A DNA stretch of 39,253 bases. It comes from a virus. The notes beneath the pieces were generated by a model. That model had not been told where the DNA came from. It made no database searches and saw only the letters and a list, made by a program, of their open reading frames with translations. Location: the UHGV virus genome UHGV-1369056; one strand, 5' to 3'. A program made the position numbers and the translations under genes. How positions within the stretch are numbered: the first letter of the stretch is position 1; each line of letters starts with the position of its first letter. Of the stretch, positions 1-39,253 are shown in pieces.

Positions 1-78
1 ACAACCATAAGTCACAACCATAAGTCACAACCATAAGTCACAACCATAAGTCACAACCATAAGTCACAACCATAAGAC
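1..78. repeat. Tandem array of a 13-bp unit ACAACCATAAGTC (5 perfect copies plus 1 imperfect copy); the array continues across the window boundary
   Basis: Direct reading: units at 1-13, 14-26, 27-39, 40-52, 53-65, variant acaaccataagac at 66-78. The last 13 nt of the window (ataaccataagtc) are a further near-copy. Confidence 0.9.
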
Positions 79-722
79 ACCAACGCCTACAGTCAAAGGC
101 CTACAGTTAATCGACACACAGCTATAGACTTAAGGTCAAAGACATGTTAGTCAAAGACTATATCCTCTTACACCATGGGGCCGACGATAGCTTACTCAAT
201 ATTATTTCAAATTACCTATTGACTACAGGTCTAGACTATGGCTTAATAGATTCCGTCAACACGACACGGCAACAACCGATAGTGAAGACGCCGGGTCATC
301 CCGGTTAAGTAGACAGCCTGATAAGTCATACGAACAACAGGCAGATGACAGAAGCAGTTGACAAGCTGTACCGACTTAAAGTAGTATGTACCACGTAGCA
401 AGATGGCGTAGGGATAGGAACCGAGAAACCTGCCCGAGACCAGCCAAGGATAAGGCACCAGCTGTGAGTCGAATTCGGTCACTCACCGCATAAAAGAATA
501 ACAGGTTGACAGCCTCCTTTAAAAGCTGTAAGCTGTACCACATCGAAACGACAGTGAGTCCCAACACTGAAACGGGATAGCACGGCGACGACAGCCAACG
601 CGAATGCTCTTTAACAATCTGGATAAACTCTTAATGTGCGCCGATAGCGACTAACTACAGGGTCTTTGAGTCTACATCTGAAGGCCTTGACTGATAGTCA
701 CTAACTTAAATAGGGTAACATT

Positions 723-899
723 ATGAAAATCATAGCGATGAACGAAGAACTGGGCGTAATCTGGTATACGGCTAACGACTATAAGTATCGCACTAAGCAT
801 GTGATAATCTACGGATTGTCTAAGACTGAGTGGGATAGCCGTGAGCAAGCGCAGGACGCGTTCAATAAGTGCCTGAACCATGCGTTCAATTGCCAGTGA
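723..899 (+). CDS. Hypothetical small early protein (58 aa, MKIIAMNEELGVIWYTANDYKYRT...)
   Basis: ATG at 723, TGA at 897-899, read by hand (below the 60-aa cutoff of the ORF track). Same strand as all other genes; preceded by a copy of the repeated early element tgatagtcactaac. Weak SD. Confidence 0.35.
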   Translation: MKIIAMNEELGVIWYTANDYKYRTKHVIIYGLSKTEWDSREQAQDAFNKCLNHAFNCQ

Positions 900-980
900 T
901 TAACTACAGGTCGTTAGACTCATAGCGGCCTGATTGATAGTCACTAACATACACACAATTAACTTTGAGAGGATATAAAT

Positions 981-1325
981 ATGGAACGTAACGCTAACGC
1001 ATACTATGACCTGCTGGCTGCAACCGTTGAGCTGTTCAATGAGCGTATTCAGTACGACGAAATAGCTGAAGGCGATGATTATTACGATGCGCTGCATGAA
1101 GTCGTAGACTATATGGTTCCGCACTATTACCACGAGATTTTCACGGTAATGGCTGCTGATGGTATAGACCACGAGTTTGAGGACTCTGGGCTGATGCCTG
1201 AAACCAAGGATGTAACGCGTATACTGCAAGCCCGCATCTATGAGGCGCTTTATAACGACGTGTCTAATAGCTCGGATGTGGTCTGGTTTGAGGATGAAGA
1301 GGCAGACGAGGAGGATTGCGAGTGA
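981..1325 (+). CDS. ocr: Ocr-like anti-restriction protein (T7 gp0.3 homologue), DNA mimic
   Basis: 114-aa acidic protein; the segment VPHYYHEIFTVMAADGIDHEFEDSGLMPETKDVTRILQARIYE closely matches T7 Ocr as recalled (VPHYY..IF.VMA.EGID.EFEDSGLMPDTKDV.RILQARIYE); acidic C-terminus; SD gagagg upstream. Confidence 0.9.
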   Translation: MERNANAYYDLLAATVELFNERIQYDEIAEGDDYYDALHEVVDYMVPHYYHEIFTVMAADGIDHEFEDSGLMPETKDVTRILQARIYEALYNDVSNSSDVVWFEDEEADEEDCE

Positions 1326-1482
1326 TAGTGACTTATGGTCTCTGCCAGCACCACGTCACCAACGCCCGGCTTATGGTCAAGACCGGGCAGTTAAACCACG
1401 ATGCGACTATGCGCCACCTGAAAGCGGTCTATGAGGGCCGCAAGCGTATACACGACAGCTTACACGATGAGGATAACCAACA

Positions 1483-1683
1483 ATGACACGCAACGATATA
1501 ATTGATAGACTTAAGTCCGTATATCTGGTAGGTGATGGGCCAATACGCATAACTGCCAAGAGCTATGAAGGCAACATACTAGCACCTGAGGGCACAGCAT
1601 ATCGGATATCATTTACCGACCTTATCACCTCCAAGCGTAGGACCGTTACGCTGTGGCCTAACACTGTAGGATTCCAAGGGTAA
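1483..1683 (+). CDS. Hypothetical early protein (66 aa)
   Basis: ORF in the early region, + strand, SD-like gaggat upstream; no recognisable motif. Confidence 0.4.
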   Translation: MTRNDIIDRLKSVYLVGDGPIRITAKSYEGNILAPEGTAYRISFTDLITSKRRTVTLWPNTVGFQG

Positions 1684-1689
1684 GCAGAA

Positions 1690-1815
1690 ATGTACCAGAT
1701 AACTTATAGCAGTGAACAGGCGTTCTACGATGGGTGCTACGAGATGATGAAGCGCGGGGCTTGCTACGTGGCTAATCACCATAGCTTGACCATAACGCTG
1801 ACAGGTGGATACTGA
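1690..1815 (+). CDS. Hypothetical small early protein (41 aa, MYQITYSSEQAFYDGCYEMMKRGACYVANHH...)
   Basis: Hand-read ORF, ATG 1690 to TGA 1813-1815; below the ORF-track cutoff; Cys/His-containing; weak SD. Confidence 0.25.
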   Translation: MYQITYSSEQAFYDGCYEMMKRGACYVANHHSLTITLTGGY

Positions 1816-1971
1816 GTGATAAACGAGAGGTCATCGACTGATAGGTGGCCTCAAAGATTATCACTTACATTGATAGGGGTTAACTATGAGTGTGGGATAT
1901 TTGGTATGCCTAGCGCCAGTTATCTGGATGATAGGTTATGGGATATACGATTGTATTAAACGGAAATCACT

Positions 1972-2169
1972 ATGAGTATCGAACTATTGATAGCCATAGG
2001 CTATGGACTTATCGCCTACATGCTGATGAGAGACATCAACAAGGCACGTAAAGTCTATAAATTCAACTATGCACGTCTGGGCCGCTGGACTGTACGCCAA
2101 CCTAATGGGCGATTCGCGCGTAACTTAGCGAACGTCTGGGATATAGCAACTCTTGGGAGCAAACTGTAA
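1972..2169 (+). CDS. Hypothetical early protein (65 aa) with hydrophobic N-terminus (possible membrane anchor)
   Basis: ORF on + strand; N-terminal LLIAIGYGLIAYML hydrophobic stretch; stop overlaps the next ORF start (TAATG). Confidence 0.4.
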   Translation: MSIELLIAIGYGLIAYMLMRDINKARKVYKFNYARLGRWTVRQPNGRFARNLANVWDIATLGSKL

Positions 2170-2495
2170 TGAACAAGTCATACGGGATTAATTTGGTACG
2201 CTCTATGGACGCAGAAATGAACATGTTAAGCCTACTGGCTACCGGGTATCGTCACGGAACGTCAAGTCACACCGCACGTCAACAGCAGGAGCGGGACCGT
2301 GTACTACAGGCACGACTCAGGGCAGAGGGCCATAAGTCCGAGCTGATGTGTCTGGCGTATGGTGGACGACCAATCACCGACGATGGTAAACTTCTGGTCT
2401 CAGGCTGGAAGGCGATAGACCAACGGTCAACCATCAAGCACACGACTCACGGTGACTTCAGTCATCTTCACGCTAACCCTCTGATATGCAAGTAA
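2169..2495 (+). CDS. Hypothetical early protein (108 aa), in the position T7 gene 0.7 occupies but not a protein kinase
   Basis: ORF directly upstream of the RNA polymerase gene; no kinase motifs and far too short for a gp0.7 homologue. Confidence 0.45.
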   Translation: MNKSYGINLVRSMDAEMNMLSLLATGYRHGTSSHTARQQQERDRVLQARLRAEGHKSELMCLAYGGRPITDDGKLLVSGWKAIDQRSTIKHTTHGDFSHLHANPLICK

Positions 2496-2500
2496 TTATG

Positions 2501-2523
2501 ACTTAACTATCACTATAGGACTC
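2501..2523 (+). promoter_or_regulatory. Phage RNAP promoter (-17..+6), ACTTAACTATCACTATAGGACTC
   Basis: Matches the 11-copy consensus cTAAACTATCACTATAGG; the CACTATAG core is identical to the T7 class III core; sits upstream of gene 1. Confidence 0.75.
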
Positions 2524-2592
2524 AAGGTCTAAGACTCCAAGTGAAAGACCAAAGAGACTTTAAGTGAAAGACTAATAACAAGGACTTTAAGT

Positions 2593-5274
2593 ATGAGCGT
2601 CATCTCTATTGAAAAACACGACTTCTCTGATGTGTCGAACGCCATTGAGCCGTTTAACCTGCTGGCTGACCACTACGGGCAAGACCTTGCAGTCAAACAG
2701 CTTCAGCTTGAGCACGAGGCATACACTGAAGGCGAGCGACGTTTCATCAAGAACCTTGAGCGCCAGACTGAGCGCGGGGAACTGGCAGACAATCAGGTCG
2801 CCAAGCCTTTGATGCAGACTCTGGTCCCTAAGATTGCGCAAGCCGTAAGGGAGTGGCATGAAGGGCCAGACGGGAAGCTGTCAACCTCTCGTCCTAGCGT
2901 GGCGTTCACCATGTTGAGCACTGAAGAGAAGGCCGTCAAGGACCGCTCTCTGCGCATCTCATGTGAGTCTGCTGCGGTTATCATACTGAAGGTCATACTC
3001 TCCAAGCTGGTCAAGCCTGAAGGGATACCGATTACACCGATGGCCTCCGCGATAGGTCGCACACTTGAGGACGAAATCCGCTTCGGCCGCATCCGTGACA
3101 AGGAGAAAGAGCACTTCAAGAAGGCGATAGCTGATAACCTGAATAAGCGGGCCGGGGCGTCCTACAAGAAAGCCTACATGCAAGCGGTCGAGGCATCCAT
3201 GCTGGAGCAAGGCCAACTGGAAGATGCGTGGGGGACTTGGAGTCCTACAGAGGCTGTCCACGTTGGCATCAAGATGCTTGAGATTGTCATCCAGTCAACA
3301 CAACTGGTCGAGCTTAAGCGGTACGGTGCTGGCAATGCAGCGGCTGACGTAGAGATGGTCCACCTGTCAGACTGCTGGGTCAAGAAGATGGCACAACGAG
3401 GATTCAGCCTTGCGGGTATCGCTCCAGTCTACCAGCCTTGCGTCGTTCCACCTAAGCCGTGGACTGGTGTCGTAGGCGGTGGGTACTGGGCCAAAGGTCG
3501 CAGACCGCTGCCCCTGATTCGCTTAGGGTCTAAGTCAGCGGTGGCACGTTATGAAGACGTATACATGCCTGAAGTCTATGACGCTGTGAATATCATCCAG
3601 AATACACCTTGGAAAGTGAACAAGAAGGTGCTGGACGTGGTGAACATGGTCGAGAAGTTGAACAACACACCTATTGATGACATCCCTCAGATGGAGCCAC
3701 TGAAGCCTGAAGACTATGCGGGTGAGACTGAAGAGGAACTCAAGGCATGGAAGAAGGCTGCTGCTGGTATCTACCGCCGAGAGAAGGCCCGGCAGTCACG
3801 TAGATTGTCACTGAGCTTTATCGTTAACCAAGCGAACAAGTTCTCTCAGTTCAAGGCCATCTGGTTTCCGTACAACATGGACTGGCGCGGTCGCGTCTAC
3901 GCTGTGCCGATGTTCAACCCTCAGGGTAACGACATGCAAAAGGGTCTCCTGACTCTGGCAGTCGGTAAGCCTATTGGTGCTGATGGTTTCAAATGGCTGA
4001 AGGTCCACGGTGCAAACTGTGCGGGTATTGATAAAGTAACCTTCGAGGAGCGCATCAAGTGGGTGGAAGATAACCACGACAACATCATGGCTACCGCTAA
4101 GGCACCGATGGACAGCATTGAGTGGTGGGGTAAGTTAGACTCTCCGTTCTGCTTCCTAGCGTTCTGCTTCGAGTATGCTGGCGTAATGCACCACGGTTTG
4201 TCTTACTCCTGCTCGCTGCCGATAGCTTTCGATGGGTCCTGCTCTGGGATTCAGCACTTCAGCGCGATGCTTCGTGACCACATCGGTGGGCATGCAGTAA
4301 ACCTAACGCCATCCGGTAAGGTCCAAGACATCTATCGCATTGTGTCTGACCGCATTGAGGAGGAACTCAAAGTCCTGCTGGTTAACGGTACGGACAACGA
4401 GATGGCAACTCACGAGGACAAGAAAACTGGTGAGATTACCGAGCGTCTCAAGCTGGGGACACGAGAGCTGGCCCGTCAGTGGCTGACCTACGGTATGTCA
4501 CGCAAGGTCACTAAGCGTTCGGTCATGACTCTGGCCTACGGGTCGAAAGAGTACGGCTTCGCAGACCAAGTATACGAGGACATCGTGATGCCAGCGATTG
4601 ACTCAGGGTCTGGCGCTATGTTCACTGAACCAAGCCAAGCGTCTCGCTTCATGGCTAAGATGATTTGGGAAGCTGTGAGTGTGACAGTAGTTGCTGCGGT
4701 TGACGCGATGAAGTGGCTTCAAGGTGCTGCCAAGCTGCTGGCTGCTGAGGTGAAGGACAAGAAGACTGGAGAAATCCTGAAGCCTTGTCTTCCGGTACAC
4801 TGGGTCACACCTGATGGGTTCCCGGTATGGCAGGAATACCGCAAGAAGGATACCACTCGTCTGAACCTGATGTTCTTAGGGTCATTCAACCTTCAGCCTA
4901 CAGTCAACAAAGGCACGAAGAAAGAGCTGGACAAGCACAAGCAGGAGTCAGGCATTAGCCCGAACTTCGTCCACTCACAAGATGGTAGCCACCTCCGAAA
5001 GACTGTAGTCCACACTCACCGCAAGTATGGCGTGATGTCATTCGCAGTGATTCACGATAGCTTCGGGACCATCCCGGCTGACGCTGAGTATCTGTTCCGT
5101 GGCGTCCGTGAGACGATGGTAGAGACTTACCGCGACAACGATGTGCTGCTTGACTTCTACGAGCAGTTTGAATACCAGCTTCACGAGAGCCAGCGCGACA
5201 AGTTGCCTGAGCTTCCGAAGAAAGGTAAACTGAATATCGAGGACATCTTGTCTTCAGACTTTGCATTCGCTTAA
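2593..5274 (+). CDS. 1: Single-subunit DNA-directed RNA polymerase (T7 gene 1 homologue)
   Basis: 893 aa; C-terminus ...HSQDGSHLRK...IHDSFGTIPADA...FAFA and many internal blocks are characteristic of T7-type RNAP; SD upstream. Confidence 0.98.
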   Translation: MSVISIEKHDFSDVSNAIEPFNLLADHYGQDLAVKQLQLEHEAYTEGERRFIKNLERQTERGELADNQVAKPLMQTLVPKIAQAVREWHEGPDGKLSTSRPSVAFTMLSTEEKAVKDRSLRISCESAAVIILKVILSKLVKPEGIPITPMASAIGRTLEDEIRFGRIRDKEKEHFKKAIADNLNKRAGASYKKAYMQAVEASMLEQGQLEDAWGTWSPTEAVHVGIKMLEIVIQSTQLVELKRYGAGNAAADVEMVHLSDCWVKKMAQRGFSLAGIAPVYQPCVVPPKPWTGVVGGGYWAKGRRPLPLIRLGSKSAVARYEDVYMPEVYDAVNIIQNTPWKVNKKVLDVVNMVEKLNNTPIDDIPQMEPLKPEDYAGETEEELKAWKKAAAGIYRREKARQSRRLSLSFIVNQANKFSQFKAIWFPYNMDWRGRVYAVPMFNPQGNDMQKGLLTLAVGKPIGADGFKWLKVHGANCAGIDKVTFEERIKWVEDNHDNIMATAKAPMDSIEWWGKLDSPFCFLAFCFEYAGVMHHGLSYSCSLPIAFDGSCSGIQHFSAMLRDHIGGHAVNLTPSGKVQDIYRIVSDRIEEELKVLLVNGTDNEMATHEDKKTGEITERLKLGTRELARQWLTYGMSRKVTKRSVMTLAYGSKEYGFADQVYEDIVMPAIDSGSGAMFTEPSQASRFMAKMIWEAVSVTVVAAVDAMKWLQGAAKLLAAEVKDKKTGEILKPCLPVHWVTPDGFPVWQEYRKKDTTRLNLMFLGSFNLQPTVNKGTKKELDKHKQESGISPNFVHSQDGSHLRKTVVHTHRKYGVMSFAVIHDSFGTIPADAEYLFRGVRETMVETYRDNDVLLDFYEQFEYQLHESQRDKLPELPKKGKLNIEDILSSDFAFA

Positions 5275-5289
5275 CAGCAGGAGAAGTAT

Positions 5290-5520
5290 ATGTCAATGAA
5301 ACTTGTAGCACACAACAAGGCATTCAACGATGGGTCAGGACGTTGCCATGTAGAGCTTACTTATAAGGATTTAGTCATTCTCCGCGAAAGATTACAAGCA
5401 GGTGTGACTGGGTGGATTCAACCTAACGAGTACAACCTTATAGCCTCGATTGATGAAGTGCTTAACGCGTGGAGGGAAGACGAGCGCACTCAATATCCGT
5501 CATTCCCTATGATTAGATAA
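5290..5520 (+). CDS. Hypothetical protein (76 aa), accessory gene between gene 1 and gene 1.1
   Basis: ORF with SD gcaggagaagt upstream; no T7 counterpart recalled at this position. Confidence 0.5.
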   Translation: MSMKLVAHNKAFNDGSGRCHVELTYKDLVILRERLQAGVTGWIQPNEYNLIASIDEVLNAWREDERTQYPSFPMIR

Positions 5521-5530
5521 GGAGAGAGTT

Positions 5531-5746
5531 ATGAATTTTGCACACAAGCAGGCTGGAGTTAAGGGCGGGACTCAAATCGTGACCGTAACAGAACACAACG
5601 GCAAGGGTCTGGTGAAGACCACTGTCATTCCTACCGAGATGTCAAAACAGCTTAACGTCCCATTCAAGACCCTCGTCTATCTTGTGGAATCCAGCCACGA
5701 GAAGTACCTGAAAGACGCAGTGTCCAAGCTGGAGCAGACCAAATGA
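5531..5746 (+). CDS. Hypothetical protein (71 aa), accessory gene between gene 1 and gene 1.1
   Basis: ORF with SD aaggagag upstream; unknown function. Confidence 0.5.
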   Translation: MNFAHKQAGVKGGTQIVTVTEHNGKGLVKTTVIPTEMSKQLNVPFKTLVYLVESSHEKYLKDAVSKLEQTK

Positions 5747-5820
5747 CACACCTACAGTTACTGGCCTTGTGGCTGGGAGCACTAGCAGTATTCACTTTAA
5801 TCCAACGCAGAAGAGGTTGA

Positions 5821-5843
5821 CCTAAACTATCACTATAGGATTA
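5821..5843 (+). promoter_or_regulatory. Phage RNAP promoter, CCTAAACTATCACTATAGGATTA
   Basis: Consensus match; upstream of gene 1.1 (as T7 phi1.1). Confidence 0.8.
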
Positions 5844-5890
5844 GACTCAAGGTCATGACTTAAAGTCGTGGCCTTCATGATTAACCCTAT
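5834..5890 (+). promoter_or_regulatory. RNase III-like processing stem-loop (copy A of 3)
   Basis: Upper stem aaggtcatgac/gtcgtggcctt (5849-5859 / 5865-5875, including G-U pairs) with loop ttaaa, flanked by lower stem tatagg/cctata. Shares the motif agactcaaggtcat...gtggcctt with copies at 12895 and 35630, with compensatory changes. Confidence 0.55.
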
Positions 5891-5914
5891 AACCTAAACA
5901 ACTGGAGCTACAAC

Positions 5915-6094
5915 ATGTATCAGAACACTATCAACTTCGAGCGCATCCGTGAACGTCAGAAGACTGAAGGCTACATTCCGAAGGGCCGCAAGCTGAACAA
6001 GACAAAGCGTGGAGGCGGTGTCAAAGGTGCTTTCCGTAACGCTGAAGGCAAAGACTCTATGGTCAACCAAGAGAAATACTTCGTAGGAGCATAA
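5915..6094 (+). CDS. 1.1: gp1.1-like small basic protein (59 aa)
   Basis: Hand-read ORF; contains KGRKLNKTKR, matching the T7 gp1.1 motif (GRKLNKTKR) as recalled; SD ctggagc upstream. Confidence 0.65.
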   Translation: MYQNTINFERIRERQKTEGYIPKGRKLNKTKRGGGVKGAFRNAEGKDSMVNQEKYFVGA

Positions 6095-6096
6095 AC

Positions 6097-6384
6097 ATGG
6101 GCATGTTTTCAAGAGCGCATAGCGGCAACCTGAACACTCTGCGTACAGCCATCCACAACTGGCAGACCGAGACGGAATACAATGCAGAGGTCAGCACTTG
6201 GTTTGACCCAGTGATGAACAGGCACTGCGTCCGGGTGGTTATAGTCCACAGCCATACGAAAGAGGTCCTAATCGAGAAGGACTTCACGGAGTACCCGAAT
6301 ATTCATGACGAAGACGTGCAGACCGTAGCGGTTGCCACTTGGTTTAACAAACAGTTCAACGACTACACTGGTCGATTCCTTTAA
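6097..6384 (+). CDS. 1.2: gp1.2-like protein (host dGTPase inhibitor homologue)
   Basis: 95 aa; N-terminus MGMFSRAHSGNL resembles T7 gp1.2 (MGRLYSGNL); position between 1.1 and ligase. Confidence 0.7.
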   Translation: MGMFSRAHSGNLNTLRTAIHNWQTETEYNAEVSTWFDPVMNRHCVRVVIVHSHTKEVLIEKDFTEYPNIHDEDVQTVAVATWFNKQFNDYTGRFL

Positions 6385-6401
6385 TTCTGGAGACATTAAC
6401 G

Positions 6402-7493
6402 ATGACAACTATCAAAACTAACCCGCACCGCGCTGTAGATTACTCTGAGTCTGGCGTTAAGAAGGCGCTGGCTGCTGCCGGGTCTCTGGAAGCTGAAGTT
6501 AAGTATGACGGTGTGCGGTTGAATATTCCGGTCTTCCCTGATGGGCGAACTGAATGGTTAAGCCGTGAGTCAAAGACGCTTCCGGCCTTAGACCATTTGT
6601 CAACAGTTGGTCAGGACATCGGAGCATGCCGTGCGTCCGACTGGCGATGGTTCCTGAAGCAAGCAGGACATGAAGTCTCTGGCCTGATGATTGACGGAGA
6701 GGTGATGGTCAAGGGTGTAGACTTCAACACATCCTCAGGTCTTATCCGCACCATGTGGTCTGACCGCAAGAACTACAAGTGGAACATTAACCCTAAGGCC
6801 GATATGGAGACCAAGAAGTCTAACAAGGTTCCATTCCAGATTAGCCCTGAGTTCCTACAAGTGGTCGTCTACGGGGTCATCGACCTTAACGTCATCAACG
6901 ACCCGAAAGCCGAAGGTCCCATCCATAGCGTCACTCGCCTGAAGGCCGAAGCTATTGTCCCTCTCCTCCAGAAATACTTCCCGGAAATCGACTGGGTTCT
7001 GTCTGAGTCTCACACGGTCTATGACCTTGAGTCGCTCAACTCCCTGTACGAACAGAAGCGTCTGGAAGGACATGAGGGTCTGGTAGTCAAGGACCCGCTG
7101 GGTAAATACAAGCGTGGCAAGAAGTCTGGCATGTGGAAAATGAAGCCTGAGGAGACCATCGACGGGACCGTGTGTGGCCTCGTGTGGGGGACTCCTGGTA
7201 AGGCGAACGAAGGTAAGGTGATTGGCTTCGAGGTGCTGCTTGAGGATGGCATGGTGGTTAACGCCTGTGGTCTGACTGAAGAACAGAAGGACGAGTTCAC
7301 AGCTAAGGTTAAACAGACCATTAGCTTCCGTGAGGACTTTGAAGACTTCGGGTCTGAACCTGAAGACACCAACCCCTACCACGGCTGGCAGTGTGAAGTC
7401 CTATTCATGGAGCGGTTCCCGGATGGCTCACTCCGTCATCCCAGCTTCAAGTGCTGGCGTGGAACGGAAGACAATCCAACCGTTAAGAGCTAA
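6402..7493 (+). CDS. 1.3: ATP-dependent DNA ligase (T7 gene 1.3 homologue)
   Basis: 363 aa; adenylation lysine motif EVKYDGVR; blocks KGVDFNTSSGL, EGHEGLVVKDP, KRGKKSGMWKMKPE, DGSLRHPSF and GTEDNP match T7 ligase. Confidence 0.96.
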   Translation: MTTIKTNPHRAVDYSESGVKKALAAAGSLEAEVKYDGVRLNIPVFPDGRTEWLSRESKTLPALDHLSTVGQDIGACRASDWRWFLKQAGHEVSGLMIDGEVMVKGVDFNTSSGLIRTMWSDRKNYKWNINPKADMETKKSNKVPFQISPEFLQVVVYGVIDLNVINDPKAEGPIHSVTRLKAEAIVPLLQKYFPEIDWVLSESHTVYDLESLNSLYEQKRLEGHEGLVVKDPLGKYKRGKKSGMWKMKPEETIDGTVCGLVWGTPGKANEGKVIGFEVLLEDGMVVNACGLTEEQKDEFTAKVKQTISFREDFEDFGSEPEDTNPYHGWQCEVLFMERFPDGSLRHPSFKCWRGTEDNPTVKS

Positions 7494-7503
7494 CTAAACG
7501 TCA

Positions 7504-7540
7504 ACCCAGTGGTCTTCGGACTGCTGGGTTTCTTTGCTTT
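7504..7540 (+). terminator. Intrinsic terminator (early TE analogue) with UUCG tetraloop
   Basis: 11-bp stem acccagtggtc/gactgctgggt with loop ttcg, followed by ttctttgcttt; located just after the ligase gene, where T7 TE lies. Confidence 0.7.
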
Positions 7541-7576
7541 GTGCTAGCTAGCTATCGTCTGGGCCACCAGCCTGAC

Positions 7577-7599
7577 CCTAAGCTATCACTATAGGACAA
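7577..7599 (+). promoter_or_regulatory. Phage RNAP promoter, CCTAAGCTATCACTATAGGACAA
   Basis: Consensus match (one deviation, G at -12); upstream of gene 1.6. Confidence 0.7.
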
Positions 7600-7626
7600 C
7601 CATAACTTCGACCTAAGGAGGCCGAC

Positions 7627-7887
7627 ATGTTTAAGAACTTAATGTTCAATCGTTATACCAGTACATTCCACCTGTCTAACAACCCATTCGCTTGCATTGA
7701 GCGCAACGAGAAGCTGGGCTACTTCGGGAAGGCCGTTAAGCTGTCACCTACAGTCTTCGCTCTGATTACTCCGGGTAAAGCTGAAGAGGCTCGCCAGAAG
7801 CGTGAGACCAACGTACCCGTGGTCTACACTAAATGGCCTCGTGTTCGTCTGTTCGTTGAGTTCGTGAAGGAGGTGGTCAATGATTAA
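7627..7887 (+). CDS. 1.6: gp1.6-like protein (86 aa)
   Basis: Position and size equivalent to T7 gene 1.6; strong SD aaggagg; weak similarity only. Confidence 0.55.
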   Translation: MFKNLMFNRYTSTFHLSNNPFACIERNEKLGYFGKAVKLSPTVFALITPGKAEEARQKRETNVPVVYTKWPRVRLFVEFVKEVVND

Positions 7888-8320
7888 GGTCGGGGATGTT
7901 GTTCGCTACGCTGGGACGCATAGTCAATTTATTGGCCGCTATGATGGTAAGGTTCTTAGCGTATGTAACTCAGGGGACTCAGTAGAGGTGAAATGGCCTG
8001 GGCTTATTGAGCCAGTTAAACACGGTAAAGCCGCACTAATTATCACCAATACTGTTCAGGACAAACCAGAAGTCCGTGACGACGCTGTACGCAAGCCATC
8101 CCACTATCAGGTCTTTGACGGCGTAGAGTCCATTGAGATTATCGCCCGGTCCATGACTGTCAGCGAGTTCCGTGGTTTCTGCATGGGTAACGTCCTGAAG
8201 TATCGACTACGAGCTGGCAAGAAGTCCGAGCTGGCTACTATGGAGAAGGACCTGAACAAAGCGGCCTTCTATCAGGAGCTGTTCGACCTGCATAAGGGTA
8301 AATGCTATGATTCCGAGTGA
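7880..8320 (+). CDS. 1.7: gp1.7-like nucleotide kinase (C-terminal domain conserved, N-terminal region divergent)
   Basis: The C-terminal 75 aa (KPSHYQVFDGVESIEIIARSMTVSEFRGFCMGNVLKYRLRAGKKSELATMEKDL...HKGKCY) closely match the T7 gp1.7 C-terminus as recalled; SD gaaggagg. Confidence 0.8.
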   Translation: MIKVGDVVRYAGTHSQFIGRYDGKVLSVCNSGDSVEVKWPGLIEPVKHGKAALIITNTVQDKPEVRDDAVRKPSHYQVFDGVESIEIIARSMTVSEFRGFCMGNVLKYRLRAGKKSELATMEKDLNKAAFYQELFDLHKGKCYDSE

Positions 8321-8402
8321 GTGGTGCCGGGAGATGTACGAGAAGACTCTCAACCCGGACTACATTACGTTATACAACCAATGGAAGGAGCGCGGTTTAT
8401 GA
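8307..8402 (+). CDS. Small ORF (31 aa) overlapping the gene 1.7 end and gene 2 start (gene 1.8 position)
   Basis: Hand-read [34 protein letters not shown]; its stop overlaps the gene 2 ATG (ATGA). Position corresponds to T7 gene 1.8; identity not established. Confidence 0.3.
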
Positions 8403-8557
8403 CTGAGGTTGAGAAGAAATACATCGTGGAGCTTGAGGGTCGCGTTCAGTCCTTCGAGGTTCCGGTGTACGCAAAGTCTCTCGAAGAGGCTACCTTGAAG
8501 TCCCAAGAGTATGAGGACGCTGGGTTTGTGGTCGGACGGATTCGTCCTGAGGCCTAA
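8399..8557 (+). CDS. 2: Gp2-like inhibitor of host RNA polymerase
   Basis: [35 protein letters not shown] matches T7 Gp2 (SFEVPIYAETLDEA...AGFEVTRVRP). ATG 8399 with SD aaggag is preferred over the GTG at 8321 used by the ORF track. Confidence 0.8.
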
Positions 8558-8575
8558 ACTATCACTGTAGGACAG
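8553..8575 (+). promoter_or_regulatory. Phage RNAP promoter variant (CACTGTAGG core), CCTAAACTATCACTGTAGGACAG
   Basis: Consensus match except G at -3; upstream of the SSB gene (T7 phi2.5 position). Confidence 0.55.
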
Positions 8576-8614
8576 ACGTCCAGTTCGTAACTTTAAATTA
8601 GGAGATTTACACCA

Positions 8615-9313
8615 ATGGCTAAAGAGCAACTGAAGACTTTCACCACTCCGGTAGCTGGTATCGTTGAGCCTTACGCATGGCTGAACAAAGCAGACACCAA
8701 GTTTAATGAGCGTGGTGAGCATAAGGTTAACCTGACGTTCGACCTGAGCAACCCGAAGGTCCGTAAGATGATTGATGTCTTACAGAAGATTCACGACGAT
8801 GCGTATGCGAAAGCACTCGCAGACCACGAGAAGAACCCACCTCAGGTTCAGCGTGGCAAGAAGCCTATTGAACCACGAGAAGGCGACATGCCGTGGATTG
8901 AGAATGGTGACGGTACTGTTACCCTGAAGTTTAAATGCTTTGCGTCTTACCTGAAGGATGGTAAGTCAGAGCCTATAGTATTACGGTTCTACGACACCGA
9001 TGCTAAGTTAATCCGTGACGTCCCGAATATTGGCGCTGGCTCCAAACTGAAGGTCAAGTTTAAAGTCCTGCCGTTCAAGTGGAACGCTGCGACTGGTGCA
9101 AGCGTTAAGCTCCAGCTTGAGTCATGCCTTCTGGTAGAACTGAAGGAGTGGAAAGGTGATGGTGCTGGTGGCGATGGTGGCTGGGGTGATGATGAAGACC
9201 TCGGTACTGGCTACAAAGCGTCAACCGATGGTGACTTCGGGTCTGATGACTTCGGTGACGATGGTTCCGAAGGTGGTGACGACTCTAACTCTGGTGGCGA
9301 TTACGACTTCTAA
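8615..9313 (+). CDS. 2.5: Single-stranded DNA-binding protein (T7 gp2.5 homologue)
   Basis: 232 aa; KKPIEPREGDMPW, GGSKLKVKFKVLPFKWNAATGASVKLQLES and an acidic C-terminal tail ending in DF, as in T7 gp2.5. Confidence 0.95.
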   Translation: MAKEQLKTFTTPVAGIVEPYAWLNKADTKFNERGEHKVNLTFDLSNPKVRKMIDVLQKIHDDAYAKALADHEKNPPQVQRGKKPIEPREGDMPWIENGDGTVTLKFKCFASYLKDGKSEPIVLRFYDTDAKLIRDVPNIGAGSKLKVKFKVLPFKWNAATGASVKLQLESCLLVELKEWKGDGAGGDGGWGDDEDLGTGYKASTDGDFGSDDFGDDGSEGGDDSNSGGDYDF

Positions 9314-9765
9314 TGGCCCAATGGTCTGCAAAACGGGGGCACTCTGTGGGTGCCTACCGCTCTGGACTTGAAGCCAAGAACCAGCAGTGGCTGGAACAGA
9401 ACGGCGTCAAAGCGGAGTACGAAAGCCATTATATCAACTATGTGATTCCGGCTTCCGACCACAAGTACACACCAGACTTTATCCTTCCTAACGGTATCAT
9501 CGTGGAGACCAAAGGTATCTTCGATAGTGATGACCGTAAGAAGCACCTTCTGGTACGAGAACAACACCCTGAGCTGGACATACGGTTCGTGTTCTCAAGT
9601 TCCCGCTCCAAGTTATACAAAGGGTCTCCGACCACGTATGGCGCATGGTGCGAAAAGAACGGCTTTAAGTTTGCCGACAAGTTTATCCCAGTTGAGTGGC
9701 TGAGGGAGGTGACTGTACGTCTTCCTTCCGGCATCCTCATCCCTAAGAAGAAAGGAGTTAAGTGA
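9313..9765 (+). CDS. 3: Endonuclease I, Holliday-junction resolvase (T7 gp3 homologue)
   Basis: VGAYRSGLE, YVIPAS.H.YTPDF.LPNGI.VETKG, DSDDRKKHLLVREQHPELDIRFVFSSSRSKLYKGSPTTYG match T7 endonuclease I. Confidence 0.95.
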   Translation: MAQWSAKRGHSVGAYRSGLEAKNQQWLEQNGVKAEYESHYINYVIPASDHKYTPDFILPNGIIVETKGIFDSDDRKKHLLVREQHPELDIRFVFSSSRSKLYKGSPTTYGAWCEKNGFKFADKFIPVEWLREVTVRLPSGILIPKKKGVK

Positions 9766-10220
9766 TGATTACCTGTAAAGACCTTGAAGTTGGAACACGT
9801 TACAGATTCTCAAAGAACACACTGATGAATAACCCCCAATTCACTGATGCTGTTTTTGAAAAGCGAGAAGACCATAGCGTAATTGTGGAGAAGGGGTGGC
9901 ATCCTGAGGATTACATTGGGGAGACTACCAGCTGGAATGGTCACGAGACCTACAGTGTAGAAGTTGTTGAACAGCCTCAGGTCCTGCCAGCTTCTAGCGT
10001 ACCGCCTGTGACTGTGAAGCGTGAAGTCCTGACAATCGACAAGATTGGTGTAGGTCAGACGTTCATCGTCCACGGAAAGCCTGAAGAAGTTTACGTGAAG
10101 ATTAGCAACTCACACGTCTTCAACCATAAGCGTCTCCAGATGCACACCACGGACGCACAACGCTTCACCCAGCACCTGAATCTGGTGGTCGTAGAATTGG
10201 TGGTGTACAATGGTAAGTAA
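9765..10220 (+). CDS. Hypothetical protein (151 aa), accessory gene between endonuclease I and lysozyme
   Basis: ORF with SD aaaggag; ATG 9765 is preferred over GTG 9762; no recognisable motif; T7 has no gene of this size here. Confidence 0.5.
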   Translation: MITCKDLEVGTRYRFSKNTLMNNPQFTDAVFEKREDHSVIVEKGWHPEDYIGETTSWNGHETYSVEVVEQPQVLPASSVPPVTVKREVLTIDKIGVGQTFIVHGKPEEVYVKISNSHVFNHKRLQMHTTDAQRFTQHLNLVVVELVVYNGK

Positions 10221-10668
10221 GGTACAGTTCAACCCACGGTCCCGTACTGACGCTATCTTCGTTCACTGTTCGGCTACCAAGCCAGAGATGGACATCGGGG
10301 TAGAGACCATCCGTATGTGGCACAAGCAGCAAGGATGGCTGGACGTAGGCTACCACTTTATCATCAAACGTGACGGTACTGTGGAAGAGGGCCGCCCGGT
10401 CAATGTCGTAGGGTCACATGTTAAGGACTGGAACTCACGGTCTGTAGGCGTCTGCCTTGTAGGTGGAATAGACGCTAAGGGTCAGTTTGAAGCTAACTTC
10501 ACTCCAGCCCAGATGAACTCCCTGCGCAACAAGCTGGCTGACCTGAAGGTCCTGTATCCTCAGGCAGAAATCAAAGCACACCATGACGTGGCACCGAAGG
10601 CGTGTCCAAGTTTTGACTTGCAACGCTGGCTATCTACCAACGAACTGGTCACTTCCGACCGTGGTTAA
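10210..10668 (+). CDS. 3.5: N-acetylmuramoyl-L-alanine amidase / T7-type lysozyme (gp3.5 homologue)
   Basis: TDAIFVHCSATKP, GWLDVGYHFIIKRDGTVE, GVCLVGGID, ANFTPAQM, HH.VAPKACPSFDL.RW and C-terminal NELVTSDRG are near-identical to T7 lysozyme. Confidence 0.97.
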   Translation: MVSKVQFNPRSRTDAIFVHCSATKPEMDIGVETIRMWHKQQGWLDVGYHFIIKRDGTVEEGRPVNVVGSHVKDWNSRSVGVCLVGGIDAKGQFEANFTPAQMNSLRNKLADLKVLYPQAEIKAHHDVAPKACPSFDLQRWLSTNELVTSDRG

Positions 10669-10692
10669 TAAACTCTAAAGGAGAACAACTCA

Positions 10693-12677
<1,985 letters not shown>

Positions 12678-12730
12678 CTGGGAGTCATTCGACGAGTGGC
12701 AAGAACTCAACGATTCAGACAGGAGAAATA

Positions 12731-12895
12731 ATGCTAAGAAAACTTAAAGCTCGCTACCATCGGTTCATGTACAAATGGTGGAGCGACGCAGCAACCTGCC
12801 TGTCCAACATTCTGGGAGACCAGAGGTTCGACTCTAAGGCATGGAAGAAAGCTAACCGTAAGTTTATGTATCACTTCTTGCGTACAGACTTATAG
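12731..12895 (+). CDS. Hypothetical small basic protein (54 aa)
   Basis: ATG 12731 with SD aggaga, in frame with track ORF 12656..12895; position corresponds to the T7 4.x small genes. Confidence 0.4.
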   Translation: MLRKLKARYHRFMYKWWSDAATCLSNILGDQRFDSKAWKKANRKFMYHFLRTDL

Positions 12896-12941
12896 GTCTA
12901 AACTCAAGGTCATTCACATAGAGTGGCCTTTATGATTAGAC
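12895..12941 (+). promoter_or_regulatory. RNase III-like processing stem-loop (copy B of 3)
   Basis: Lower stem gtctaa/ttagac, upper stem aaggtcatt/agtggcctt, loop cacatag; same architecture as copies A and C; located just upstream of the DNA polymerase gene, like T7 R4.7. Confidence 0.55.
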
Positions 12942-12958
12942 TAAACGGAGGATTAACC

Positions 12959-15130
12959 ATGTTTGACCTTAAGAGTATCTGGGGTTCTGACATCGAGACC
13001 AACGGTCTCCTTGATACAGTCTCCCAGTTTCACTGTGGGGTCCTGATTAACGCCGAGTCGAATGAGACCCTTAAGTATGGGGTAGCTCCGATGGTCGGTA
13101 TCGTCGGTGGCTTCAAAGAGTATGTTCATAAAGTGGAAGAGATTGCCGCATCGCCTGATGGTATGCTGGTATTTCACAACGGTATCAACTATGACGTACC
13201 GGCTATCGACAAGCTGAAGCGTCTGTACTTTGGGAAACGTTTTAACTTCCCGAAACACAAGATGATTGATACATTGGTGCTGGGACGCTTGATGTATCCA
13301 AACATCAAGTTCTCAGACATGGGAGCGGTGAAAGCTGGTCGTCTGCCGCCTCAGATGATGGGACGCCAGTCTCTTGAGGCTTGGGGTTATCGTCTTGGTG
13401 AGATGAAGGGTGAGTACAAGCATGATTACGTTGCCAAATGCAAGGCTGAAGGTATCAAATATAAGGCTGGGGACGAATGGTTGTTCCCGTCTCAGGAGAT
13501 GCTGGACTATAACGTTCAAGACGTTGTGGTAACACTGGCTTTGTTCAAGAAGTTCCTGACTGACAAGTATTACTTCCAGTCTGAACAGTTCGCTTTCGAC
13601 CAGATTTATGCGTTGCGTCTGGAACATGATGCTGCGTGGACCTGTGCGAAGATGGAACGTAACGGATATCCGATGAACATCGAGATGGTCGAAGGCTTAT
13701 ATCGTGAACTCACCGTCAAACGTGCAGAGTTGCTGGACAAGCTGCGTTCGACTTTCGGTAGCTGGTACGCACCAAAGGGAGGCAAGGAGTTCTTCAAGCA
13801 CCCACGGACAGGCAAGGACCTTCCGAAGTATCCGCGAGTCGTGTACCCTAAGGTAGGTGGCATCTTTAAGAAGCCGAAGAACAAAGCTCAACGCTTAGGT
13901 CTTGAACCTTGTGAACGCGATACGCGAGACACGATGGAGGGAGCACCGTTCACACCTATCACCTACGTTGAGTTTAATCCGGGAAGCGGAGACCACTTAG
14001 CGAAAGTCTTGATGGAGCGGGGCTGGGAGCCTGTGGACTTCACTGACACAGGGAAACCTGTAGTCGATGACGAGACGTTAGAACACGTTAAGTTGCCAGA
14101 CGCAGAGGCTCAGGCTTGCGTAGAGCTGGTCCGTGAGTATCTGGTAGTCCAGAAGCGCATAGGTCAGGCGGCTGAAGGTAAGAACGCATGGTTGAAACTT
14201 GTAGGTCCAGACGGACGTATGCACGGTTCAATCAACCCATGCGGGGCAGTAACCGGACGTGCGACTCACAGTTCACCAAACATGGCTCAGGTCCCTGCTA
14301 ACGGTGCTCCGTATGGTGAGATTTGCCGTGGTGCTTTCGGTGCAGCTTGGAACAAGACGGATGGTAAGCCAGACCCTTGGATTCAAGTGGGTGTGGATGC
14401 TTCAGGTCTTGAGCTTCGTTGTCTTGGGAACAGAGCGGCTCCGTTTGATGGTGGTGCATATGCGAAGACTGTGGTCGAAGGTGACATCCACTGGGCCAAC
14501 GCAGTAAACGCTGGGTTAGCACCTAACGTCCCACGCGATAAGTCGAGCCACGACCATGATGCTTTCCGTGACAACGCTAAGACGTTCATCTATGCGTTCC
14601 TGTATGGTGCAGGGGCCGCTAAGATTGGACTGATAGTAGGCGGTGGGAAGAAGGAAGGTTCAGCTCTCATGAAGAAATTCATTGAGGGTACACCAGCCAT
14701 CAAAGACCTCAGGGAAGCTGTGAGTAATACGTTAATCTCAGACTCTAAGTGGGTGGACGGTGAGAATATCGTCAAGTGGAAACGCCGTTGGTTGCGTGGA
14801 CTTGATGGTCGCCGTATCCACATCCGGTCGCCGCACTCAGCACTGAACGCATTACTTCAAGGTGATGGTGCGGTAGTCTGTAAGCACTGGATGGTTCTGA
14901 CGGAGAAGAAACTTGAGGAGGCTGGTTATGGTAACGGTTGGGATGGGGACTTTGCGCTAATGGCTTGGATTCACGACGAATTGCAGATTGCGTGTCGTAC
15001 TCAGGAGATTGCCGAAGAAGTCGTCCGTATTGCACAAGAAGCAATGCGTGAGGTCGGACGTTTTTATAACTTCAAGTGTGAGCTTGATACGGAGGGTAAG
15101 ATTGGACCAACGTGGAAAGAATGCCATTGA
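12959..15130 (+). CDS. 5: DNA polymerase (T7 gp5 homologue, family A)
   Basis: Exo motif DIETNGL, FHNG.NYDVPA, GEMKGEYK, YNVQDVVVT, HPRTGK.LPKYPR, KVGGIFKKPKNKAQR, AVTGRATH, DASGLELRC, DNAKTFIY.FLYGAG, HDE.Q and C-terminal GPTWKECH match T7 gp5. ATG 12959 with SD ggagga is preferred over ATG 12923, which lies inside the upstream hairpin. Confidence 0.97.
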   Translation: MFDLKSIWGSDIETNGLLDTVSQFHCGVLINAESNETLKYGVAPMVGIVGGFKEYVHKVEEIAASPDGMLVFHNGINYDVPAIDKLKRLYFGKRFNFPKHKMIDTLVLGRLMYPNIKFSDMGAVKAGRLPPQMMGRQSLEAWGYRLGEMKGEYKHDYVAKCKAEGIKYKAGDEWLFPSQEMLDYNVQDVVVTLALFKKFLTDKYYFQSEQFAFDQIYALRLEHDAAWTCAKMERNGYPMNIEMVEGLYRELTVKRAELLDKLRSTFGSWYAPKGGKEFFKHPRTGKDLPKYPRVVYPKVGGIFKKPKNKAQRLGLEPCERDTRDTMEGAPFTPITYVEFNPGSGDHLAKVLMERGWEPVDFTDTGKPVVDDETLEHVKLPDAEAQACVELVREYLVVQKRIGQAAEGKNAWLKLVGPDGRMHGSINPCGAVTGRATHSSPNMAQVPANGAPYGEICRGAFGAAWNKTDGKPDPWIQVGVDASGLELRCLGNRAAPFDGGAYAKTVVEGDIHWANAVNAGLAPNVPRDKSSHDHDAFRDNAKTFIYAFLYGAGAAKIGLIVGGGKKEGSALMKKFIEGTPAIKDLREAVSNTLISDSKWVDGENIVKWKRRWLRGLDGRRIHIRSPHSALNALLQGDGAVVCKHWMVLTEKKLEEAGYGNGWDGDFALMAWIHDELQIACRTQEIAEEVVRIAQEAMREVGRFYNFKCELDTEGKIGPTWKECH

Positions 15131-15245
15131 CGGAAAGTCCCAGCACTTCACTGGTGCTGCTAGTGAGCTATATGCAAGCTTTAGGCTGACAGCCAATGGG
15201 CATCAAGTGTTCCTCCCAGCATTCACGCAGTCAAAGGCAGACTTG

Positions 15246-15500
15246 GTGGTCGATATAGACGGGACCCTTACGAGGGTTCAGGTCAAGACCGGAACGAAGC
15301 TGAAGAACTGTAATAGCATACAGGTAAGGCTGGGAGGATGTGGTAAGCCGACTTACAGTCCTGGAGACATCGACCTACTAGCGGTTGTTTATCAGGATTT
15401 CCTCTGGCTTATACCGTTCACTGAAGAGGTTAGAGTCAAGACCTCTATGTGTATAAACTTAACGTCTGACAAGAAGTACGGACAATTTAAACAGGAGTAA
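15246..15500 (+). CDS. Hypothetical protein with a PD-(D/E)xK-like motif; start codon uncertain (no in-frame ATG)
   Basis: The frame is open from 14988 (inside gene 5) to 15500 with no ATG after the gene 5 stop; GTG 15246 (SD-like aaagg ~9 nt upstream) or GTG 15207 are possible starts. Contains DLVVDIDGTLTRVQVKTG, resembling the PD...(D/E)xK nuclease core; rich in rare codons (agg, ata, aga, cta). Confidence 0.3.
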   Translation: MVDIDGTLTRVQVKTGTKLKNCNSIQVRLGGCGKPTYSPGDIDLLAVVYQDFLWLIPFTEEVRVKTSMCINLTSDKKYGQFKQE

Positions 15501-15505
15501 CACTA

Positions 15506-15790
15506 ATGGCTATTACTAAACGTATTCGTGTAAGTTTCGACCTGAAGATGGTTATTAACTCAAAGGAAGAAGAGACCGTGTGTCGCCAACTGGCTGAGAT
15601 GACTAAAGCCTACGCTGATGGTGAGAAGTTGGATGGGCTTCAGTTGGCTCTGGTCAAAGCAGCAATCGAGTCAGGCCCTGAGTCTGCCCTTGAAATTGTC
15701 GCCAAGAAGAACATCAAGGAAGAGCTGGTAGACTCCTTTGGTGAGGGCCAGTTCGGTGTGTCCAACCTGCGATTCGAGGTCAAGCAATGA
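15506..15790 (+). CDS. 5.5: gp5.5-like protein (H-NS-binding protein homologue)
   Basis: N-terminus MAITKRIRVSFDL resembles T7 gp5.5 (MAMTKKFKVSFDV); position between genes 5 and 5.7. Confidence 0.75.
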   Translation: MAITKRIRVSFDLKMVINSKEEETVCRQLAEMTKAYADGEKLDGLQLALVKAAIESGPESALEIVAKKNIKEELVDSFGEGQFGVSNLRFEVKQ

Positions 15791-15996
15791 GTGAATACCT
15801 TCGGGTCCTTGCGGCCCTTAAGTCCTGCCCGAAGACCTTTCAGTCCAACTATGTGCGCAACAACGCTGCGCTTGTGGCTGAGGCTGCGAGTCGTGGACAT
15901 CTAAGCTGCCTGTCTATGGATGGGCGTAACAACGGTGCGTGGGAGATTACAGCTTCTGGCACCAAGTTCCTGAACCAACACGGAGGCTGCCTGTGA
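15787..15996 (+). CDS. 5.7: gp5.7-like protein
   Basis: 69 aa; LKSCPKTFQSNYVRNNAALVAEAASRGH.SCL...GAWEITASGT.FL is near-identical to T7 gp5.7 as recalled. Confidence 0.85.
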   Translation: MSEYLRVLAALKSCPKTFQSNYVRNNAALVAEAASRGHLSCLSMDGRNNGAWEITASGTKFLNQHGGCL

Positions 15997-16859
15997 GCGA
16001 AAAGAAAATAGCTCTGGTGCTGGACGGTGACTACTTAGTGTTCTCTTCTATGGCTGCTGCCGAGGACGAGACAGACTGGGGTGATGACATCTGGACCCTT
16101 ATCTGCGACCATGAGAAGGCTCGTCGTATCCTTGAGAACACCATCGCTGAAATCGTTAAGAAGCGCAAGGCGTGGAAAGACGCTAAGATTGTGATGTGCT
16201 TTACTGACGATAACAACTGGCGTAAGGACGTTCTGCCTACCTATAAGGCCAACCGTAAAGGTTCTCGCAAGCCTGTAGGTTACAAGAAGTTCGTAGCCGA
16301 AGTGATGGCTGACCCACGGTTCAACAGCTTCCTACGTCCTACGCTTGAGGGCGATGACTGTATGGGTATCATCGGGACCCGACCTCAGATTGTCGGATGT
16401 GACCATGCGGTTCTGGTGTCCTGTGATAAGGACTTCAAGACCATCCCGAACTGTGAGTTCTTCTGGTTAACCACTGGTGAAATCCTAAGTCATACGACTG
16501 CCGAGGCAGACTACTGGCACATGGAGCAGACCATCAAGGGTGACACTACAGATGGCTACGGTGGGATTCCGGGGATGGGCGAGGACACAACTCGTGCGTT
16601 CCTTGACGAGCCGTACTACTTCGTGCAGGAGAGCCGTGAGCTTAAGACTGGCAAGAACAAAGGCCAGATTAAGACTGAGTGGAAGAAGTATCCTAAGCGA
16701 GAGGACATGACGTTGTGGGACTGCATGGTTACACTGGCTGCTAAGGCTGGCATGACCGAGGAGGAACTTCTGGTCCAAGCTCAGGTCGCTCGTATTTGTC
16801 GAGCCTCCGACTATGACCCTAAGTCCAAGGAGGTCATCCTATGGACACCATCCATGTAA
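15993..16859 (+). CDS. 6: 5'-3' exonuclease (T7 gp6 homologue)
   Basis: LVLDGDYLVF, WR...LP.YKANRK...KPVGY, LEGDD.MGII, SCDKDFKTIPNC.F.W.TTG.IL, IKGD.TDGY.GI.G, TLWDC....AKAGMTEE match T7 exonuclease. Probable GTG start at 15993 (SD ggagg 8 nt upstream, overlapping the 5.7 stop) rather than ATG 15939 inside 5.7. Confidence 0.9.
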   Translation: MSEKKIALVLDGDYLVFSSMAAAEDETDWGDDIWTLICDHEKARRILENTIAEIVKKRKAWKDAKIVMCFTDDNNWRKDVLPTYKANRKGSRKPVGYKKFVAEVMADPRFNSFLRPTLEGDDCMGIIGTRPQIVGCDHAVLVSCDKDFKTIPNCEFFWLTTGEILSHTTAEADYWHMEQTIKGDTTDGYGGIPGMGEDTTRAFLDEPYYFVQESRELKTGKNKGQIKTEWKKYPKREDMTLWDCMVTLAAKAGMTEEELLVQAQVARICRASDYDPKSKEVILWTPSM

Positions 16860-16933
16860 TTTACTGGGTCGGACTTCTGGCCCTTTACTGCATGTACAAG
16901 TGGTTCGGGTCGAACAACCGTCCTAAACACTGA
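16841..16933 (+). CDS. Small hydrophobic protein (30 aa, MDTIHVIYWVGLLALYCMYKWFGSNNRPKH)
   Basis: Hand-read ORF with strong SD aaggagg 8 nt upstream; overlaps the end of gene 6; position of T7 gene 6.3. Confidence 0.35.
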   Translation: MDTIHVIYWVGLLALYCMYKWFGSNNRPKH

Positions 16934-16985
16934 GTCTAGCCGATAGTCATATCCTATCAATCCAACAGTCATCCATAGGTGAAAC

Positions 16986-17008
16986 ACTAAACTATCACTA
17001 TAGGGACT
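16986..17008 (+). promoter_or_regulatory. Phage RNAP promoter, ACTAAACTATCACTATAGGGACT
   Basis: Consensus match; upstream of gene 6.5 (as T7 phi6.5). Confidence 0.8.
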
Positions 17009-17069
17009 TTAGGACCTAAGATATGACTATAAGATAGACTTTAGTCTTAACTTAAAGAGGAGATTCAAG

Positions 17070-17342
17070 ATGGCGATTAATGCTATTGAAAACGTTGTTA
17101 AGCAGTTACAAGAAGAAAGACTTGATGTCCCGAACATCTCCCAATCTGCCATCCAGTTCCTGCACGTATTGTTCAACGCAAGCTACGCTGAGAAGATGGG
17201 AGCTATCAGTCTCCTCAAGCAGCAGGGCTACAGCGATGCGTTCATTGCAGGGTTCATCAAGGGTCTCCAGTATTGCTCTGACACTCTCGACTCTGCGATT
17301 GCTATGCGTCGTGAGCTGAAAGATACCGTTCAGTTCGATTAA
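17070..17342 (+). CDS. 6.5: gp6.5-like protein (90 aa)
   Basis: Position and size; SD aagaggag; follows a phage promoter. Confidence 0.55.
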   Translation: MAINAIENVVKQLQEERLDVPNISQSAIQFLHVLFNASYAEKMGAISLLKQQGYSDAFIAGFIKGLQYCSDTLDSAIAMRRELKDTVQFD

Positions 17343-17356
17343 CTGTAGGAGGGACT

Positions 17357-17581
17357 ATGTGTTTCAGTCCAAAGATTAGCACTCCGAAGCCTTCGGTCCA
17401 AGCACCTGAACCAGCACCTCTGAGTGAGGAAGTTGCGTCAGTTGACATCGGGGCTGAATCTGATGTGGACACCAACGAGACCAAAGGTATCAAAGACCTG
17501 AAGGTCAAGAAGGAGTCTGCACCTAAAGATAAATCGTCAGTTAGCCGCGCTATGCGAGCCTCTGGCGTCAACATGGGGTAA
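17357..17581 (+). CDS. 6.7: gp6.7-like virion protein
   Basis: N-terminus MCFSPKISTPK and EPAPL.EEV.SV match T7 gp6.7 (MCFSPKIKTPK...AVEPAPLTQEVSSV). Confidence 0.8.
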   Translation: MCFSPKISTPKPSVQAPEPAPLSEEVASVDIGAESDVDTNETKGIKDLKVKKESAPKDKSSVSRAMRASGVNMG

Positions 17582-17585
17582 GACA

Positions 17586-17990
17586 ATGCTACCATATCTC
17601 AACTCACGCGAAGGTCGCCACATGTGCGCTTGTCGCCTCTGGGAAGACGGGCAGTCTAACTTCAAGTCATTCGAGGACTTCAAGGCTCATACTTACCGTA
17701 TGGCTGACGAGTTCGACGGTGAAGAATACACAATCTACGATGTCTCAGGTCAACCAGTAGCGTATCTCTACATGCTGGCTACCGCATCTTGGCACCGACC
17801 GACTCCCGGTCTTGACCTTTCAATCGTCGCTATTCGTCGTGACTCGCAGTCCTCCCGCAAGGTTCTTGAGACTGTCAGGCACATCATAGACGAAGAGTGC
17901 AAGCGTTGGGGTCTTGGCTGGTATTCTCGTGTCAAGCATGTTTCTGGGTCGGTAGACATCGTAACAACTAAGGAGATTAATCGTGGGTAA
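17586..17990 (+). CDS. 7: gp7-like protein (host-range / virion assembly protein)
   Basis: Position and size (134 aa) equivalent to T7 gene 7; no sequence match checked. Confidence 0.5.
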   Translation: MLPYLNSREGRHMCACRLWEDGQSNFKSFEDFKAHTYRMADEFDGEEYTIYDVSGQPVAYLYMLATASWHRPTPGLDLSIVAIRRDSQSSRKVLETVRHIIDEECKRWGLGWYSRVKHVSGSVDIVTTKEINRG

Positions 17991-18231
17991 ATCAATCAGT
18001 AAGGCTTTCAAGAAAGTAGTAAAAGGTGCGTTAGGGACCGTTGGTCTTGGCTCTGATGACGCGCCTAAGGTTGTTGAGGCTCAGACCCCAGCAGCACCAG
18101 TGGAAGTACCGAACGACAAAGTGGAGGATGTGGATACTGACACAGCCGCATCTGACGAGAAGAAAGTGAAGCGTTCCGGTAAGCGTAGCCTTCAGGTCTC
18201 TCGTACCTCTGGTGGCGGTATTTCTATTTAA
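17983..18231 (+). CDS. 7.3: gp7.3-like tail/adsorption protein
   Basis: Lys-rich N-terminus MGKSISKAFKKVVKGA and C-terminus SLQVSRTSGGGISI resemble T7 gp7.3 (...SLSVARSSGGGINI). Confidence 0.8.
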   Translation: MGKSISKAFKKVVKGALGTVGLGSDDAPKVVEAQTPAAPVEVPNDKVEDVDTDTAASDEKKVKRSGKRSLQVSRTSGGGISI

Positions 18232-18242
18232 GGAGGTGACGA

Positions 18243-19811
18243 ATGGCTGAACGTGAAGGGTTCGCTGCTGAAGGAGCCAAAGCGGTCTATGACCGACTGA
18301 AGAACGGTAGACAGCCATATGAGACACGCGCTCAGAACTGTGCTGCTGTCACTATCCCGTCACTGTTTCCTAAGGAGTCCGACAACTCGTCTACTGAGTA
18401 CACAACTCCGTGGCAAGCTGTAGGTGCTCGCTGTTTGAACAACTTGGCTGCAAAGCTGATGTTGGCGTTATTCCCTCAGTCACCGTGGATGCGACTGACA
18501 GTCTCCGAATATGAGGCCAAGACCTTGAGTCAGGACTCAGAGGCTGCTGCGCGTGTTGACGAAGGGCTTGCTATGGTCGAGCGTGTGTTGATGGCCTACA
18601 TGGAGACTAACAGTTTCCGTGTGCCATTGTTCGAAGCTCTGAAGCAGCTTATCGTCTCCGGTAACTGTCTGCTCTACATTCCAGAGCCTGAACAGGGTAC
18701 TTACAGTCCTATGCGAATGTACCGCTTAGTGTCCTACGTTGTTCAACGTGATGCTTTCGGTAATATCTTGCAGATTGTGACTCTCGACAAGGTAGCGTTT
18801 AGTGCTCTACCGGAAGACGTTAAGTCCCAACTCAACGCAGACGACTATGAGCCTGACACCGAGCTGGAAGTGTATACGCACATCTACCGTCAGGACGACG
18901 AGTATCTGCGCTACGAGGAAGTGGAAGGCATTGAGGTAGCAGGGACCGATGGTTCTTACCCACTGACTGCCTGTCCGTACATCCCGGTTCGAATGGTTCG
19001 ACTGGACGGTGAAGACTATGGTCGTTCTTATTGCGAGGAGTATCTTGGGGACCTGAACTCGCTGGAGACGATTACAGAAGCTATCACCAAAATGGCTAAG
19101 GTAGCCTCCAAGGTGGTGGGCCTCGTTAACCCGAACGGTATCACGCAACCTCGTCGTCTGAACAAGGCGGCTACAGGTGAGTTCGTGGCCGGTCGCGTTG
19201 AGGACATCAACTTCCTGCAACTGACGAAAGGTCAGGACTTTACGATTGCCAAGTCGGTAGCTGACGCTATCGAGCAACGTTTAGGCTGGGCCTTCCTTCT
19301 TAATAGTGCTGTTCAGCGTAATGCTGAGCGAGTGACTGCTGAAGAGATTCGTTATGTTGCTGGAGAACTGGAGGCGACCTTAGGTGGCGTGTACTCAGTA
19401 CAATCCCAAGAGCTTCAGTTACCTATCGTCCGTGTGCTGATGAACCAGCTTCAGTCTGCTGGCATGATTCCTGACCTTCCGAAAGAAGCGGTAGAGCCTA
19501 CGGTATCCACAGGTCTTGAAGCGTTAGGTCGTGGTCAGGACTTGGAGAAGCTGACTCAGGCAGTCAACATGATGACTGGTCTTCAGCAGCTCTCTCAGGA
19601 CCCAGACATCAACTTGCCGACCCTTAAGCTGCGACTTCTGAACGCTCTGGGTATCGACACCGCTGGTCTTCTGCTGACTCAGGACGAGAAGATGCAACGT
19701 ATTGCTGAACAATCCGCTCAAGGAGCTGTGGTCAACGGTGCGTCTGCTGCTGGTGCCAACATGGGTGCTGCTGTAGGTCAGGGAGCTGGTGAGGACATGG
19801 CTCAAGCCTAA
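18243..19811 (+). CDS. 8: Head-to-tail connector (portal) protein, gp8 homologue
   Basis: 522 aa in the gene 8 position, the size of T7 portal (536 aa); SD aaggaggtga. Confidence 0.9.
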   Translation: MAEREGFAAEGAKAVYDRLKNGRQPYETRAQNCAAVTIPSLFPKESDNSSTEYTTPWQAVGARCLNNLAAKLMLALFPQSPWMRLTVSEYEAKTLSQDSEAAARVDEGLAMVERVLMAYMETNSFRVPLFEALKQLIVSGNCLLYIPEPEQGTYSPMRMYRLVSYVVQRDAFGNILQIVTLDKVAFSALPEDVKSQLNADDYEPDTELEVYTHIYRQDDEYLRYEEVEGIEVAGTDGSYPLTACPYIPVRMVRLDGEDYGRSYCEEYLGDLNSLETITEAITKMAKVASKVVGLVNPNGITQPRRLNKAATGEFVAGRVEDINFLQLTKGQDFTIAKSVADAIEQRLGWAFLLNSAVQRNAERVTAEEIRYVAGELEATLGGVYSVQSQELQLPIVRVLMNQLQSAGMIPDLPKEAVEPTVSTGLEALGRGQDLEKLTQAVNMMTGLQQLSQDPDINLPTLKLRLLNALGIDTAGLLLTQDEKMQRIAEQSAQGAVVNGASAAGANMGAAVGQGAGEDMAQA

Positions 19812-19829
19812 ACTATCACTATAGGAACA
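19807..19829 (+). promoter_or_regulatory. Phage RNAP promoter, CCTAAACTATCACTATAGGAACA
   Basis: Consensus match; upstream of the scaffold gene (as T7 phi9). Confidence 0.8.
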
Positions 19830-19926
19830 CCGAAAGTAAGAGTGACTAAGCCGACCATATGGTAGCCGTTAGTCCCACACTACAAGTAGGTGTTTACCTA
19901 TTAACGACTTAAAGGAGAATGACTCA

Positions 19927-20811
19927 ATGTCTCAATCAGTTTATGCCGAGTTCGGCGTTAGCTCTAATGCAATCACTGGTTCCGTTGAGGACCTGAACGA
20001 ACACCAGAAGTCTATGCTTGAACAGGACGTAGCTGTTCGTGATGGCGACGACGCTATTACCTTCAAGCAACTGGAAGCCGAAAACGAAGAGGCGACCGAA
20101 GAAGACGAGAACGTCGAAGAGACTGAAGGTGAAGAAGACCACGAGTCCGATGACGAAGAGTCTGAGACCGATGGTGAGCAGCCTGAGTTCATCGAACTGG
20201 GTGATGCACCAAAAGAGCTGACCGAAAGTGTCACCGCTCTGGATGAAAACGAAGCTGCATTCGACGACATGGTGTCTTCTGCTGTAGAAGCTGGCAAGGT
20301 CACTGCTGATGAAATTACCGCTATCAAGGCTGAATACGCCAAGGACGGTAAGCTGTCTGATGCATCCTACGCTAAGTTGCAGGAAGCAGGTTACACCAAG
20401 CGTTTCGTAGATTCGTTTGTCCGTGGTCAGGAAGCTCTGGCTGAACAGTATGCTGCTGGTGTGGTTCGCTACGCTGGTGGTGCTGAACAGTTTAATCGCA
20501 TCCTGTCACACCTTGAGTCCAACGACCCATCAACTCGTGAAGCACTGGAAGCTGCTATCGTTCGTAAGGACATTGCGACTACCAAGGCTCTGCTGAATCT
20601 GGCTTGCAAGACTCTGGGTAAAGCTGTGGGTGTTAAACCTCAGCGTACCATCACCACTCAGGCTAAACCTGTGGTCGCACCTAAGGCTCCTCAGACCGAA
20701 GCATTCAGCTCCAAGTCTGACATGATTAAGGCTATGAGTGACCCGCGATACCTGCGTGACGCTAAGTACACGATGGAAGTTCGCGCTAAGGTAGCTGCCT
20801 CAAGCCTGTAG
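19927..20811 (+). CDS. 9: Capsid assembly (scaffolding) protein, gp9 homologue
   Basis: 294 aa, highly acidic N-terminal half (E/D-rich), position between portal and capsid genes. Confidence 0.85.
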   Translation: MSQSVYAEFGVSSNAITGSVEDLNEHQKSMLEQDVAVRDGDDAITFKQLEAENEEATEEDENVEETEGEEDHESDDEESETDGEQPEFIELGDAPKELTESVTALDENEAAFDDMVSSAVEAGKVTADEITAIKAEYAKDGKLSDASYAKLQEAGYTKRFVDSFVRGQEALAEQYAAGVVRYAGGAEQFNRILSHLESNDPSTREALEAAIVRKDIATTKALLNLACKTLGKAVGVKPQRTITTQAKPVVAPKAPQTEAFSSKSDMIKAMSDPRYLRDAKYTMEVRAKVAASSL

Positions 20812-20812
20812 G

Positions 20813-20835
20813 ACTAAACTATCACTATAGGGAGA
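20813..20835 (+). promoter_or_regulatory. Phage RNAP promoter with GGGAGA initiation region, ACTAAACTATCACTATAGGGAGA
   Basis: Best consensus copy; +1 to +6 GGGAGA as in the strongest T7 promoters; upstream of the major capsid gene (as T7 phi10). Confidence 0.9.
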
Positions 20836-20937
20836 CCAAGAGATAGACTCAAGGTTCCCCTATTACTTCAGTCCATACGGATTGGGCATACAGTAAGTAA
20901 TAAACTTTATCTTTCAATTGAATAGGAGAATTATCAT

Positions 20938-21981
20938 ATGGCAAACGTTCCGGGTCAGAAAATTGGTACAGACCAAGGTAAAGGCAAATCCAGTTCCGAC
21001 GCTCTGGCGTTGTTCCTGAAGGTATTTGCTGGTGAAGTCCTGACCGCATTCACTCGCCGCTCTGTAACTGCTGACAAGCATATTGTCCGTACCATTCAGA
21101 ACGGTAAGTCTGCTCAGTTCCCGGTCATGGGTCGCACCTCTGGTGTGTATCTGGCTCCGGGTGAGCGACTGTCCGATAAGCGTAAAGGTATCAAACATAC
21201 TGAGAAGGTGATTACCATTGATGGTCTGCTGACTGCCGATGTGATGATTTTCGACATTGAAGACGCGATGAACCACTACGACGTGGCTGGTGAGTATTCC
21301 AACCAGTTGGGTGAAGCTTTGGCTATCGCTGCTGATGGTGCGGTTCTGGCTGAAATGGCTACCCTGTGTAACCTCCCAGCTGCATCCAACGAGAACATCG
21401 CTGGTCTTGGAACTGCTTCCGTACTGCAAGTTGGTAAGAAAGCTGACCTCGACACCCCGGCTAAACTGGGCGAAGCAATCATCGGTCAACTGACCATTGC
21501 TCGTGCGAAGCTGACCTCCAACTACGTTCCTGCTGGCGACCGTTACTTCTACACCACACCGGACAACTACTCTGCAATCCTCGCGGCTCTGATGCCTAAC
21601 GCTGCTAACTATGCTGCGCTGATTGACCCAGAGACTGGTAACATCCGTAACGTGATGGGCTTCGTTGTTGTTGAAGTTCCGCATCTGGTACAGGGTGGTG
21701 CTGGTGAGACCCGTGGTGCCGATGGTATCACTATCGCTTCCGGTCAGAAACACGCATTCCCAGCGACTACTGCTGGCGACGTTAAAGTTGCTATTGACAA
21801 CGTTGTGGGCCTGTTCTCTCACCGTTCTGCTGTGGGTACTGTGAAACTGCGTGACTTGGCGCTGGAACGTGACCGTGATGTCGATGCTCAGGGTGACCTG
21901 ATTGTTGGTAAGTACGCTATGGGTCACGGTGGTCTGCGTCCTGAAGCGGCGGGCGCACTGGTTTTCAGCCCAGCGATGTAA
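20938..21981 (+). CDS. 10A: Major capsid protein 10A
   Basis: 347 aa; ALFLKVF.GEVLTAF, GKSAQFPV.GRT, HTEKVITIDGLLTADV, DIEDAMNHYDV, AAILAALMPNAANYAALIDPE, NVMGF.VVEVPHL, HRSAVGTVKLRDLALER, KYAMGHGGLRPEAAG are near-identical to T7 gp10A. Confidence 0.98.
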   Translation: MANVPGQKIGTDQGKGKSSSDALALFLKVFAGEVLTAFTRRSVTADKHIVRTIQNGKSAQFPVMGRTSGVYLAPGERLSDKRKGIKHTEKVITIDGLLTADVMIFDIEDAMNHYDVAGEYSNQLGEALAIAADGAVLAEMATLCNLPAASNENIAGLGTASVLQVGKKADLDTPAKLGEAIIGQLTIARAKLTSNYVPAGDRYFYTTPDNYSAILAALMPNAANYAALIDPETGNIRNVMGFVVVEVPHLVQGGAGETRGADGITIASGQKHAFPATTAGDVKVAIDNVVGLFSHRSAVGTVKLRDLALERDRDVDAQGDLIVGKYAMGHGGLRPEAAGALVFSPAM

Positions 21982-22112
21982 GCGCCTTTAGCCAACCTAA
22001 CGTCGCTACTGTAGCGGCTGTACCTGAAGAGGAGACTCTAACTCCTCAACAGAAAGCTGCGCGTACTCGTGCTGCGAACAGGGCCGCTAAACTGGCTGAG
22101 TCCAACAACTAA
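20938..22112 (+). CDS. 10B: Minor capsid protein 10B, produced by -1 ribosomal frameshift near 21960-21966 (G GTT TTC)
   Basis: Heptamer G GUU UUC lies in the 0 frame 15 nt before the 10A stop. The -1 frame is open to TAA 22110-22112 and encodes ...EETLTPQQKAARTRAANRAAKLAESNN, matching the T7 10B extension (EETLTP.Q.AARTRAAN). Confidence 0.65.
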
Positions 22113-22116
22113 TTGA

Positions 22117-22156
22117 AACCCCTTGGGTGCCTTCGGGTGCTTGAGGGGTTTTTTTT
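22117..22156 (+). terminator. T-phi-like late terminator
   Basis: aaCCCCTTGGGtgccttcgggtgcTTGAGGGGTTTTTTTT: GC-rich hairpin plus T-run, very similar to the T7 T-phi sequence (AACCCCTTGGGGCC...TCTTGAGGGGTTTTTTG) and in the same place after the capsid gene. Confidence 0.9.
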
Positions 22157-22166
22157 CGGAGGATTA

Positions 22167-22598
22167 ATGAAGGTATGTATAGGATGCCACACGGAGAAGG
22201 ACTTGGGGTCTTTCACGCCAAATGGCAGGACATGTAAGGGCACACAGAAATACAGAAGCAGATGCCGAGAGTGCGAGAACTCAAGGCAGGCTGCCATACG
22301 AGAGGAAGCTCCCAACAAATCACGATACTCAGCGGAAAGACTTAAAGGCTACCAACTTAAAAGCTCGTTCGGTATGACATATGACGAGTGGTTCTCCCTT
22401 ATGGAGTCTCGTGGTTGGGCCTGTGAGATTTGCTCGCGAACAGTAGAGACATCTGGTAGAACACTGGCTGTAGACCACAGTCACTCCACTGGTGAAATAC
22501 GAGGCGTGCTTTGTCAGAGGTGCAACTGTGCCATAGGACTCCTAAGTGAGAATCCAGAGCATATTGCAAACGCTATACGCTACCTTAAAGGAGATTAG
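22167..22598 (+). CDS. HNH endonuclease (endonuclease VII-like), probable homing endonuclease
   Basis: HNH motif AVDHSHSTGEIRGVLCQRCNCAIG plus N-terminal Cys cluster CIGCH...C...CREC. ATG 22167 with SD ggagga is preferred over 22113, which lies in the terminator. Codon usage atypical for this genome (aga, agg, ata). Confidence 0.8.
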   Translation: MKVCIGCHTEKDLGSFTPNGRTCKGTQKYRSRCRECENSRQAAIREEAPNKSRYSAERLKGYQLKSSFGMTYDEWFSLMESRGWACEICSRTVETSGRTLAVDHSHSTGEIRGVLCQRCNCAIGLLSENPEHIANAIRYLKGD

Positions 22599-22600
22599 TA

Positions 22601-23167
22601 ATGGCTCAATACATTCCACTGAATGCTAACGATGACTTAGACGCCATCAACGATATGTTAGCTGCTATCGGTGAACCAGCAGTCCTACAGCTTGACGAGG
22701 GGAACGCTGATGTCTCGAACGCTCAACGTATACTGCATCGTGTCAATCGTCAGGTCCAAGCTAAAGGCTGGAACTTTAACATCAACGAAGCTGCTGTCCT
22801 GACACCTGATGTCCAAGACAATAGGATTCGATTCCTTCCGTCATACCTTCGTGTAATGACTGCTGGGGCCACCAGCTACTACAGCAACATGGGTGGATAC
22901 CTGTACGACCTGTCCACTCAGTCAACCACTTTCACTGCCCCTATCACGGTAGAGCTTGTGGAGATGAAGCCATTCTCCGAGATGCCTGTGGTCTTCAGGG
23001 ACTACATCGTCACTAAAGCTAGCCGTGAGTTCAACGCTAAGTTCTTCGGTAGCCCAGAGTCAGAGCTATACCTTCGTGAGCAGGAAGCAGAACTCTATCA
23101 GCAGGTTATGGAGTACGAGATGGACACTGGTCGCTACAACATGATGTCAGACATCGGGAGGGACTAA
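22601..23167 (+). CDS. 11: Tail tubular protein A, gp11 homologue
   Basis: 188 aa; INDMLAAIGEP, RILH.VNRQVQAKGWNFNI, RDYIVTKASREFN.KFFG.PE and MEYEMD.G.YNM match T7 gp11. Confidence 0.93.
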   Translation: MAQYIPLNANDDLDAINDMLAAIGEPAVLQLDEGNADVSNAQRILHRVNRQVQAKGWNFNINEAAVLTPDVQDNRIRFLPSYLRVMTAGATSYYSNMGGYLYDLSTQSTTFTAPITVELVEMKPFSEMPVVFRDYIVTKASREFNAKFFGSPESELYLREQEAELYQQVMEYEMDTGRYNMMSDIGRD

Positions 23168-23394
23168 TGGCTAGTCACAACCTGAAGATTCACCGCCAGC
23201 ACTTTGGTCCGGTACAGCTAGGTCTAAAGACAGCAGAGCTGAGACTTAACGACCGGGACTTTAAGGTTGGCGATTGGCTTATCCTGAATGAATGGGACAA
23301 CGGGTATACTGGACAACAGGTAGCGCGTAAGGTTGTCCACATTGCTGACGTTGGTGACATCGCTGAAGGATACGTCCTAATGAGTATGATTTAA
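23167..23394 (+). CDS. DUF3850-like (ASCH/PUA-like fold) small protein
   Basis: 75 aa; LKIHRQHFGPVQLGLKTAELRLNDRDFKVGDWLILNEW fits my recollection of the DUF3850 pattern (H.LKI.P.YF..V..G.KT.E.R.NDRDF.VGD.L.L.E); start overlaps the gp11 stop (TAATG). Confidence 0.55.
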   Translation: MASHNLKIHRQHFGPVQLGLKTAELRLNDRDFKVGDWLILNEWDNGYTGQQVARKVVHIADVGDIAEGYVLMSMI

Positions 23395-23403
23395 GGAGGG
23401 CCT

Positions 23404-25761
23404 ATGCCACTAATTACTCAATCAATCAAGAACCTTAAAGGTGGCATTAGCCAGCAGCCTGATATACTGAGGTTCTCAGACCAAGGCGAGGCACAGGTTA
23501 ACTGCTGGTCATCCGAGAGTGATGGCCTCCAGAAGCGCCCACCTACAGTCTTCAAGAGACGTCTTAACATCGACGTTGGGAGTAACCCTAAGTTCCACCT
23601 GATTAACCGTGACGAGCATGAGCAGTATTACATCGTGTTCAATGGGTCCAACATTCAGGTAGTTGACTTGAGTGGCAATCAATACTCAGTGTCCGGTGCG
23701 GTAGATTACGTTAAGTCCTCCAACCCACGAGATGACATCCGTGTCGTTACCGTGGCAGACTATACGTTCGTCGTTAACCGTAAGGTTGTCGTCAAAGGTG
23801 GGAGCGAGAAGGCACACTCTGGTTATAATCGTAAAGCTCGTGCTTTAATTAACCTGCGTGGTGGACAGTATGGTCGCACCCTTAAGGTAGGAATAAATGG
23901 AGGCGTTAAGGTAGAGCATAAGTTGCCAGCAGGTAATGATGCCGAGAATGACCCTCCTAAGGTTGATGCTCAGGCTATCGGTGCGGCTCTGAGAGACCTT
24001 CTTGTTGCTGCTTACCCTACCTTCACGTTCGACCTTGGGTCTGGATTCCTGCTAATCACAGCTCCTTCAGGGACTGACATTAACTCAGTGGAGACGGAGG
24101 ATGGCTACGCTAACCAGCTAATAAGCCCAGTCCTAGACACTGTGCAGACAATCTCTAAACTACCTCTTGCAGCTCCTAATGGGTATATCATTAAGATTCA
24201 AGGTGAGACAAACAGTAGCGCCGATGAATACTACGTGATGTATGACTCCAACACTAAGACGTGGAAGGAGACAGTGGAGCCGGGAGTTGTCACTGGTTTC
24301 GATGCCACCACAATGCCACATGCTCTGGTCAGACAGCCTGATGGCTCCTTTGAGTTCAAGACTCTGGACTGGTCTAATCGTGGTGCTGGTAATGATGACA
24401 CAAACCCTATGCCTAGCTTCGTGGATGCTACAATTAACGATGTGTTCTTCTACAGGAATAGGCTGGGGTTCTTGTCAGGCGAGAACGTAATCATGAGCCG
24501 TTCAGCCAGCTACTTTGCGTTCTTCCCTAAGAGTGTGGCGACATTAGGTGATGATGATCCTATTGACGTAGCTGTAAGTCACCCTAGAATCTCAATCCTT
24601 AAGTATGCCGTTCCGTTTAGCGAGCAGCTACTACTTTGGTCAGATGAGGTGCAGTTCGTGATGACAAGCTCAGGGGTCCTTACCTCGAAGTCTATCCAGC
24701 TTGATGTAGGCTCAGAGTTTGCCTTAGGAGATAATGCCCGACCGTTCGCTGTAGGACGCTCAGTCTTCTTCTCAGCACCTCGTGGGTCATTCACCAGCAT
24801 TAAGCGATACTTCGCTGTAGCAGATGTGTCTGACGTGAAGGATGCCGATGATACCACTGGTCACGTACTGTCCTATATCCCTAACGGGGTGTTTGACATT
24901 CAGGGAACAGGGACTGAGAACTACATCTGCGTCAACTCTACAGGTTCATACAACCGAATCTACCTCTACAAGTTCTTGTTTAAGGACGGCATACAGCTTC
25001 AAGCCTCTTGGTCGCACTGGGAGTTCCCTAAAGCTGATAAGATTCTGGCGTCTGCGTCGATTGGCTCTACCATGTTCATTGTTCGTCAGCACCAAGGCGG
25101 CGTGGACCTTGAGCACCTTAAGTTCATCAAGGAGGCAACTGACTTTCCATTAGAGCCGTATAGACTCCACGTTGACTCCAAGGTGTCTATGGTAATACCA
25201 ATTGGCTCATACAACGTTGACACACATAAGACTACGGTTGACATTGGTGCTGCTTATGGTGGCAACGCTCCGTCTCCCGGTCGGTACTATCTGATTGACA
25301 GTCAGGGTGCTTATGTGGACCTTGGGGACTTGACTAGTATCTCTACTGTGGTTACCCTCAACGGCGATTGGTCAGGACGCACAGTGTTCATCGGACGGCC
25401 CTATCTGATGTCCTACAAGTTCTCACGGTTCCTGATTAAGATTGAAGATGATAGGGGCACTCAGTCGGAAGACACTGGTCGTCTACAGCTTCGTCGGGCT
25501 TGGGTCAACTACAAAGACACTGGCGCTCTGAGACTCATTGTCAGAAATGGTGAGCGGGAGTTCGTGAATACCTTCAACGGGTACACCCTTGGTCAGCAAA
25601 CCATCGGGACTACAAACATTGGTGACGGGCAGTATCGCTTCGCTATGAATGGTAACGCATTAACCACGAGTCTAACCTTAGAGTCCGACTATCCTACCCC
25701 AGTGTCAATCGTTGGGTGTGGCTGGGAGGCGTCATACGCTAAGAAAGCTCGTTCCGTCTAA
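23404..25761 (+). CDS. 12: Tail tubular protein B, gp12 homologue
   Basis: 785 aa in the gene 12 position, the size of T7 gp12 (794 aa); SD aaggaggg. Confidence 0.9.
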   Translation: MPLITQSIKNLKGGISQQPDILRFSDQGEAQVNCWSSESDGLQKRPPTVFKRRLNIDVGSNPKFHLINRDEHEQYYIVFNGSNIQVVDLSGNQYSVSGAVDYVKSSNPRDDIRVVTVADYTFVVNRKVVVKGGSEKAHSGYNRKARALINLRGGQYGRTLKVGINGGVKVEHKLPAGNDAENDPPKVDAQAIGAALRDLLVAAYPTFTFDLGSGFLLITAPSGTDINSVETEDGYANQLISPVLDTVQTISKLPLAAPNGYIIKIQGETNSSADEYYVMYDSNTKTWKETVEPGVVTGFDATTMPHALVRQPDGSFEFKTLDWSNRGAGNDDTNPMPSFVDATINDVFFYRNRLGFLSGENVIMSRSASYFAFFPKSVATLGDDDPIDVAVSHPRISILKYAVPFSEQLLLWSDEVQFVMTSSGVLTSKSIQLDVGSEFALGDNARPFAVGRSVFFSAPRGSFTSIKRYFAVADVSDVKDADDTTGHVLSYIPNGVFDIQGTGTENYICVNSTGSYNRIYLYKFLFKDGIQLQASWSHWEFPKADKILASASIGSTMFIVRQHQGGVDLEHLKFIKEATDFPLEPYRLHVDSKVSMVIPIGSYNVDTHKTTVDIGAAYGGNAPSPGRYYLIDSQGAYVDLGDLTSISTVVTLNGDWSGRTVFIGRPYLMSYKFSRFLIKIEDDRGTQSEDTGRLQLRRAWVNYKDTGALRLIVRNGEREFVNTFNGYTLGQQTIGTTNIGDGQYRFAMNGNALTTSLTLESDYPTPVSIVGCGWEASYAKKARSV

Positions 25762-25768
25762 CTTATTG

Positions 25769-25818
25769 AAGGGCCTATAGATTTACCTTAACTATCACTA
25801 TAGGGACTATAGGCCCTT
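25769..25818 (+). promoter_or_regulatory. 12-bp perfect inverted repeat (aagggcctatag / ctataggccctt) bracketing a phage promoter
   Basis: Arms at 25769-25780 and 25807-25818; the promoter core lies in the ~26-nt loop; only read-through transcripts from upstream would contain both arms. Confidence 0.5.
25786..25808 (+). promoter_or_regulatory. Phage RNAP promoter, CCTTAACTATCACTATAGGGACT
   Basis: Consensus match; upstream of gene 13 (as T7 phi13). Confidence 0.8.
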
Positions 25819-25837
25819 AAGGTTATAAGGAGACTTT

Positions 25838-26308
25838 ATGTATATTCGCAAGGCTACGGAACCAGATGTCCACTACTTTCTGTGGCATCTTTCAGCAGAT
25901 GATGTTAATGAGTGCAAAGCAAACTATGGGTCAACCGTGGGTCTCTCTGAGAGACTGCTTAAGCACCTATCCCCATCATCTGTGGTTTTAACGAACGGTG
26001 TAGGTGAAGTGTTTGCCTATGGTGGAAACCAAGGGGATAACGTATGGTTCTTGACTTCTGGTCTGGTCCACAAGCTGAGACCTAAAGAGAAGCGAGAGTT
26101 CATAAAGCGTATCTCTGAGTACAGGGACTTAATGTTAGACCAATACGGGACCATCTGGAACTACGTGTGGTCAGGCAATAAGTCTCACATTAAATTCTTG
26201 AAGTTGCTTGGGGCTAAGTTCCATGATGATTGGACTATCAGCCCGGTAACTGGTGAGCGTTTTCAATTATTCACTATCTCTAAGGAGGACGTATGTGTGA
26301 ACCCGTAA
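25838..26308 (+). CDS. 13: Internal virion protein A (gp13-like), by position
   Basis: 156-aa ORF between gp12 and gp14 with SD aaggagac; assignment positional only. Confidence 0.55.
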   Translation: MYIRKATEPDVHYFLWHLSADDVNECKANYGSTVGLSERLLKHLSPSSVVLTNGVGEVFAYGGNQGDNVWFLTSGLVHKLRPKEKREFIKRISEYRDLMLDQYGTIWNYVWSGNKSHIKFLKLLGAKFHDDWTISPVTGERFQLFTISKEDVCVNP

Positions 26309-26880
26309 GTATCGGCATGGGTATCATGGCTGTAGCCGGGGCCACTATGTCCGCATCCCAGCAGGCCAAGGCCGAAGGTGCAGCAATTGACGCTCAGAAC
26401 CGACAGGCTCAGGAAATGGTTAAGCAGATGAACTACTCTGACGCCAACCTGAAGATGCAGGAGCGAGACCTGAAGGAGCAGCAGATGGCTGAACTGACAG
26501 AGACCACGCTCAACGGTATCCGCAATCAGGGCATGGTCCGAGCTGCGGTGGCTGAGTCCGGACTGGAAGGTAACTCTATGGACAGGATTGAACGTCAGGT
26601 AGAAGGAGATACAGTCAAAGAGCGAGCAGGGATTACCGAAAGTTACAACCGCGATTATGCGGCTATCTTCGGGAACCGTATCGCCAACATTGAGAACACA
26701 AAGTCTGCTATCCGTGGTCAAGGTAGAATCATCAAGACCAGCCCACTGGCTCATGCACTTAATGTTGCCAGCGCCGGGATGCAGGGATACGCTGCTGGTA
26801 AGTCTATCGCCGGGACTTCAAGCTCTGGTGGTTCTGCACCTATTAGTGCTGCTAAAGGCACACCTACAGGTCATAGCTAA
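26293..26880 (+). CDS. 14: Internal virion protein B (gp14 homologue)
   Basis: 195 aa; the central region (NGIRNQGMVRAAVAESGLEGNSMDRIERQVEGD...ESYNRDYAAIF) resembles T7 gp14 as recalled; position. Confidence 0.8.
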   Translation: MCEPVSIGMGIMAVAGATMSASQQAKAEGAAIDAQNRQAQEMVKQMNYSDANLKMQERDLKEQQMAELTETTLNGIRNQGMVRAAVAESGLEGNSMDRIERQVEGDTVKERAGITESYNRDYAAIFGNRIANIENTKSAIRGQGRIIKTSPLAHALNVASAGMQGYAAGKSIAGTSSSGGSAPISAAKGTPTGHS

Positions 26881-26891
26881 GAGGAGGACTA

Positions 26892-29174
26892 ATGGCTAGT
26901 AATATTGAATCAGCTCTGGCTAATCGGACTATGGGTCGTGGCAGAGCGCCGGGTAAAACTATCGCCGTCAACTATCAAGCAGCCAGCGTTCAGGCTCCAA
27001 CTGGTGACTCCGGTCTGGCTCGTGCGTTAACTAACTTCGTTGAGTCTGGGACAGGATTGTACAAGCAGTTCAAGGACGATGAGAAGACCAGAGCTGACGA
27101 GCGGTCTAACGAGATTATCCGTAAGTTGACACCTCAGCAGAGACGTGAGGCTATCCAGAATGGCACATTGCTGTATCAGGATGACCCTTACGCTATGGAA
27201 GCACTTCGAGTCAAGACTGGTCGTAATGCTGCCTTTGCTGTAGACGACGAGATTAACGTTAAGATTCAGAACGGTGAGTTCCGCACACGTCAGGAAATGG
27301 AAGAATATCGCCACCAGCGACTTCAGGATGCCGCTAAGTCCTATGCTGAAGAGGCAGGTATTAACCCTACCGACGAGTTCTTCCAGCGTGGATTCAACGA
27401 TAACATCACGGACCGAAACATCGCTATCTACGGGTCCTTCAATAAGTATTTCAGCAAGCAGTCTGAAGAGACAGCAATGTTGAACACTCGTATTGAGTTG
27501 AACTCGTTCCTTAACGATGGGGACCTGATGCGTTCGCCTGAGTCTGGAAAGACCTTCATGGCCTACCTTCGGGATGGACTGACGACTGCTGCTATACCTT
27601 CGGACCAGAGAGCACGAGAGGTCATCACCCAGACGGTCCGTGACGCAATCCAGAAGTCAGGAGGCTCAAACTTCCTACAGCAAGTACGAGGCGAGCGAAT
27701 AACCCTTAACGGTGTGGACGCTACAGTCGAAGAGATTGTAGGACCTGATGTCTTCAACGCTGCTATTGTTGAGGCACAAGGAACTGAGTACAAGCTGGTG
27801 GCTAAGTATCAGGAAGACTTAGCGTTAGGCGTTCAGTCTGCGATTCTTCAGGATGACCCAACCATTGGTCTTGCCCAGATTCAGAAACTCAAGGAGCAGA
27901 ACAACCTGCTTCAGCCGGGTGAAGAACTCACTCCTCAGCGTCAGATGCTTATTAATGCCGAAGCCAGCTTACTGGAAGCGGTCAAGCGTAAGTCTGCTGA
28001 ACAGGCAAAGGAGAACACTAAGTTAATCCAGACCCAGAACAAGCAACTGGTCATCGACCAAGTTTATCAGCGACGTCTGGCTGGGGACAACGTGTCCACC
28101 AACTATGAGGACCTTCCGGTCTCTGAAGCTACAGGAGAGTTCAAGCGTTCAGACATGAACAACTATGCGTCTGCCAAGCTACAGCAGATTGACCAGATGG
28201 ACATCCCTGAGGCTGCTAAGGACGCTCAGAAGGTGGCATTGTTAAGAGCTGACACTAACAACGGTCCGTTCCGTAATGCCTTCCAGACGCTTACTCAGGA
28301 CGCTGCTGGTGAGTGGCAAGCTGCGGTCATCCGTGGACAGTACGACCCAGACAAGATGAAGCGCTTCGAGTCTCTTCGTCGTGCCTACACTCAGGACCCT
28401 TCAAGTTTCGCTGCTCTGTATCCTGACCAAGCTCAGTTGTTCTCTACGTTCGACCAGATGGACAAGATGGGTCTGGACCCTCAGACGATGATTGAAGCTG
28501 ATAAGCAAGCTGCAAGTCAAAGCCGTGAGATGCGCATGGAGTCAGACAAGGCGTGGCAGGAGTTGAAGAACGACTCTCGGAATAAGGACCTTTCGCGTCT
28601 TCCTACGTCTCTGGACTCAAGTGCTCGTAAGGTCTGGGACTCATGGTACTATCGTACAGGTAACGCTGACGCTGCAACTCAGCAGACTCAACGATGGCTG
28701 AATGAAAATACCGTAACGTTCCAGTCTGAAGGCTCTGACGGTAAGTCCATCGGCATGGTGTCCAAGCACCAGCTTATGGTCGGGGATAACCCTGAGTCGT
28801 GGCAGGTAGGTCGAGACATTATCGACACCGCCCGTAAGCAGCTCATTAAGGCCAACCCTTGGGTAGTGAACTCTCAGTTGTCCGTTGTTGAACAGAACGG
28901 CTCTATCTTCCTCCAAGACGCTACAGGTACTATTCGTATTCGCTACGATAAAGAACTTGTAGGTAAACTCTACCGCGAACAACAGCAGAAGGCACAGGAT
29001 GCCGCATACGCTCAGGCAGAACGTGACGCTAACAAGCGAGCGCGTATCGTCGGGACTAAAGCTGCTGGTGATAAACGTCGAGCTGACCGAGAGGCCGACA
29101 TCGAGAAGCGCGGTGGGATGTACAATGACGTCTCACTGGAGGGTATCGCAAACGTACTAATCGGTAAGGAGTAA
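26892..29174 (+). CDS. 15: Internal virion protein C (gp15 homologue)
   Basis: 760-aa ORF in the gene 15 position (T7 gp15 is 747 aa); SD gaggagga. Confidence 0.85.
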   Translation: MASNIESALANRTMGRGRAPGKTIAVNYQAASVQAPTGDSGLARALTNFVESGTGLYKQFKDDEKTRADERSNEIIRKLTPQQRREAIQNGTLLYQDDPYAMEALRVKTGRNAAFAVDDEINVKIQNGEFRTRQEMEEYRHQRLQDAAKSYAEEAGINPTDEFFQRGFNDNITDRNIAIYGSFNKYFSKQSEETAMLNTRIELNSFLNDGDLMRSPESGKTFMAYLRDGLTTAAIPSDQRAREVITQTVRDAIQKSGGSNFLQQVRGERITLNGVDATVEEIVGPDVFNAAIVEAQGTEYKLVAKYQEDLALGVQSAILQDDPTIGLAQIQKLKEQNNLLQPGEELTPQRQMLINAEASLLEAVKRKSAEQAKENTKLIQTQNKQLVIDQVYQRRLAGDNVSTNYEDLPVSEATGEFKRSDMNNYASAKLQQIDQMDIPEAAKDAQKVALLRADTNNGPFRNAFQTLTQDAAGEWQAAVIRGQYDPDKMKRFESLRRAYTQDPSSFAALYPDQAQLFSTFDQMDKMGLDPQTMIEADKQAASQSREMRMESDKAWQELKNDSRNKDLSRLPTSLDSSARKVWDSWYYRTGNADAATQQTQRWLNENTVTFQSEGSDGKSIGMVSKHQLMVGDNPESWQVGRDIIDTARKQLIKANPWVVNSQLSVVEQNGSIFLQDATGTIRIRYDKELVGKLYREQQQKAQDAAYAQAERDANKRARIVGTKAAGDKRRADREADIEKRGGMYNDVSLEGIANVLIGKE

Positions 29175-29179
29175 ACATA

Positions 29180-32100
29180 ATGGCGACTCGTGGTATTCGC
29201 AATAACAATCCGGGTAACATCCGGGTAAGTAAGGACCAATGGGAAGGAATGACTGGAGATGATGGCGCATTCGTCACCTTCGATAGTCCAGAGTCTGGCG
29301 TCCGAGCTTTAGGTAAAAACCTGCTGTCCTACGGTCGCCGAGGTTATGACTCCATCGAGAAGATTATCAACCGATGGGCACCTCCTAACGAGAACGACAC
29401 TAAGGCTTATATTGACTCAGTGGTGGCTGCAACTGGTATTCCAGCTACCCAGAGTCTCGACCTATCGGACCCTGACACCCTGTCTTCTCTGGCTCAAGCT
29501 ATCAGCTTCCATGAGACAGGCTCCCGGTACGACCCTGAAGTCTATCAGAAGGGAGTCGCACGAGCACTCAATGGCATTAGCCCAAAGACTCCACCAGTAA
29601 GCGCTAACGTATTTGACGCACTCACGGAAGGACTCAAGGCTAAACCTAAAGCAGCTCTGGGTGAGAACCTTCCGACCGCTGCTGGTCTGAATATTGAGGG
29701 TCAAGCACCTGAAGCTCCAAACGAATCGTTCGGTGAGATGTTCTATAAATCTACTGGCAAGACCATGCAGGAGCGAGAAGACCGCTCTACGTGGTTTGGT
29801 TTTGGTGCGGCTACAGAAGCTGAAGTGAAGAACTCTATGGTCGGCGTGGCTATCCGCGCTGGTCAGACTGAGGACTCACTGGATGTCATTGGCGATGTGT
29901 TCAACCCGACGCGATGGAACAACCATAAGTGGTCTCGTGAGGAGCTGGACCAGATTCGTAACGCTGGAGTTCTTCCTCAGTATTACGGGGTCATTACTGG
30001 TGGCTCACCTCAGAACCTGACCGAGCTTATTAACTTGGCGCTTGAGAACCAGAAGTTGGACCAAGAGAAGGCCAAGGCAGGGATTGGTGCTCAGTTAGCT
30101 GCTGGTGTGATTGGTGCTGGTGTAGACCCGCTGACCTACGTTCCTATAGCTGGACAGGTTGGTAAAGGTGGTAAGCTAGTAAACAAGATGTTCACCGTGG
30201 CTGCTCAATCTGGAGCACTGGCTGGTGTGTCCGAGATGGCCCGTACCTCAGTGGCTGGCGGTGATGCTCATGTGGCTGAGGCTATCCTTGGCGGTGCTCT
30301 CTTCGGTGGAGGTATGACTGCTATCGCTGATGGTTTAGGCAGAGCCTTAGGTCGTAACACTAACGAGTTCGCTGGTCCAGCCACACGTCTGGAAGCTCGT
30401 GAGACAGCCCGTAACGTTGATGGTCAGGACCTGTCTCGTCTACCTATTCAAGAAGGTGAGGAGACCTTTAGTCATCAAGGCGTTAAGTTAGCTGACGTTC
30501 CGAATGAGCCGGGTAGTGTACGACTTGAAGATGGTTCAATACTGATTGGTGAGAACCCTCTGAACCCTAAGACACGTAAGGTCTTTGACGAAGTGATTGA
30601 GCCTGAACGTGCAGCTGCTGGTGTGAACCTTGGTGGACTAACTGAGATTGGCCTGAAGCTGCTTCGGTCTGAGAACCCTGAGATTCGTGGAGTCGCTGCC
30701 GACTTAGTGCGTTCACCAACCGGTATGCAGTCAGGGGCCTCAGGTAAAATCGGGACCACTGCGTCAGACGTATTCGAGAGACTTCGTGCTGTGGACCATC
30801 GGTTCTACAACGACATCGACGACGCGGTTACTGAGGCGCTCAAGGACCCATACTTCCAGACAGCATTCTGGAGAGACTCTGGCGCATTCCGTCAGGACAT
30901 CTACCAGCGTGTGTCTATGGCTATTGAAGACGGAAGTGGGAACCTGAAGGCTGAACTGACTCCGGGAGAACTGAAAGTCTATGACCTGCTGAAGAACCAG
31001 TTTGACGCCAAGCGTGAGATGATGGAGAACCCGGCGATGTTTGGTCGTCCAGACGCTCAGTCTATCTTTCCGGGTAGCCGATTCAAGGGAACCTACGTCC
31101 CACATGTATATAGCAACCAGATGAAGGAGCTGTACATCAAGGAACTTGGAAGTCCAGAGGCACTACAGGAGGCCATCAAGAAGTCATGGTTGACCAGCTA
31201 TGCGTCTCGACCTGAGGTCAAGAAACGTGTGGACGAGGCACTCTTAGAGGCTGACCCTACGTTGACTCCAGAAGGACTTGCGGCTGCGGTAGATAAGTAC
31301 GCCAACGATAAGGCTTATGGTATCTCTCACACCGAGCAGTTCGAGCGTTCATCCGTAATGGAAGAGAACATCAATGGTCTGGTGGGTCTGGAGAACAACA
31401 GCTTCCTTGAGGCTCGTAACCTGTTCGACAGCGATATGTCAATAGTTCTTCCTAATGGTCAAACCTTCAGTGTCAACAACCTGCGTGAGTGGGACATGGA
31501 CAAGATTGTCCCGGCATACAACCGTCGAGTTAATGGTGACATTGCTATTATGGCTGGTACAGGCAAGACAACGAAAGAAATGAAGGACTTGGTTGAGACC
31601 ATGATGAACAAGGCTGGTGATGACGGAAAGTTGAAAGGTGAAGTATCTACCTTGCGTGACACACTTAAGATTCTAACTGGTCGTGCTCGACGTGATGGTG
31701 CTGACGATGCAGCCTTCGCTACCGTGATGCGCACAATGACAGACCTATCGTTCTTCGCTAAGAATGCCTATATGGGTGTTCAGAACTTAACGGAGATTGG
31801 TGGTATGCTGGCCCGTGGTAACGTTCGTGCAATGCTGCATGGAGTCCCAATTTTCCGTGACCTAGCCTTCCGTAACAAGAAGGTTGGGGCCTCAGAGATT
31901 AAGGACCTGCACAATGTTATCTTTGGTAAGGAACTTGATGACTCAATACGCCCATCTAAACAGGATGTCATTGACCGTCTGCGGTCTTACAGTGACCTCG
32001 GTCGTGGTACAGCTACAGCTCTGGGGACTGCCAAGTATTACACTGGTGAACTTGCAGTACGCTCTCCGTTCACTAAAGTTCTCAACGGTACGACCAACTA

Positions 32101-33067
32101 CCTGTTAGATGCTGGACGTCAAGGCTTCCTGTCTGACATCGTGGAGCATAGCCTGACTGGTAGTAAGCGTAAGTTCGATGACCGCTGGCTGAAGACCGCT
32201 GGTATATCTGACGAGCAGTGGAAGGGCATTAAGTCATTAATCCGTGAGTCAGTGACTCGTGGTCCAGACGGGAAGTACACCATCAAGGATAAGAGGGCGT
32301 TCAGTCAGGACCCAAGGGCTATGGACCTGTGGCGTATGGGTGACACCATCGCTGACGAAACGTTACTCCGGCCCCACAAGCTGTCAAACATGGATGCCAA
32401 GGCTTATGGTCCTCTCGCTAAGACTGTCCTTCAGTTTAAGAACTTCGTCATCAAGTCCATCAATGGACGTACCATGCGAACCTTCTATAACGCCACGAAG
32501 AACAACCGAGCGATGGATGCTGCTCTATCTACCGTGATGTCTATGGGTCTGGCTGGTATCTACTACATGGCTCAGGCTCACGTCAAGGCTTACGCTATGC
32601 AGGATGGCAGAGACCGTGAATACCTCAAGCAAGCTCTTGACCCGACGATGATTGGTTATGCGGCTCTGTCCCGTAGTTCACATCTGGGTGGTCCACTTGG
32701 GGTAGCTAACATTCTGGGTGGCATCGCTGGGTATGAGGACACTAAGATGCTCCGTTCGTCTATCCTACCTCGTTCGCCTACAGAGAAGCCTGAACGTGCC
32801 ATCGCGTATGGTGCGGCTACAAGTGACCCTGTTATGAATGTTGTTGGTAACTTCTTGGAGCAGGTTCCAGCTTTCGGATATGCTGCTAACGTTGGCGCTT
32901 CGGCTTACAACTTGGCTGGCTACCTCAAGGCTGATACTCGCGTCAACGAGCGTGACTACATGACCGGGATGTATAATACGTTCCGTGAACTGGTTCCGAA
33001 CGACCCAATTACCCAGAAGCTGTTACTTGGAACGTTTGAGGAGCAAGGCATCCACATCAAGGACTAA
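29180..33067 (+). CDS. 16: Internal virion protein D (gp16 homologue) with a divergent N-terminal domain
   Basis: 1295 aa; from ~residue 200 onward long blocks match T7 gp16 (STWFGFGAATEAE, ARETARN, LVRSPTGMQSGASGK, NPAMFG, GTYVPHVY, SRPEVK.RVDE, KAYGISH, NSFLEARNLFDSD, AYNRRVNGDIAIMA, ILTGRARR, GTTNYLLDA, DPRAMDLWR, ALSRSS, FMTGM, VPNDP). The N-terminal ~190 aa (MATRGIRNNNPGNIR...) do not match the T7 transglycosylase domain. Confidence 0.93.
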   Translation: MATRGIRNNNPGNIRVSKDQWEGMTGDDGAFVTFDSPESGVRALGKNLLSYGRRGYDSIEKIINRWAPPNENDTKAYIDSVVAATGIPATQSLDLSDPDTLSSLAQAISFHETGSRYDPEVYQKGVARALNGISPKTPPVSANVFDALTEGLKAKPKAALGENLPTAAGLNIEGQAPEAPNESFGEMFYKSTGKTMQEREDRSTWFGFGAATEAEVKNSMVGVAIRAGQTEDSLDVIGDVFNPTRWNNHKWSREELDQIRNAGVLPQYYGVITGGSPQNLTELINLALENQKLDQEKAKAGIGAQLAAGVIGAGVDPLTYVPIAGQVGKGGKLVNKMFTVAAQSGALAGVSEMARTSVAGGDAHVAEAILGGALFGGGMTAIADGLGRALGRNTNEFAGPATRLEARETARNVDGQDLSRLPIQEGEETFSHQGVKLADVPNEPGSVRLEDGSILIGENPLNPKTRKVFDEVIEPERAAAGVNLGGLTEIGLKLLRSENPEIRGVAADLVRSPTGMQSGASGKIGTTASDVFERLRAVDHRFYNDIDDAVTEALKDPYFQTAFWRDSGAFRQDIYQRVSMAIEDGSGNLKAELTPGELKVYDLLKNQFDAKREMMENPAMFGRPDAQSIFPGSRFKGTYVPHVYSNQMKELYIKELGSPEALQEAIKKSWLTSYASRPEVKKRVDEALLEADPTLTPEGLAAAVDKYANDKAYGISHTEQFERSSVMEENINGLVGLENNSFLEARNLFDSDMSIVLPNGQTFSVNNLREWDMDKIVPAYNRRVNGDIAIMAGTGKTTKEMKDLVETMMNKAGDDGKLKGEVSTLRDTLKILTGRARRDGADDAAFATVMRTMTDLSFFAKNAYMGVQNLTEIGGMLARGNVRAMLHGVPIFRDLAFRNKKVGASEIKDLHNVIFGKELDDSIRPSKQDVIDRLRSYSDLGRGTATALGTAKYYTGELAVRSPFTKVLNGTTNYLLDAGRQGFLSDIVEHSLTGSKRKFDDRWLKTAGISDEQWKGIKSLIRESVTRGPDGKYTIKDKRAFSQDPRAMDLWRMGDTIADETLLRPHKLSNMDAKAYGPLAKTVLQFKNFVIKSINGRTMRTFYNATKNNRAMDAALSTVMSMGLAGIYYMAQAHVKAYAMQDGRDREYLKQALDPTMIGYAALSRSSHLGGPLGVANILGGIAGYEDTKMLRSSILPRSPTEKPERAIAYGAATSDPVMNVVGNFLEQVPAFGYAANVGASAYNLAGYLKADTRVNERDYMTGMYNTFRELVPNDPITQKLLLGTFEEQGIHIKD

Positions 33068-33085
33068 ACTATCACTATAGGAAAC
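33063..33085 (+). promoter_or_regulatory. Phage RNAP promoter, ACTAAACTATCACTATAGGAAAC
   Basis: Consensus match; overlaps the gp16 stop; upstream of the tail fibre gene (as T7 phi17). Confidence 0.8.
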
Positions 33086-33131
33086 TGGAGGCGCTACCAT
33101 AGGTCTCCATTTAAATCACAAAGGAGGCATA

Positions 33132-35132
33132 ATGTCCACGATTACACAATTCCCTTCAGGAAACACTCGGTACAGGATTGAGTTCGACTACCTAGCCAGA
33201 ACGTTTGTTGTTGTTACGCTGGTGAATAGCTCTAACCCTGCCCTGAACCGTGTACTAGAAGTTGGTCGAGATTACCGATTCCTTAATCCAACGATGATTG
33301 AGATGTTGGCTGACCAATCAGGTTTCGACGTCGTTCGTATTCACCGTCAGACTGGAACTGACTTAGTGGTAGACTTCAGGAATGGCTCAGTGTTGACAGC
33401 TAGTGACCTGACCAATTCGGAGCTTCAGGCTATCCATATTGCAGAAGAAGGGCGAGACCAAACTGTTGACTTAGCGAAGGAATATGCCGATGCTGCTGGT
33501 AACTCTGCTGGCAGCGCTAAGGATAGCGAGGACGAAGCACGACGAATAGTTTCGAGTATCAGGGAGGCTGGTCTAATTGGCTATATTACCCGTAGCTCCT
33601 TCGAGAAAGGCTTCACCGTTACACTATGGAACGAGGTCCTGCTAAGGGAAGAGGATGGTTATTATTACCGCTGGGATGGTGCTCTCCCAAAAACAGTGCC
33701 TGCAGGTTCAACCCCTGATTCCAATTGGACTAACGTAGGTAAGCTGAATGGGCTTGATGAGCACTCACCTGAGAACTTTGGGGCAATCCCGAACGACCCC
33801 AGCTTTGACTGTCTACCTGCTATAAAATTGGCCATAGCTACAGGCACATTAAACCTTGATGGCAAGGCTACCTACCACGTAACAGATGAGGTTGTTATCC
33901 CCTCTTACCTACGTGGGAATCTAAATGGGGCAACAATTAAAGCAATTGGTCCAACATGGCCTGCATTAAAATCTGTTGTTCGTGTTAGTAAATTTCCTAT
34001 TGGAACCAAAACCGTTGATGTAGCTAATACTGAGAACCAAGTACGAGGGCTACGTTTGATTGGCAGTCTTAACATAGACTGTGCAGACATTGCATCGTAT
34101 GGTTTTTACGCACGACTAATGTGTGCAGAATCCGAGATGGGTAGTATCTATGCATATAATGCTAATAGATATGGCATTGTAATGTTTGCTTGCTGGTATT
34201 TTCAAATGGGTACTCTCCATGCAAACAACTGTGCAAGGGGCGTGGCATTAGGTTATTCAACGGAAGGTGAGCAAGGGGATACCTATGTAAATGCTACACA
34301 CTTCCCTCACATTAGTGCATGGGGTACAGATAAGTCTACTGGACTAGGTTATGACCCAATCACAGATGATGCGAGTAAATATACGATAGGTGCTGGTATT
34401 ATCTTAGGTCGTGGTTTATCTACTAGTGTTGGTGTGATTTGCTCTGAGAATACATCTGGTGCTGGTGTGGTAACAATGGACCCTGCTGCGTGGGACATTG
34501 GGGTTATGTACTGCGAGGGCAACAGTAAAGACTTCACTCAGGTGGGTGAGCCGAAGGTATCATTATTGTCGTCTAAGGCTAACAGCGAGAGTCATACACT
34601 TACCATCTCTACACTTCACCTATCTGCTGGTTGTGGTATCTTAACCAGAAGTAATCAAGAGCGTGTGCTAATCAGAAGTCTTTATCGTTTTGATAATTCA
34701 AGAACCTTCCACTCCTATTGCACAGCAGACACAGTAGAGGTTGGTAGCAGCAACTACTATGTACTTAACGGGCATAATTACAACGCACCTGCTGCACTTA
34801 TTAAGGAACCCCTTAATGTAGATTTTGTGCGCTCAGGGCTGACTTTGAGTGAGTGGACAACTACCGTTATCGGTCATTTCGCCGGTAGTACAGCAGAACA
34901 GCAGCTTTATGTTAAGTTGCCAGCAAGTCCCAGTGGTCTGGACCTACAGATAGCTAGTGAGGAGGGGACAGAATATATCACTGTAACCGGTACAGATTTT
35001 AAAGCATCTCTAACTAAGAAAAGACTACCCAGTAAATTATATGAGATAAGGATTGGTGGGGTATCTACAGTACCCGTTGCCGATTGCTCTGTTCTAATTA
35101 GAAGTAGGAAAGGTGATTGGTACTACTGGTAA
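33132..35132 (+). CDS. 17: Tail fibre / tailspike protein (gp17 homologue): conserved N-terminal adaptor domain plus divergent C-terminal domain
   Basis: The N-terminal ~150 aa (FDYLAR.FVVVTL...DYRF...DF.NGSVL.A.DL...[12 protein letters not shown]) match the T7 gp17 N-terminus. The remainder is unrelated to T7, AT-richer, with Gly/Asn-rich repetitive segments that suggest a beta-helix. Confidence 0.9.
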
Positions 35133-35174
35133 CAACTTTGGGTCAAGGACGACCCGCTTTAAACTGGAGGTTTT

Positions 35175-35369
35175 ATGATTGAGTTAGACTTCAAGAATGA
35201 GGTCCTTAAAGCCTCTCCTATCGTTGGGACCGCTGCGGCTGATGGTGCCAGTCGGTTCTTCTTCGGACTTACACTGAACGAATGGTTCTACGTTGCAGCT
35301 ATCGCGTACACCGTTGTCCAGATTGGTGTGCTAGTCTACAAAACGATTAAAGGAGGTGGTAAAACATGA
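35175..35369 (+). CDS. 17.5: Holin (gp17.5 homologue)
   Basis: 64 aa; KASPIVGTAAADGASRFFFGLTLNEWFYVAAIAYTVVQIG is near-identical to T7 gp17.5. Confidence 0.88.
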   Translation: MIELDFKNEVLKASPIVGTAAADGASRFFFGLTLNEWFYVAAIAYTVVQIGVLVYKTIKGGGKT

Positions 35370-35629
35370 CGCAGATGGACTTAGAGAAGTTCCTCTTAAT
35401 GCTAGATACTGAACGTGCTCGACTCATGCTGCAAGACTTGCGGGATGACACTAAGCGTTCACCTCAGCTCTACAACGCCATTGAGAAGCTGCTTGCTCGT
35501 CACAACTTTGTGTTAAGCAAGGTGTCTGTTGACGAGAAGACGCTGGCTGATATGGAGGCCCTGAACGCAGAGTACGATAAGGTGCTTTCAGCGACTGAGG
35601 ATAATGACACAGGGTATGGTGTTCAATAA
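35366..35629 (+). CDS. 18: Terminase small subunit (gp18 homologue)
   Basis: 87 aa; FLLMLDTERARLMLQDL.D..KRSPQLYNAIEKLLARHNF matches T7 gp18 (FLEMLDTAMAQRMLADL.D.ERRSPQLYNAINKLLDRHKF). Confidence 0.88.
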   Translation: MTQMDLEKFLLMLDTERARLMLQDLRDDTKRSPQLYNAIEKLLARHNFVLSKVSVDEKTLADMEALNAEYDKVLSATEDNDTGYGVQ

Positions 35630-35679
35630 GTGTTAGACTCAAGGTCATTACTATATGTAGTGGCCTTTATGGTTAACAC
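35630..35679 (+). promoter_or_regulatory. RNase III-like processing stem-loop (copy C of 3)
   Basis: Lower stem gtgtta/taacac, upper stem aaggtcattac/gtagtggcctt, loop tatat; between genes 18 and 18.5, as T7 R18.5. Confidence 0.55.
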
Positions 35680-35730
35680 TAACTAGTGGAGGCGACTCTA
35701 CGTGAAATCTGATAAACCGGGAGGGCAACT

Positions 35731-36168
35731 ATGCTCGAATTTTTAAAGAGAGCGGCTCCGTGGTTACTTGCAGCAGTGATGTTTGCTGGTGGCTACCACA
35801 CCGCTAACAATAAGTGGGAGGCTAAGGTCAATGCAGAATACACCTCGAATCTTAAGGCATCGGAAGATACAAGGCTTGCTGTCCAAGCTGAAGTCAACAA
35901 AGTGTCCAAACGGTTTCAGGACGAAATGTCCTCGTTGGAAGGCAGCACTGATAGGATTATTGCTGACCTTAAGTCTGACAATAAGCGGCTGCGCGTCAAG
36001 GTCAACACCTCAGGTCTCACCGAGTCAGATGTCAGTCGATGCTTCCCTAATGGTAGAGTCGAACTACACCCAGAAACTTCTAAAAGTCTTATCCGAATAA
36101 CTCAGGAGGCAGACCTTAAGGAGAAGGCGCTTCAGGACACAATAAGGAGGCTCCAAGGTGTTAAGTGA
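35731..36168 (+). CDS. 18.5: i-spanin (Rz-like, gp18.5 homologue)
   Basis: 145 aa, N-terminal transmembrane segment (WLLAAVMFAGGY), coiled-coil-like remainder; position after gene 18. Confidence 0.8.
   Translation: MLEFLKRAAPWLLAAVMFAGGYHTANNKWEAKVNAEYTSNLKASEDTRLAVQAEVNKVSKRFQDEMSSLEGSTDRIIADLKSDNKRLRVKVNTSGLTESDVSRCFPNGRVELHPETSKSLIRITQEADLKEKALQDTIRRLQGVK
35831..36100 (+). CDS. 18.7: o-spanin (Rz1-like lipoprotein, gp18.7 analogue) embedded in the +1 frame of gene 18.5
   Basis: Embedded ORF contains a signal-like KAALIGLLLTLSLTISG followed by Cys (lipobox-like ISGC; Cys codon at 35990-35992) and a Pro/Ser-rich mature part. Start uncertain (ATG 35831 or 35783). Confidence 0.5.
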   Translation: MQNTPRILRHRKIQGLLSKLKSTKCPNGFRTKCPRWKAALIGLLLTLSLTISGCASRSTPQVSPSQMSVDASLMVESNYTQKLLKVLSE

Positions 36169-36595
36169 TTACTACAAAGTGGACCAGGCGAGTCCATCCG
36201 GTCTGGTCTCCGTTAGGACTGGAAAGCCTGTGGGGACATTAAGTCGGATGGGATATTGGATAGTACAGACACGAAGTCTAGGCAGTAAGCGGGCACATCG
36301 CGTGATATGGGAACTAACCAATGGTCCTATACCACATGGTATGCAAATAGATCACATCGACAGGAACCCCAGCAATAATACCTTAAGTAACTTACGGCTC
36401 GTTACTGCCGCTGAGAACACTTGGAATACGGGTAGCCATTATGACTCTAAGACGGGAGTGAAGTGCGTTACCCGTCACCAGAATGGTTATAGGATTCAGG
36501 TTAAACGCGGGAATGTCTATATGCGAACAACACGTCCTACTTTAGAGGAGGCTATCTCTGTCCGGGACCTAATGCTGGAGGGACTCTATGTCTAA
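36158..36595 (+). CDS. HNH homing endonuclease
   Basis: HNH motif [26 protein letters not shown]; GTG start at 36158 with strong SD aaggagg 7 nt upstream, overlapping the 18.5 stop; codon usage atypical (ata, agg, aga); inserted between 18.5 and 19. Confidence 0.8.
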
Positions 36596-38354
36596 GAAAA
36601 CACCTGTTGAAAGACAGGCAGAAATGACCCGAAGGATGAGGGACGACTTCGTATTCTTCATCTTCGTTCTCTGGAAAGCTCTTAGCCTTCCGGTTCCAAC
36701 ACGCTGCCAGATAGATATGTGTAAGAAGCTGGCTGCTGGGGATAATCGCCGCTTCATCCTTCAGGCTTTCCGTGGTATCGGCAAGTCGTTTCTGACCTGT
36801 GGTTTCGTGGTCTGGAAGTTATGGAACAACCCAGACTTGAAGTTCATGATTGTGTCGGCCTCAAAGGAACGAGCCGATGCGAACTCCATCTTCATCAAGC
36901 GAATCATCGACCTCATGCCTCAGCTTCAGGAACTCAAACCTAAGCAGGGACAGCGAGATGCGGTTATTAGCTTCGACGTTGGGCCAGCCAAGCCAGACCA
37001 CTCACCTTCGGTTAAGTCTGTTGGTATCACTGGTCAGTTGACTGGTAGTCGTGCTGACATCCTGATTGCCGATGACGTGGAGGTTCCGAACAACTCAGCG
37101 ACTCAGGCTGCCAGAGACCGTCTGTCAGAGCTTGTGAAAGAGTTCGACGCTATCCTGAAGCCGGGAGGTACAATCATCTATCTGGGTACTCCTCAGAACG
37201 AGATGACCTTGTATCGTGAGCTGGAAGGCCGTGGATACACCACTACTATCTGGCCTGCTCGTTATCCACGTGATAAGAAGGACTGGCAGTCTTACGGCGA
37301 CCGTCTGGCACCGATGCTTCAGGCAGAGCTGGAAGAGGACCCTGAGTCCTTCTACTGGCGTCCTACCGATGAAGTACGATTCGATGATACGGACCTGAAG
37401 GAACGTGAGCTGTCTTATGGTAAAGCTGGCTTCGCTCTACAGTTCATGCTTAACCCTAACCTGAGTGATGCCGAGAAGTACCCTCTGAAGCTCCGTGACC
37501 TTATCGTAGCAGACTTGGACCCAGCGTCTAGCCCAATGGTCTACCAATGGCTTCCTAACCCTCAGAACAAGCGTGAGGACGTTCCTAACGTTGGACTCAT
37601 GGGTGACTCATACCACACGTATCAGACTGTAGGTTCTGCCTTCAGCTCGTACACCCAGAAGATTCTGGTCATTGACCCTAGTGGTCGTGGTAAGGATGAA
37701 ACTGGATATGCGGTACTATACCAGCTCAACGGCTACATCTTCGCTATGGAAGTTGGTGGTATGCGTGGAGGTTATGAAGACTCTACTCTGGAAGCTCTGG
37801 CTAAGATTGGTCGTAAGTGGAAGGTCAACGAATACGTCATTGAGGGTAACTTCGGTGATGGTATGTACCTTGAGTTATTCAAGCCTGTAGCGGCCCGTAT
37901 CCATCCTGCGGCTGTAACTGAAGTGAAGAGTAAGGGTCAGAAGGAACTCCGCATCTGTGACGTTCTGGAGCCTATCATGGGGTCTCACAGACTTATCGTT
38001 AACGCTGCTGCTATCGTCCAAGACTACCAGTCAGCCTCTGATAAGGATGGTGTTCGTAACCCTATCTACTCTCTCTTCTACCAGATGACCCGTATCTCTC
38101 GTGAACGTGGAGCCTTGGCACACGATGACCGACTTGATGCGCTGGCTATCGGTGTACAGTTCTTCGTTGAGTCTATGGCTAAGGATGCCAACAAAGGCGA
38201 ACGTGAAGTCACTGAGGAGTGGCTGGAGGAACAGATGGAGAACCCACGGAAAGGCTTCGAGTCCATCCACACTGAGTTCTGGGACAATGGGGTCCGAGTA
38301 ACTCACGATACGGACGACGAGCTGGGACTAGGGGCCTACGTTACGTTTCACTAG
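36588..38354 (+). CDS. 19: Terminase large subunit (gp19 homologue)
   Basis: 588-aa ORF in the gene 19 position (T7 gp19 is 586 aa); Walker A-like QAFRGIGKS and Walker B-like ILIADDVE. Confidence 0.97.
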
Positions 38355-38363
38355 CTGAATGAA

Positions 38364-38412
38364 TAACTATAGGTGAAAGCTGCATGAATAAGCAGTTAGT
38401 AACCTATAGTTA
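38364..38412 (+). promoter_or_regulatory. 11-bp perfect inverted repeat (taactataggt / acctatagtta) with nested inner stem, directly after the terminase gene
   Basis: Arms at 38364-38374 and 38402-38412; the loop contains the inner stem ctgc/gcag; no T-run follows, so not a canonical intrinsic terminator. Confidence 0.45.
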
Positions 38413-38448
38413 CTACCAGTCTAACCTACTGTTTTACAAGGAGTTTAG

Positions 38449-38471
38449 ACTTAACTATCACTATAGGGAAG
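38449..38471 (+). promoter_or_regulatory. Phage RNAP promoter near the right end, ACTTAACTATCACTATAGGGAAG
   Basis: Consensus match; located after gene 19, where T7 phiOR lies. Confidence 0.8.
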
Positions 38472-38650
38472 ACCCCCGGTTACTTATAGTATTACTGTAG
38501 TGAATATACATATGCAGACTTTATGCAAGACCTTAGGAGGCAGACTCCGAGTTCTTACCTAAGGCTTGCACCGATGGAAGGAGGTGATATTAATCATAAT
38601 ACCTCCAATACAGATAGTCACCGACCATAGATACAGGAGGTATGTAGCAT

Positions 38651-38809
38651 ATGGCAAAGACCAAAGCTGTACTTAAAGCTCTGGCGACCAATCGAGCTAC
38701 ATACAGGTTTCTTGCTGCTGTTCTACTTGCTGCTGGCGTTACTGATGGAAGTCAGTGGGTCGGGTGGGTCGAGACTCTCGTATGTTCTCTGGTCTCTCAG
38801 TGTAATTAA
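38651..38809 (+). CDS. 19.5: gp19.5-like small protein
   Basis: 52 aa; RATYRFLAAVLLAAG...LVCSLVSQCN resembles T7 gp19.5 (RVTYRFLVVLCAALG...VVCSILTCSD) as recalled; SD aggagg upstream. Confidence 0.65.
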   Translation: MAKTKAVLKALATNRATYRFLAAVLLAAGVTDGSQWVGWVETLVCSLVSQCN

Positions 38810-38841
38810 CGCAATCATGGTAACGATTCATGAGCGGAAGA

Positions 38842-39005
38842 CCTAAGGTCAGTAAGTGGATAAAGACTCACTCTACTGACCTTAGCTACTGTAGTCAAGG
38901 ACTTTAGGTAACACCATTCAGGCTCTCACCTCTGGTCTACCTACTGATTGGTTCACTGGTCGTCATCCGATGGTCTTAGACCTACGGTCCTTGACCTACA
39001 GTAGC
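38842..39005. repeat. Cluster of inverted repeats in the non-coding right end
   Basis: 12-bp perfect inverted repeat ctaaggtcagta (38843-38854) / tactgaccttag (38874-38885), and a 17/18 inverted repeat ctactgtagtcaaggac (38886-38902) / gtccttgacctacagtag (38987-39004). Confidence 0.7.
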
Positions 39006-39253
39006 TGGCTCCTTAAGAGGGACGATGAGTTTTGGACCAAAAGTTTGAGACCACATCTCACAGTTCAAGAACCTCAAGTCTCCCCATAGGCCCTCTTTAA
39101 GTCCAGACCAAGGCCCTACCCCAGTCTATCATAAGGTTGGACCGGCTGTAAATACCTCAAGTCAACGATAGGTCATGACTATCGGTGGTGGTGGAGACGA
39201 TAGGTAGGGACTATTGGTCTGCCTCTGAGTCTCTATCTGTATAACCATAAGTC

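Follow-up and report, generated by a model that had tools for sequence, protein, structure and literature searches.

The polycistronic RNAs of bacteriophage T7 are cut at specific RNase III sites (PMC6938266), and the T7 site R1.1, which has a 4/5-nt asymmetric internal loop, undergoes one primary cut in vivo (PMC6121014). RNase III substrates of Escherichia coli extend over about two helical turns, and inhibitory base pairs are absent from their proximal and distal boxes; internal loops restrict the enzyme to one phosphodiester, and the 3′ hairpin left over after cleavage protects the RNA from 3′-5′ exonucleases (PMC1540722).

We analysed the early region of the virus genome UHGV-1369056 (39,253 nt; “the window” denotes this whole stretch of DNA). 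It is a Kayfunavirus genome (K1F-like, T7 group), with the first 2.5 kb about 90-93% identical to Kayfunavirus relatives, and it starts directly past the terminal repeat; the annotated terminal repeat of EcoDS1 (1-178) ends with the closing sequence of the window. A gene for a single-subunit RNA polymerase of 893 aa is located at 2593-5274, and a family of 22-nt repeats containing CTAAACTATCACTATAGG, with 11 copies in the window and none left of 2498, evidently represents the promoter of this phage polymerase.

An initial annotation, made from the sequence of the window, had described three copies of one early-region element upstream of the first genes. The motifs themselves are where it had placed them, within 2 nt: TTGACTACAGG at 219-229 (copy 1), CTAACTACAGGG at 651-662 (copy 2) and TTAACTACAGG at 900-910 (copy 3, given there as starting at 898). 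The grouping did not hold, as there are really two copies of one hairpin, copies 2 and 3, and one look-alike of a different kind, copy 1. The interval is a T7-group early control region with two unrelated kinds of signal, host promoters and RNase III hairpins, and the joint explanation in which copy 1 is the leftmost host RNA polymerase promoter and copies 2 and 3 are RNase III processing hairpins is, in our estimation, very probable. The supposed three-copy element resolves into a promoter and an RNA-processing site, both of known kinds, and the T7 paradigm is confirmed here. The three motif copies are not promoters for the phage polymerase, as the CTAAACTATCACTATAGG consensus bears no likeness to them and has 0 copies in 1-2497. 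The features discussed below are as follows:

219-255, + strand: copy 1, putative A1-type sigma-70 early promoter (alignment with T7/T3 A1, conservation, EcoDS1 annotation)
358-395 (hexamers 358-387), + strand: A2-type sigma-70 early promoter, TTGACA-18-TAGTAT (PWM, consensus, EcoDS1 homolog)
506-542 (hexamers 506-534), + strand: A3-type sigma-70 early promoter, TTGACA-17-TAAGCT (PWM score 13.85)
606-616, + strand: boxA-like sequence GCTCTTTAACA in the early leader, a perfect and unique match to GYTCTTTAANA
643-707, + strand: copy 2, putative RNase III processing site and R0.3 ortholog (fold, covariation, synteny, model score 62 bits)
723-899, + strand: small early gene of 58 aa between copies 2 and 3 (full-length match to phrog_20418, E = 1.7e-36)
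892-950, + strand: copy 3, second putative RNase III processing site, R0.5/R4.7-like lower-stem type (fold, model score 69.7 bits)
981-1325, + strand: gene 0.3, ocr-like anti-restriction gene behind copy 3 (phrog_2568, E = 5.5e-53)
1812-1870, + strand: third early-region hairpin (45.9 bits, E = 2.7e-8)
5834-5893, + strand: R1.1-type hairpin (39 bits, E = 1.1e-6; fold z = -4.76)
12892-12947, + strand: R4.7-type hairpin, intercistronic (46.5 bits, E = 2e-8)
35626-35685, + strand: R18.5-type hairpin, intercistronic (60.7 bits, E = 1.1e-11)

In a promoter alignment anchored on the conserved AAGTAGACAGCCTGATAAGTC, the TTGACT of copy 1 (219-224), correctly singled out in the initial annotation as resembling a -35 hexamer, falls column for column on the -35 of the mapped T7 A1 promoter (start 498) and of T3 A1, for which both -35 and -10 are annotated. 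Copy 1 also shares with A1 of both phages an AT-rich upstream stretch and the initial transcribed sequence, CGTCAAC..GACA(C/A)CGG. A 17-nt spacer, which ends with a TG at 239-240 in the position of an extended -10 element (-15/-14), separates TTGACT from the -10 hexamer CTTAAT at 242-247, and transcription is predicted to start near G255. All 18 Kayfunavirus-type relatives have TTGAC, TGG and TAATAG at this site, whereas the spacer is less conserved over its first 14 positions, with a mean identity of 0.84. In EcoDS1, the homologous site (469-505) carries the annotation of a host RNAP promoter, although that annotation may itself be a prediction. On these grounds copy 1 appears to be the homolog of T7/T3 A1, the leftmost host RNA polymerase early promoter.

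It was stated in the initial annotation that no convincing -35/-10 pair could be fitted to any copy. For copy 1 such a pair can be written (TTGACT-N17-CTTAAT plus the extended TG), yet its PWM score of 10.2 is below 11.1, the median best score of shuffled sequence, so that promoter status rests on homology, the conservation pattern and the EcoDS1 annotation. The -10 hexamer matches TATAAT at 4/6 positions and is without the A at -11, which is highly conserved in sigma-70 -10 elements; with CTTAAT and an upstream TG in place of GATACT (T7 A1) or TATTAT (T3 A1), copy 1 is predicted to be the weaker promoter. These features would also be expected if copy 1 were an inactive or very weak A1 relic, with early transcription coming from the sites at 358 and 506 only, and promoter number does vary in K1F-type phages, K1F itself having one strong downstream TTGACA promoter. 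We consider a relic unlikely, though it deserves more weight than any other alternative discussed here: the invariance of TTGAC, the extended TG and TAAT extends to a divergent lineage with a different spacer, the AT-rich stretch upstream is in place, the site carries a host promoter annotation in EcoDS1, and in K1F it is the second-best site by PWM. An A1-type promoter at copy 1 remains the preferred reading.

The PWM was a simple one, with the hexamer frequencies of the classical compilations, and in both T7 and T3 its three highest-ranking sites are the annotated A3, A2 and A1. When the initial annotation’s proposed check with a sigma-70 matrix was carried out, the top matches in the window were 358-387 and 506-534, while none of the three motif copies was among them and copy 1 did not rise above chance; the strong early promoters had been missed because they are located between the copies. 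The 358 site has the best consensus match (10/12) and the top PWM score (14.26), it shares the conserved upstream flank AAGTAGACAGCCTGATAAGTC with T7 and T3, and its homolog in EcoDS1 is the promoter feature at 609-647; the predicted start is G395. At the 506 site, for which a start at A542 is predicted, the downstream sequence gtaccacAtcgaaacgacagtgag matches gtaccacAtgaaacgacagtgag of T7 A3. The EcoDS1 record lists three host RNAP promoters, which are the homologs of copy 1 and of the 358 and 506 sites, and all of them lie 5′ of the hairpin.

Had copies 2 and 3 been host sigma-70 promoters placed before each early gene, the PWM matches at 687-716 (TTGACT-18-TAGGGT, 11.4) and 890-920 (TTGCCA-19-TAGACT, 10.7) would be their hexamers. 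Both scores are at or below the shuffle median, the base that completes the copy 2 -35 is specific to the window, its relatives reading CTGACT rather than TTGACT, and an mRNA starting from 716 would have no leader ahead of the ATG at 723. Conservation is seen in the base pairing, with compensatory changes, and not in the hexamers, and no annotated EcoDS1 host promoter lies downstream of the hairpin; a promoter function for these two copies is therefore highly improbable. Thus, of the two functions that the initial annotation had weighed for all three copies, that of A1-A3-type host promoters suits copy 1 and fails for copies 2 and 3, where the promoter-like bases are not conserved, and that of R0.3-type processing sites suits copies 2 and 3 (by fold, covariation and model) and fails for copy 1, which has no model match.

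Between the last promoter and copy 2, the early leader contains the match to the boxA consensus GYTCTTTAANA (PMC5725501), situated 39 nt 5′ of the copy 2 hairpin. A 17-mer, GCTCTTTAACAATCTGG, is identical in the window, T7, T3, K1F and EcoDS1, and in the window, K1F, T7 and T3 it is followed by AAACTCTTAATG, at a distance of 39-42 nt upstream of the hairpin. Being a boxA, GCTCTTTAACAATCTGG matched mainly contigs outside the T7 group in an IMG/VR scan, which left about 20 usable loci. The succession of boxA and RNase III hairpin on a transcript of the host polymerase is similar to that in the E. coli rrn leader, where boxA precedes the RNase III stem of 16S rRNA, although this is a resemblance only. 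Literature searches on RNase III sites of K1F, or on boxA in the T7 early region, yielded nothing specific.

Copies 2 and 3, each about 60 nt long, are hairpins paralogous to one another and belong to a direct-repeat family, D11. The 3′ motif that the initial annotation had seen in two of its copies, TGATAGTCACTAAC, is indeed present exactly twice, at 692-705 and 935-948. Each hairpin consists of an 8-bp lower stem, a 4/5-nt asymmetric internal loop with an isolated C:G pair (ACUA vs ACUGA or AUUGA), and a 10-bp upper stem, for a total of 8 + 1 + 10 base pairs. In copy 2, the lower stem is formed by 646-653/695-702 and the upper stem by 658-667/680-689, with the internal loop at 654-657 vs 690-694 and the terminal loop at 668-679; in copy 3, the corresponding stems are 895-902/938-945 and 907-916/923-932, with the loop at 917-922. 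Folding, which had been suggested as a check, gave R0.3-shaped hairpins in both cases. Copy 3 folds at -23.2 kcal/mol (z = -5.09, with 0/200 shuffles as good) and is also the best model match; the fold of copy 2 taken alone is marginal relative to shuffles (z = -1.16), so that its support comes from covariation and orthology. Both hairpins are kept in the MFE and centroid structures of a 405-nt context, and their dot-bracket representation is identical to that of T7 R0.3 and of the annotated R0.3, R0.5, R4.7 and R18.5 sites of T3. A third D11 copy, at 2567-2593, was rejected, as it has no covariance-model support and folds with z = -0.35.

Conservation of the pairing was assessed in an alignment of 26 sites from T7, T3, K1F, related IMG/VR genomes and the window. 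Base pairs are formed in 96.4% of the cells, as compared with 79.5% after shuffling and at most 46% when the partners are slid, and 12/19 pairs change on both sides; none of 500 shuffles reached any of these measures. In a larger alignment of 79 sites, 95.3% of cells are paired and 14/19 pairs are compensatory. In the IMG/VR scans, a gapped two-anchor pattern replaced TGATAGTCACTAAC, as the 120 loci matched by TGATAGTCACTAAC were almost all unrelated contigs hit by chance.

A covariance model of T7-group RNase III sites was built from the 26-site alignment. When applied to T3 (38 kb), it recovered 7/10 annotated sites, including R6.5, which was outside the training set, with no unannotated match; the sites that it misses, R1.3, R3.8 and R13, are structurally atypical. 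In T7 it finds three sites, at 851-905, 1426-1483 and 3099-3153. In the window, it yields six matches, all on the + strand and each between a stop codon and the next start codon, with the stop codon of the upstream gene often inside the 5′ arm of the hairpin. Copies 2 and 3 have E values of about 1e-12 to 1e-13, and the other four matches, at 1812-1870, 5834-5893, 12892-12947 and 35626-35685, make the family larger than initially counted. The 5′ arm of the 1812-1870 hairpin holds the stop of an ORF at 1690-1815, with the next ATG at 1886, and the 5834-5893 hairpin comes directly after a phage promoter at 5818-5839. The RNase III-site model gives 39-70 bits on the + strand vs at most 15 bits on the minus strand which, together with the frequent G-U pairs, indicates that it is the + strand RNA that is under constraint. 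The annotations of eight public records of relatives contain no RNase III sites, and Rfam covariance models gave no match at E<=1 in 1-3000.

Copy 1 does not belong to this hairpin family. With filters off and a threshold as lax as E<=10, the RNase III-site model still gives no match to it, and its fold is no better than that of shuffled sequence (-7.4 kcal/mol, z = -0.46). It shares only TT(G/A)ACTACAGGTC with the hairpin element, the 3′ half being absent, and the stretch in common with copy 3 amounts to 12/13 nt only. ACTACAGG occurs at the copy 1 site in just 4/18 relatives, the others reading ACTATAGG, ACTATGGG or ACAGTRGG, so that the shared C is missing in 14/18, while in the Kayfunavirus hairpins examined ACTACAGG is invariant and its C pairs with G; the resemblance between copy 1 and the hairpins is therefore incidental. 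If all three copies nevertheless constituted one regulatory element with a single common function, such as a binding site or a promoter module, this would account for the 12/13-nt identity (about 0.05 by chance, with 0.86 expected at <=2 mismatches) and for the six occurrences of ACTACAGG in the window vs 1.66 expected, two of which are real hairpins. It would leave unexplained the missing 3′ half, model match and significant fold of copy 1, as well as its separate T7/T3 homolog, A1, which is unlike R0.3, and we give such a unitary element hardly any credence.

The two hairpins can be compared with individual sites of T7 and T3. Copy 2, judged by position and sequence, is the ortholog of T7/T3 R0.3: it is preceded by the last A promoter and the boxA 17-mer and followed by the first early gene, and it shares the hairpin shape, the AACU-purine-rich 5′ loop strand and the U-GAUA..UCAC 3′ strand. 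It is unlike R0.3 in its upper stem, CAGGGUCUU...AAGGCCUUG, and its 12-nt loop, where T7 has a GCAA tetraloop; in its internal loop, ACUA/ACUGA vs ACUC/UUAUGA; and in preceding the 58-aa gene, the function of which is unassigned in phrog_20418, whereas R0.3 precedes gene 0.3. Copy 3 resembles T7 R0.5, T3 R0.5 and R4.7, and T7 R1.1, with which it shares a continuous 8-bp lower stem from AGUGAU, with the upstream stop codon, a 4/5-nt asymmetric internal loop and an upper stem of about 10 bp. It is located before gene 0.3, not after 0.4 or 4.5, and has no positional counterpart in T7 or T3.

All 26 aligned sites have a U directly before GAU in the 3′ loop strand. According to Dunn and Studier (1983), T7 R0.3 is reportedly cut at nt 890, which we take to be this invariant U. 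By analogy, cuts are predicted at U692^G693 in copy 2 and at U935^G936 in copy 3; these positions rest on alignment and on the reported T7 mapping, because the public T7 records consulted list promoters and no RNase III cut coordinates.

The three promoters, at copy 1, 358 and 506, would together drive one long early transcript directly after infection, in which copies 2 and 3 would act as RNA rather than DNA, as hairpins of about 20 bp with their asymmetric internal loop of 4/5 nt. Host RNase III would bind the hairpin and cut its 3′ strand only, the restriction to a single cut being due to the internal loop. The cut would free the downstream gene as its own mRNA beginning with 5′-GAUAGUCACUAAC, namely the 58-aa gene at 723 after copy 2 and ocr at 981 after copy 3, and the stem-loop left on the 3′ end of the upstream RNA would guard it against 3′ exonucleases. 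Processing may in this way influence both the stability and the translation of the early mRNAs.

It may be asked whether copies 2 and 3 could be structured RNAs that stay uncut, serving as an attenuator or terminator, as a switch that sequesters a ribosome-binding site, or as a place where RNase III binds without cleavage. Cleavage of these copies is a prediction only, variants with a bulge-helix-bulge bind RNase III yet resist cleavage (PMC1540722), and the 405-nt fold suggests pairing of leader positions 628-634 with the ribosome-binding region of ocr near 965-971. Both hairpins, however, are followed by CACUAAC and not by a U-tract, and 1-2600 contains 0 terminator-like sites of the type in which a GC-rich hairpin is joined to a U-tract. 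The start codons are outside the stems; the initial annotation gave the ORF starts, 723 and 981, correctly, although its distance of 15-30 nt from the end of the motif is in fact 17 and 32 nt. Finally, sites that are cut in T7 have the same architecture and the same invariant U-GAU in the 3′ strand of the loop. An uncut role is accordingly improbable, if marginally less so than a promoter role for the same copies, and we retain RNase III processing as the function of both hairpins.

The number of hairpins between boxA and ocr varies among relatives: there is one in SH3, EcoDS1, L168, L189 and L306, two in the window, K1F, L222 and L225, and three in L216. The gene content varies as well. The slot of the 58-aa gene is occupied by the same gene in L077 and L222 and by other genes in K1F, L216 and L225, with no gene there in SH3 or EcoDS1, and the gene behind the first hairpin is of at least seven kinds (the phrog_20418 58-aa gene, K1F gp0.2, genes of 92 and 67 aa, one beginning MKLIGKG.., a SAM-hydrolase-like gene, and ocr). 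Copy 3 is an extra site that probably arrived with an extra small gene inserted before ocr, and the stop codon of the 58-aa gene (TGA, 897-899) sits in its lower stem.

The hairpin subtype tracks the slot, whatever gene is behind it, in that the first hairpin is always of the long-loop subtype and any later one of the copy 3 subtype; in L225, the first hairpin is a hybrid with a copy 3-type lower arm and a copy 2-type upper stem. The variable number of hairpins and genes, the slot-bound subtypes and the L225 hybrid would fit recombination, with crossovers inside the conserved arms. That the RNase III hairpins serve also as portable joints for swapping early accessory genes is a tentative idea, which we hold to be somewhat short of an even chance; if true, each inserted early gene would bring along a ready-made processing and stabilising signal. 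A comparable case may be found in the promoter-stem-loop (PeSL) cassettes of T4-type phages, reportedly described by Arbiol et al. in 2010. These too are reported to be short conserved regulatory repeats between variable small early genes and possible recombination joints, although they are said to be units of promoter plus terminator in T4-type phages, whereas here the repeat is an RNA-processing hairpin in a different phage family.

The early control region of a Kayfunavirus can thereby be annotated with three host promoters, one boxA-like element in the leader and a set of six putative RNase III sites; this is useful for annotation and carries no wider significance beyond the T7 paradigm. 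The 58-aa gene at 723-899 is predicted to have its own stabilised early mRNA, which supports its status as a real gene, possibly one involved in host takeover. At almost its full length, the copy 3 hairpin is present in 110 phage records, most often in intergenic DNA that carries no annotation.

The early leader of this phage carries, at 606-622, a 17-mer (GCTCTTTAACAATCTGG) in which the BoxA consensus of gamma-proteobacteria, GYTCTTTAANA, is matched perfectly, the sole such match in the window. Between the boxA match and the downstream R0.3-type hairpin (copy 2, 643-707) the distance is 39 nt, in a layout that resembles the rrn leader, where an RNase III stem comes after boxA. T7, T3, K1F and EcoDS1 have exactly the same 17-mer as the window, and it is not specific to the T7 group, being present in many non-T7 viral contigs. 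A literature search for boxA in the T7 early leader yielded no paper making that link.

A second conserved leader segment, CUCUUAA (628-634), also upstream of copy 2, was paired in the minimum free energy fold of 596-1000 with UUGAGAG (~965-971), which overlaps GAGAGGA, the Shine-Dalgarno sequence of ocr. T7 has an analogous GUGCA/UGCAC pairing, which closes below R0.3 and adjoins the SD. On the predicted fold, the 628-634/~965-971 pairing could occlude the ocr ribosome-binding site, an occlusion that RNase III cleavage would relieve.

Among related phage genomes, the R0.3 hairpin occurs in both hybrid and expanded forms:

L225 4839-4903, hybrid hairpin, with a lower arm of the copy 3 type (the second predicted RNase III hairpin of the window) and an upper stem of the copy 2 type
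L007 786-872, L101 833-920, L189 714-801 and L033 5432-5519, expanded hairpins of 87-88 nt, whose apical loop carries a branched insertion

In copy 2 itself, positions 687-692 read TTGACT, as opposed to CTGACT in nearly all relatives, and this C-to-T change converts an upper-stem G-C pair into G-U. The resemblance of this hexamer to a -35 element is spurious, a product of the same change.

Further downstream, the interval immediately preceding gene 1, which codes for the phage RNA polymerase, contains the following feature:

2498-2519, phage-polymerase promoter, immediately upstream of gene 1 (interval 2498-2592)

The transcript predicted from it begins GGACUCAAGGUC.., a copy of the 5′ half of an RNase III site; no complete hairpin was found at 2498-2592 by the covariance model of T7-group RNase III sites. 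Unlike T7 and T3, which have a true R1 site at the matching position, the window phage appears to lack an R1 site before gene 1. The ORFs between ocr and gene 1 (1325-2593) are all small (phrog_16587, 33188, 2385 and 7066) and include no gene 0.7-type protein kinase; T7's kinase-dependent RNase III stimulation, as described in PMC4858673, may therefore not apply to this phage.

At the extreme start of the window, a 13-nt unit, ACAACCATAAGTC, is present in 5-6 tandem copies (1-78), followed by CCTACAGT-type repeats at 86-110. Since the last bases (39236-39253, ..TATAACCATAAGTC) are identical to the closing bases of the terminal repeat and concatemer junction of EcoDS1, the given sequence begins just past the left terminal repeat.

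Follow-up and report, generated by a model that had tools for sequence, protein, structure and literature searches.

Organization of the early region

The window, by which we mean the whole 39,253-nucleotide stretch of the virus genome UHGV-1369056, belongs to a K1F-like phage of the genus Kayfunavirus and shares approximately 94% identity with coliphages CY1 and YZ1. The interval studied here is bordered on the left by ocr (gene 0.3, 981–1325), a DNA-mimic anti-restriction gene recognized by Pfam PF08684 (E = 9e-32) and phrog_2568 (E = 5.5e-53), whose product shares 52% identity with T7 gp0.3. On the right lie a phage RNA polymerase promoter consensus upstream of gene 1 (TAACTATCACTATAGGA, 2504–2520), one of ten matches in the window when up to three mismatches are allowed (0.05 expected by chance), and gene 1 (2593–5274), an 893-aa ORF annotated as the T7-type single-subunit RNA polymerase in all relatives examined. 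These features and the genes and hairpin of the interval are on the + strand. Between ocr and the RNA polymerase gene the window carries small ORFs only, as the sequence-only reading had reported, and the ORFs it listed were recovered at the same positions. The interval ORFs are class I early genes, with sigma-70-like promoters upstream and gene 1 downstream.

We propose that the interval represents the standard class I block of a K1F-like phage, which would be transcribed early by the host RNA polymerase and is colinear with genes 0.3 to 1 of T7 and T3, with different cargo. The block is predicted to consist of two translationally coupled strings of genes with an RNase III processing hairpin between them. 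In the first, ocr would be followed by the gene for a Gp0.4-family protein, the 66-aa accessory ORF and the 41-aa ORF; the second would comprise a 29-aa membrane peptide, a T3-type gp0.6 and gp0.38, followed by the phage promoter and gene 1. We estimate the probability that this layout and its gene assignments are correct at about 80%.

The early region is matched by 258 records, and the ORF string is common to Peacock, EPr2, CHX131, K1F, LS2, Ro103C3lw, CLB_P1, KKP_3263, MopsHU1 and SH3/SH4. ORFs that the sequence-only reading called unknown already bear the names gp0.35, gp0.351, gp0.6/0.37 and gp0.38 in these relatives. The window encodes direct orthologues of the K1F, EcoDS1 and CLB_P1 early proteins gp0.35 (76% identity to K1F), gp0.351, gp0.6 (88%) and gp0.38 (approximately 90% over its core), with matching gene order and coupling. 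It differs from this set in having the 29-aa peptide in place of the 55-aa gp0.36 and an additional 66-aa ORF, which just one other record has. In K1F itself the 41-aa ORF is absent, and an interruption breaks the gp0.38 frame before the core.

Coding potential was evaluated by counting distinct variant codons at codon positions 1/2/3 against 13–14 relatives, and counts are given below in that order. With the exception of ocr, no interval ORF matched Pfam (in a copy without the PF26807 model) or NCBIfam, and an Rfam scan of positions 1–6000 returned no match.

The Gp0.4-family gene

The first gene after ocr (1322–1486; 'gp0.35' of K1F and EcoDS1) encodes 54 amino acids. It had been listed as a possible ORF starting at 1328 or 1373. 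The gene is real, with an excess of third-position changes (27/22/49), but both of those starts are less likely than GTG 1322, which we consider the most likely start and which corrects the annotation of this ORF. The GTG overlaps the ocr stop codon as GTGA and is preceded by the Shine-Dalgarno sequence GGAGG at 1310–1314; in relatives the start is an ATG, located where the window has ATA (1325).

Profile comparisons indicate that this gene is an orthologue-level relative of T7 gene 0.4. The 54-aa protein matches phrog_5058 (E = 1e-27), which cross-matches reciprocally with phrog_7202, the family of T7 gp0.4. Alignment of the two families with hhalign gave a probability of 92.9% (E = 3.7e-7, 40 columns). 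With the T7-family HMM, the 1322–1486 segment was the sole match among 818 six-frame segments, at a score of 13 bits and E = 0.002 (the runner-up had E = 3.4). In the opposite direction, T7 gene 0.4 was the unique top match of the HMM search (E = 7e-5). Both families also carry the precomputed Pfam tag PF26807.1. Identity between the 54-aa protein and T7 Gp0.4 is 28–40%. The K1F copy, a 49-aa ORF 76% identical to the protein of the window, has no pairwise BLASTP match to T7 gp0.4. The homology is detectable with profiles only, at a low Neff, pairwise BLAST alone being insufficient.

The two proteins share further features. In T7, gene 0.4 begins at the stop of gene 0.3, and the gene in the window likewise directly follows and overlaps gene 0.3; both proteins are of approximately 50 aa and have a predicted two-helix fold. 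In the AF2 model of the 54-aa protein (pLDDT 76), helices span residues 9–21 and 26–51, and its closest non-self matches in BFVD are small proteins of T7-like phages. It differs from T7 Gp0.4 in its GTG start and in an acidic, His-rich C-terminal tail (HDSLHDEDNQQ). Known orthologues in characterized relatives would, by its own account, speak against the sequence-only reading, and this applies in part, namely to 1322–1486 and to the T3 gene 0.6 homologue at 1972–2169.

T7 Gp0.4 is an inhibitor of FtsZ, as Kiro et al. reportedly found in 2013. Alanine substitution of each of V15, V22, W28, M32, L35 and Y39 in T7 Gp0.4 abolishes its toxicity, W28A and W28L abolish FtsZ interaction or toxicity, and the sensor CapRel(Ebc) detects Gp0.4 together with FtsZ (PMC13423816). 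We mapped these residues onto the protein of the window through the hhalign alignment. The six positions required for toxicity correspond to V12, V19, H26, M30, L33 and Y37, of which all but H26 are identical; across the Kayfunavirus family, H26, L33 and Y37 do not vary. The CapRel-contact residues A12, T14, L16, S19 and R23 of T7 correspond to Q9, H11, T13, R16 and K20, with none of the five identical. Because T7 W28 is a histidine here, FtsZ binding by the 54-aa protein should not be presumed.

Infection by phage K1F mislocalises FtsZ and filaments cells, according to a 2022 paper whose BLAST searches turned up no gene 0.4 and whose authors stated that K1F 'lacks gene 0.4' and called its FtsZ inhibitor 'currently unknown' (PMC9372555). 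Since K1F blocks FtsZ yet reportedly lacks gene 0.4, the 1322–1486 ORF is the obvious candidate, and a divergent Gp0.4 in the K1F group probably accounts for this published division-block puzzle. We consider it reasonably probable that the 54-aa protein inhibits FtsZ. It would bind monomeric FtsZ with the helical face that T7 Gp0.4 uses, which would block Z-ring assembly and lead to filamentation of the host.

Alternatively, the Gp0.4-like protein may have been retargeted, the FtsZ inhibitor of the K1F group then being another early ORF such as gp0.6, gp0.38 or a lambda Kil-like membrane peptide. Such other candidates exist, because K1F and the window share gp0.6 and most of gp0.38. Replacement of the essential W28 by an invariant histidine would fit retargeting, as would the identity to T7 Gp0.4 of only 28–40% and the failure of the K1F copy to match anything by BLASTP. 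We nevertheless find retargeting rather unlikely. Five of the six mutationally defined residues of the FtsZ face are identical, the family shows no variation at three of the matching positions, and the divergence clusters on the face sensed by CapRel. Moreover, synteny and size are unchanged relative to T7 Gp0.4, and no known family of FtsZ inhibitors other than Gp0.4 occurs in the region.

As a divergent Gp0.4, the 54-aa protein provides a concrete and cheaply testable answer to the question left open for K1F (PMC9372555). The CapRel(Ebc) sensor would probably not be triggered by this protein, because the other face has diverged. With a predicted FtsZ-binding face that is conserved and a diverged face implicated in CapRel(Ebc) activation, this natural variant may uncouple inhibition of the host from detection by its immunity.

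Accessory ORFs and the RNase III-type hairpin

The 66-aa basic accessory ORF (1483–1683) begins in an ATGA overlap with the upstream stop and matches phrog_16587 (E = 4e-14), with no match in Pfam, NCBIfam or the PDB. It has one close relative only (94%), in ECO104 4-5-2. Homologues of approximately 45% identity immediately precede gp0.7 in the early regions of Klebsiella Przondovirus phages, and Vibrio phage ICP1 carries another as ORF24. The slot is variable, being empty in most relatives and occupied by a different 49-aa ORF in PDP351P4. The 41-aa ORF that follows (1690–1815; 'gp0.351' of CLB_P1) is present in 112 phage records, with at least 99% amino-acid identity in 41, and a near-identical protein occurs in 62 records. 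Its codon changes (7/6/23) show a third-position bias, no new stops arise in 13 relatives, and the ORF is annotated in Peacock, EPr2, CHX131 and CLB_P1.

The first string ends at a hairpin (1813–1867) that the sequence-only reading had missed. Its folding energy is -27.2 kcal/mol (z = -4.98), and none of 200 shuffled sequences was as stable. The hairpin consists of a lower stem, an internal loop and an upper stem, and is similar in sequence to the annotated R0.5 stem-loop of T3 and to its T7 counterpart, which lies between genes 0.4 and 0.5 (GGCCU..AnGAUUAUCACUU). A consensus structure is common to this element and the T3/T7 sites, with compensatory changes in 7 of 19 pairs. The two stems with an internal loop, the sequence of the 3' arm and the location, after the 0.4 region and before the next cistron, are all as in R0.5 of T7 and T3, whereas the loop and upper-stem sequences differ. 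The element is of the R0.5 type, and from its structure and arrangement we infer that RNase III would cleave the early transcript at this site.

A PHROG-listed GTG ORF of 47 aa (1816–1959, phrog_36394) overlies the hairpin and is probably spurious. Its codon changes lack third-position bias (24/16/15), and two new stops occur in relatives. In K1F the hairpin region is conserved as intergenic DNA, as are the first 23 codons of this ORF. We therefore rejected it as a gene, which removes a spurious PHROG family from the annotation.

Downstream of the hairpin, at the position of T7 gene 0.5, lies an ORF for a 29-aa hydrophobic peptide with a basic tail, which we place at 1886–1975, so refining the earlier ORF list. 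It is preceded by an AGGGG Shine-Dalgarno sequence 6 nt upstream. Of the 14 relatives examined, 10 have the ORF intact (11 loci including the window), and it occurs as two diverged alleles of identical length. Its maximum 17-aa hydropathy is 1.88. In K1F and CLB_P1 the slot is occupied by a 55-aa membrane ORF, which is truncated to 39 aa in MopsHU1. The peptide matches no PHROG (T7 gp0.5 is phrog_16572). We also considered homology to T7 gp0.5 and rejected it, as there is no BLAST match and the two agree in position after R0.5 and in hydrophobicity alone.

The brevity of the 29-, 41- and 66-aa ORFs could suggest that they are chance ORFs in a transcribed leader and that several are not genes. 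The codon statistics of the 29-aa ORF are a weak signal (7/5/8), the 66-aa ORF can be compared with one close relative only, and the listed GTG ORF at 1816–1959, from the same region, itself looks spurious. Even so, we give this explanation little credence. The 41-aa ORF combines its third-position bias with the lack of new stops in 13 relatives and near-identity in 62 records. Two alleles with differences at many residues keep the length and hydrophobic pattern of the 29-aa peptide, and a Shine-Dalgarno sequence invariably precedes them; the 66-aa ORF has full-length, approximately 45% identical homologues in unrelated phage genera.

The T3-type gene 0.6 homologue

The next gene (1972–2169; 'gp0.6' of K1F, 'gp0.37' of CLB_P1) encodes a 65-aa protein with codon changes of 14/12/29. 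It is 88% identical to K1F gp0.6, matches phrog_2385 (E = 3e-30) and shares 42% identity with T3 gp0.6 over 60 aa (E = 2e-10). Proteins of this T3 type were found in 765 Studiervirinae records, including '0.6A' of K11 and BA14. As in T3, the protein has an N-terminal hydrophobic (membrane) helix and a basic tail, and its gene follows the R0.5 site. It is not a relative of the T7 MreB inhibitor gp0.6A/B, with which it has no BLAST match and shares no PHROG (phrog_8393/29241 in T7 versus phrog_2385). The annotation should be corrected to this effect, and the MreB-inhibitor function is not transferable through the name 'gp0.6', because T7 gp0.6A/B is unrelated in sequence.

Absence of the early kinase

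The claim that the region lacks the gp0.7 kinase was borne out. No interval ORF contains a kinase motif, and tblastn searches of all six frames of the whole window with T7 gp0.7 (359 aa; best E = 1.3) and with the 244-aa Kayfunavirus-type kinase (best E = 0.65) returned only noise. The window thus contains no intact, remnant or frameshifted kinase, the last being a finding that the sequence-only reading had named as grounds for its own refutation. What the interval shares with T7 gp0.7 is the genomic neighbourhood only, that is, the early region upstream of gene 1.

The kinase-less layout is the commonest state of the genus, found alike in K1F, CLB_P1, Peacock, LS2, EPr2 and SH3/SH4, and hundreds of genomes have such early regions annotated, their products being listed as hypothetical proteins. 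Approximately 44 phage records carry the 244-aa kinase at 60% identity or more, compared with the 258 that match the early region. This kinase is 31–41% identical to T7- and T3-type kinases and consists of the kinase domain only, aligning to approximately residues 8–228 of T7 gp0.7 without the C-terminal part. Its gene is also placed differently from T7 gp0.7, being upstream of gp0.6.

In vB_VIPECLMC06, the one record in which we examined the bracketing of the kinase, the gene sits between two copies of the hairpin, and the phage retains the 29-aa ORF, gp0.6 and gp0.38 beside it. An HTH ORF in TM1 is likewise flanked by hairpins on both sides. Such duplication of the element around optional cassettes in relatives of the window is unlike R0.5 of T7 and T3. 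In this genus the kinase is an optional cassette, flanked by R0.5-type hairpins and followed closely by the 29-aa ORF and gp0.6; the window, in common with most relatives, is without it. From this arrangement and the hairpin structure, we suggest that cassettes may be exchanged by recombination at the hairpins.

A recent loss of the kinase from this genome by deletion or frameshift, with the small ORFs as leftover debris, could be suggested by those members of the genus that have the gene beside the R0.5 hairpin, upstream of the 29-aa ORF and gp0.6. We regard this as highly improbable, given that no frame shows residual similarity to either kinase type, that the small ORFs remain intact and coupled in translation and are conserved in many relatives with third-position bias, and that the kinase-less layout extends to K1F and to the majority of the 258 related records.

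The orphan protein gp0.38

The last gene before the phage promoter (2169–2495), named gp0.38 in EcoDS1 and CLB_P1, encodes a basic, helical protein of 108 aa with a variable N-terminus and a conserved core of approximately 83 aa that ends in ...HTTxGDFSHLHANPLICK. It matches phrog_7066 (E = 3e-46) and its codon changes are 16/15/49. The AF2 model has a pLDDT of 64, rising to 83–87 over residues 41–80. Searches with this fold gave no PDB match with E < 3 and, in BFVD, members of its own family only, none annotated; a profile search of PDB sequences gave no match. An exhaustive HMMER search of 1.84 billion proteins recovered 14 representatives at 50% identity, which are its own small family or low-complexity noise. 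By these comparisons gp0.38 appears to be an orphan early protein restricted to the genus.

We tried gp0.38 as a relative of T7 gp0.7, including its C-terminal shut-off part, and of T3 gp0.65. The former gave an hhalign probability of 0.5% and BLAST noise, and the latter no match. The co-occurrence of both in vB_VIPECLMC06 shows that the protein does not stand in for the kinase itself. It might instead be a functional substitute for the kinase-independent shut-off of host transcription by the gp0.7 C-terminal part. It occupies the position of T7 gp0.7, immediately upstream of gene 1, it is an early, basic, helical protein strongly conserved in the genus, and the Kayfunavirus kinase cassette is without that C-terminal part. 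The profile-profile comparison with gp0.7 (0.5%) and the lack of a fold match weigh against this idea, whose case is one of position only, and we consider it improbable.

A further proposal, which we also regard as unlikely, is that gp0.38 represents a new kind of host-takeover factor and that the RNase III sites double as recombination joints for early genes in T7-like phages. The protein could, for example, inhibit host transcription in a kinase-independent manner, or it could inhibit a defence system. More generally, it is reasonable to view the 66-, 41- and 29-aa ORFs and gp0.38 as the candidate site of undescribed host-takeover or anti-defence activities, as the sequence-only reading had proposed for the region. 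Homologues of gp0.38 number 144 and, where a long contig is recorded, lie largely on contigs of approximately 40 kb.

Genome identity and layout of the early region

With its T7-like genome, the window belongs to Kayfunavirus, the K1F-like genus of the Studiervirinae. The coliphages CY1 and YZ1 are ~94% identical to it over the replication and structural half. Matches to its early region number 258 phage records, most of them from Kayfunavirus phages of Escherichia, Salmonella, Klebsiella and Enterobacter. The window opens (1-80) with a 13-nt unit, ACAACCATAAGTC, repeated in tandem (6.2 copies, 98% match), probably a left-end array such as those found near the terminal repeat in T7-like genomes.

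The interval studied here is bounded by ocr (981-1325; Pfam ocr, E 9e-32) on the left and by the RNA polymerase gene (2593-5274) on the right. A sequence-only reading had presented it as atypical, lacking the kinase and rich in undescribed ORFs. The small ORFs it listed are all present, but the description is overstated: kinase absence is the majority state in the genus, and the layout is already known, with the same ORFs annotated in CLB_P1, EcoDS1 and SH3/SH4. The K1F genome itself was reportedly sequenced in 2005. The gain is threefold: the placement of one ORF in the Gp0.4 family, which is backed by individual residues and gives a testable tie to a published K1F phenotype; the recognition of a putative RNase III site and a cassette structure; and several annotation corrections.

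A Gp0.4 family member downstream of ocr

The first ORF 3' of ocr (1322-1486, gp0.35 in relatives) belongs to phrog_5058 and also matches phrog_7202, the T7 gp0.4 family, at ~1e-5; T7 gp0.4 in turn matches phrog_5058. Precomputed assignments to Pfam PF26807.1 cover all 76 homologues of this ORF and all 43 of T7 gp0.4; hmmscan was silent on the ORF because the Pfam copy searched did not contain the PF26807 model. Comparison of the two family alignments by hhalign gave a probability of 92.9% (E 3.7e-7, 40 columns). The sole match of the T7 gp0.4-family HMM among 818 six-frame segments of the window was this ORF (E 0.002; next best 3.4), and the reverse HMM recovered T7 gene 0.4 (E 7e-5) and, in Klebsiella phage K82P1, the ORF that follows the SAMase gene (E 4e-8), with no match in T3, which is reported to have no gene 0.4. 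The AF2 model of the product is a two-helix protein. On this profile evidence, we assign the ORF to the Gp0.4 family.

Toxicity of T7 Gp0.4 is abolished by alanine at V15, V22, W28, M32, L35 or Y39 (PMC13423816). Read through the hhalign alignment, the window equivalents are V12, V19, H26, M30, L33 and Y37, identical at five of the six positions; the exception is W28, whose counterpart is His throughout the Kayfunavirus family. Contact with CapRel(Ebc), a sensor responding to T7 Gp0.4 and FtsZ, implicates A12, T14, L16, S19 and R23 of T7 Gp0.4, and all five differ in the window protein.

K1F infection yields multi-ring filaments with mislocalised FtsZ, and K1F was described as a phage that 'lacks the 0.4 genes', with no BLAST similarity and an inhibitor 'currently unknown' (Dhanoa et al. 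2022, PMC9372555). Pairwise BLASTP of the 49-aa K1F ORF after ocr, which is 76% identical to the window product, likewise gave no match to T7 gp0.4. Given the profile evidence for the Gp0.4 family, this ORF is the obvious candidate for the K1F FtsZ inhibitor; a limited literature search found no later paper naming the factor. We put the probability that the 1322-1486 product inhibits FtsZ at roughly 0.6-0.65, a confidence held back mainly by the W28H change.

Coding status and relatives of the small ORFs

The region was aligned with 13-14 relatives and distinct variant codons were counted by codon position. Changes at positions 1/2/3 numbered 27/22/49 for 1322-1486, 7/6/23 for 1690-1815, 14/12/29 for 1972-2169 and 16/15/49 for 2169-2495, indicating that these four ORFs are coding. 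The 47-aa GTG ORF at 1816-1959 gave 24/16/15 and two new stops. It matches phrog_36394 (E 1e-32) and is therefore annotated elsewhere, but it shows no coding bias, and the K1F stretch equivalent to codons 1-23 is conserved yet intergenic. We regard it as a probable annotation artefact, and phrog_36394 appears to consist of mis-annotated ORFs that cover the RNase III hairpin and the 5' end of the 29-aa gene. The codon-position statistics of that 29-aa ORF (1886-1975) are weak. Of the 14 relatives examined, however, 10 keep it whole and preceded by a Shine-Dalgarno sequence, in two alleles that have clearly diverged but are identical in length and hydrophobic pattern. Neighbouring genes overlap as ATGA or TAATG at 1483, 1972 and 2169 and as GTGA at 1322, and so form translationally coupled strings.

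For the 66-aa ORF (1483-1683), the sole close relative is in ECO104 4-5-2 (94%). Full-length, ~45% identical homologues occur in early regions of Klebsiella Przondovirus, immediately upstream of gp0.7 (K82P1, 2498-2692), and as ORF24 of the Vibrio myophage ICP1 (2462-2674), so this small gene travels between very different phages. The 41-aa ORF (1690-1815, gp0.351) is near-invariant in 62 records. The 1972-2169 product (gp0.6/0.37) combines a membrane helix at the N-terminus with a basic tail. Its identity is 88% to K1F 'gene 0.6' and 42% to T3 gp0.6 (E 2e-10), and it is found in 765 Studiervirinae records. T7 gp0.6A is an inhibitor of MreB; we found no relation between it and the 1972-2169 product and rejected the candidate, so that function is not transferable. 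Known orthologues, which would weaken the case for undescribed activities, exist for part of the set: the ORFs are annotated in relatives, 1322-1486 falls in the Gp0.4 family, and 1972-2169 is the homologue of T3 gene 0.6.

An R0.5-type hairpin

The sequence at 1813-1867 folds as a hairpin of two stems separated by an internal loop (-27.2 kcal/mol, z -4.98; none of 200 shuffles was as stable). The 3' arm, GGCCUCAAAGAUUAUCACUU, is similar to two known sequences: the T3 stem-loop annotated as RNase III site R0.5, and its T7 equivalent, which lies between genes 0.4 and 0.5. Fourteen aligned hairpins, T7 and T3 included, share a common structure with compensatory changes in 7 of 19 pairs; Rfam holds no family for it. 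We assign this element, missed by the sequence-only reading, as a predicted R0.5-type RNase III site. With the hairpin recognised between the 0.4-type gene and 0.6, the order is colinear with T7: 0.3, 0.4, accessory ORFs, R0.5, a small membrane peptide at the place of T7 gp0.5, and 0.6.

Further T7-type RNase III-like hairpins lie at 896-944, ~645-705, 5834-5893, 12889-12948 and 35626-35685, the last three found by motif alone. The one preceding ocr is strong (z -3.7). The 58-aa ORF at 723-899 (phrog_20418, E 2e-36), an early gene upstream of ocr with no T7 counterpart, is preceded by its own, weaker hairpin-like element (z -1.6).

Kinase absence and optional cassettes

By tblastn against the whole window, the best match of the T7 gp0.7 kinase had an E of only 1.3 and that of the shorter Kayfunavirus-type kinase 0.65; there is therefore neither a kinase, as had been noted, nor a hidden or frameshifted remnant of one. 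The Enterobacter phage vB_VIPECLMC06 (Kayfunavirus) carries a 244-aa, kinase-domain-only gene (phrog_15752) flanked by two R0.5-type hairpin copies (2049-2108, 2856-2915); the 41-aa ORF precedes it, and the 29-aa ORF, gp0.6 and gp0.38 follow. In phage TM1, a 115-aa HTH/BrkDBD ORF is likewise bracketed (805-864, 1246-1305). The slot 3' of the hairpin holds a 55-aa membrane ORF in K1F and CLB_P1 and the 29-aa peptide in the window. Another variable slot separates gp0.35 from the 41-aa ORF, and most relatives have nothing there. The window carries its 66-aa ORF at this place, and the Kayfunavirus PDP351P4 a different ORF, of 49 aa (phrog_13225, 679-828). Because these slots hold varying cargo across relatives, and the 244-aa kinase occurs in ~44 records (at least 60% identity), the kinase is optional in the genus. 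The bracketed cassettes of vB_VIPECLMC06 and TM1 suggest that the hairpins are recombination joints, at which repeated copies may allow cassettes to be gained and lost.

One might suppose that gp0.38 (2169-2495) replaces the kinase; their co-occurrence in vB_VIPECLMC06 argues against this. This basic helical protein, the 'gp0.38' of EcoDS1 and CLB_P1, has a strongly conserved core of ~83 aa (…ERDRVLQARLRAEG…YGGRPxTDDGKLL…HTTxGDFSHLHANPLICK) behind a variable N-terminus, giving forms of 83, 86, 108, 130 and 139 aa. Comparison with gp0.7 revealed no relation, and that candidate was rejected. In an exhaustive HMMER search, only 14 of 1.84 billion representatives matched, and AF2 confidence is modest (pLDDT 64; 83-87 over residues 41-80). 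Sensitive profile and structure searches, which had been proposed for these ORFs, placed 1322-1486 and returned neither a fold nor a sequence match in the PDB for gp0.38.

In GenBank MH400309.1 (Vec13), a product labelled 'protein kinase' is 'ocr-like anti-restriction' in the RefSeq copy of the same phage, and is probably a mislabelled ocr. The phage-RNAP promoter consensus (T/A)AACTATCACTATAGG(A/G) has 10 matches on the + strand of the window, against 0.05 expected by chance (2504-2520, 5824, 7580, 8556, 16989, 19810, 20816, 25789, 33066 and 38452). The match at 2504-2520 precedes the RNA polymerase gene by ~70 nt and would let the polymerase boost its own transcription.

Follow-up and report, generated by a model that had tools for sequence, protein, structure and literature searches.

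The K1F-type polymerase and its promoter

The RNA polymerase (RNAP) of phage K1F represents one of nine named specificity clusters. Temme et al. (2012) gave T7 RNAP the hairpin of the K1F enzyme and introduced ACTAT into the T7 promoter, which resulted in a 17-fold induction, and the T7(K1F) chimera was orthogonal to T7, T3, and N4-type promoters (PMC3458549). The substitutions of this graft are listed in Table 2 of a later study as 754S, 756N, and 761V, paired with ACTAT; the orthogonality of the set was limited, with a minimum cognate/non-cognate ratio of 8 (PMC11880802). In a split-polymerase context, the K1F loop required an extra M750R (PMC4299498). Native K1F RNAP and P_K1F form a pair that is orthogonal to those of MmP1 and VP4, with an on-target change of 46,470-fold against 6- to 27-fold off target, and that serves for orthogonal expression and as a mutator (PMC12218169). 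Within the genus Kayfunavirus, Takatsuki et al. (2025) showed that the purified RNAP of phage Ro45lw transcribes from ACTTAACTATCACTATAGGGA with a G at +1, and mapped this sequence as the minimal promoter, from -17 to +4 (PMC12272871). In phage Sparklingdew, repeats of CTWAACTATCACTATAGG have been read as promoters (PMC13298934).

A Kayfunavirus genome

The DNA analyzed here, hereafter the window, is a stretch of 39,253 nucleotides from UHGV virus genome UHGV-1369056. It is identifiable from its sequence as the genome of a K1F-like coliphage of the genus Kayfunavirus, subfamily Studiervirinae. Its nucleotide identity with many Kayfunavirus genomes is 93-96%, and records of the genus align to around 90% of its first 25 kb at 93-94% identity. 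Except for cassette-like gaps, K1F and EcoDS1 (EU734172) align with it collinearly. Its differences from K1F lie outside the transcription system: K1F has an endosialidase, whereas the window encodes a 666-aa tail spike with a different C-terminal part, as well as two additional HNH endonuclease ORFs and other early genes. EcoDS1 likewise differs from the window in its tail spike, in part of its early genes, and in the HNH insertions. The layout is that of T7 (Teseptimavirus), including phiOR, TE, and Tphi and promoters before genes 1.1, 1.6, 2.5, 6.5, 9, 10, 13, and 17. T7, however, has 17 promoters against 11 here, and carries phiOL at its left end where the window has a phage promoter directly 5' of gene 1. 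We found no direct terminal repeat of at least 40 nt within the window; the terminal repeat is present once, at the right end.

The account that we favor, to which we give a probability of about 0.96, is that of a Kayfunavirus genome whose gene 1 RNAP acts on 11 phage promoters, recognition being set mainly by its specificity loop.

Eleven promoters with a K1F-type consensus

The first-pass annotation of this DNA reported eleven sites with a shared consensus between positions 2501 and 38471. Our searches returned the same set, and this span begins at -17 of the first site and ends at +6 of the last one. The sequence cTAAACTATCACTATAGG has 11 matches on the + strand of the window, where 0.06 are expected by chance. 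The search for TAAACTATCACTATAGG with up to three mismatches also gave exactly 11 matches, all on the + strand (2503, 5823, 7579, 8555, 10906, 16988, 19809, 20815, 25788, 33065, and 38451), a number reached by none of 100 shuffled sequences. When scored with a weight matrix (23 nt, -17 to +6, 28.5 bits), the sites reach 30.8-37.2 bits. A search for weaker promoters on both strands with this matrix revealed no credible candidate, the best extra match (at 17015) scoring 14.7 bits. All sites are intergenic or at gene ends, before genes 1, 1.1, 1.6, 2.5, 4, 6.5, 9, 10, 13, 17, and 19.5:

2501..2523, + strand: promoter ACTTAACTATCACTATAGGACTC, +1 at 2518, 75 nt 5' of gene 1
5821..5843, + strand: promoter CCTAAACTATCACTATAGGATTA, +1 at 5838, 5' of gene 1.1
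7577..7599, + strand: promoter phi1.6, CCTAAGCTATCACTATAGGACAA, +1 at 7594
8553..8575, + strand: promoter phi2.5, CCTAAACTATCACTGTAGGACAG, +1 at 8570
10904..10926, + strand: promoter ACTAAACTATCACCTTAGGGATG, +1 at 10921, 5' of gene 4, the weakest (30.8 bits)
16986..17008, + strand: promoter phi6.5, ACTAAACTATCACTATAGGGACT, +1 at 17003
19807..19829, + strand: promoter phi9, CCTAAACTATCACTATAGGAACA, +1 at 19824
20813..20835, + strand: promoter phi10, ACTAAACTATCACTATAGGGAGA, +1 at 20830, 5' of the major capsid gene
25786..25808, + strand: promoter phi13, CCTTAACTATCACTATAGGGACT, +1 at 25803
33063..33085, + strand: promoter phi17, ACTAAACTATCACTATAGGAAAC, +1 at 33080, 5' of the tail spike gene
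38449..38471, + strand: promoter phiOR, ACTTAACTATCACTATAGGGAAG, +1 at 38466

Their consensus is (A/C)CT(A/T)AACTATCACTATAGG(G/A). Positions -7 to +2 read CACTATAGG, identical to T7 as had been claimed, and the identity with T7 promoters extends over -8 to +2. Further upstream the two diverge, with ACTA against CGAC in T7 at -12 to -9, and aCTAA against TAATA at -17 to -13. The pentamer ACTAT occupies -12 to -8 in 10 of the 11 sites, phi1.6 alone having GCTAT. We compared this element with the annotated promoters of other phages and found that it is distinct, as first proposed, from those of T7 (CGACT, 17 promoters), T3 (ACCCT, 14 promoters), and K11 (GGGCA, 2 promoters). The SP6 record annotates no promoters, and its first 8 kb contain only two imperfect matches; we take the SP6 element to be GGTGA. 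Promoters of the T7, T3, K11, or SP6 type were searched in the window with up to three mismatches, and none was found. The +1 to +6 segment of phi10, GGGAGA, is that of the T7 class III start.

The same set is present in the closest relatives. K1F has 11 matches that are syntenic with those of the window, and the GenBank record of EcoDS1 annotates 11 syntenic 'phi' promoters, together with TE, a late terminator, and phiOR. The 17-nt core is shared with K1F and EcoDS1 down to site-specific deviations, and the differences of the K1F and EcoDS1 promoters from those of the window are confined to -17 and, in a few sites, to +3 to +6; those of EcoDS1 differ at -17 in two sites. The promoter of gene 1 has the same sequence as the EcoDS1 annotated 'phi' at 2244 and the K1F site at 2474, and that of gene 1.1 equals K1F 5552 and, save for -17, the EcoDS1 annotated site at 6034. 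The deviations recur in both phages: the G at -12 of phi1.6 (EcoDS1 annotated phi1.6, K1F 7183), the G at -3 of phi2.5 (EcoDS1 phi2.5, K1F 8499), and the CCTTAGG of the gene 4 promoter (EcoDS1 11107, K1F 10866). EcoDS1 also annotates counterparts of phi6.5, phi9, phi10 (at 20819), and phiOR, and has counterparts of phi13 and phi17. A twelfth weak match in EcoDS1, with three mismatches, lies at 38955 and is unannotated as a promoter. An RNase III-like hairpin comes after the promoter at 5821..5843 of the window.

Might these repeats be some other dispersed signal, acting in RNA processing, replication, or packaging? The sites at 2501 and 38449 do share an extended upstream similarity (81% identity between the 47 nt 5' of phiOR and the 47 nt 5' of the gene 1 promoter), and T7 offers a parallel in its phiOL and phiOR, which have been associated with replication. 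Yet every site is on the coding strand and precedes genes, the core is that of the T7 promoter from -7 to +2, RNase III-like hairpins are distinct elements 3' of the sites, and a purified Kayfunavirus RNAP transcribes from the same sequence, G having been mapped as +1 (PMC12272871). The T7-like core, the gene-ward placement, and transcription by this enzyme led us to reject non-promoter repeats, to which we give practically no chance. We also located two terminators:

7503..7540, + strand: early terminator TE, 12-bp stem and T-run, 3' of the ligase gene
22115..22157, + strand: late terminator Tphi, 17-bp G+C-rich stem followed by T8, 3' of gene 10

The hairpin of TE has a folding energy of -20.2 kcal/mol (z = -4.0) and that of Tphi of -31.1 kcal/mol. 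EcoDS1 annotates TE and the late terminator at the syntenic places, and the sequence of Tphi is at least 99% conserved across 175 phage records.

The polymerase and its specificity loop

The enzyme expected to use these promoters is encoded directly downstream of the first of them:

2593..5274, + strand: gene 1, T7-like single-subunit RNA polymerase, 893 aa
4852..4905, + strand: specificity beta-hairpin TTRLNLMFLGSFNLQPTV, equivalent of T7 Q744-I761

The product of gene 1 matches the Pfam profiles RNA_pol (PF00940, E 1.8e-106) and RPOL_N (PF14700, E 8.4e-15), and phmmer against T7 RNAP structures in the PDB aligns it end to end (1276 bits, residues 1-893 against 1-883). Its protein identity is 99.0% with K1F gp1, 99.3% with EcoDS1 gp1, and 63.7% with T7, with which it has the fold and domain organization in common. 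We aligned it with the T7 RNAP of PDB 1aro/1cez and with gene 1 of T7, T3, K11, and SP6. The hairpin aligns with T7, T3, and K11 without gaps. In T7 numbering, R746, N748, and Q758 are kept, whereas Q754, R756, and I761 are replaced by S, N, and V, respectively (residues R756, N758, S764, N766, Q768, and V771 of the window enzyme). R746 is conserved in T7, T3, K11, SP6, K1F, and the window. The alignment thus agrees with the four residues singled out by the first-pass annotation (N748 and Q758 kept, R756 to Asn, Q754 to Ser). The coding region that it gave for the loop, 4864-4930, does lie on a real loop, but starts one codon late and does not comprise whole codons: LNLMFLGSFNLQPTVNKGTKKELDKH is encoded at 4861-4938.

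The 754S, 756N, and 761V of the window loop are the substitutions listed for the K1F graft (PMC11880802). The hairpin is identical to that of K1F gp1, and the loop to that of EcoDS1 gp1. The 52-aa stretch around the hairpin has at least 99% identity in 136 phage records. The phages HC12 (98.0% RNAP identity) and LET1 (93.2%) retain S754, N756, and Q758 along with the promoter consensus. The consensus CTWAACTATCACTATAGG with ACTAT at -12 to -8 is common to the window, K1F, EcoDS1, HC12, LET1, Sparklingdew, and Ro45lw. The Ro45lw promoter, ACTTAACTATCACTATAGGGACT, equals phi13 of the window from -16 to +6, -17 being the sole difference between phi13 and the promoter used with the purified enzyme, and equals phiOR from -17 to +4. 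We liken the Ro45lw RNAP to that of the window by genus (Kayfunavirus, confirmed) and by promoter.

Around 1% of the residues differ between the RNAP of the window and that of K1F, and one could suppose that they make the two pairs functionally unlike, i.e., that the window holds a new specificity variant within Kayfunavirus. This is very improbable, and effectively refuted by the sequence identity with the K1F pair: K1F and EcoDS1 have the same hairpin and the same 52 aa surrounding it, the cores of all 11 promoters are the same base for base, and the more distant HC12 and LET1 keep both the S754/N756/Q758 residues and the consensus. The promoters and loop of the window are the known K1F polymerase/promoter pair, an orthogonal expression tool since 2012. 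The novelty implied by the first-pass annotation does not hold, as the pair was already described for Kayfunavirus. Its proposal of an altered specificity and an orthogonal pair is supported by experiments of others on this loop and promoter (PMC3458549, PMC12218169, PMC12272871).

Proposed mode of transcription

The early region including gene 1 would be transcribed by the host RNA polymerase as far as TE. The gene 1 RNAP would then express the middle and late genes from the 11 phage promoters, starting at the first G of GG, with partial termination at Tphi after the capsid gene. Promoters would be selected mainly through the beta-hairpin specificity loop, which would read bases in the major groove from -12 to -7. 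The kept R746 and Q758 would match the unchanged C at -7 and T at -8, and R756N, with Q754S and I761V, would go with the replacement of CGAC by ACTA at -12 to -9. Orthogonality to T7 would then follow from the loss of the Arg with which T7 RNAP reads the G:C pair at -9. This assignment of residues to bases at -9 to -12 is one that we infer, and our search for a structure of K1F RNAP with its promoter returned none. N748 is kept despite the altered -11 and -10, the two base pairs with which it makes contact in T7, and N756 is also found in K11, whose -9 is C, so that a code of one residue for one base does not hold. It has been shown by others that an identical loop confers specificity for ACTAT and that native Kayfunavirus RNAPs start at G; initiation at the promoters of the window, and discrimination against T7 promoters, are predicted for its RNAP by analogy with these enzymes.

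A possible second contact upstream

The strong conservation of the promoters extends beyond the region read by the hairpin. The C at -16 and the T at -15 carry 1.7 and 1.6 bits, as high as core positions, and do not vary among the 56 strong sites of five genomes (the window, K1F, EcoDS1, HC12, and LET1), whereas T7, T3, and K11 have only A or T from -17 to -13, an element read there in the minor groove. The segment of the polymerase that aligns with the T7 AT-rich recognition loop also differs:

2863..2904, + strand: region GPDGKLSTSRPSVA, aligned (MAFFT, six RNAPs) to the T7 AT-rich recognition loop (T7 ~93-101)

This segment is 2 aa longer than the T7 loop (KAKRGKRPTA), and an insertion of about 11 aa comes after it, in a part of the alignment that is uncertain. 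From its position, GPDGKLSTSRPSVA may have a role in reading -17 to -13. It is possible, if on balance unlikely, that in the native RNAP a remodelled AT-rich loop reading (A/C)CT(A/T)A at -17 to -13, as a second, co-evolved contact, adds substantially to discrimination; the specificity loop would then be only a part of the system, and the native pair would surpass the T7(K1F) graft in orthogonality. The synthetic P_K1F in Fig. 2A of Temme et al. reportedly retains the TAATA upstream element of T7, where the native sites of the window have (A/C)CT(A/T)A. Consistent with such a contribution, the graft with the T7 TAATA and the T7 AT-rich loop showed modest orthogonality, and weak activity in the split context (PMC11880802, PMC4299498), and truncation of the Ro45lw promoter revealed that 3' bases are dispensable while the 5' A at -17 is not (PMC12272871). 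On the other hand, three loop substitutions and ACTAT alone sufficed to switch T7 RNAP (PMC3458549, PMC11880802), and the covariation analysis picked 748, 756, and 758 only (PMC11880802). The text of the latter study has nothing on the AT-rich loop or the upstream element, and we found no mutational data on -16. The C at -16, with the remodelled AT-rich loop, is the sole under-studied aspect of this pair.

Significance

As a discovery the pair carries little weight, because synthetic biology has used the K1F polymerase and promoter as a standard orthogonal part since 2012. Later work purified native Kayfunavirus RNAPs and mapped their promoters, and at least 136 deposited phage genomes carry this exact loop. 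The reading of the raw sequence did, however, correctly rebuild a real co-variation between an RNAP and its promoters. The C at -16 and the altered AT-rich loop could help to build more orthogonal polymerase/promoter pairs: if the second contact is true, combining the N-terminal loop and the upstream element with the known hairpin would give pairs whose orthogonality is far above that of the T7(K1F) graft.

Promoters and transcription signals

We searched the window for the promoter motif TAAACTATCACTATAGG and found exactly 11 matches at three mismatches or fewer, all on the + strand, when dinucleotide-preserving shuffles gave an expected count of 0.06.

2503, 5823, 7579, 8555, 10906, 16988, 19809, 20815, 25788, 33065, 38451 (+): matches to the promoter motif

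With a weight matrix over positions -17 to +6 made from these sites (28.5 bits), they score 30.8-37.2 bits and the best other position on either strand only 14.7 bits. Hence, no borderline candidate promoters lie between the two. The eleven shared sites of the first-pass annotation are thus confirmed, and its interval, 2501-38471, coincides with the stretch between -17 of the first one and +6 of the last. The sole sub-threshold match of note in the window is a degenerate promoter-like copy, CCTAAGATATGACTATAAGATAG (17015-17037, +; 14.7 bits), whose start is 29 nt downstream of that of the phi6.5 promoter.

The genome layout follows the T7 scheme. The promoters lie on the coding strand, in intergenic spacers or at gene ends, ahead of genes 1, 1.1, 1.6, 2.5, 4, 6.5, 9, 10, 13, and 17, with the last one, phiOR, ahead of gene 19.5. 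Their predicted +1 positions are 2518, 5838, 7594, 8570, 10921, 17003, 19824, 20830, 25803, 33080, and 38466. At phi10, the start region is GGGAGA, as in the class III promoters of T7. Whereas the leftmost phage promoters of T7 (405) and T3 (366), termed phiOL, are close to the left genome end, that of the window is just upstream of gene 1, which encodes the RNA polymerase (RNAP). This promoter, 75 nt upstream of the polymerase gene, implies that gene 1 would be under positive autoregulation. It is also 81% identical to phiOR over 47 nt (2473-2519 and 38421-38467, +), a likeness that extends 30 nt upstream of the promoter. Other transcription signals are the following:

7503-7540 (+): counterpart of the early terminator TE, a strong hairpin and T-run after the ligase gene; annotated as TE in the GenBank record of EcoDS1
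22115-22157 (+): counterpart of the late terminator Tphi, a G+C-rich hairpin of 17 bp with T8 after it; EcoDS1 also has an annotated late terminator
5841-5889 and 35633-35681 (+): two 49-nt copies, 84% identical

Both 49-nt copies fold as long hairpins interrupted by an internal loop, at -17.7 and -23.4 kcal/mol (z about -3.3). The first directly follows the promoter of gene 1.1, and the second precedes gene 18.5; T3 and T7 have their RNase III processing sites R1.1 and R18.5 at matching positions.

Promoter consensus and specificity loop

To compare the promoters with those of other phages, we derived the T7, T3, and K11 consensus sequences from the promoters annotated in their records.

Promoter consensus sequences from -17 to +6
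T7: TAATACGACTCACTATAGGGagA; 17 sites; CGACT at -12 to -8
T3: aATTAACCCTCACTAAaGGGAGa; 14 sites; ACCCT at -12 to -8
K11: AATTAGGgCaCACTATagGGAAC; 2 sites; GGGCA at -12 to -8
Window: aCTAAACTATCACTATAGGaaaa; 11 sites; ACTAT at -12 to -8

The elements given for T7, T3, and K11 in the first-pass annotation were right, and ACTAT differs from all three. The identity to T7 at -7 to +2 was also borne out, with CACTATAGG in each; the change relative to T7 is from CGAC to ACTA at -12 to -9, with -8 and -7 unchanged. We take the SP6 element at -12 to -8 to be GGTGA. Promoters are not annotated in the record of SP6, and the 8 kb of SP6 that we examined gave only two imperfect matches.

The peptide LNLMFLGSFNLQPTVNKGTKKELDKH from the specificity-loop region of the polymerase is encoded at 4861-4938; the first-pass annotation had the right peptide but placed it at 4864-4930, with a start one codon off. 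Loop residues were assigned from an alignment of six polymerases and from one of the window protein with the T7 RNAP of PDB 1aro/1cez. In T7 numbering, R746, N748, and Q758 are kept, while Q754 is replaced by Ser, R756 by Asn, and I761 by Val; in the numbering of the window protein, the first two are S764 and N766. Both alignments agree with the earlier assignments (N748 and Q758 kept, R756 to Asn, Q754 to Ser).

In T7 RNAP, the beta-hairpin makes base-specific major-groove contacts through R746, N748, R756, and Q758 (summarized in PMC11880802). In the window, the retention of R746 and Q758 would go along with the unchanged -7 and -8, and the change from CGAC to ACTA at -12 to -9 with R756 to Asn, plus Q754S and I761V. 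We infer the exact residue-to-base pairing in the K1F enzyme, for which we found no RNAP-promoter structure. N748 is kept, yet both pairs that it reads in T7 (-11 and -10) differ in the window, and K11 also has N756 but a C at -9. Hence, the code is combinatorial, not one-to-one.

Relation to K1F and other Kayfunaviruses

The window is a K1F-like phage genome. Its RNAP gene has 96% nucleotide identity to many records named Kayfunavirus or labelled as podophages of E. coli, Salmonella, or Citrobacter, and such genomes align, at 93-94%, with around 90% of the first 25 kb of the window. At the protein level, the RNAP shares 99.0% identity with that of the type phage K1F (NC_007456) and 99.3% with that of EcoDS1 (EU734172), and differs from neither in the 52 residues surrounding the specificity loop. 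K1F has 11 motif matches and the EcoDS1 record 11 annotated "phi" promoters (including phi1.6, phi2.5, phi6.5, phi9, phi13, phi17, and phiOR). The sites of the window map one to one on these. They keep the core and even the site-specific departures: phi1.6 has G at -12, phi2.5 has G at -3, the promoter of gene 4 has CCTTAGG, and those of gene 1, phi13, and phiOR have TTAAC. Differences are restricted to the variable -17 base and, at a few sites, to +3 to +6. S754, N756, Q758, and the consensus are also kept in HC12 (RNAP 98.0% identical; 11 sites) and in Pectobacterium phage LET1 (93.2%; 12 sites). In a tblastn search, 136 phage records matched the 52-aa loop segment at 99% identity or more, and 63 others at 95-99%. 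As read from the sequence, the polymerase/promoter pair of the window is that of the K1F/Kayfunavirus specificity group and would function as such, given the agreement in polymerase family, loop residues, promoter consensus, genome relatedness, and synteny.

Outside the transcription system, we noted the following regions of the window:

15127-15775: region between the DNA polymerase gene and gene 5.5, with no nucleotide match in K1F or EcoDS1
22167-22598 (+): ORF of 143 aa, located after the Tphi terminator and before gene 11; Recombination endonuclease VII / His-Me finger domain (PF02945, E 1.6e-19)
23167-23394 (+): 75-aa DUF3850/ASCH-domain ORF between tail genes 11 and 12
33132-35132 (+): gene 17 tail spike, 666 aa, with a T7 tail-fibre N-terminal domain and a Tail_spike_N domain
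36248-36595 (+): 115-aa HNH_3 endonuclease ORF (PF13392, E 3.6e-21) between genes 18.5 and 19

The 143-aa ORF is probably a recently acquired homing endonuclease. K1F and EcoDS1 lack the stretch 22154-22583, and none of 50,697 phage records covers at least 80% of it in nucleotides. Phage Penshu1 alone has a partial remnant at the same place (45% covered, 88% amino acid identity), the remaining relatives having less than 40% amino acid identity and being mostly from Klebsiella podophages. The HNH_3 ORF is a second free-standing HNH insertion; K1F and EcoDS1 have no counterpart of 36094-36635. In K1F, an HNH endonuclease insertion splits the DNA polymerase gene at the end that faces 15127-15775 in the window. 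EcoDS1, HC12, and LET1 have an equal-sized small ORF at the position of the 75-aa one.

The C-terminal two-thirds of the tail spike, especially 33719-35128, are unrelated to the K1F endosialidase and to EcoDS1 gp17. Over its full length, the gene matches that of Escherichia phage TM1 at 99.3% identity and that of a record titled "Enterococcus phage EFA-1" at 98.1%; the host named in this title is odd for a gene of Kayfunavirus type. The terminal repeat is present in a single copy: the last ~200 nt (39056-39253) match the left terminal repeat of K1F and EcoDS1 (positions 1-200 in each). The window starts at the equivalent of K1F 201 and EcoDS1 245, and we found no internal direct repeat of at least 40 nt linking its two ends (1-200 vs 39056-39253).

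Published K1F-type pairs

K1F is one of nine natural specificity clusters (PMC11880802). Temme et al. (2012) put the K1F hairpin (Q744-I761) into T7 RNAP and its consensus into the T7 promoter at -12 to -7, and obtained a 17-fold induction and orthogonality to T7, T3, and N4-type pairs (PMC3458549). This variant is entered as "754S, 756N, 761V - ACTAT" in Table 2 of PMC11880802; it is published that these three changes suffice to retarget T7 RNAP to ACTAT (PMC3458549, PMC11880802). Native K1F RNAP with its promoter part P_K1F is in use as a broad-host expression and mutator system, with a 46,470-fold on-target change versus 6- to 27-fold on non-cognate promoters (PMC12218169). The RNAP of Ro45lw, also a Kayfunavirus, has been purified, its +1 mapped to G and its minimal promoter defined as ACTTAACTATCACTATAGGGA (PMC12272871), which equals -17 to +4 of the phiOR site of the window. 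Finally, the genome of one more Kayfunavirus has the repeats CTWAACTATCACTATAGG, described as promoters in a genome note of 2026 (PMC13298934).

The altered specificity and orthogonal pair proposed in the first-pass annotation are thus supported by the published hairpin graft and by native K1F RNAP, and would extend to the window at the level of sequence. The novelty that it implied does not hold. It had named a prior description of the same consensus and loop residues in a known phage group as refuting its claim, and Kayfunavirus is such a group. Novelty is nil, since this is the known K1F/Kayfunavirus RNAP-promoter pair.

A putative second contact

The native sites read (A/C)CT(A/T)A at -17 to -13. 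Every one of the 56 strong sites from five genomes has C at -16 and T at -15 (~1.6-1.7 bits each), whereas T7, T3, and K11 have only A/T at -17 to -13. The RNAP segment aligned to the AT-rich recognition loop of T7 (2863-2904, +), GPDGKLSTSRPSVA, is different and longer, and is followed by an insertion of ~11 aa. T7(K1F), the engineered T7 RNAP with the grafted K1F hairpin, keeps the N-terminal loop of T7, and its orthogonality is only modest, the minimum ratio being 8 (PMC11880802); in split format it required M750R (PMC4299498). In the truncation series of the Ro45lw promoter, bases could be removed at the 3' side only (PMC12272871). Taken together, the C-16/T-15 pair, the different loop, the modest orthogonality of the graft, and the Ro45lw truncations make it plausible that the upstream element and the AT-rich loop form a second co-evolved contact. 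We found no discussion of such a contact or of the upstream element in PMC11880802. The K1F-type pair is already known and already exploited in synthetic biology, and the second co-evolved contact would be the only mildly novel, and modest, reading that remains.

Follow-up and report, generated by a model that had tools for sequence, protein, structure and literature searches.

In phage T7, the DNA between the RNA polymerase gene (gene 1) and gene 1.1 (positions 5823–6006) contains only two promoters: gene 1 ends at 5822, phi1.1A lies at 5848, phi1.1B at 5923, and gene 1.1 starts at 6007. The virus genome analyzed here, a stretch of 39,253 nucleotides referred to below as the window, raises the question of what occupies the same place in a related phage. 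The first-pass annotation had reported two accessory ORFs of 76 and 71 aa in this interval, which it rightly described as intergenic in T7. The window was matched to Kayfunavirus (K1F/EcoDS1-like, Studiervirinae), a group in the T7 family: a query of 751 bases around the two ORFs matched 217 phage records, the best of them Kayfunavirus at 92–96% identity. The cultured phages closest to the window are YZ1 and ST31 (∼95% identity over a 22-kb stretch). The features of the locus, in window coordinates, are as follows.

2502–2519, + strand: promoter-like 18-mer for the phage RNA polymerase, CTTAACTATCACTATAGG, just upstream of gene 1
2593–5274, + strand: gene 1, T7-type RNA polymerase, 893 aa (annotated as RNA polymerase in relatives)
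5280–5283, + strand: GGAG ribosome-binding site of ORF-A, 6 nt before the ATG (sequence, junction comparison)
5290–5520, + strand: ORF-A, 76 aa, 8.8 kDa, pI ∼6, PHROG 28104 (conservation, dN/dS, codon score)
5521–5524, + strand: GGAG ribosome-binding site of ORF-B, 6 nt before the ATG (sequence, junction comparison)
5531–5746, + strand: ORF-B, 71 aa, 7.9 kDa, pI 9.5, PHROG 8082 (conservation, dN/dS, codon score)
5743–5820, + strand: ORF-C, 25 aa, MTHLQLLALWLGALAVFTLIQRRRG (conservation, pN/pS, hydrophobic core with mean Kyte-Doolittle ∼2.2)
5822–5839, + strand: phage promoter, equivalent of phi1.1 in T3 and T7 and 3' boundary of the putative module (perfect consensus match)
5834–5891, + strand: irregular hairpin resembling R1.1 (alignment with T3 R1.1, folding z-score)
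5915–6094, + strand: true homologue of T7 gene 1.1, 59 aa (Pfam Phage_1_1, E 2.6e-10)
6097–6384: gp1.2, 95-aa form
6402–7493: ligase gene
7503–7530, + strand: TE-like intrinsic terminator that closes the early transcription unit (12-bp stem, then a T run)

The genes flanking this list gave two observations of their own. Upstream of gene 1 (window positions 1–2592) the longest ORF is at most 114 aa, so the phage has no gene sized like the T7 0.7 protein kinase; the nearest Klebsiella relatives, unlike the window, do carry a gene of that size. Downstream, the genus seems to have two or more widely differing forms of gp1.2, the dGTPase inhibitor: the 95-aa form of the window had a tblastn match in only 9 of 27 loci, and the others carry genes of 82–87 aa at that place.

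The coordinates of the 76- and 71-aa ORFs proved exact, and the good ribosome-binding sites claimed for them are the two GGAG motifs, that of ORF-B directly abutting the ORF-A stop codon (TAAGGAG). Their length by itself proves nothing, because chance ORFs of similar size are abundant; the ORF list of the window has numerous off-frame ORFs of 60–120 aa inside gene 1. The coding frames were distinguished by their pattern of substitution. By the Nei-Gojobori method, the median dN/dS was 0.10 across 5 informative close pairs for ORF-A and 0.17 across 303 pairs for ORF-B, with values of 1.1–1.8 in the two other frames, and the codon log-likelihood of both was positive in frame 0 only. The first-pass annotation had been prepared to drop its ORFs had they lacked relatives and shown a codon usage or ribosome-binding site unsuited to translation; what was found is conservation in 40 records for ORF-A and 220 for ORF-B, together with the frame-0 codon signal. 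Based on these sequence comparisons, ORF-A and ORF-B are real conserved genes under in-frame purifying selection. They are not new to the databases either, since both are already recorded as hypothetical proteins in EcoDS1, K1F, and dozens of other GenBank records.

An alternative is that the ORFs are accidental frames in a non-coding region of replication origins and promoters, as the equivalent T7 interval is non-coding and bears origin promoters, and frames this long arise frequently by chance. The data of the present analysis contradict it. Purifying selection is frame-specific in ORF-A, ORF-B, and ORF-C alike, the peptides are kept across 40–50% amino-acid divergence where synonymous sites are saturated, a strong ribosome-binding site precedes each ORF, and not a single phage promoter occurs in 5274–5822. 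We regard an accidental origin as vanishingly improbable.

The description of the interval as two ORFs was accurate for the two it named; it overlooked a third gene. Conservation is striking in the 75 bases that separate ORF-B from the promoter, and these encode ORF-C. Its start codon shares bases with the stop codon of ORF-B (AATGA) and has a GGAG 8 nt upstream. Every one of the 27 systematically compared loci has the gene, as do seven others; one locus, L033, stops before the site. Its pN/pS was 0.28–0.30 in frame against 0.9–1.2 off-frame, and in the most divergent loci, where the nucleotides differ widely, the peptide retains a hydrophobic helix followed by QRRRG, as in MSDSLWLVIWLALLVVYIIRQRRRG and VTDNQLWLTLWSAFLITFIVFQRRRG. 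The overlap with ORF-B is ATGA (or GTGA) in every locus except L026, where it is 8 nt. All alleles share a 17-residue hydrophobic core (mean Kyte-Doolittle 1.9–2.3) ahead of the QRRRG, so that by sequence ORF-C has the spanning hydrophobic stretch and charged flank expected of a single-pass membrane peptide, and its insertion into the membrane is predicted with fair confidence. At its 3' end, the last codons double as the ribosome-binding site of a gp1.05-type gene where that gene is present and otherwise abut the promoter. No equivalent was found in T7, T3, or a Klebsiella relative.

ORF-C has escaped nearly all annotations. One record was found that includes it, Escherichia phage GA2A, in which it is gp10 (YP_009324944.1); it is unannotated in nine other annotated records. 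The 25-aa GA2A protein is exactly the second ORF-C allele, MTDLKWLALWLAFLAVYTLIQRRRG, and differs from that of the window at 6 of 25 residues (positions 3, 5, 6, 12, 13, and 17). Elsewhere the region has attracted some doubtful labels. In PM129_026 (L038 870–986), a 39-aa CDS has been called across the phi1.1 promoter in a frame that differs from that of ORF-C, probably an annotation error, and in the SHAK phages (OR594184/OR594182) labels such as ‘nucleotide kinase’ and ‘RNA polymerase inhibitor’ cover ORF-A and ORF-B and seem to have been displaced from genes elsewhere.

The first-pass annotation had proposed comparing the interval across relatives and had called both of its ORFs accessory. 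The comparison separated them: ORF-B was constant, being present in 27 of 27 loci, and ORF-A was optional. A gene 1 of the Kayfunavirus type (at least 80% nucleotide identity) is carried by 223 records, and ORF-B was detected in 220, with matches reaching down to 42% amino-acid identity. Where ORF-A is absent, ORF-B starts 11–18 nt past the gene 1 stop codon. From 1.84 billion cluster representatives, a full profile-HMM scan recovered just 7 small-protein clusters, and two divergent ones that were traced lie directly after a T7-type polymerase gene. ORF-B was not found in T7, T3, or the nearest Klebsiella phages. Because it is near-universal after gene 1 within the genus and missing from those phages, ORF-B is, on the sequence record, a core and signature gene of the genus. 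The presence and absence among relatives that mark an accessory gene in a hotspot are thus not seen for it. The family corresponds to PHROG 8082, which was matched by the window protein (E 2.6e-41, residues 1–66 of the 66-position profile) and by all 16 divergent members. Identity is 76–99% to close relatives and 42–53% to distant ones; the window has a 71-aa form, and in many relatives the protein is 66 aa long and its C-terminal helix differs.

The first gene after gene 1 in several well-known phages belongs to this family, namely K1F gp1.1 (YP_424917), EcoDS1 ‘gp1.1’ (YP_002003743), and SH4 gp8. Taken at face value, the label carried in K1F, EcoDS1, and Dev2, and in notes derived from K1F, would make ORF-B the homologue of T7 gene 1.1. 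The Pfam family Phage_1_1 (PF08200), however, fits the 59-aa protein encoded at 5915–6094 (41 bits against a cut-off of 21, E 2.6e-10), and members of the ORF-B family gave no match to it even at E up to 10. EcoDS1 in fact has two genes, both called 1.1. The family test refutes the homology, the chance of which we put at practically nil: ‘gp1.1’ on ORF-B is a positional misnomer, and the real gp1.1 homologue lies downstream. ORF-A likewise had no match to PF08200 at E up to 1, nor its family members at E up to 10.

One genome departs from this pattern. In L037 (3501–3779; Logan SRR31227532, an apparently complete 39-kb contig), a deletion has fused ORF-A to ORF-B in frame, joining ORF-A codons 1–65 to the last ORF-B codons, with a TGA-to-TGC change allowing read-through. 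The junction lies at a 5-nt ACGAG repeat (microhomology); about 57 ORF-B codons are lost, and ORF-C is intact. L037 is either a viable phage lacking ORF-B or an assembly artefact. If it is no artefact, ORF-B may be dispensable under some conditions, which sits uneasily with its near-universal presence.

For ORF-A, the term accessory was well chosen. At an amino-acid identity of at least 87%, the gene was found in the records of 40 cultured phages, corresponding to ∼18% of genomes (40 of ∼220), and always in the same slot between gene 1 and ORF-B. At least three alleles exist: the window type, a type 46–51% identical to it (P0130–P0133, L006), and an 86-aa form that is 38% identical and was joined to the family by hhalign with a probability of 98%. 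Between the window and L006, ORF-A is 46% identical and the polymerase C-terminus and ORF-B are 92–93% identical, and among relatives the flanks of the slot are 92–100% identical. The composition of ORF-A is also atypical, with a GC3 of 0.45 compared with ∼0.64 in gene 1, ORF-B, and ligase, and a codon score lower than those of all 20 reference genes. Patchy presence, divergent alleles, and atypical composition together are what is expected of an accessory gene in a hotspot. The cassette junction is clean: it reads TAAcaggagagagttATG in phages without ORF-A and TAAcagcaggagaagtatATG...TAAggagagagttATG in phages with it, where the ribosome-binding site occurs twice. Searches of GTDB genomes, IMG/VR, and JGI metagenomes did not find ORF-A outside this slot or in bacteria. 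The window protein matched PHROG 28104 (E 6.6e-53, residues 1–76 of 76), as did 7 of 7 ORF-A members, the 86-aa form included. The EcoDS1 ‘unknown product’ (YP_002003742), also of PHROG 28104, occupies the same slot with 92% identity. ORF-A and ORF-B were also considered as paralogues, which was rejected at an hhalign probability of 0.1%.

The position of the genes relative to the transcription signals was examined across the window, where 11 matches to the phage promoter were found against 0.04 expected by chance. None lies between 5274 and 5822, confirming that the ORFs precede the first downstream phage promoter and distinguishing the window from T3 and T7, in which a phage promoter directly follows gene 1. 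The equivalent of the 5822–5839 site is annotated as a promoter in the ASO2B record. No terminator-like site was found between gene 1 and the 5822 promoter, and a TE-like terminator follows ligase, at the position of TE in T7 and T3; early transcripts made by the host polymerase should therefore cover the ORFs. The earlier expectation of early transcription thus stands, although probably not as a purely early program. The 18-mer at 2502–2519 has a single mismatch to the consensus of the window's own promoters, and the identical sequence recurs at 25787 and 38450. Its place just before gene 1 implies that the polymerase gene is transcribed by its own product. A promoter element before gene 1 is kept in relatives, with variable bases from −4 to +2 (TAAAGG, TTTAGG, TATCGA). 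Judged from these signals, the phage polymerase probably also transcribes gene 1 and ORF-A, ORF-B, and ORF-C, and we infer that the three are cistrons of the gene 1 message. A ‘K1B4’ transcriptome paper contains neither ‘Kayfunavirus’ nor ‘RNA polymerase’ and gives no sign of concerning Kayfunavirus.

This message likely ends in a processing site. The hairpin at 5834–5891 (−22.8 kcal/mol, z-score −5.3) aligns with the annotated R1.1 of T3, which folds alike (z-score −4.1), and as a homologous irregular hairpin directly after phi1.1 it can be placed by sequence among the R1.1 RNase III sites. No U run follows it, so it is not an intrinsic terminator. We conclude that 5834–5891 is likely the 3' processing site of the gene 1/ORF-A/ORF-B/ORF-C message and that the rho-independent ‘terminator’ label on the hairpin in ASO2B (L003 2151–2187) is probably wrong. 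An RNase III-like structure upstream of gene 1 was not supported (z-score −0.35), and an Rfam scan of 2300–7700 returned no match.

What the proteins might do was approached by homology and structure searches, as the first-pass annotation had suggested. They placed ORF-A and ORF-B in their own PHROG families and no others, and gave no significant match to characterized proteins. Scans against Pfam, NCBIfam, and PADLOC, made with both ORFs and with divergent family members (16 for ORF-B, 7 for ORF-A), returned nothing significant, and searches of PDB sequences with profiles and single members matched neither, in agreement with the reported lack of recognizable motifs. Judging by their supplements, the accessory-gene screens of Silas et al. 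did not include ORF-A or ORF-B.

The AF2 model of ORF-B (pLDDT 76) has three beta strands followed by helices at residues 35–41, 45–53, and 57–69, and the pI is 9.3–10.3 across all variants. Foldseek found no match to this model with E below 0.06 in the PDB or BFVD. Among the Foldseek results for the ORF-B and ORF-A models, the PC4-like, Pur-alpha, and AcrIF24 matches, like those to Tad1 described below, were non-significant and serve as leads only. Nucleic-acid binding by ORF-B is in our view possible, at something short of an even chance. A more specific proposal is that ORF-B is a small helix-turn-helix (HTH) DNA-binding regulator, like Cro or an anti-CRISPR-associated (Aca) repressor, which would be made together with the polymerase and tune the gene 1 operon or host and early promoters, with the variable ORF-A as a regulated accessory gene. 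By eye, residues 34–53 have the classic HTH spacing, clearest in divergent members (AKQVGLTQKELVQYV), and the helices at 35–41 and 45–53 of the model are separated by a 3-residue turn. Two family members weakly match Pfam HTH_17 (E 0.019) and HTH_50 (E 0.024) in the same region, every variant is basic, and a conserved gene adjoining variable small ones recalls acr-aca loci. These Pfam matches are, however, far under the family cut-offs (15 bits against 27; best E ∼0.02), so that ORF-B does not qualify as a member of an HTH family, and the HTH_17 match falls on the tail of the model rather than its start. Not one HTH protein appeared in the Foldseek searches of PDB and BFVD or in the PDB sequence searches. 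Moreover, the module lacks a promoter of its own to regulate, and ORF-B is found where ORF-A is lacking, in ∼80% of genomes. A regulator of this kind is accordingly an unlikely identity for ORF-B.

The model of ORF-A is of low confidence (pLDDT 64.6), with a disordered N-terminus, a short hairpin, and a two-helix hairpin, and Foldseek found no match to it in the PDB with E below 0.06. Among the non-significant matches one protein recurs. Tad1, the Thoeris anti-defense sponge, made up 7 of the 8 best matches and 12 of the top 30, with probabilities up to 0.77 and TM-scores up to 0.53 on the query; the modeled likeness is weak, a beta element followed by two long helices. ORF-A would then be a counter-defense protein of the Tad1 type, a small oligomeric sponge for an immune signaling nucleotide, and its patchiness, divergent alleles, and foreign-looking codon usage are typical counter-defense traits. 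The matches nevertheless have E values of 0.6–6 and rmsd of 4.5–8.8 Å on a query model that is itself uncertain, ORF-A is ∼40–55 residues shorter than Tad1 chains (115–131 residues), and it has neither a sequence relationship to Tad1 nor sequence similarity to any Pfam family. Many of the remaining fold matches are generic helical hairpins. The data thus do not place ORF-A in the Tad1 fold or sequence family, and we hold this origin to be very unlikely. A counter-defense or host-range role for ORF-A in the broader sense is a tentative suggestion, less likely than not.

The constant overlap of ORF-B and ORF-C invites yet another reading, in which the two form a membrane pair: ORF-C would be a toxic or depolarizing peptide or an exclusion factor, likened to type I toxins or small phage immunity proteins, and ORF-B its partner or modulator. 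The overlap is conserved and the pair co-conserved genus-wide, ORF-C resembles known small membrane peptides in size and shape, and it is intact in the natural ORF-B deletion. That same contig, in which ORF-C survives without ORF-B, argues against a strict toxin-antidote dependence, and the 3' end of ORF-C is constrained in addition as a gp1.05 ribosome-binding site or promoter flank. We consider such a pair improbable. Equally a long shot is the more ambitious proposal that ORF-B and ORF-C are an unrecognized genus-specific module, a basic and possibly DNA-binding protein translationally coupled to a 25-residue membrane peptide and produced along with the phage RNA polymerase, with ORF-A as a new counter-defense family. 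Were it true, the ORF-B/ORF-C module might, for instance, anchor phage DNA or transcription at the membrane, or work there against the host.

The explanation we favor, and consider likely as a whole, is that three small protein-coding genes make up a lineage-specific module in the stretch from gene 1 to phi1.1, share the polymerase message, and encode putative small host-directed proteins. ORF-A, ORF-B, and ORF-C would be expressed from that message, by the host polymerase early and probably by the phage polymerase as well, and the message would then be trimmed at R1.1. Recombination at the ribosome-binding site that immediately follows the stop codon of gene 1 may add and remove the ORF-A cassette, and ORF-B and ORF-C would represent a fixed pair in all K1F-like phages, translationally coupled through the ATGA overlap. 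Conservation, distribution, and transcriptional setting of the three genes have been established above. As for their function, we infer a host-directed binder role because of their size, timing, lack of enzymatic motifs, and the precedent of the T7 class I proteins. All three may be stoichiometric binders rather than enzymes, re-programming or disarming the host soon after infection, with ORF-A as a candidate strain-specific host-range or counter-defense factor, ORF-B as a putative nucleic-acid binder, and ORF-C presumably inserted into the inner membrane.

Much of this is routine, since the families of ORF-A and ORF-B are already in GenBank and PHROGs, and the mostly unannotated ORF-C and its coupling to ORF-B are only modestly new. 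The useful outcomes are the correction of the ‘gp1.1’ misnomer, the probable reassignment of ‘terminators’ of the ASO2B type as RNase III sites, and the recovery of a gene that annotations have missed. Phage-therapy work on capsulated E. coli makes use of K1F-like phages, and the distinction between core early genes (ORF-B, ORF-C) and strain-specific ones (ORF-A, gp1.05) could have practical value once a phenotype is found.

Among known systems, T3 offers a parallel in position. Its gene 1.05 (Pfam PF25755) occupies the same interval between gene 1 and the phi1.1 promoter with R1.1, which in T7 and T3 is the primary-origin interval. ORF-A, ORF-B, and ORF-C are unrelated to its product, and PF25755 matched neither ORF-A nor ORF-B. 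Genes of the gp1.05 type (149–164 aa) do occur in the genus as a second optional cassette between ORF-C and the promoter, in 15 of 27 loci (for example L001 2126–2596); this cassette is missing from the window and varies independently of ORF-A. A parallel in kind is found in T7, whose class I proteins gp0.4, gp0.6, gp1.2, and gp2 are small early proteins of host takeover. They have no homology to the ORFs described here, and the likeness, a functional analogy drawn from established T7 biology, is one of resemblance only: in their size (5–10 kDa), early expression, freedom from enzymatic motifs, and restriction to a lineage, they resemble the small proteins predicted from the message of this phage's polymerase.

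Follow-up and report, generated by a model that had tools for sequence, protein, structure and literature searches.

Three stem-loops at gene boundaries of a Kayfunavirus genome

The window, that is, the whole stretch of 39,253 nucleotides analysed here, is a complete Kayfunavirus (K1F/EcoDS1-like) genome, its map of open reading frames (ORFs) being as in a complete T7-like genome. Most of it aligns with EcoDS1 at ~93% identity, and the ~2-kb stretch around the first of the elements described below is 85-96% identical to K1F/EcoDS1-like phages of the genus. Its left end (positions 1-70) carries five tandem copies of a 13-bp unit, ACAACCATAAGTC on the + strand and GACTTATGGTTGT on the − strand, presumably part of the terminal-repeat/concatemer-junction repeats typical of T7-like phages. 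A small ORF of 75 amino acids with an ASCH/DUF3850 domain is located between genes 11 and 12 (23167-23394); PHROG annotates it as 'RNA-binding protein', and EcoDS1 also has it, as an unnamed ORF.

Three stem-loops occupy gene boundaries on the + strand. Site 1 (5826-5896) has a phage promoter on its upstream side and the gene 1.1 homologue downstream. At site 2 (12883-12951) the stem adjoins the stop codon of a gp4.3-like ORF, and the next gene is gene 5 (DNA polymerase, ATG at 12959). According to the ORF map and PHROG assignments, site 3 (35618-35688) has on one side gene 18, the small terminase, whose stop codon (35627-35629) is directly followed by the stem-loop, and on the other side gene 18.5, an Rz-like spanin. 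They were assigned as putative RNase III processing signals of the R1.1, R4.7 and R18.5 type, respectively, from covariance model scores of 62.4 (E 1.7e-13), 66 and 63.4 bits and the folding z scores given below, together with the alignment to T7 for site 1 and the flanking genes for sites 2 and 3. The parallel with the positions of T7 R1.1, R4.7 and R18.5 drawn in the original prediction is borne out by these flanking genes and by the T3 record NC_003298, where stem_loop features named 'RNase III recognition site' are annotated at R1.1, R4.7 and R18.5: T3 R1.1 overlaps promoter phi1.1, gene 5 follows R4.7 immediately, and R18.5 starts at the stop codon of gene 18 and is followed by gene 18.5. 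In the records of K1F and EcoDS1 no RNase III site is annotated, and literature searches on such sites in K1F or Kayfunavirus yielded reviews only.

The core CTCAAGGTC-N13-15-GGCCTTYATG occurs exactly three times in the window, always on the + strand (5846-5879, 12903-12934 and 35638-35671), and gave no match in shuffled sequence. Both minimum free energy (MFE) and centroid folds yield the same architecture at all three sites, namely a lower stem, an asymmetric internal loop with 4 nt (ACUC) in its 5' half and 5 nt (YAUGR) in its 3' half, and an upper stem whose 10-12 bp include two U.G pairs, adding up to 17-22 bp in two coaxial stems around the loop. At site 1 the lower stem comprises 5834-5839/5886-5891 plus 5841-5844/5881-5884, the internal loop ACUC 5845-5848 and CAUGA 5876-5880, and the upper stem 5849-5860/5864-5875. 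The corresponding elements are 12895-12901/12936-12942, ACUC 12902-12905 with UAUGA 12931-12935, and 12906-12915/12921-12930 at site 2, and 35630-35636/35673-35679, ACUC 35637-35640 with UAUGG 35668-35672, and 35641-35651/35657-35667 at site 3. MFE values are −22.8, −19.9 and −23.4 kcal/mol for sites 1, 2 and 3, with z scores of −5.07, −5.37 and −4.93, and none of 200 shuffles folded equally well.

The sequence and the exact shared core thus agree with the original prediction as to the presence and places of the three stem-loops, and the two-stem structure that it proposed is the one recovered by folding; the lower-stem arms that it quoted (TATAGG/CCTATA, GTCTAA/TTAGAC and GTGTTA/TAACAC) and the two G-U pairs of the upper stem are likewise correct. 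Some details need amendment: the shared sequence reads AAACTC and not AGACTC at site 2, the top of the upper stem of that site is UUC/GAG instead of tt/ag, CCTATA spans 5886-5891 so that the first element ends at 5891 and not at 5890, and the hairpin loops have 3-5 nt, not 5-7 nt.

Each lower stem is specific to its own site. Duplexes between own arms reach −7.0, −7.7 and −8.1 kcal/mol for sites 1, 2 and 3, as against only −1.7 to −4.1 kcal/mol for five of the six combinations in which arms are cross-paired between sites. The exception (−7.1 kcal/mol, about equal to the own pairing of site 2) joins the 5' arm of site 2 to the site 1 3' arm and arises because the site 2 flank also contains TATAGG. 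This 5' flank, ACTTATAGG (12888-12899), looks like a phage promoter in decay; certain relatives have a full promoter-like sequence, AACTATCACTGTAGGATAG, right next to the RNase III site before gene 5, repeating the promoter/R1.1 arrangement.

The site 1 promoter

The promoter upstream of site 1 (5821-5843, + strand, +1 at G5838) is the equivalent of phi1.1 and scores 31.2 with a position weight matrix (PWM) derived from the 11 annotated EcoDS1 promoters, among which its orthologue stands at 6034-6056. Positions −4 to +2 of the site 1 promoter, TATAGG, also form the 5' arm of the outer part of the site 1 lower stem; being constrained by the promoter, they leave only the CCTATA partner free to co-vary at this site. 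A transcript started at 5838 keeps the architecture, with a shortened lower stem (GG/CC plus UUAG/UUAA) and −17.7 kcal/mol, and transcripts reading through from upstream would form the full lower stem. The same layout, promoter and then R1.1, is found in T7 (phi1.1A) and T3.

Homology with the RNase III sites of T7 and T3

T7 R1.1, situated between genes 1 and 1.1, is the standard substrate of Escherichia coli RNase III. The common motif is present in T7 at each classical cleavage coordinate of Dunn & Studier 1983 (R0.3, R0.5, R1, R1.1, R1.3, R4.7 and R18.5), and these seven T7 sites can be aligned with the three of the window in every column. The core sequence CUCAAGGUC…GGCCUUYAUGAUU and the AAGGUC/GGCCUU base of the upper stem with its U.G pairs are common to both sets. 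The closest likeness is to R1.1, which shares the core ACUCAAGGUCAU…GUGGCCUUUAUGAUU and is 87-94% identical to the three window sites when the internal loop and the helices next to it are compared; in that loop and in the first eight pairs of the upper stem, where the recognition boxes lie, there is no difference. R1.1 also resembles the window sites in its 4-nt/5-nt loop, its upper stem of 10-12 bp with two U.G pairs, its sequence-variable lower stem, and a promoter (phi1.1A) immediately upstream, such that promoter-started transcripts begin inside the lower stem. On the contrary, the sequences of the lower stem and of the upper-stem top differ from those of the window in a compensatory manner, and the outer lower stem in the window extends back into the promoter TATA. 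Moreover, all three window sites are R1.1-like whatever their position.

Regarding R4.7 and R18.5, the T7 and T3 sites share their genome positions with sites 2 and 3 and are all found by the covariance model, and the sequence downstream of T7 R18.5 is homologous to the window. In T7, however, both stand further from the consensus, with 71-81% core identity to their window counterparts, while these counterparts show 94% core identity to T7 R1.1, and gene 4.7 intervenes between R4.7 and gene 5. The window sites are 89% alike as compared with 67% for the T7 sites among themselves, which raised the possibility of concerted evolution; this was discarded as not needed, because the three sites are equally close to T7 R1.1 and a retained consensus explains the figures equally well.

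The cellular substrates of E. coli (rRNA precursor stems, rnc/pnp leaders) and the lambda sites have in common with these elements some two helical turns and recognition by RNase III (PMC1540722), but the enzyme typically cuts both of their strands, leaving a 2-nt 3' overhang, and they show no sequence shared with the T7-type signal, in which the internal loop confines cleavage to a single strand. Scanning the sites against Rfam, whether at gathering thresholds or with E<=1, gave no match, as no curated family exists there for RNase III signals of T7 type. Altogether, the comparison at the sequence level shows that the window elements are homologues of mapped T7 RNase III sites, and not mere likenesses in shape.

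Conservation of pairing

When the three window sites and the seven T7 sites were joined in a ten-sequence alignment, 87.5% of the cells formed standard pairs and 12 of the 20 pairs displayed double changes; none of 500 shuffles reached any of these measures, and sliding the 3' partner lowered pairing to 31-47%. A scan of viral contigs by exact core match then provided 119 loci, all on ~40-kb T7-like contigs. On these loci, an alignment-free test, free of the weakness of fitting to a model though not of the exact-core collection, gave −7.5 kcal/mol for the native flank duplex vs −3.95 kcal/mol for permuted flanks (p 1e-36), and the variable top of the upper stem continued the helix for 3.7 pairs vs 0.74 in shuffles.

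The covariance model, built from T7 and window sites only, produced 191 matches in the collected loci, corresponding to 124 distinct aligned sequences. Considering that the core pairs of this set are invariant by construction and that the large alignment is fitted to the model, 87.7% of its cells pair and 359 cells hold double changes vs 129 in shuffles. Compensatory differences can be read directly between phages in the arms before gene 1.1, as in GGAUUAG/GAUUAACC vs GGAACAU/AUGUCC. Classified by downstream gene, the positional orthologues in other phages precede gp1.1 (29), gp1.3 (13), gp5 (12), gp18.5 (11) and gp0.3 (7). In T3, which took no part in model building, 8 of the 10 annotated RNase III stem-loops were recovered with no other match on the + strand and a single weak one on the − strand (E 0.89), the missed sites being the differently built R3.8 and R13. 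The claim that the arms differ in a compensatory way, and hence that selection acts on RNA structure, therefore holds within the window, against T7 and across the 124 distinct sites, and the covariance-model search proposed with it returned related phages in which pairing is kept.

Further members of the family in the window

That there were three copies proved an undercount: the three are present, but the covariance model, run on the window with filters off, finds further members, and the family of RNase III signals has at least five. The fourth, more diverged and of R0.3 type, lies at 884-953 (+ strand, 43 bits, E 2e-8), just upstream of gene 0.3 (ocr-like, ATG at 981), and adopts the two-stem fold (z −4.77) with a predicted cleavage at U935^G936; EcoDS1 has an orthologous model match before its gene 0.3. 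The fifth, of R0.5 type, is situated between early ORFs at 1804-1873 (+ strand, 38.3 bits, E 3.6e-7; −25.5 kcal/mol, z −5.89), with predicted cleavage at A1855^G1856 and an EcoDS1 orthologue at 1481-1550. A weak second R0.3-type copy (635-710, + strand, 24.3 bits, E 0.002, z only −2.25) precedes a small ORF (723-899) and is 78% identical to the copy at 884-953.

The T7 and T3 sites R3.8, R6.5 and R13 differ from those above in that they are promoter-associated, have neither the CUCAAGG motif nor the conserved internal loop, and escape the model. Two hairpins of this kind were seen in the window. An R3.8-like one of 11 bp (10920-10946, + strand, z −2.05) comes directly after the promoter at 10904-10926 and, devoid of the CUCAAGG motif, keeps CCCTTTGTTCGC as at T7 and T3 R3.8. 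An R13-like one of 12 bp (25769-25818, + strand, z −3.33) encloses the phi13 promoter (25786-25808, located with the promoter PWM), as does the annotated R13 stem_loop of T3. The covariance model detected no R6.5-, R1- or R1.3-type site in the window. Around the promoter at 16986, a candidate R6.5-type site was rejected for want of a significant fold (z −0.16) and of a model match; 29 bp downstream of this phi6.5 promoter, a weak promoter-like match, CCTAAGATATGACTATAAGATAG (17015-17037, PWM 18.7), may be a degenerate promoter duplicate. A candidate R1-type site after the promoter at 2501 was also dismissed, since the 5' half-motif GGACTCAAGGTC (2518-2530) has no 3' partner, z is −1.16 and the model gives no match; standing before gene 1, this half-motif may at most be the relic of an R1-type site.

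The signal is strongly dependent on the strand. The model scores the three original sites at 62-66 bits on the + strand vs 11-13 bits on the − strand, and each of the six sites folds better on the + strand than on the − strand owing to conserved U.G pairs, two pairs being U.G in 117 and 75 of the 124 sequences.

Possible cassette junctions and an over-represented palindrome

In the early region, the small ORF at 723-899 (58 amino acids, phrog_20418, unknown function) is framed by the two R0.3-type signals. Relative to EcoDS1, the upstream copy with its flank is 98.7% identical to the segment that holds the EcoDS1 pre-0.3 site (810-962, to which it is homologous), vs 85.8% for the downstream copy with gene 0.3. 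Furthermore, the window/EcoDS1 homology breakpoints at 705, 895, 1810 and 5822 coincide with RNase III-type sites. The layout at 635-953 hints at a cassette insertion or at a recombination joint at a processing site, a hint weakened because indels are expected at gene boundaries anyway.

The palindrome GAC-N5-GTC, with half-site (A/G)GAC(Y), is found 76 times in the window (for example at 127, 2519, 5844, 5857, 10928, 18521, 35636 and 39209) vs ~10 times at other spacings, an over-representation of ~8-fold; synonymous-codon shuffles give 35.6 ± 3.0, a figure that includes 22 fixed sites, intergenic or spanning gene boundaries. Counts elsewhere are 76 in EcoDS1, 21 in the first 8 kb of K1F, 14 in T7 and ~11 in T3, and the density reaches 1.95 per kb in window-related loci vs 0.14-0.42 per kb in distant T7-like phages, the genome-wide enrichment being confined to Kayfunavirus and related contigs. 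EcoDS1 keeps 59 of 68 aligned sites (87%) vs 89 of 131 control words (68%). With N3 as spacer (a Tth111I-type word), GAC-N3-GTC is absent from the window vs 12.7 ± 2.9 expected from synonymous shuffles and is nearly absent from T7, T3 and EcoDS1 too, which is consistent with avoidance of a restriction site across the group. Among ten small ORFs, mostly of unknown function, considered with Pfam and PHROG as possible readers of GAC-N5-GTC, no DNA-binding, methyltransferase or nuclease domain was found, and a full-text literature search for GACNNNNNGTC gave nothing on phages.

The 5' half-motif of the stem-loops, ACTCAAGGTC, has 26 near-matches vs 3.5 in dinucleotide shuffles and 8.8 in codon shuffles, an excess that led to the palindrome. 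It is conceivable, though rather improbable, that Kayfunavirus RNase III signals serve two purposes at once, as portable junctions of early-gene cassettes and, through their 5' half, as a DNA word for an unknown reader. Under this doubtful joint reading a cassette would consist of a gene plus its own processing site and would be exchanged at the signals, and, the 5' half GACTCAAGGTC being an instance of GAC-N5-GTC, part of the conservation seen at the sites could serve a reader at the DNA level and not RNase III.

Alternative roles of the stem-loops

As stable, G+C-containing intergenic hairpins followed by a short U-containing stretch (UUUAU), the three elements might be taken for transcription terminators or pause hairpins acting on host or phage RNA polymerase. 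A terminator scan that found TE-like (7503-7530) and Tphi-like (22130-22147) elements as positive controls nonetheless returned none of the three sites, which are devoid of the T-run required of Rho-independent terminators. Conservation of a lower stem and an internal loop has no role in termination, and what has been mapped at the homologous T7 sites is cleavage and not termination (PMC6121014; 10.1101/106799), so that termination or pausing is hardly credible here. It is also very unlikely that the structures act without cleavage, whether as stabilising hairpins or as translational regulators of the downstream ribosome-binding site, even considering that RNase III may bind them uncut, as binding uncoupled from cleavage is known for some of its substrates (PMC1540722), and that the sites stand 25-60 nt upstream of start codons: Shine-Dalgarno sequences fall outside the lower stems, and identity with R1.1 in the internal loop and first eight upper-stem pairs is identity with an efficiently cleaved RNA.

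Another reading would regard the ~45-bp repeat as a protein-binding or recombination site at module boundaries, its RNA fold being incidental. It would account for the four homology breakpoints in or at the edge of such sites, for the ORF enclosed by two R0.3-type copies, and for the presence at sites 1 and 3 of the genus-specific, over-represented GAC-N5-GTC. On the contrary, the opposite strand would have C.A mismatches in place of the conserved U.G pairs, it is pairing and not sequence that the compensatory changes keep, the signal is confined so markedly to one strand, T7 and T3 have such sites with no enrichment in GAC-N5-GTC, and indels at intergenic boundaries need no special explanation. 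The likelihood of a role solely in DNA is therefore judged to be very small.

Predicted processing and its significance

Considering the homology, the conserved pairing and the strand dependence together, we conclude with high confidence that the three elements are RNase III processing signals of the T7/T3 type acting in + strand RNA, cleavage itself being deduced from the likeness to T7. The substrates of E. coli RNase III extend over some two helical turns; where there is an internal loop, only one phosphodiester is cut and a protective 3' hairpin is left (PMC1540722). R1.1 itself, a 60-nt RNA with an asymmetric 4-nt/5-nt internal loop, undergoes one primary cleavage by RNase III into products of 47 and 13 nt (PMC6121014), and T7 R4.7 and R18.5 are described as strong sites (bioRxiv 10.1101/106799, citing Dunn & Studier). 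The 13-nt product matches GAUUGACCUUCUU in the T7 sequence, which places the T7 cut at CCUUUAU^GAUU.

In the polycistronic early and late transcripts, each window element would fold into some two helical turns of quasi-continuous duplex, with 7-10 bp in the lower stem, 10-12 bp in the upper one and the 4-nt/5-nt loop as an interruption between them, and would be bound by the RNase III of the E. coli host. Since the loop and the first eight upper-stem pairs are as in R1.1, cleavage of a single strand in the 3' half of the loop may be expected, at CCUUYAU^GRUU, and the predicted bonds are U5878^G5879, U12933^G12934 and U35670^G35671. The upstream mRNA would then end in the intact upper hairpin, which would protect it from 3'-5' exonucleases, and the messages of genes 1.1, 5 and 18.5 would begin 36, 25 and 60 nt before their start codons, respectively, with probable effects on mRNA stability and translation.

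RNase III signals of the T7 type have belonged in textbooks ever since the paper on the T7 genome. The kind of element described here is thus already known, at most its instances in Kayfunavirus being unannotated, and conceptually the finding adds nothing new. Its value is practical, as the mRNA boundaries of a K1F-like phage can now be annotated, with predicted processed ends before genes 0.3, 1.1, 5 and 18.5 that are of use for transcript models and phage engineering.

Follow-up and report, generated by a model that had tools for sequence, protein, structure and literature searches.

The gene 3.2 product (gp3.2) of Kayfunavirus phages consists of a nearly invariant C-terminal domain, which approximately half of the phages have on its own, and an optional N-terminal module. 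Phages exchange this module through recombination at two places, the gene 3/3.2 junction and a linker within gene 3.2. We describe this architecture from a stretch of viral DNA of 39,253 nucleotides (hereafter, the window), which is a whole Kayfunavirus genome. The 1.4-kb region spanning genes 3 to 3.5 matched 223 phage records, the best of them approximately 95% identical, and nearly all of the matching records whose taxonomy was inspected belonged to Kayfunavirus (K1F-like Studiervirinae).

In the window, gene 3.2 occupies positions 9765 to 10220 of the plus strand and encodes 151 amino acids followed by the stop codon TAA (10218-10220). The frame is open already from GTG 9762, and the likely start is ATG 9765. 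A Shine-Dalgarno sequence, AAAGGAG, can be read at 9751-9757 (plus strand), 7 nt 5' of this ATG, and the record of phage Pipis carries an annotated ribosome-binding site at the equivalent position. The gene is tightly packed between its neighbors. Gene 3 (9313-9765, plus strand), annotated as endonuclease I in relatives, ends with TGA 9763-9765 and overlaps the ATG of gene 3.2 by 1 nt, the A common to both codons (TGATG). Gene 3.5 (10210-10668, plus strand), annotated in relatives as N-acetylmuramoyl-L-alanine amidase, starts within the last four codons of gene 3.2, giving an overlap of 11 nt. A preliminary description of this locus had given the position of the gene and noted the Shine-Dalgarno sequence and both overlaps, and all of its coordinates proved correct when the sequence was re-read. 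It had also pointed out that genes 3 and 3.5 are adjacent in T7, as they indeed are (10257-10706 and 10706-11161 in T7), and had regarded the present ORF as inserted between them. This holds relative to T7, but within Kayfunavirus the gene is a genus-wide resident.

A promoter-like consensus, CTAAACTATCACTATAGG, occurs in 11 copies scattered across the genome. Two of them flank genes 2.5, 3, 3.2, 3.5 and 3.7 on the plus strand, namely a phi2.5-like putative promoter for the phage RNA polymerase at 8550-8571 and the next copy at 10901-10922, which marks the end of the unit. Neither a terminator-like hairpin nor a sigma-70-type promoter was found within 8400-11100, and an Rfam scan of 9000-11000 matched no family. 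Because the genes lie in one promoter-bounded unit that has no internal terminator or sigma-70-type promoter, gene 3.2 is probably co-transcribed with the class II genes. The layout is that of T7-group class II (middle) genes, that is, a unit read from a phage promoter upstream of the late genes with no terminator between. Co-expression and translational coupling of gene 3.2 with the class II genes is what the arrangement, in its natural reading, suggests. This agrees with the preliminary description, which had taken the tight overlaps to suggest translation within the class II operon.

Homologues of gene 3.2 were found by tblastn in 221 phage records (the closest at 98.7% identity), out of approximately 223 related records carrying the surrounding region. 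Therefore, gene 3.2 is a core gene of the genus and no novelty of the window. Phages 216Ecol046PP, SEA1f and Pipis encode hypothetical proteins with 97-99% identity to the 151-aa protein, and all of the annotated relatives inspected have an ORF at the corresponding place, given either as a hypothetical protein or as gp3.2 protein. The name "gp3.2" is used in the records of K1F, EcoDS1 and Dev2, none of which gives a function. Thus, the gene was not "unknown" in terms of annotation, as the preliminary description had it, since it is already gp3.2 of K1F and relatives. In the literature searched we found no functional statement on gp3.2, and the term appears there in a single paper, as a BLAST label. 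Residues 66-151 matched PHROG 16385 (E = 2.3e-51), and PHROG 15211 was also matched; both are labelled as having unknown function. The order endonuclease I, gene 3.2, amidase is common to the window, K1F, Dev2, Vec13, PSTCR2 and a metagenomic contig, and the position directly 3' of endonuclease I is constant, divergent Providencia phages included.

When 1.84 billion representative proteins were searched exhaustively with an HMM, only 14 clusters were retrieved, all with the gp3.2 C-terminal domain, and a second, word-indexed search with the C-domain profile added three divergent members. Scans of metagenomes gave only 21 loci in IMG/VR and 17 loci at JGI. Gene 3.2 was not found by blastn in 5,426 complete Escherichia coli genomes, and we rejected a host origin of the N-terminal cassette on the same result. 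In short, gene 3.2 is genus-wide yet genus-restricted. With regard to the two doubts raised in the preliminary description, the gene is strongly conserved, and no housekeeping phage protein related to it was found in the searches.

The constant C-terminal domain comprises residues 83-151 (10011-10217, plus strand) and is predicted to form six strands and one short helix. When 254 homologues from a large protein collection were aligned, the residues from approximately 71 onward were almost invariant. Within the domain lies an invariant polar motif (10092-10166, plus strand) with the pattern Y..SNSH.FN....QMHTT...RF, formed by Y110, S114-N-S-H117, F119-N120, Q125-M-H127-T-T129 and R133-F134. Even in divergent members, such as those that resemble Providencia phage PSTCR2 and are only 30-43% identical, Y110, S114, N115, S116, H117, F119 and N120 are invariant, as are Q125, H127, T128, T129, R133 and F134, with M126 only nearly so. 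The preliminary description had seen no obvious motif in the protein, which is incomplete, as the divergent homologues reveal both this C-domain motif and the two-domain build. In Dev2, SH4 and many Salmonella phages, the C-domain occurs by itself, as a protein of 74 aa. Among the records inspected, the short form is carried by most Salmonella, Cronobacter, Citrobacter and Shigella phages and by some E. coli phages. In alleles from which the N-domain has been partly or wholly deleted (P0124, P0133 and P0136), the linker and the core are intact. These observations identify the C-domain as the core function of gp3.2. It suffices by itself in approximately half of the phages and has hardly changed among phages whose hosts belong to many Enterobacterales genera.

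The N-terminal part behaves quite differently, as the first approximately 70 residues of the 254 homologues split into unrelated families. In the window, this part is an exchangeable cassette that we call type A (codons 1-70; 9765-9974, plus strand), predicted to be a small beta-rich domain, and it is followed by the Pro/Ser-rich linker PQVLPASSVPPV (9975-10010, plus strand), which forms the downstream recombination junction of the cassette. The linker, PQVLPASSVPP, is conserved in the long forms of types A to D. With two tandem proteins and a frameshifted allele set aside, 157 unique N-terminal regions fell into 11 clusters by BLAST, namely types B (76 unique sequences), A (39), D (18), C (12) and E (6) and six singletons. 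When types A to E were compared with each other and with the C-domain by profile-profile alignment (hhalign), the probabilities did not exceed 18% and no relationship was seen; we therefore rejected an internal duplication and a common ancestry of the N-domain types. A census of the phage genomes counted 27 records with type A, 56 with type B (including K1F and EcoDS1), 2 with type C, 11 with type D and 4 with type E, while the remaining records, approximately 120, appear to have mostly the C-domain-only protein of 74-75 aa. Each N-domain-bearing genome has one copy, which in annotated records lies directly after the endonuclease gene or overlaps it. Two proteins carry N-domains in tandem ahead of the core, one with the order C, A, core (P0105, 222 aa, at the normal locus of a 39.8-kb contig) and the other with the order B, A, core (P0121, 226 aa). 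An N-domain was never found without the C-domain, which argues against regarding the N-domains as fully independent modules.

The limits of the exchanged unit are visible at the nucleotide level. When the window was compared with three type-B phages, identity was mostly 93-100% through gene 3, fell to 40-76%, the level of unalignable background, from 9763 to 9972, and was back at 83-100% from 9973 onward. Given this sharp drop, the exchanged unit corresponds to codons 1 to approximately 70, that is, from the gene 3/3.2 junction to the linker. In addition, the pooled pS within type A1 was 0.06 for the cassette and 0.29 for the adjoining C-domain. Because the pS of the cassette is below that of its own C-domain, these values indicate that the A1 cassette has spread laterally and recently across diverged backbones. 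We also considered diversification by a retroelement. No direct repeat family in the genome involves 9765-9974, as a template of a diversity-generating retroelement would; since there is no template copy and whole domains are replaced, we judged this type of diversification unlikely.

The two domains also differ in the selection acting on them. Within types, the pN/pS of the N-domain was 0.40 in A1 (nine sequences), 0.53 in B1 (seven sequences) and 0.59 in B2 (six sequences), and that of the C-domain was 0.07, 0.13 and 0.13, respectively. With 0.11 for gene 3 and 0.20 for gene 3.5 as references, the C-domain is more conserved than gene 3.5 and is at about the level of gene 3. The last four codons of gene 3.2, in which gene 3.5 starts, were excluded from these counts. 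Parsimony over 13 unique A1 alleles assigned 22 nonsynonymous and 14 synonymous changes to the N-domain and 9 and 68, respectively, to the C-domain (Fisher p = 1.2e-7). Codon 25 by itself accounted for four nonsynonymous changes and no synonymous change. The counts for the C-domain in these close alleles indicate that the C-terminal half of gene 3.2 is translated and constrained, and the C-domain is under strong purifying selection. Gene 3.2 is thus a real gene. The notion that it is a chance ORF and no gene can be regarded as already refuted, as it is contradicted by the same counts, by a frame kept in 221 genomes, and by the Shine-Dalgarno sequence and coupled starts.

The variability of the N-domain is concentrated in patches. 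Among the 76 unique type B proteins, entropy marked positions 8-12, 28-33, 43, 49-51 and 64-67 as hypervariable, and between these patches lie the invariant scaffold motifs GWPxGTIVTKC, LVES, KHG and TQPDGMWGAWV. In type B1, we calculated pN/pS on nucleotide data independent of the type B protein entropy. The value was 1.33 for 23 hypervariable codons, which were chosen as variable and are represented by only seven sequences, and 0.15 for the other 52 N-domain codons, as against 0.13 for the C-domain. In type A, ten N-domain positions are invariant throughout the subtypes. It follows that the N-domains have a constrained fold in which certain patches change as fast as neutral sites or faster. 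We do not claim formal positive selection in the N-domain, the sample being too small and the choice of sites too circular, and the variability could be explained by relaxed constraint on loops, the domain-wide pN/pS of 0.40-0.59 being below 1.

No part of gp3.2 resembled anything characterised in our searches for remote similarity. The AF2 model of residues 1-70, built from 29 sequences, is beta-rich with two short helices and has a pLDDT of approximately 83-93. The model of the C-domain, made from a more diverse alignment, has a mean pLDDT of 80.7, with values of at least 90 over window residues of approximately 92-141 (model residues 21-70), and the linker has a low pLDDT in both models. 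The window protein had no match in Pfam at E-values of up to 10, in NCBIfam or in PADLOC, and ten other N-domain types had none in Pfam at E-values of up to 1; two weak PADLOC matches of other N-domain types (E of approximately 0.003-0.004) are probably due to chance. A search of PDB sequences with the C-domain profile gave no match. With regard to described anti-defence families (Ocr, Acr, Tad, Acb, Gad and others), none was matched by the window protein in these four collections. Among folds, the best Foldseek match of the whole-protein model in the PDB was FeoA, which was not significant (E = 1.7). For the C-domain, NlpC/P60 proteins accounted for 9 of the 11 best matches in the PDB, with E-values of 0.4-1.6, none of them significant, query-normalised TM-scores of 0.42-0.52 and probabilities of up to 0.92. 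In BFVD, the only matches of the C-domain at E-values of up to 1e-3 were gp3.2 of Penshu1, CR8 and IMM-002 and one unnamed 142-aa entry, below which ranked many uncharacterised phage proteins of 70-90 aa.

What, then, might gp3.2 do? A constant core with an optional cassette that phages swap, stack or delete, and that is hypervariable in places, is what one would expect of a host-interaction or counter-defence factor, and likewise of modular polyvalent conflict proteins. On this basis, we tentatively favor the possibility that gp3.2 is a host-interaction or counter-defence factor outside the replication and lysis machinery, in which a conserved binding core is joined to a specificity module that can be exchanged. 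The C-domain would use its invariant polar patch (SNSH.FN / QMHTT / RF) to bind, in a non-catalytic manner, a conserved partner from either host or phage, and the N-domain would bind a strain-variable host target, for example an immunity protein or another accessory host protein; alternatively, the N-domain may shield the constant core from host sensors. A more specific and rather doubtful version would make gp3.2 an "antibody-like" counter-defence adaptor, with a constant domain for docking or effector action and a repertoire of hypervariable recognition domains that can replace one another. In this version, the N-type and its patches would choose which strain-specific immunity protein of the host is neutralised, the tandem forms would be bispecific, and the protein would act as a post-adsorption determinant of host range. 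Two points bear on all such proposals. The status of gene 3.2 as a genus core gene fits a phage-internal role just as well as a host-directed one, and the non-enzymatic reading is provisional, since the Ser, Asn, His, Gln, Thr and Arg residues that cluster and never vary would be at home in an active site or a ligand pocket as well.

A phage-internal accessory role would have gp3.2 modulate endonuclease I, the amidase/RNA-polymerase inhibitor or the switch between replication and transcription, with the N-domains as tolerated add-ons. The overlaps with the gene 3 stop and the gene 3.5 start, the invariant synteny, and a C-domain that belongs to the genus core and is more conserved than gene 3.5 all speak for such a role. 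However, the homologous genes 3 and 3.5 of T7 function with nothing between them, and such a role offers no explanation for 11 or more exchangeable N-domains whose scaffolds are constrained. Moreover, in PH1061 and SD6 inserted HNH genes separate gene 3.2 from gene 3.5, and both genes are retained, so the overlap of the two is dispensable. We consider this role unlikely. It is less likely still that the N-domain is a functionless, "moron"-like passenger in relaxed drift and that only the 74-aa core matters. A domain-wide pN/pS below 1 and the repeated deletion of the N-domain, which is missing in about half of the phages, could be read in this way, but the type B scaffold outside its patches is constrained to nearly the same degree as the C-domain (0.15 versus 0.13), the type-A subtypes have ten invariant positions in common, a confident AF2 fold was obtained from as few as 29 sequences, and approximately 160 unique N regions included a single frameshifted allele (P0049).

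The remaining alternatives concern the C-domain itself. It is improbable that this domain works as a small enzyme or as a sponge for a ligand, acting for instance on a nucleotide signal of host immunity, with the invariant polar residues as its site. The persistence of the polar cluster down to approximately 30% identity, which would be unusual for a pure fold core, is in line with this idea, while the size of the domain, only about 70 residues, and the fact that our searches linked it to no known family of sponges or phosphodiesterases are against it. Very improbable, in our judgment, is the view that the C-domain is what remains of a degenerated NlpC/P60-like module (papain fold), with a role in binding or processing peptidoglycan that helps the adjacent amidase at lysis. 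This idea draws on the Foldseek ranking described above, in which the non-catalytic RipD is included, and on the location of gene 3.2 next to the amidase gene. By eye, the segments GQTFIV...YVKIS...QMHTT of gp3.2 resemble the strands GDLVFF...HVGIY...IHAS of NlpC/P60 proteins, which we take as a lead only. On the other side, all Foldseek E-values are at least 0.4, Pfam NlpC_P60 was not matched even at E = 10, the domain has no conserved Cys (the short form has no Cys at all), the helix-bearing half of the fold is absent, no signal peptide or membrane segment was seen on reading the sequence, and the BFVD matches are generic small phage beta proteins. Because there is no profile match, no conserved Cys and only a partial fold, we do not assign the C-domain to NlpC/P60.

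If gp3.2 is a host-directed factor, as we tentatively favor, its practical bearing would be on the host range of therapy phages. Kayfunavirus phages, among them K1F, LM33_P1 and numerous candidates for therapy, are in wide use against encapsulated E. coli, Enterobacter and Salmonella, and their host range is poorly explained by adsorption alone. Since gene 3.2 is genus-wide, cassette-exchanged in its N-terminal half and variable at defined patches, it is an obvious candidate for a post-adsorption determinant of host range or counter-defence. The hypothesis is directly testable by allele swapping because gp3.2 is small and non-structural and because natural deletion and swap variants exist. If the role of gp3.2 is instead phage-internal, the gene marks a difference between K1F and T7 in their middle-gene programmes. 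Although the gene itself is already known (K1F gene 3.2), we found no earlier description of its architecture of a constant core and swappable heads in the literature searched.

The closest known counterparts are gp3.2 of coliphage K1F, of EcoDS1 and of Cronobacter phage Dev2 and protein 3.01 of Citrobacter phage CR8, which share the locus, the overlaps and the C-terminal domain with the window gene. They differ from it in the N-domain, which is of type A in the window, of type B in K1F and EcoDS1 and of type E in CR8, and which Dev2 lacks. Among fold relatives, the NlpC/P60 endopeptidases, including RipD, rank highest for the C-domain without reaching significance, and the C-domain differs from them in having no catalytic Cys, no Pfam match and an incomplete fold. 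In 2017, Iyer, Burroughs, Anand, de Souza and Aravind reportedly described polyvalent proteins, which are strings of independent conflict-related domains encoded by phages and conjugative elements. Like these proteins, gp3.2 has modules that are gained, lost, swapped and stacked (C+A+core and B+A+core) and is encoded by a phage gene ahead of the late genes. Unlike them, gp3.2 is tiny (74-226 aa), its modules match no known conflict domain, and its N-modules never occur alone, though the C-domain does.

The tail fibers and tailspikes of the T7 group share with gp3.2 the logic of a constant docking part and a cassette-swapped specificity part that meet at sharp junctions. In gp3.2, however, the polarity is reversed, with the variable part N-terminal, the gene lies in the class II (DNA-metabolism) unit and outside the structural genes, and there is no similarity in sequence or fold. 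In T7 itself, gp2, gp4.5, gp5.5, gp5.7 and gp5.9 are small class II host-directed proteins. gp3.2 resembles these proteins in being small, non-enzymatic-looking, lineage-specific and encoded among DNA-metabolism genes; it has no homology to any of them, and none of the five is known to have a swappable hypervariable domain.

The interval between gene 3 (endonuclease I) and gene 3.5 (amidase), where gene 3.2 lies, is an insertion hotspot, because in the divergent relative PSTCR2, a Providencia phage, two extra small hypothetical ORFs of 117 and 79 aa (2777-3350 of its locus) separate the gp3.2 homologue from the endolysin gene. Free-standing HNH endonuclease genes were also found around genes 2.5 to 3.5 of related phages. 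In PH1061 and SD6 the inserted gene separates gene 3.2 from gene 3.5 (2411-2782 of both loci); in TM1 the insertion falls between gene 2.5 and gene 3 (1032-1478 of its locus). The C-domain allele (the constant core of gp3.2) carried by PH1061 and SD6 showed very high synonymous divergence from that of the other phages with the A1 subtype of N-domain (the exchangeable cassette), with dS values of 0.7-0.98. This divergent allele looks like the product of co-conversion of flanking sequence during homing.

We also observed an irregular allele among the gene 3.2 homologues. In P0049, a 157-aa protein carrying the type-B N-domain, residues 1 to ~60 are out of frame, and the normal sequence resumes at 'GAWVLKENLEEI'. 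The disrupted frame reflects either an error in sequencing or a natural frameshift in the N-domain that leaves the core intact. A typical Kayfunavirus gene 3.2 was present in records labelled Enterococcus phage EFA-1 (MT350292.1), Staphylococcus phage MBBL139 (OR786095.1) and Acinetobacter phage vB_Aba_01KA (PV615262.1). Given that all three have this typical gene, we doubt their host labels, which are probably wrong or have contamination behind them.

The phage promoter consensus, CTAAACTATCACTATAGG, matched 11 copies in the window, at 2498, 5818, 7574, 8550, 10901, 16983, 19804, 20810, 25783, 33060 and 38446, which constitute a promoter map of the genome. A repeated element of ~45-50 nt, with the pattern TTAGACTCAAGGTCAT...GTGGCCTT.ATG.TTAAC, occurs near the phage promoters or just 3' of them, and its three copies in the window lie at 5841-5889, 12891-12938 and 35633-35681. 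This element may be an RNase III-type processing hairpin.

At the start of the window (1-91) there are about six tandem copies of the 13-nt unit ACAACCATAAGTC, and the final 11 bases (39243-39253), AACCATAAGTC, continue into this array. The record has no explicit direct terminal repeat, and its layout suggests a circularly closed assembly opened within the left-end repeat region.

The annotated start of endonuclease I varies among records, giving a 150-aa form or a 139-aa form (starting at 9313 or 9346 of the window, respectively), and the internal-start products 3B and 3.5B are annotated in the related phage K1F.

Follow-up and report, generated by a model that had tools for sequence, protein, structure and literature searches.

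The window analysed here, a stretch of 39,253 bp, represents the entire genome of a K1F-like podophage (Autographiviridae, Studiervirinae, Kayfunavirus). Known Kayfunaviruses are 93-94% identical to its first 25 kb over ~90% of the length, and the gene 10 region of the window shares 94-97% nucleotide identity with Kayfunavirus capsid genes. Gene 10A codes for a protein of 347 residues (36.3 kDa) that matches the Pfam Gp10A-like signature (PF21703, E 6e-105, residues 60-342) and is thus a major capsid protein of the T7 type. The gene ends with the codons GCA CTG GTT TTC AGC CCA GCG ATG TAA, with the stop codon at 21979-21981. Upstream of the gene lies a putative promoter, GACTAAACTATCACTATAGGGAG, which we assigned as the phi10 equivalent on the basis of its identity to the element annotated as 'promoter phi' in EcoDS1. 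The features of the locus are as follows:

20812..20834, + strand: putative phage RNA polymerase promoter upstream of gene 10 (phi10 equivalent)
20938..21981, + strand: gene 10A, major capsid protein, zero-frame ORF
21945..21981, + strand: region open to a -1 shift into the tail frame, bounded by the nearest preceding -1-frame stop and by the 10A stop
21960..21966, + strand: slippery heptamer G GTT TTC in the X_XXY_YYZ register, with the P site on GUU (Val) and the A site on UUC (Phe)
21966..22112, + strand: 10B-specific -1 frame, 48 codons (QPSDV...AESNN) followed by TAA at 22110-22112
22115..22157, + strand: T-phi-like intrinsic / T7-RNAP terminator, hairpin and U-run, annotated at the homologous place in EcoDS1 and Penshu1

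The terminator hairpin (22115-22152) comprises 17 bp, with a CCCC...GGGG core at 22119-22149 and a UUCG loop, and is followed by a T-run. The original prediction placed the end of the capsid extension immediately before this hairpin, and the 10B stop codon indeed lies 2-6 nt ahead of it (6 nt before the core stem).

Between the terminator and gene 11 we found an ORF of 143 codons (22167-22598, + strand) whose product has matches to Pfam Endonuclease_7 (E 1.6e-19) and to a His-Me finger domain, and which probably codes for a homing endonuclease. Its site corresponds to a gap in all 12 other close Kayfunavirus loci. Penshu1 harbours a deleted remnant of this ORF (45% coverage, 88% identity), and the next-best phage matches share at most 39% identity.

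The slip site and the -1 frame

The heptamer is located four codons before the 10A stop, with its TTC codon starting 15 nt before the TAA. An in-frame G GTT TTC at this distance and a -1 frame remaining open for 48 further codons had both been proposed from the sequence; they can be read directly from the codons at 21960-21966 and from the translation down to TAA 22110-22112, and all the coordinates and counts given at that time are correct. The -1 frame translates as TGF QPSDVSAFSQPNVATVAAVPEEETLTPQQKAARTRAANRAAKLAESNN*, i.e. 48 codons past the Phe codon, in a region where numerous stops interrupt the zero and +1 frames. The complete 10B protein, join(20938..21966,21966..22112), is predicted to comprise 391 residues, with the junction ...GALVF|QPSDV... 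and a spanning peptide ...GALVFQPSDVSAF...; the geometry of this join matches that of the Penshu1 annotation. The computed masses of 10A and 10B are 36,263 and 40,895 Da, respectively, and the difference of 44 residues and 4,632 Da comes close to the anticipated increment of ~5 kDa.

GGTTTTC occurs once in the 39,253 bp, both strands considered, against 3.84 expected occurrences. As an X_XXY_YYZ motif it is imperfect, because in G_GUU_UUC the X_XX part is G_GU, which makes re-pairing in the P site imperfect as well. The heptamer is also partly dictated by the conserved Leu-Val-Phe residues and by preferred codons (in 10A, GTT accounts for 13 of the 29 Val codons and TTC for 9 of the 10 Phe codons), and the decisive evidence is therefore comparative. 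We discarded the length of the open -1 frame as a statistic in itself, as at least 49 open -1 codons are present near the end of 9 of the 34 long ORFs of this genome, usually because the next gene lies there in such a compact genome.

The -1 ORF comprises 55 codons and opens at 21945, only 18 nt upstream of the Phe codon. It is devoid of ATG, GTG and TTG codons and has a single CTG, at 22092. Given this absence of start codons and the position of its opening, access to it requires a shift within the 12-codon interval 21945-21981, in which G GTT TTC is the sole shift-prone heptamer; no further X_XXY_YYZ or A_AAG motifs were found there. These observations bear on the idea that the tail is reached by another route, namely independent initiation of a short ORF, slippage during transcription of the T-run or a shift at a different site. 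Apart from the 55-codon length of the -1 ORF, nothing specific speaks for such a route; the lack of usual start codons, an ORF listing that is empty at this place and the lack of an alternative shift motif all argue against it, and the T-run of the slip site is only 4 nt long. Known transcriptional-slippage tracts are far longer. We consider these routes to be the least probable of all the explanations weighed here, so improbable as to be nearly negligible.

Related loci and selection on the tail

We compared the 10A/10B junction with those of 78 IMG/VR loci coding for relatives of the capsid protein and of T7, K1F, EcoDS1, CR44b, Penshu1 and other phages. A -1 extension of at least 46 residues was found in 35 of the 36 loci with [G/C]GTTTT[C/T] at the slip position. 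The heptamer is missing from 25 loci that retain Val-Phe, and 21 of these are devoid of an extension, their 10A stop running straight into the terminator; in these, Val is specified at this place by GTC, GTG or GTA, and GTT, which represents 31% of their Val codons, is not used there at all. The other four harbour a Big_2 extension behind an A_AAG motif. The association between heptamer and extension yields a Fisher p of 2e-11, a value that is descriptive only because the loci are phylogenetically related. The 15 loci with a T7-type tail all have an unchanged GGTTTTC. Conservation in close relatives, on which the initial proposal depended, is thus borne out, with the heptamer accompanying a -1 extension across ~80 related loci.

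Existing annotations of these genomes are of the same tenor. 10B is annotated as a -1 frameshift join in Penshu1 and CR44b, although in the latter only 10A is flagged 'matches in mass spectrometry', which counts against 10B, and the EcoDS1 record states that the product 'may be translated via slippery sequence' and mentions a 'region of similarity to gp10B'. One locus departs from the pattern: in a vB_EcoP_F-like genome of 39,300 bp (L009, IMGVR_UViG_2974615076), a 1-nt deletion at about position 2540 of the locus converts the 10A stop from TAA to TAG and places an otherwise intact tail in the +1 frame, so that slipping by -1 would lengthen the protein by no more than 16 residues. Either the sequence is in error at this point or 10B was lost recently; in the latter case, 10B is dispensable.

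The extensions found at this position are of several types, and the tail behaves as a module that can be exchanged in the segment separating the 10A stop from T-phi. Sister phages with capsids 94-97% identical carry a -1 extension of 92-97 residues (...DVTDWSLL...YSRRTNSLYFKA...) instead of the T7-type tail, behind G GTT TTC (L010, L012-L022, L068, L072, L073) or C GTT TTC (L024/L025); it has no Pfam match and corresponds to phrog_7473 of unknown function (E 2e-36). In two loci (L036 and L052; IMG/VR 3300034349_000001 and 3300034127_000003), G GTT TTT is followed by a -1 capsid extension of 476 residues, with an N-terminal Big_2 domain and then ~390 residues unmatched in Pfam, PHROGs and PDB sequences. 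This extension contains a GDS(L)-like 'FEGDSLT' motif, and these phages may display a large enzyme-like domain on their capsids through frameshifting. Ten loci devoid of G GTT TTC (L030, L038, L041, L047-L050, L053, L059, L063) have Big_2 Ig-like -1 extensions of ~90 residues (181 in L049); an A_AAG motif (GCA AAG G, ACA AAG G or GAA AAG G) found 1-3 codons past their Val-Phe codons looks like a T3-type alternative shift site. Lastly, three distant capsid homologues (L069, L070, L071; 60-65% identity) are coded by longer ORFs with an in-frame C-terminal extension that ends in basic, Ala-rich sequences (…ASTRRKAAE, …ATRNKRQA and …STHAKRSA, respectively). In these cases the tail may be fused in frame, making frameshifting unneeded.

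The original prediction stressed the resemblance of the extension to the T7 10B tail. This holds for the C-terminal core, with 64% identity over 36 positions, one 7-residue gap and a pairwise BLASTP E value of 5e-11; it does not hold for the first ~20 residues, and the window tail is 8 residues shorter. The tail also matches PHROG tail families described as 'head protein' (phrog_12582, 'head protein', E 2e-10). We found 81 phage records carrying the window-type tail and 170 carrying the T7 version.

Between the window and T7, the core LTPQQKAARTRAANRAAKLA differs at 14 of 16.5 synonymous sites (pS 0.85) and at 8 of 43.5 non-synonymous sites (pN 0.18). Comparisons of the same core with two other loci (L008 and L037) gave pS values of 0.61-0.66 and pN values of 0.11-0.16, and both other frames contain stops over this segment. 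The tail core is thus under protein-level purifying selection in the -1 frame. At closer range, the tails of 12 close Kayfunaviruses have 12 segregating sites beyond the 10A stop, 7 of which are third positions of the -1 frame (p 0.07), a bias that supports -1 coding but is suggestive only.

This selection argues against the view that 21982-22112 is an untranslated 3' spacer or relic kept for RNA or terminator reasons, with an incidentally open -1 frame. Consistent with such a view, the RNA of positions 21960-22112 folds somewhat better than shuffled sequences (z -3.2), and the third-position diversity of the tail is lower than that of 10A (0.043 versus 0.114). We nevertheless rejected nucleotide conservation of the tail as evidence for an RNA element: in sliding windows its diversity is unexceptional, at 0.022-0.040 per 60 nt, within the gene 10 range of 0.003-0.092, and no special RNA-level conservation is therefore demonstrated. 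The spacer hypothesis is further at odds with the many relatives that lack a spacer and have T-phi right after the stop, as well as with the excess of synonymous over non-synonymous change between window and T7 in a segment whose other frames are stopped. We regard it as highly improbable.

Candidate stimulators and RNA structure

In a T7 helper plasmid, GGTTTTC alone yields less than 1% frameshifting (Slootweg et al. 2006, PMC1635266), which indicates that efficiency depends on stimulators. We found one candidate 3' element:

21972..22007, + strand: predicted 8-bp hairpin (AGCGAUGU / ACGUCGCU), candidate 3' stimulator, from MFE and consensus folds

The hairpin, with arms at 21972-21979 and 22000-22007, starts 5 nt past the heptamer and has a predicted energy of about -10.7 kcal/mol. 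The consensus fold of ten relatives retains the hairpin with one-sided, wobble-compatible changes, and one pair is broken in K1F; no compensatory changes were detected among these ten relatives, and the covariation term is -0.6 kcal/mol. Relative to shuffled sequences, its stability depends on the segment considered, with z scores of -1.8 to -2.3 for 41-44 nt and of +0.2 to +0.35 for windows of 64-74 nt, in which it does no better than the shuffled sequences. In two loci with T7-like ...KARKEAEL tails (L008 and L037), a strong extended hairpin is predicted 7 nt past G GTT TTC (about -19 to -24 kcal/mol in 60 nt), which is a far more canonical 3' stimulator than any seen in the window or in T7.

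Several other candidates were examined and set aside. The alignment of relatives revealed no conserved SD-like element upstream of the site; the GGCGGG at 21948-21953 is present in the window only, and its relatives have GCTGGC or GCAGGC. An H-type pseudoknot pairing the loop UAGCC (21990-94) with GGCUG (22015-19) was rejected since in 2 of 10 relatives (P7124 and L005) the latter is GGCCG, which breaks the pairing. Downstream folding is not stronger in loci with the heptamer than in those without it (Mann-Whitney p 0.32), a test confounded by the terminator present at that place in heptamer-less loci. An Rfam scan of 21800-22250 returned only sub-threshold, terminator-like chance matches.

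In T7, the shift needs 3' sequences extending as far as the terminator. The Atkins et al. 2016 review refers to an unexplained long-range need for the CCCC of the T7 terminator, which lies over 200 nt from the site on its 3' side (PMC5009743). The corresponding CCCC of the window (22119-22122) is conserved but would in any case be required for the terminator stem, and no conserved pairing partner for it was found near the slip site.

That no statistically supported stimulator emerged in the window is in keeping with slippage at a background level (<1%), in which case the tail would be a functionally negligible by-product rather than part of a programmed minor capsid protein. The low activity of the isolated heptamer in the T7 helper plasmid and the out-of-frame tail of L009 point the same way. 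Other observations are difficult to reconcile with this scenario. The tail has been maintained by purifying selection across genus-level divergence (pN/pS ~0.2 at near-saturated pS), and the heptamer is invariant in loci with a T7-type tail and avoided in tail-less ones. In addition, a g10b::GFP fusion labels K1F virions sufficiently for microscopy (PMC6277420). We thus hold background slippage to be quite unlikely, if less so than an untranslated spacer or another route to the tail.

Proposed mechanism and known systems

We consider it very probable that a -1 shift at 21960-21966 gives rise to 10B. Most ribosomes on the late gene 10 mRNA would stop at the TAA at 21979-21981 and release the 347-residue 10A. 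A minority, with tRNA-Val paired to GUU (P site) and tRNA-Phe to UUC (A site), would move back by a single nucleotide, whereupon tRNA-Phe would re-pair perfectly with UUU and tRNA-Val partly with GGU. Slipped ribosomes would then read CAG CCC AGC... for 48 codons up to the TAA at 22110-22112, yielding a minor capsid protein 10B of 391 residues, which would co-assemble with 10A and display its tail on the capsid surface. By analogy with the T7 and K1F experiments, we infer that slippage takes place in this phage and that 10B is present in its virions, at a level of the order of a few percent to 10%.

The frameshift of T7 gene 10 is attributed to Condron, Atkins & Gesteland 1991 and Sipley et al. 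1991 in later accounts (PMC1635266, PMC5009743), and a wild-type efficiency of ~10% is quoted in Slootweg et al. 2006 (PMC1635266). In the T7 motif, G_GU likewise stands as the X_XX part of the heptamer G_GU U_UUC (Atkins et al. 2016, PMC5009743). For K1F, a -1 frameshift in gene10 'adding 44 triplets' and generating a minor capsid protein has been described, and GFP fused to the end of gene10b gave stable fluorescent virions seen by microscopy (Moller-Olsen et al. 2018, PMC6277420); the 44 triplets are exactly the length added in the window. The gene10b locus of K1F has also served to display adhesins (2026 paper, PMC13370021). With an identical T7 heptamer, a homologous tail and a published K1F orthologue, the T7-type interpretation first put forward for this sequence is well founded, and in all likelihood the locus is the Kayfunavirus orthologue of the programmed -1 ribosomal frameshift of T7 gene 10A/10B. 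The frameshift at this orthologous locus is real and conserved, and it is already known for the genus, as follows from the published K1F work together with the Penshu1, CR44b and EcoDS1 annotations.

The gene 10 annotation should accordingly gain a second, joined CDS for the minor capsid protein 10B, join(20938..21966,21966..22112). Many Kayfunavirus records (H25-H40, H17; e.g. OM867676.1 and PQ133619.1) label the 347-residue product 'minor capsid protein (10B)' and lack a joined CDS; the label is an annotation error propagated by similarity. The 10B C-terminus represents a natural low-copy display site, already exploited in T7 and K1F. Regarding the biology, the window offers nothing new beyond the T7 paradigm, and the role of the tail and the stimulation of the shift are no more tractable here than in K1F or T7.

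One speculative proposal relates to that role. The 20-residue tail core LTPxQxAARTRAANxAxKxA is under purifying selection across Teseptimavirus and Kayfunavirus, and sister phages have, at the same heptamer, Ig-like or other surface domains in place of the short basic tail. Taken together, these findings raise the idea that the tail, rather than being a dispensable appendage, could serve as a non-Ig module for surface interaction or defence evasion. The long-sought stimulator could then be the RNA coding for the tail, travelling with each tail module; the predicted fold of this RNA is a closed multi-branch domain with the slip site as its anchor (z -3.2). We deem this combined proposal rather unlikely.

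Among known systems, E. coli dnaX (A_AAA_AAG, with an SD-like element and a stem-loop) similarly generates two products from one gene by tandem-slippage in the -1 direction. In canonical cassettes of the dnaX, IS or retroviral type, a perfect X_XXY_YYZ heptamer is followed by a stable hairpin or pseudoknot 5-9 nt downstream. The window differs from it by its imperfect heptamer, with G_GU in place of X_XX, and by the lack of a conserved upstream SD-like element; the stem-loop downstream of the dnaX site has as its counterpart a hairpin that is only predicted, without statistical support.

Phages of the T3 / phiYeO3-12 type also use a -1 frameshift at the 3' end of the capsid gene to make a C-terminally extended minor capsid protein (PMC5009743). 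Unlike the window, the related loci with Big_2 extensions have no G GTT TTC but an A_AAG motif 1-3 codons downstream, and their extension is an Ig-like domain of ~90 residues instead of the short basic tail. The same review contrasts the Ig-like T3 extension with that of T7, which is non-Ig (PMC5009743).

T7 is closer. Its G GUU UUC has the same position relative to the conserved ...RPEAAGA(L/V)VF C-terminus and the shift has the same -1 direction; the T7 record, which annotates 10B as a joined CDS, has the site as gtG GTT TTC aaa. The tail core EETLTP.Q.AARTRAAN.A.K is homologous, and the tail ends just before T-phi, with the CCCC conserved. However, the T7 tail extends for 56 residues past Phe, compared with 48 in the window, and the N-terminal halves of the two tails are unrelated. 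T7 also has a GGGGG run 20 nt past the site that the window lacks, and its site-to-terminator distance is ~185 nt, compared with ~153 nt in the window.

The closest counterpart is K1F, the type species of Kayfunavirus, whose orthologous locus has the identical heptamer in the context CTG GTT TTC AGC, the same products of 347 and 391 residues and the same terminator. The tails of the two phages are 92-94% identical; the window has D5, A8 and V20 where K1F has G5, T8 and A20, and K1F has D41. The hairpin that follows the heptamer has one more intact pair in the window than in K1F, and the endonuclease VII-type gene inserted past the terminator of the window is absent from K1F.

Follow-up and report, generated by a model that had tools for sequence, protein, structure and literature searches.

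A predicted homing endonuclease gene of the Endo VII (DHHRN) family, free-standing in the T-phi/gene 11 spacer of a T7-like coliphage

The metagenomic genome UHGV-1369056, a stretch of 39,253 nucleotides (hereafter, the window), belongs to a T7-like coliphage of the genus Kayfunavirus. The locus under study comprises the following elements (Table 1): (i) the capsid gene 10A, followed by a region that matches the 10B frameshift extension of relatives; (ii) a T-phi-like intrinsic terminator for the phage RNA polymerase; (iii) an endonuclease gene; and (iv) gene 11, which codes for tail tubular protein A. The end of the 10B extension was placed by correspondence with relatives, and the frameshift is putative here. 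The terminator, annotated as phiTE in EcoDS1 and as a terminator in Penshu1, folds as RNA into a hairpin with a dG of -27.5 kcal/mol (z -3.4 versus shuffles). The endonuclease ORF begins 10 nt past the T-run of this terminator and ends 2 nt short of gene 11. Both the coordinates and the hairpin confirm the preliminary description of the locus, in which a 143-aa ORF had been placed between the capsid gene and gene 11, right after T-phi.

Table 1. Features of the T-phi/gene 11 locus and its surroundings (positions refer to the window)
Feature	Position	Strand	Details
Last upstream phage-RNA-polymerase promoter, phi10-like (…CTAAACTATCACTATAGG)	20810..20831	+	11-copy repeat family with promoter consensus
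Capsid gene 10A (to 21981) and region matching the 10B frameshift extension of relatives (putative here), left flank	20938..22112	+	ORF list; EcoDS1 and Penshu1 annotation
T-phi-like intrinsic terminator for phage RNA polymerase	22115..22156	+	17-bp stem, UUCG loop, T8 run
Shine-Dalgarno GGAGG of endonuclease gene	22158..22162	+	Read from sequence; 4 nt 5' of ATG
Endonuclease gene, free-standing, predicted homing type, Endo VII/DHHRN family	22167..22598	+	143 aa, intact; start ATG 22167, stop TAG 22596-22598
N-terminal zinc repeat, residues 1-60 (C4, C7, C33, C36)	22167..22346	+	Aligns with Hpy99I 76-113
GAAATAC, 7-nt direct repeat, copy 1	22247..22253	+	Copy 2 at 22494-22500
Catalytic beta-beta-alpha-Me domain, residues 64-141	22356..22589	+	Pfam PF02945; aligns with Hpy99I 134-196 and T4 Endo VII 14-69
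DHSH active-site motif (D103, H104, H106)	22473..22484	+	R112 at 22500-22502; N120 at 22524-22526
Gene 11 Shine-Dalgarno AAGGAG	22588..22593	+	Within last endonuclease codons (…YLKGD-stop), 7 nt before ATG 22601
Gene 11, tail tubular protein A, right flank	22601..23167	+	Pfam Tube E 3e-46
Next downstream promoter, phi13-like	25783-25804	+	Same 11-copy repeat family

The T-phi-like terminator is the left border of the insertion and the GGAGG Shine-Dalgarno sequence is part of the inserted cassette; a purine-rich box of the same kind lies at the same place in all 11 of the 11 occupied loci compared. At the opposite end, every occupied locus shows the conserved Y-L codons followed by the Shine-Dalgarno sequence of gene 11, and the right border of the insert is ambiguous by some 10-20 nt. 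The 3' end of the gene (TACCTTAAAGGAG…) resembles the empty spacer (TGCTTAAAGTGAG…) and could be taken for retained native sequence. This option was rejected: the Y-L codons are conserved in distant homologues and in Hpy99I and, therefore, they are part of the endonuclease gene. The overlapping minus-strand ORFs (69, 51 and 56 aa) are unsupported, all recognised genes of this phage type being located on the plus strand. A tblastn search of the window yielded no paralogues of the endonuclease elsewhere, and an Rfam scan of positions 20700-23500 returned only a chance snoZ6 match (E 0.85).

The endonuclease gene is an insertion relative to almost every relative, and the empty allele is precise. 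With a 1.9-kb query, 39 of the best 40 of 335 GenBank relatives cover 77-78% of the sequence, leaving a gap of approximately the length of the ORF, and Penshu1 is the only one of these best 40 that covers more. The spacer between T-phi and gene 11 measures 16-22 nt when empty versus 447-449 nt when occupied. In EcoDS1 it is clean and 22 nt long, while in Teseptimavirus EG1 it is 20 nt long (GCTTAAAGGAGGAACTAT after the T-run), in agreement with the earlier statement that T7 has no gene at this site; the ORF is, hence, not universal at the locus. The junction …CTTGAGGGGTTTTTTGCTTAAAG… is identical in Kayfunavirus EcoDS1 and Teseptimavirus EG1. The empty T-phi/gene 11 junction can also be written as T-run/GCTTAAAG, or as TTTTTTCGGAGGATTAATGAAG.

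Apart from occupied and empty alleles, the site harbours remnants: the 'hypothetical protein' of Penshu1 and the spacer of YZ1 are relics of the endonuclease gene. Penshu1 carries a 247-nt frameshifting deletion between the GAAATAC repeats, as a result of which the active site is gone; when this deletion is applied to a gene of the P0001 type, whose product has 154 aa, only 4 of 218 positions differ from Penshu1. In YZ1, a 51-nt scar is made up of both ends of the endonuclease gene. Among GenBank phages, neither blastn nor the annotated members in 50,697 records provided an intact copy between T-phi and gene 11.

Intact orthologues form seven close protein clusters (64-97% identity), all of them located directly after the T-phi T-run, with a start codon 13-21 nt past it and an end that abuts or overlaps gene 11. 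They reside in at least five phage backbones: Kayfunavirus, Teseptimavirus EG1-like, one with a capsid gene closest to Przondovirus, and three others. The lineage is present on only about 20 contigs, and the exact 143-aa protein was found on two metagenome contigs. When the orthologue alignment was compared with IMG/VR (2.9 million viral contigs), no close relative appeared, just a single 29%-identical one. Such rarity, along with the lack of an intact copy in GenBank, amounts to modest success for a supposedly invasive element.

Regarding the encoded protein, Pfam PF02945 (Endonuclease_7) matches with 70.1 bits (cut-off 23.6; E 1.6e-19) over profile positions 4-81 of 82, and PHROG families labelled 'endonuclease VII' match down to E 2e-32; no NCBIfam model matches. 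No Pfam model for canonical HNH (HNH, HNH_3 and related) was reported at E up to 1. Endo VII-type enzymes are devoid of the central Asn of the H-N-H motif (PMC6083498; PMC2699513). Strictly, the protein belongs to the Endo VII or 'DHHRN' branch rather than to the canonical H-N-H enzymes, and 'HNH' describes it at the level of the superfamily only, which refines the endonuclease VII-like HNH motif initially proposed. The DHHRN family is defined by conserved D, H, H, R and N residues (D40, H41, H43, R54 and N62 in T4 Endo VII) (PMC6083498). This set, and the CX2-4C/CX2C zinc ligands around DHxH, are all present here. The motif DHSHSTGEIRGVLCQRCNCAIG spans residues 103-124, and the catalytic residues D103, H104, H106, R112 and N120 are intact. 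In 15 homologues, D103, H104, R112, N120 and four Cys are invariant and H106 nearly so; the invariant zinc ligands (C86-x2-C89 and C116-x2-C119) flank the DHxH motif. D103/H104/N120 match D148/H149/N165 of Hpy99I, and the whole DHHRN set matches that of T4 Endo VII. The N-terminal Cys cluster mentioned in the preliminary description corresponds to C4/C7 and C33/C36, invariant in eight orthologues. The N-terminal repeat to which they belong gives a weak match to Pfam His_Me_b4a2 (E 1.2e-4, under the cut-off) and, by analogy with repeat 1 of Hpy99I, it is probably the DNA-reading module.

The AlphaFold model (pLDDT 88.7) contains two strands (residues 101-104 and 111-115) followed by a helix (residues 117-121). 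In the Foldseek search Hpy99I ranks first (probability 1.0) and T4 Endo VII second (probability 0.99), and the sequence comparison gives E 3.3e-10 for Hpy99I over both repeats and E 0.005 for T4 Endo VII. Global superposition on Hpy99I was poor (TM 0.28; rmsd 20 Å) and global TM reached only 0.28-0.31 across the top fold matches, the agreement being local; in consequence, only local fold similarity is claimed. The poor superposition presumably results from a different orientation of the two repeats in the model of the free monomer. The same fold is also used by restriction enzymes and junction resolvases.

The use of aga, agg and ata codons differs from that of the structural genes, as had been pointed out. 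Of the 14 Arg codons in the ORF, 7 are AGA or AGG, versus 13.4% over the remaining 46 genes (Fisher p 0.0014), and ATA accounts for 5 of 7 Ile codons versus 11.2% (p 0.0004); these three codons are absent from genes 9 and 10A. Among the 47 genes, the ORF ranks second for AGA/AGG/ATA and fifth for overall atypical synonymous usage. Codon usage is likewise atypical in several small early genes and in the tail fibre gene and, therefore, this trait is not specific to mobile elements.

With respect to expression, a search for copies of the 11-copy promoter family found no phage promoter between 20831 and 25783. Since there is none between T-phi and phi13, the endonuclease gene is transcribed by terminator read-through. 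The earlier proposal on expression holds to this extent; read-through does not set the gene apart, as gene 11, the 75-aa ORF and gene 12 are equally dependent on it. The gene would be transcribed late, together with genes 11 and 12, from the phi9/phi10 promoters through T-phi, with an inferred expression level.

In the light of its position, family and relatives, the gene is probably a homing endonuclease gene that belongs to the Endo VII (DHHRN) family and stands free in the T-phi/gene 11 spacer, where it was inserted, with a cleavage activity and a target that we infer. The mobile, homing-type character first suggested for it is further supported by (i) the degenerate copies; (ii) the occupation of the same site across several genera; and (iii) the mismatch, detailed below, between the identity of the gene and that of its flanks. 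The enzyme consists of two zinc-stabilised repeats resembling the C-terminal two thirds of Hpy99I, the first of which probably reads DNA while the second holds the active site. D103 and N120 would bind the metal, H104 would act as general base, and H106 and R112 would assist. When the same cell is also infected by a related phage without the gene, the enzyme would cut the empty allele of that phage in or close to the T-phi/gene 11 junction, and repair off the genome that carries the gene would then copy the cassette and short flanks into the cut genome. Carriers would be immune because the insertion splits the site into two halves. No carrier-specific substitutions were found in the flanks within 170 nt upstream and 560 nt downstream, and each base common to all carriers also occurs in at least 7 of 16-17 genomes without the gene; this absence favours immunity by site disruption. 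The cost to the phage would be low: T-phi is kept intact, the gene comes with a ribosome-binding site of its own, and its end provides gene 11 with a new one.

More tentatively, and with considerable doubt, the enzyme may home to the point where the T-phi terminator meets the gene 11 leader, and so to conserved non-coding sequence with a regulatory role instead of to a gene. Such a target would explain the presence of the endonuclease in several T7-like genera. An extreme and speculative variant of this idea is that the Endo VII-like enzyme recognises the inverted repeat of the terminator as a DNA structure. Common expression vectors have a sequence similar to the T-phi/gene 11 junction in their T7-terminator cassette and, therefore, T7-type orthologues might cut such plasmids.

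The endonuclease gene is under purifying selection (pairwise dN/dS versus orthologues of 0.06-0.18) and its function has been retained. This selection would also fit a domesticated weapon against competing T7-like phage genomes (partial exclusion) or against host or plasmid DNA; such a gene would be more than purely selfish and would be maintained for its advantage to the phage, copying into the rival being then a by-product. In 176 of the 335 GenBank records, the best match has an identity of at least 99% and, among the records listed, it corresponds to a stretch of about 55 nt with the terminator; an insert behind this most conserved non-coding element of the group would suit a weapon, and so would the sole PADLOC match, the type II restriction enzyme model REase_II (E 1.7e-11; positions 66-186 of 190). 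Nevertheless, a weapon is an unlikely explanation: a strong benefit is hard to reconcile with a rare lineage that has been deleted repeatedly, and the gene has no adjacent methyltransferase or immunity gene, its neighbours being capsid and tail genes. Besides, its mechanism overlaps with that of homing and sequence alone hardly separates them.

The protein might instead act in the manner of T4 Endo VII, as a structure-specific enzyme that resolves junctions or debranches DNA, engaged in recombination and in the trimming of DNA before packaging. The name of the Pfam family, the PHROG label and the catalytic residues in common point in this direction. However, the window already has a T7-type resolvase, endonuclease I (9313-9765; E 1.7e-81). 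Only residues 77-127 align, at the E-value given above, to residues 14-69 of Endo VII, whose C-terminal dimerisation domain has no counterpart here. Moreover, the motif lies at the C-terminus, a position typical of the 'endonuclease clade' of the DHHRN family and not of its 'resolvase clade'; the former clade is found in podoviruses that also encode endonuclease I (PMC6083498). Since the gene is also absent from nearly all close relatives and decays where present, a resolvase is highly improbable.

Turning back to a mobile homing endonuclease gene, the identities of the gene and of its flanks do not go together. In one pair of loci (L004 and L005), the endonuclease genes are 100% identical within a mismatch-free tract of 626 nt versus 92.7% identity for the capsid genes; conversely, between the window and locus L010, the endonuclease gene is only 76.6% identical versus 96.8% for gene 11. 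Two diverged lineages of the endonuclease gene exist within one genus. The history of the gene disagrees with that of its flanks, which supports horizontal spread, although general recombination could also account for it. Homologous recombination is frequent among T7-like phages, and the mismatch-free tract and the mosaic identities could come from it. An ancestral gene of the group lost by most lineages, non-mobile and maybe inactive or unexpressed, would be compatible with the documented deletions in Penshu1 and YZ1, with the limit that a strong upstream terminator imposes on transcription, and with cross-genus identities of the same order for the endonuclease (62-74% aa) and the capsid protein (67-73% aa), but it is very unlikely, as vertical descent fits neither identical endonuclease genes next to capsid genes that have diverged by 7% nor lineages 23% apart in nearly identical flanks, the codon usage is foreign to late genes, the position of the essential genes 11 and 12 behind the same terminator means that read-through is sufficient for expression, and the low dN/dS speaks for a protein that is both produced and put to use.

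Phages commonly carry free-standing homing endonuclease genes, and such genes with an Endo VII motif have already been predicted in T7-like phages. The gene described here, read as one of them, represents a lineage that is new and rare but whose kind is known, and there is nothing new in principle about it. Homing endonucleases in the late region of T7-like phages have been called 'unusual' (PMC5923468), and in the literature no description was found of an endonuclease gene at the T-phi/gene 11 site. The value of the system lies in a clean natural series at a single site, i.e., intact gene, internal deletion, scar and empty allele, and in the two gene lineages of one genus; with these, the cycle of invasion and decay, as well as co-conversion, can readily be followed in phages that are tractable. 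Should the enzyme target the T-phi/gene 11 junction, (i) it would be a compact (143 aa) and possibly useful site-specific nuclease; and (ii) homing would take place into a terminator-proximal regulatory spacer, sparing termination and downstream translation.

Several known systems can be compared with this gene. Other Endo VII-type genes of Studiervirinae are situated between genes 13 and 14 (gp13.5 of EcoDS1 and gp34 of Klebsiella phage kpssk3) or between genes 18.5 and 19 (Teetrevirus 2050H2 and ECA2). Like the present one, they belong to the same family, encode some 125-145 aa and are sporadic and intergenic in late operons, but they are only 37-38% identical to it, occupy different sites and are absent from the window. 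F-CphI of cyanophage S-PM2, a member of the DHHRN family (Fang et al., 2018; PMC6083498), is also small and phage-encoded and has a C-terminal Endo VII motif. The DHHRN family shares with the present protein the D-H-x-H, R and N residues flanked by CxxC…CxxC, and its 'endonuclease clade' includes T7-like podoviruses with endonuclease I, an enzyme that this phage has as well. In contrast to F-CphI, to which it is likened by description, the present gene stands free between two genes, in a spacer that follows a terminator, and its activity is predicted.

Hpy99I (PDB 3FC3/3GOX) is the best solved relative by both sequence and fold search: its two beta4-alpha2 zinc repeats and its C-terminal …YLK helix align with the protein described here, which begins at the equivalent of Hpy99I residue 76 and thus lacks the N-terminal beta-barrel (Hpy99I residues 1-75). 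Unlike Hpy99I, it has no partner methyltransferase and is encoded by a lytic phage. T4 endonuclease VII (gp49), for its part, shares the beta-beta-alpha-Me core, the zinc site and the DH-H-R-N residues. Yet T4 Endo VII resolves junctions, has its catalytic domain at the N-terminus and its dimerisation domain at the C-terminus, and is conserved within its group of phages, whereas the protein studied here has its motif at the C-terminus, aligns weakly and partially with T4 Endo VII, and is encoded by a sporadic gene in a phage with a separate endonuclease I.

The ORF behind the T-phi terminator is, to judge from its sequence, a free-standing homing endonuclease gene (HEG) of the endonuclease VII/DHHRN family, and its lineage is rare and specific to this spacer. 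The window is a full-length T7-like genome (39,253 bp). An identical protein is encoded, in the same neighbouring gene order, on a 39,239-bp ENA metagenome scaffold, and the closest GenBank relatives of the window are Kayfunavirus phages, e.g., BDX03P1, CY1 and EcoDS1 (93-94% identity, with ~90% of the window's first 25 kb covered). The gene lies between terminator and gene 11, as first described. The terminator (dG -27.5 kcal/mol, z -3.4) is the counterpart of the annotated phiTE/T-phi terminator in EcoDS1 and Penshu1; 2 nt separate the HEG stop codon from the gene 11 ATG, and the final HEG codons contain an AAGGAG 7 nt upstream of that ATG.

Coordinates of the features of the window
Feature	Position	Strand	Remarks
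Tandem repeat, left end	1-78		13-nt unit ACAACCATAAGTC, six times
Endonuclease I, T7-type resolvase	9313-9765		E 1.7e-81
Last promoter copy upstream of HEG	20810		before gene 10
Terminator	22115-22156	+	17-bp stem, UUCG loop, T8 run
Shine-Dalgarno GGAGG of HEG	22158-22162	+	upstream of ORF
HEG ORF	22167-22598	+	ATG start, 143 aa
Gene 11	ATG at 22601	+	Pfam Tube
75-aa DUF3850/ASCH-like ORF	23167-23394	+	between genes 11 and 12
Next promoter copy	25783		before gene 13
Rz-like gene	35731-36168
Second nuclease gene	36158-36595	+	Pfam HNH_3, E 6.7e-21
Terminase large subunit	36588-38354
Right end	39241-39253		final 11 nt agree with 11 nt of the repeat unit (AACCATAAGTC)

The repeat unit of the left end is thus partly matched at the right end; the assembly was probably cut within a terminal-repeat or concatemer-junction region. 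The 75-aa ORF, annotated as 'RNA-binding protein' in some records, is missing from one HEG carrier (L010) and is, therefore, another variable small gene of the gene 11-12 block.

The phage promoter consensus (…CTAAACTATCACTATAGG) occurs in 11 copies in the window. Because no copy lies between those preceding genes 10 and 13, the HEG, gene 11, the 75-aa ORF and gene 12 all need transcripts reading through the terminator. The preliminary description had proposed read-through for the HEG, which stands, but not as a special trait, since the whole block shares it. For T7 genes 11 and 12, such dependence is the established situation.

A 1.9-kb query spanning the locus finds matches in 335 GenBank phage records. 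Among the best 40 of these, 39 cover 77-78% of the query, with a gap of about the ORF length, and one record alone exceeds 80%; the ORF is not universal at this locus. Junction comparison likewise favours the proposed insertion: from T-run to gene 11, the spacer measures 447 nt in the window versus 22 nt in EcoDS1, where TGCTTAAAGTGAGAGGAGACTT directly follows the T-run and leads into the gene 11 ATG. Other Kayfunavirus spacers show (i) 16-17 nt (TGCTTAAGGAGGGCCT); or (ii) ~120 nt with an ORF for a ~30-aa hydrophobic peptide. The ~30-aa ORF (e.g., MFYLLTALGLFVSFWAIILLTGPCSPYDR) stands in place of the HEG in the T-phi/gene 11 spacers of the compared loci L018 (1877-2000), L027 (1871-2000) and L031 (1873-2000), and accessory genes seem to have a hot spot here. 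In a Kayfunavirus subgroup (L023-L025, L028-L032, L040), the stretch from gene 10A to T-phi is longer and differs in sequence, as an alternative 10B-type extension; this subgroup also has the different spacer TGCTTAAGGAGGGCCT and includes no HEG carriers.

GenBank also has two decayed copies. In Penshu1, the 247 nt between two GAAATAC repeats (window 22247 and 22494) are gone, a deletion that causes a frameshift and removes the active site; when the same deletion is made in a gene of the P0001 type (an orthologue of the HEG), 4 of 218 positions differ from Penshu1. In YZ1, all that is left is a 51-nt scar, composed of the initial 19 nt of the inserted cassette and its 3' end with the window-specific variant GGAGATTAGTA. 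In the Penshu1 locus, the annotated 40-aa 'hypothetical protein' (1167-1289) is the frameshifted N-terminal HEG remnant, and the 'tail tubular protein A' CDS (1299-1922) has its annotated start inside this remnant, which makes it 57 nt too long. No intact orthologue was found by tblastn in 50,697 GenBank phage records, where the best matches besides the Penshu1 remnant are ~38% identical.

A word-indexed search of 5.8 billion proteins yields seven close clusters (64-97% identical over the aligned core, ~24 member sequences), and an exhaustive search of 1.84 billion representatives at 50% identity reduces the lineage to one representative; among the best 150 matches listed, the next are mostly 31-46% identical, with one partial match at 56%. 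In the broad sense, the family is very large, with 24,947 clusters in the exhaustive search (E up to 1e-10). No close relative was found in IMG/VR. In all contexts retrieved, for all seven clusters, the gene lies 13-21 nt past the T-run of the local T-phi terminator and abuts or overlaps gene 11. The carrier backbones are: (i) Kayfunavirus (gene 11 starts MAQYIPL); (ii) a Teseptimavirus EG1-like phage (MRSYDMN), none of whose GenBank relatives has the gene (75% coverage); (iii) a phage with a capsid gene closest to Przondovirus; and (iv) three further types. Every copy has its own purine-rich ribosome-binding site and ends in conserved …Y-L codons, behind which lies a gene 11 Shine-Dalgarno; most extend 4-38 nt into gene 11, and an earlier-stop derived variant is common to the window and the YZ1 scar.

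Paralogous lineages, at only 37-38% identity, are found in other spacers of the late region: EcoDS1 and Klebsiella phage kpssk3 have them between genes 13 and 14, the Teetreviruses 2050H2 and ECA2 between genes 18.5 and 19. The window has no such paralogue. EcoDS1 gene 13.5 (25883-26260; Endo VII-family, 38% identical) is absent from window 25761-26308, and EcoDS1 in turn lacks the HEG; that both genomes differ by 1 bp in length is a coincidence. A beneficial 'weapon' against competing phages is inseparable from homing by sequence alone, but the rarity of the lineage and its repeated loss disfavour it.

The HEG protein matches Pfam Endonuclease_7 (PF02945; 70.1 bits, cut-off 23.6, residues 64-141) and PHROG families labelled 'endonuclease VII' (E 2e-32), in agreement with the Endo VII-like motif noticed earlier. 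Canonical HNH models gave no match in the Pfam profile search; the original 'HNH' label holds at superfamily level but not as canonical HNH. The best solved-structure match is the restriction enzyme Hpy99I (E 3.3e-10), aligned in two stretches (HEG residues 2-39 with Hpy99I 76-113, and 80-141 with 134-196); T4 endonuclease VII matches weakly (E 0.005, residues 77-127), and the sole PADLOC match is a type II restriction enzyme model (positions 66-186 of 190). In an alignment of 15 homologues, C86, C89, C116, C119 and the catalytic D103, H104, R112 and N120 are invariant, and H106 nearly so. These residues are the zinc ligands and the D-H-H-R-N set by which Fang et al. (PMC6083498) defined the 'DHHRN' family of homing endonucleases around F-CphI, and Hpy99I D148/H149/N165, essential by mutagenesis (PMC2699513), match the conserved active-site residues. 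The reported N-terminal Cys cluster is a second Cys4 set (C4, C7, C33, C36; invariant in 8 orthologues), the counterpart of the first beta4-alpha2 repeat of Hpy99I, which reads bases in the major groove. The AlphaFold model (pLDDT 88.7) predicts the active-site beta-hairpin and helix, with Hpy99I (probability 1.0) and T4 Endo VII (0.99) as best PDB matches; since global TM-scores are low (0.28-0.31), the modelled likeness is local only. A junction resolvase is unlikely: the window already has endonuclease I, the protein resembles Endo VII only in part, and the gene occurs sporadically. The presence of endonuclease I places the HEG protein in the 'endonuclease clade' of Fang et al. (PMC6083498), not in the 'resolvase clade'.

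Pairwise dN/dS among orthologues is 0.06-0.18 (pairs with unsaturated dS), which points to purifying selection. HEG and flank identities disagree in both directions: carriers L004 and L005 share 100% nt identity in the HEG, 92.7% in gene 10A and 97.9% in gene 11; the window and L010 share 76.6% (dS about 1.6), 95.3% and 96.8%, respectively. The identical HEG of L004/L005 lies within a mismatch-free tract of 626 nt, which takes in 129 nt before the gene and 33 nt after it. Such a pattern would be the expected product of repeated cassette transfer with short co-converted flanks, and ordinary recombination among T7-like phages could contribute too; these identities are at odds with vertical descent and multiple losses. 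The suspected foreign codon usage was likewise found: AGA/AGG make up 7 of 14 Arg codons (13.4% elsewhere, p 0.0014) and ATA 5 of 7 Ile codons (11.2% elsewhere, p 0.0004), with none of these codons in genes 9 and 10A. Nevertheless, it is supportive, not decisive, since the tail fibre gene, the second nuclease gene and several of the small early genes deviate in a similar way.

Judging by characterised members of the family, the protein would make a metal-dependent cut in duplex DNA. Its target would lie in or close to the T-phi/gene 11 junction of the empty allele. No substitution separates carriers from all empty alleles within 170 nt upstream and 560 nt downstream, and hence protection of carriers is more likely to come from site disruption than from point mutations. 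This, together with the conserved junction CTTGAGGGGTTTTTTGCTTAAAG, which Kayfunavirus EcoDS1 and Teseptimavirus EG1 share without a difference in their empty alleles, suggests the proposed target. In 176 of the 335 records, the best match reaches at least 99% identity; among the records listed, it corresponds to the ~55-nt terminator stretch. Free-standing endonucleases often cleave at some distance from their own gene.

The second nuclease gene, unrelated to the HEG, overlaps both the Rz-like and the terminase genes, and occupies the same position as a 397-bp, spontaneously deletable homing endonuclease gene of Hafnia phage Ca (PMC8861465). For the T-phi/gene 11 site, no description of an endonuclease gene was found in the literature searched. 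The natural variants of the locus form an unusually full series (empty, intact, deleted, scar and two diverged alleles), and they come with a candidate target that can be tested; the biology of the HEG is as expected for the known class.
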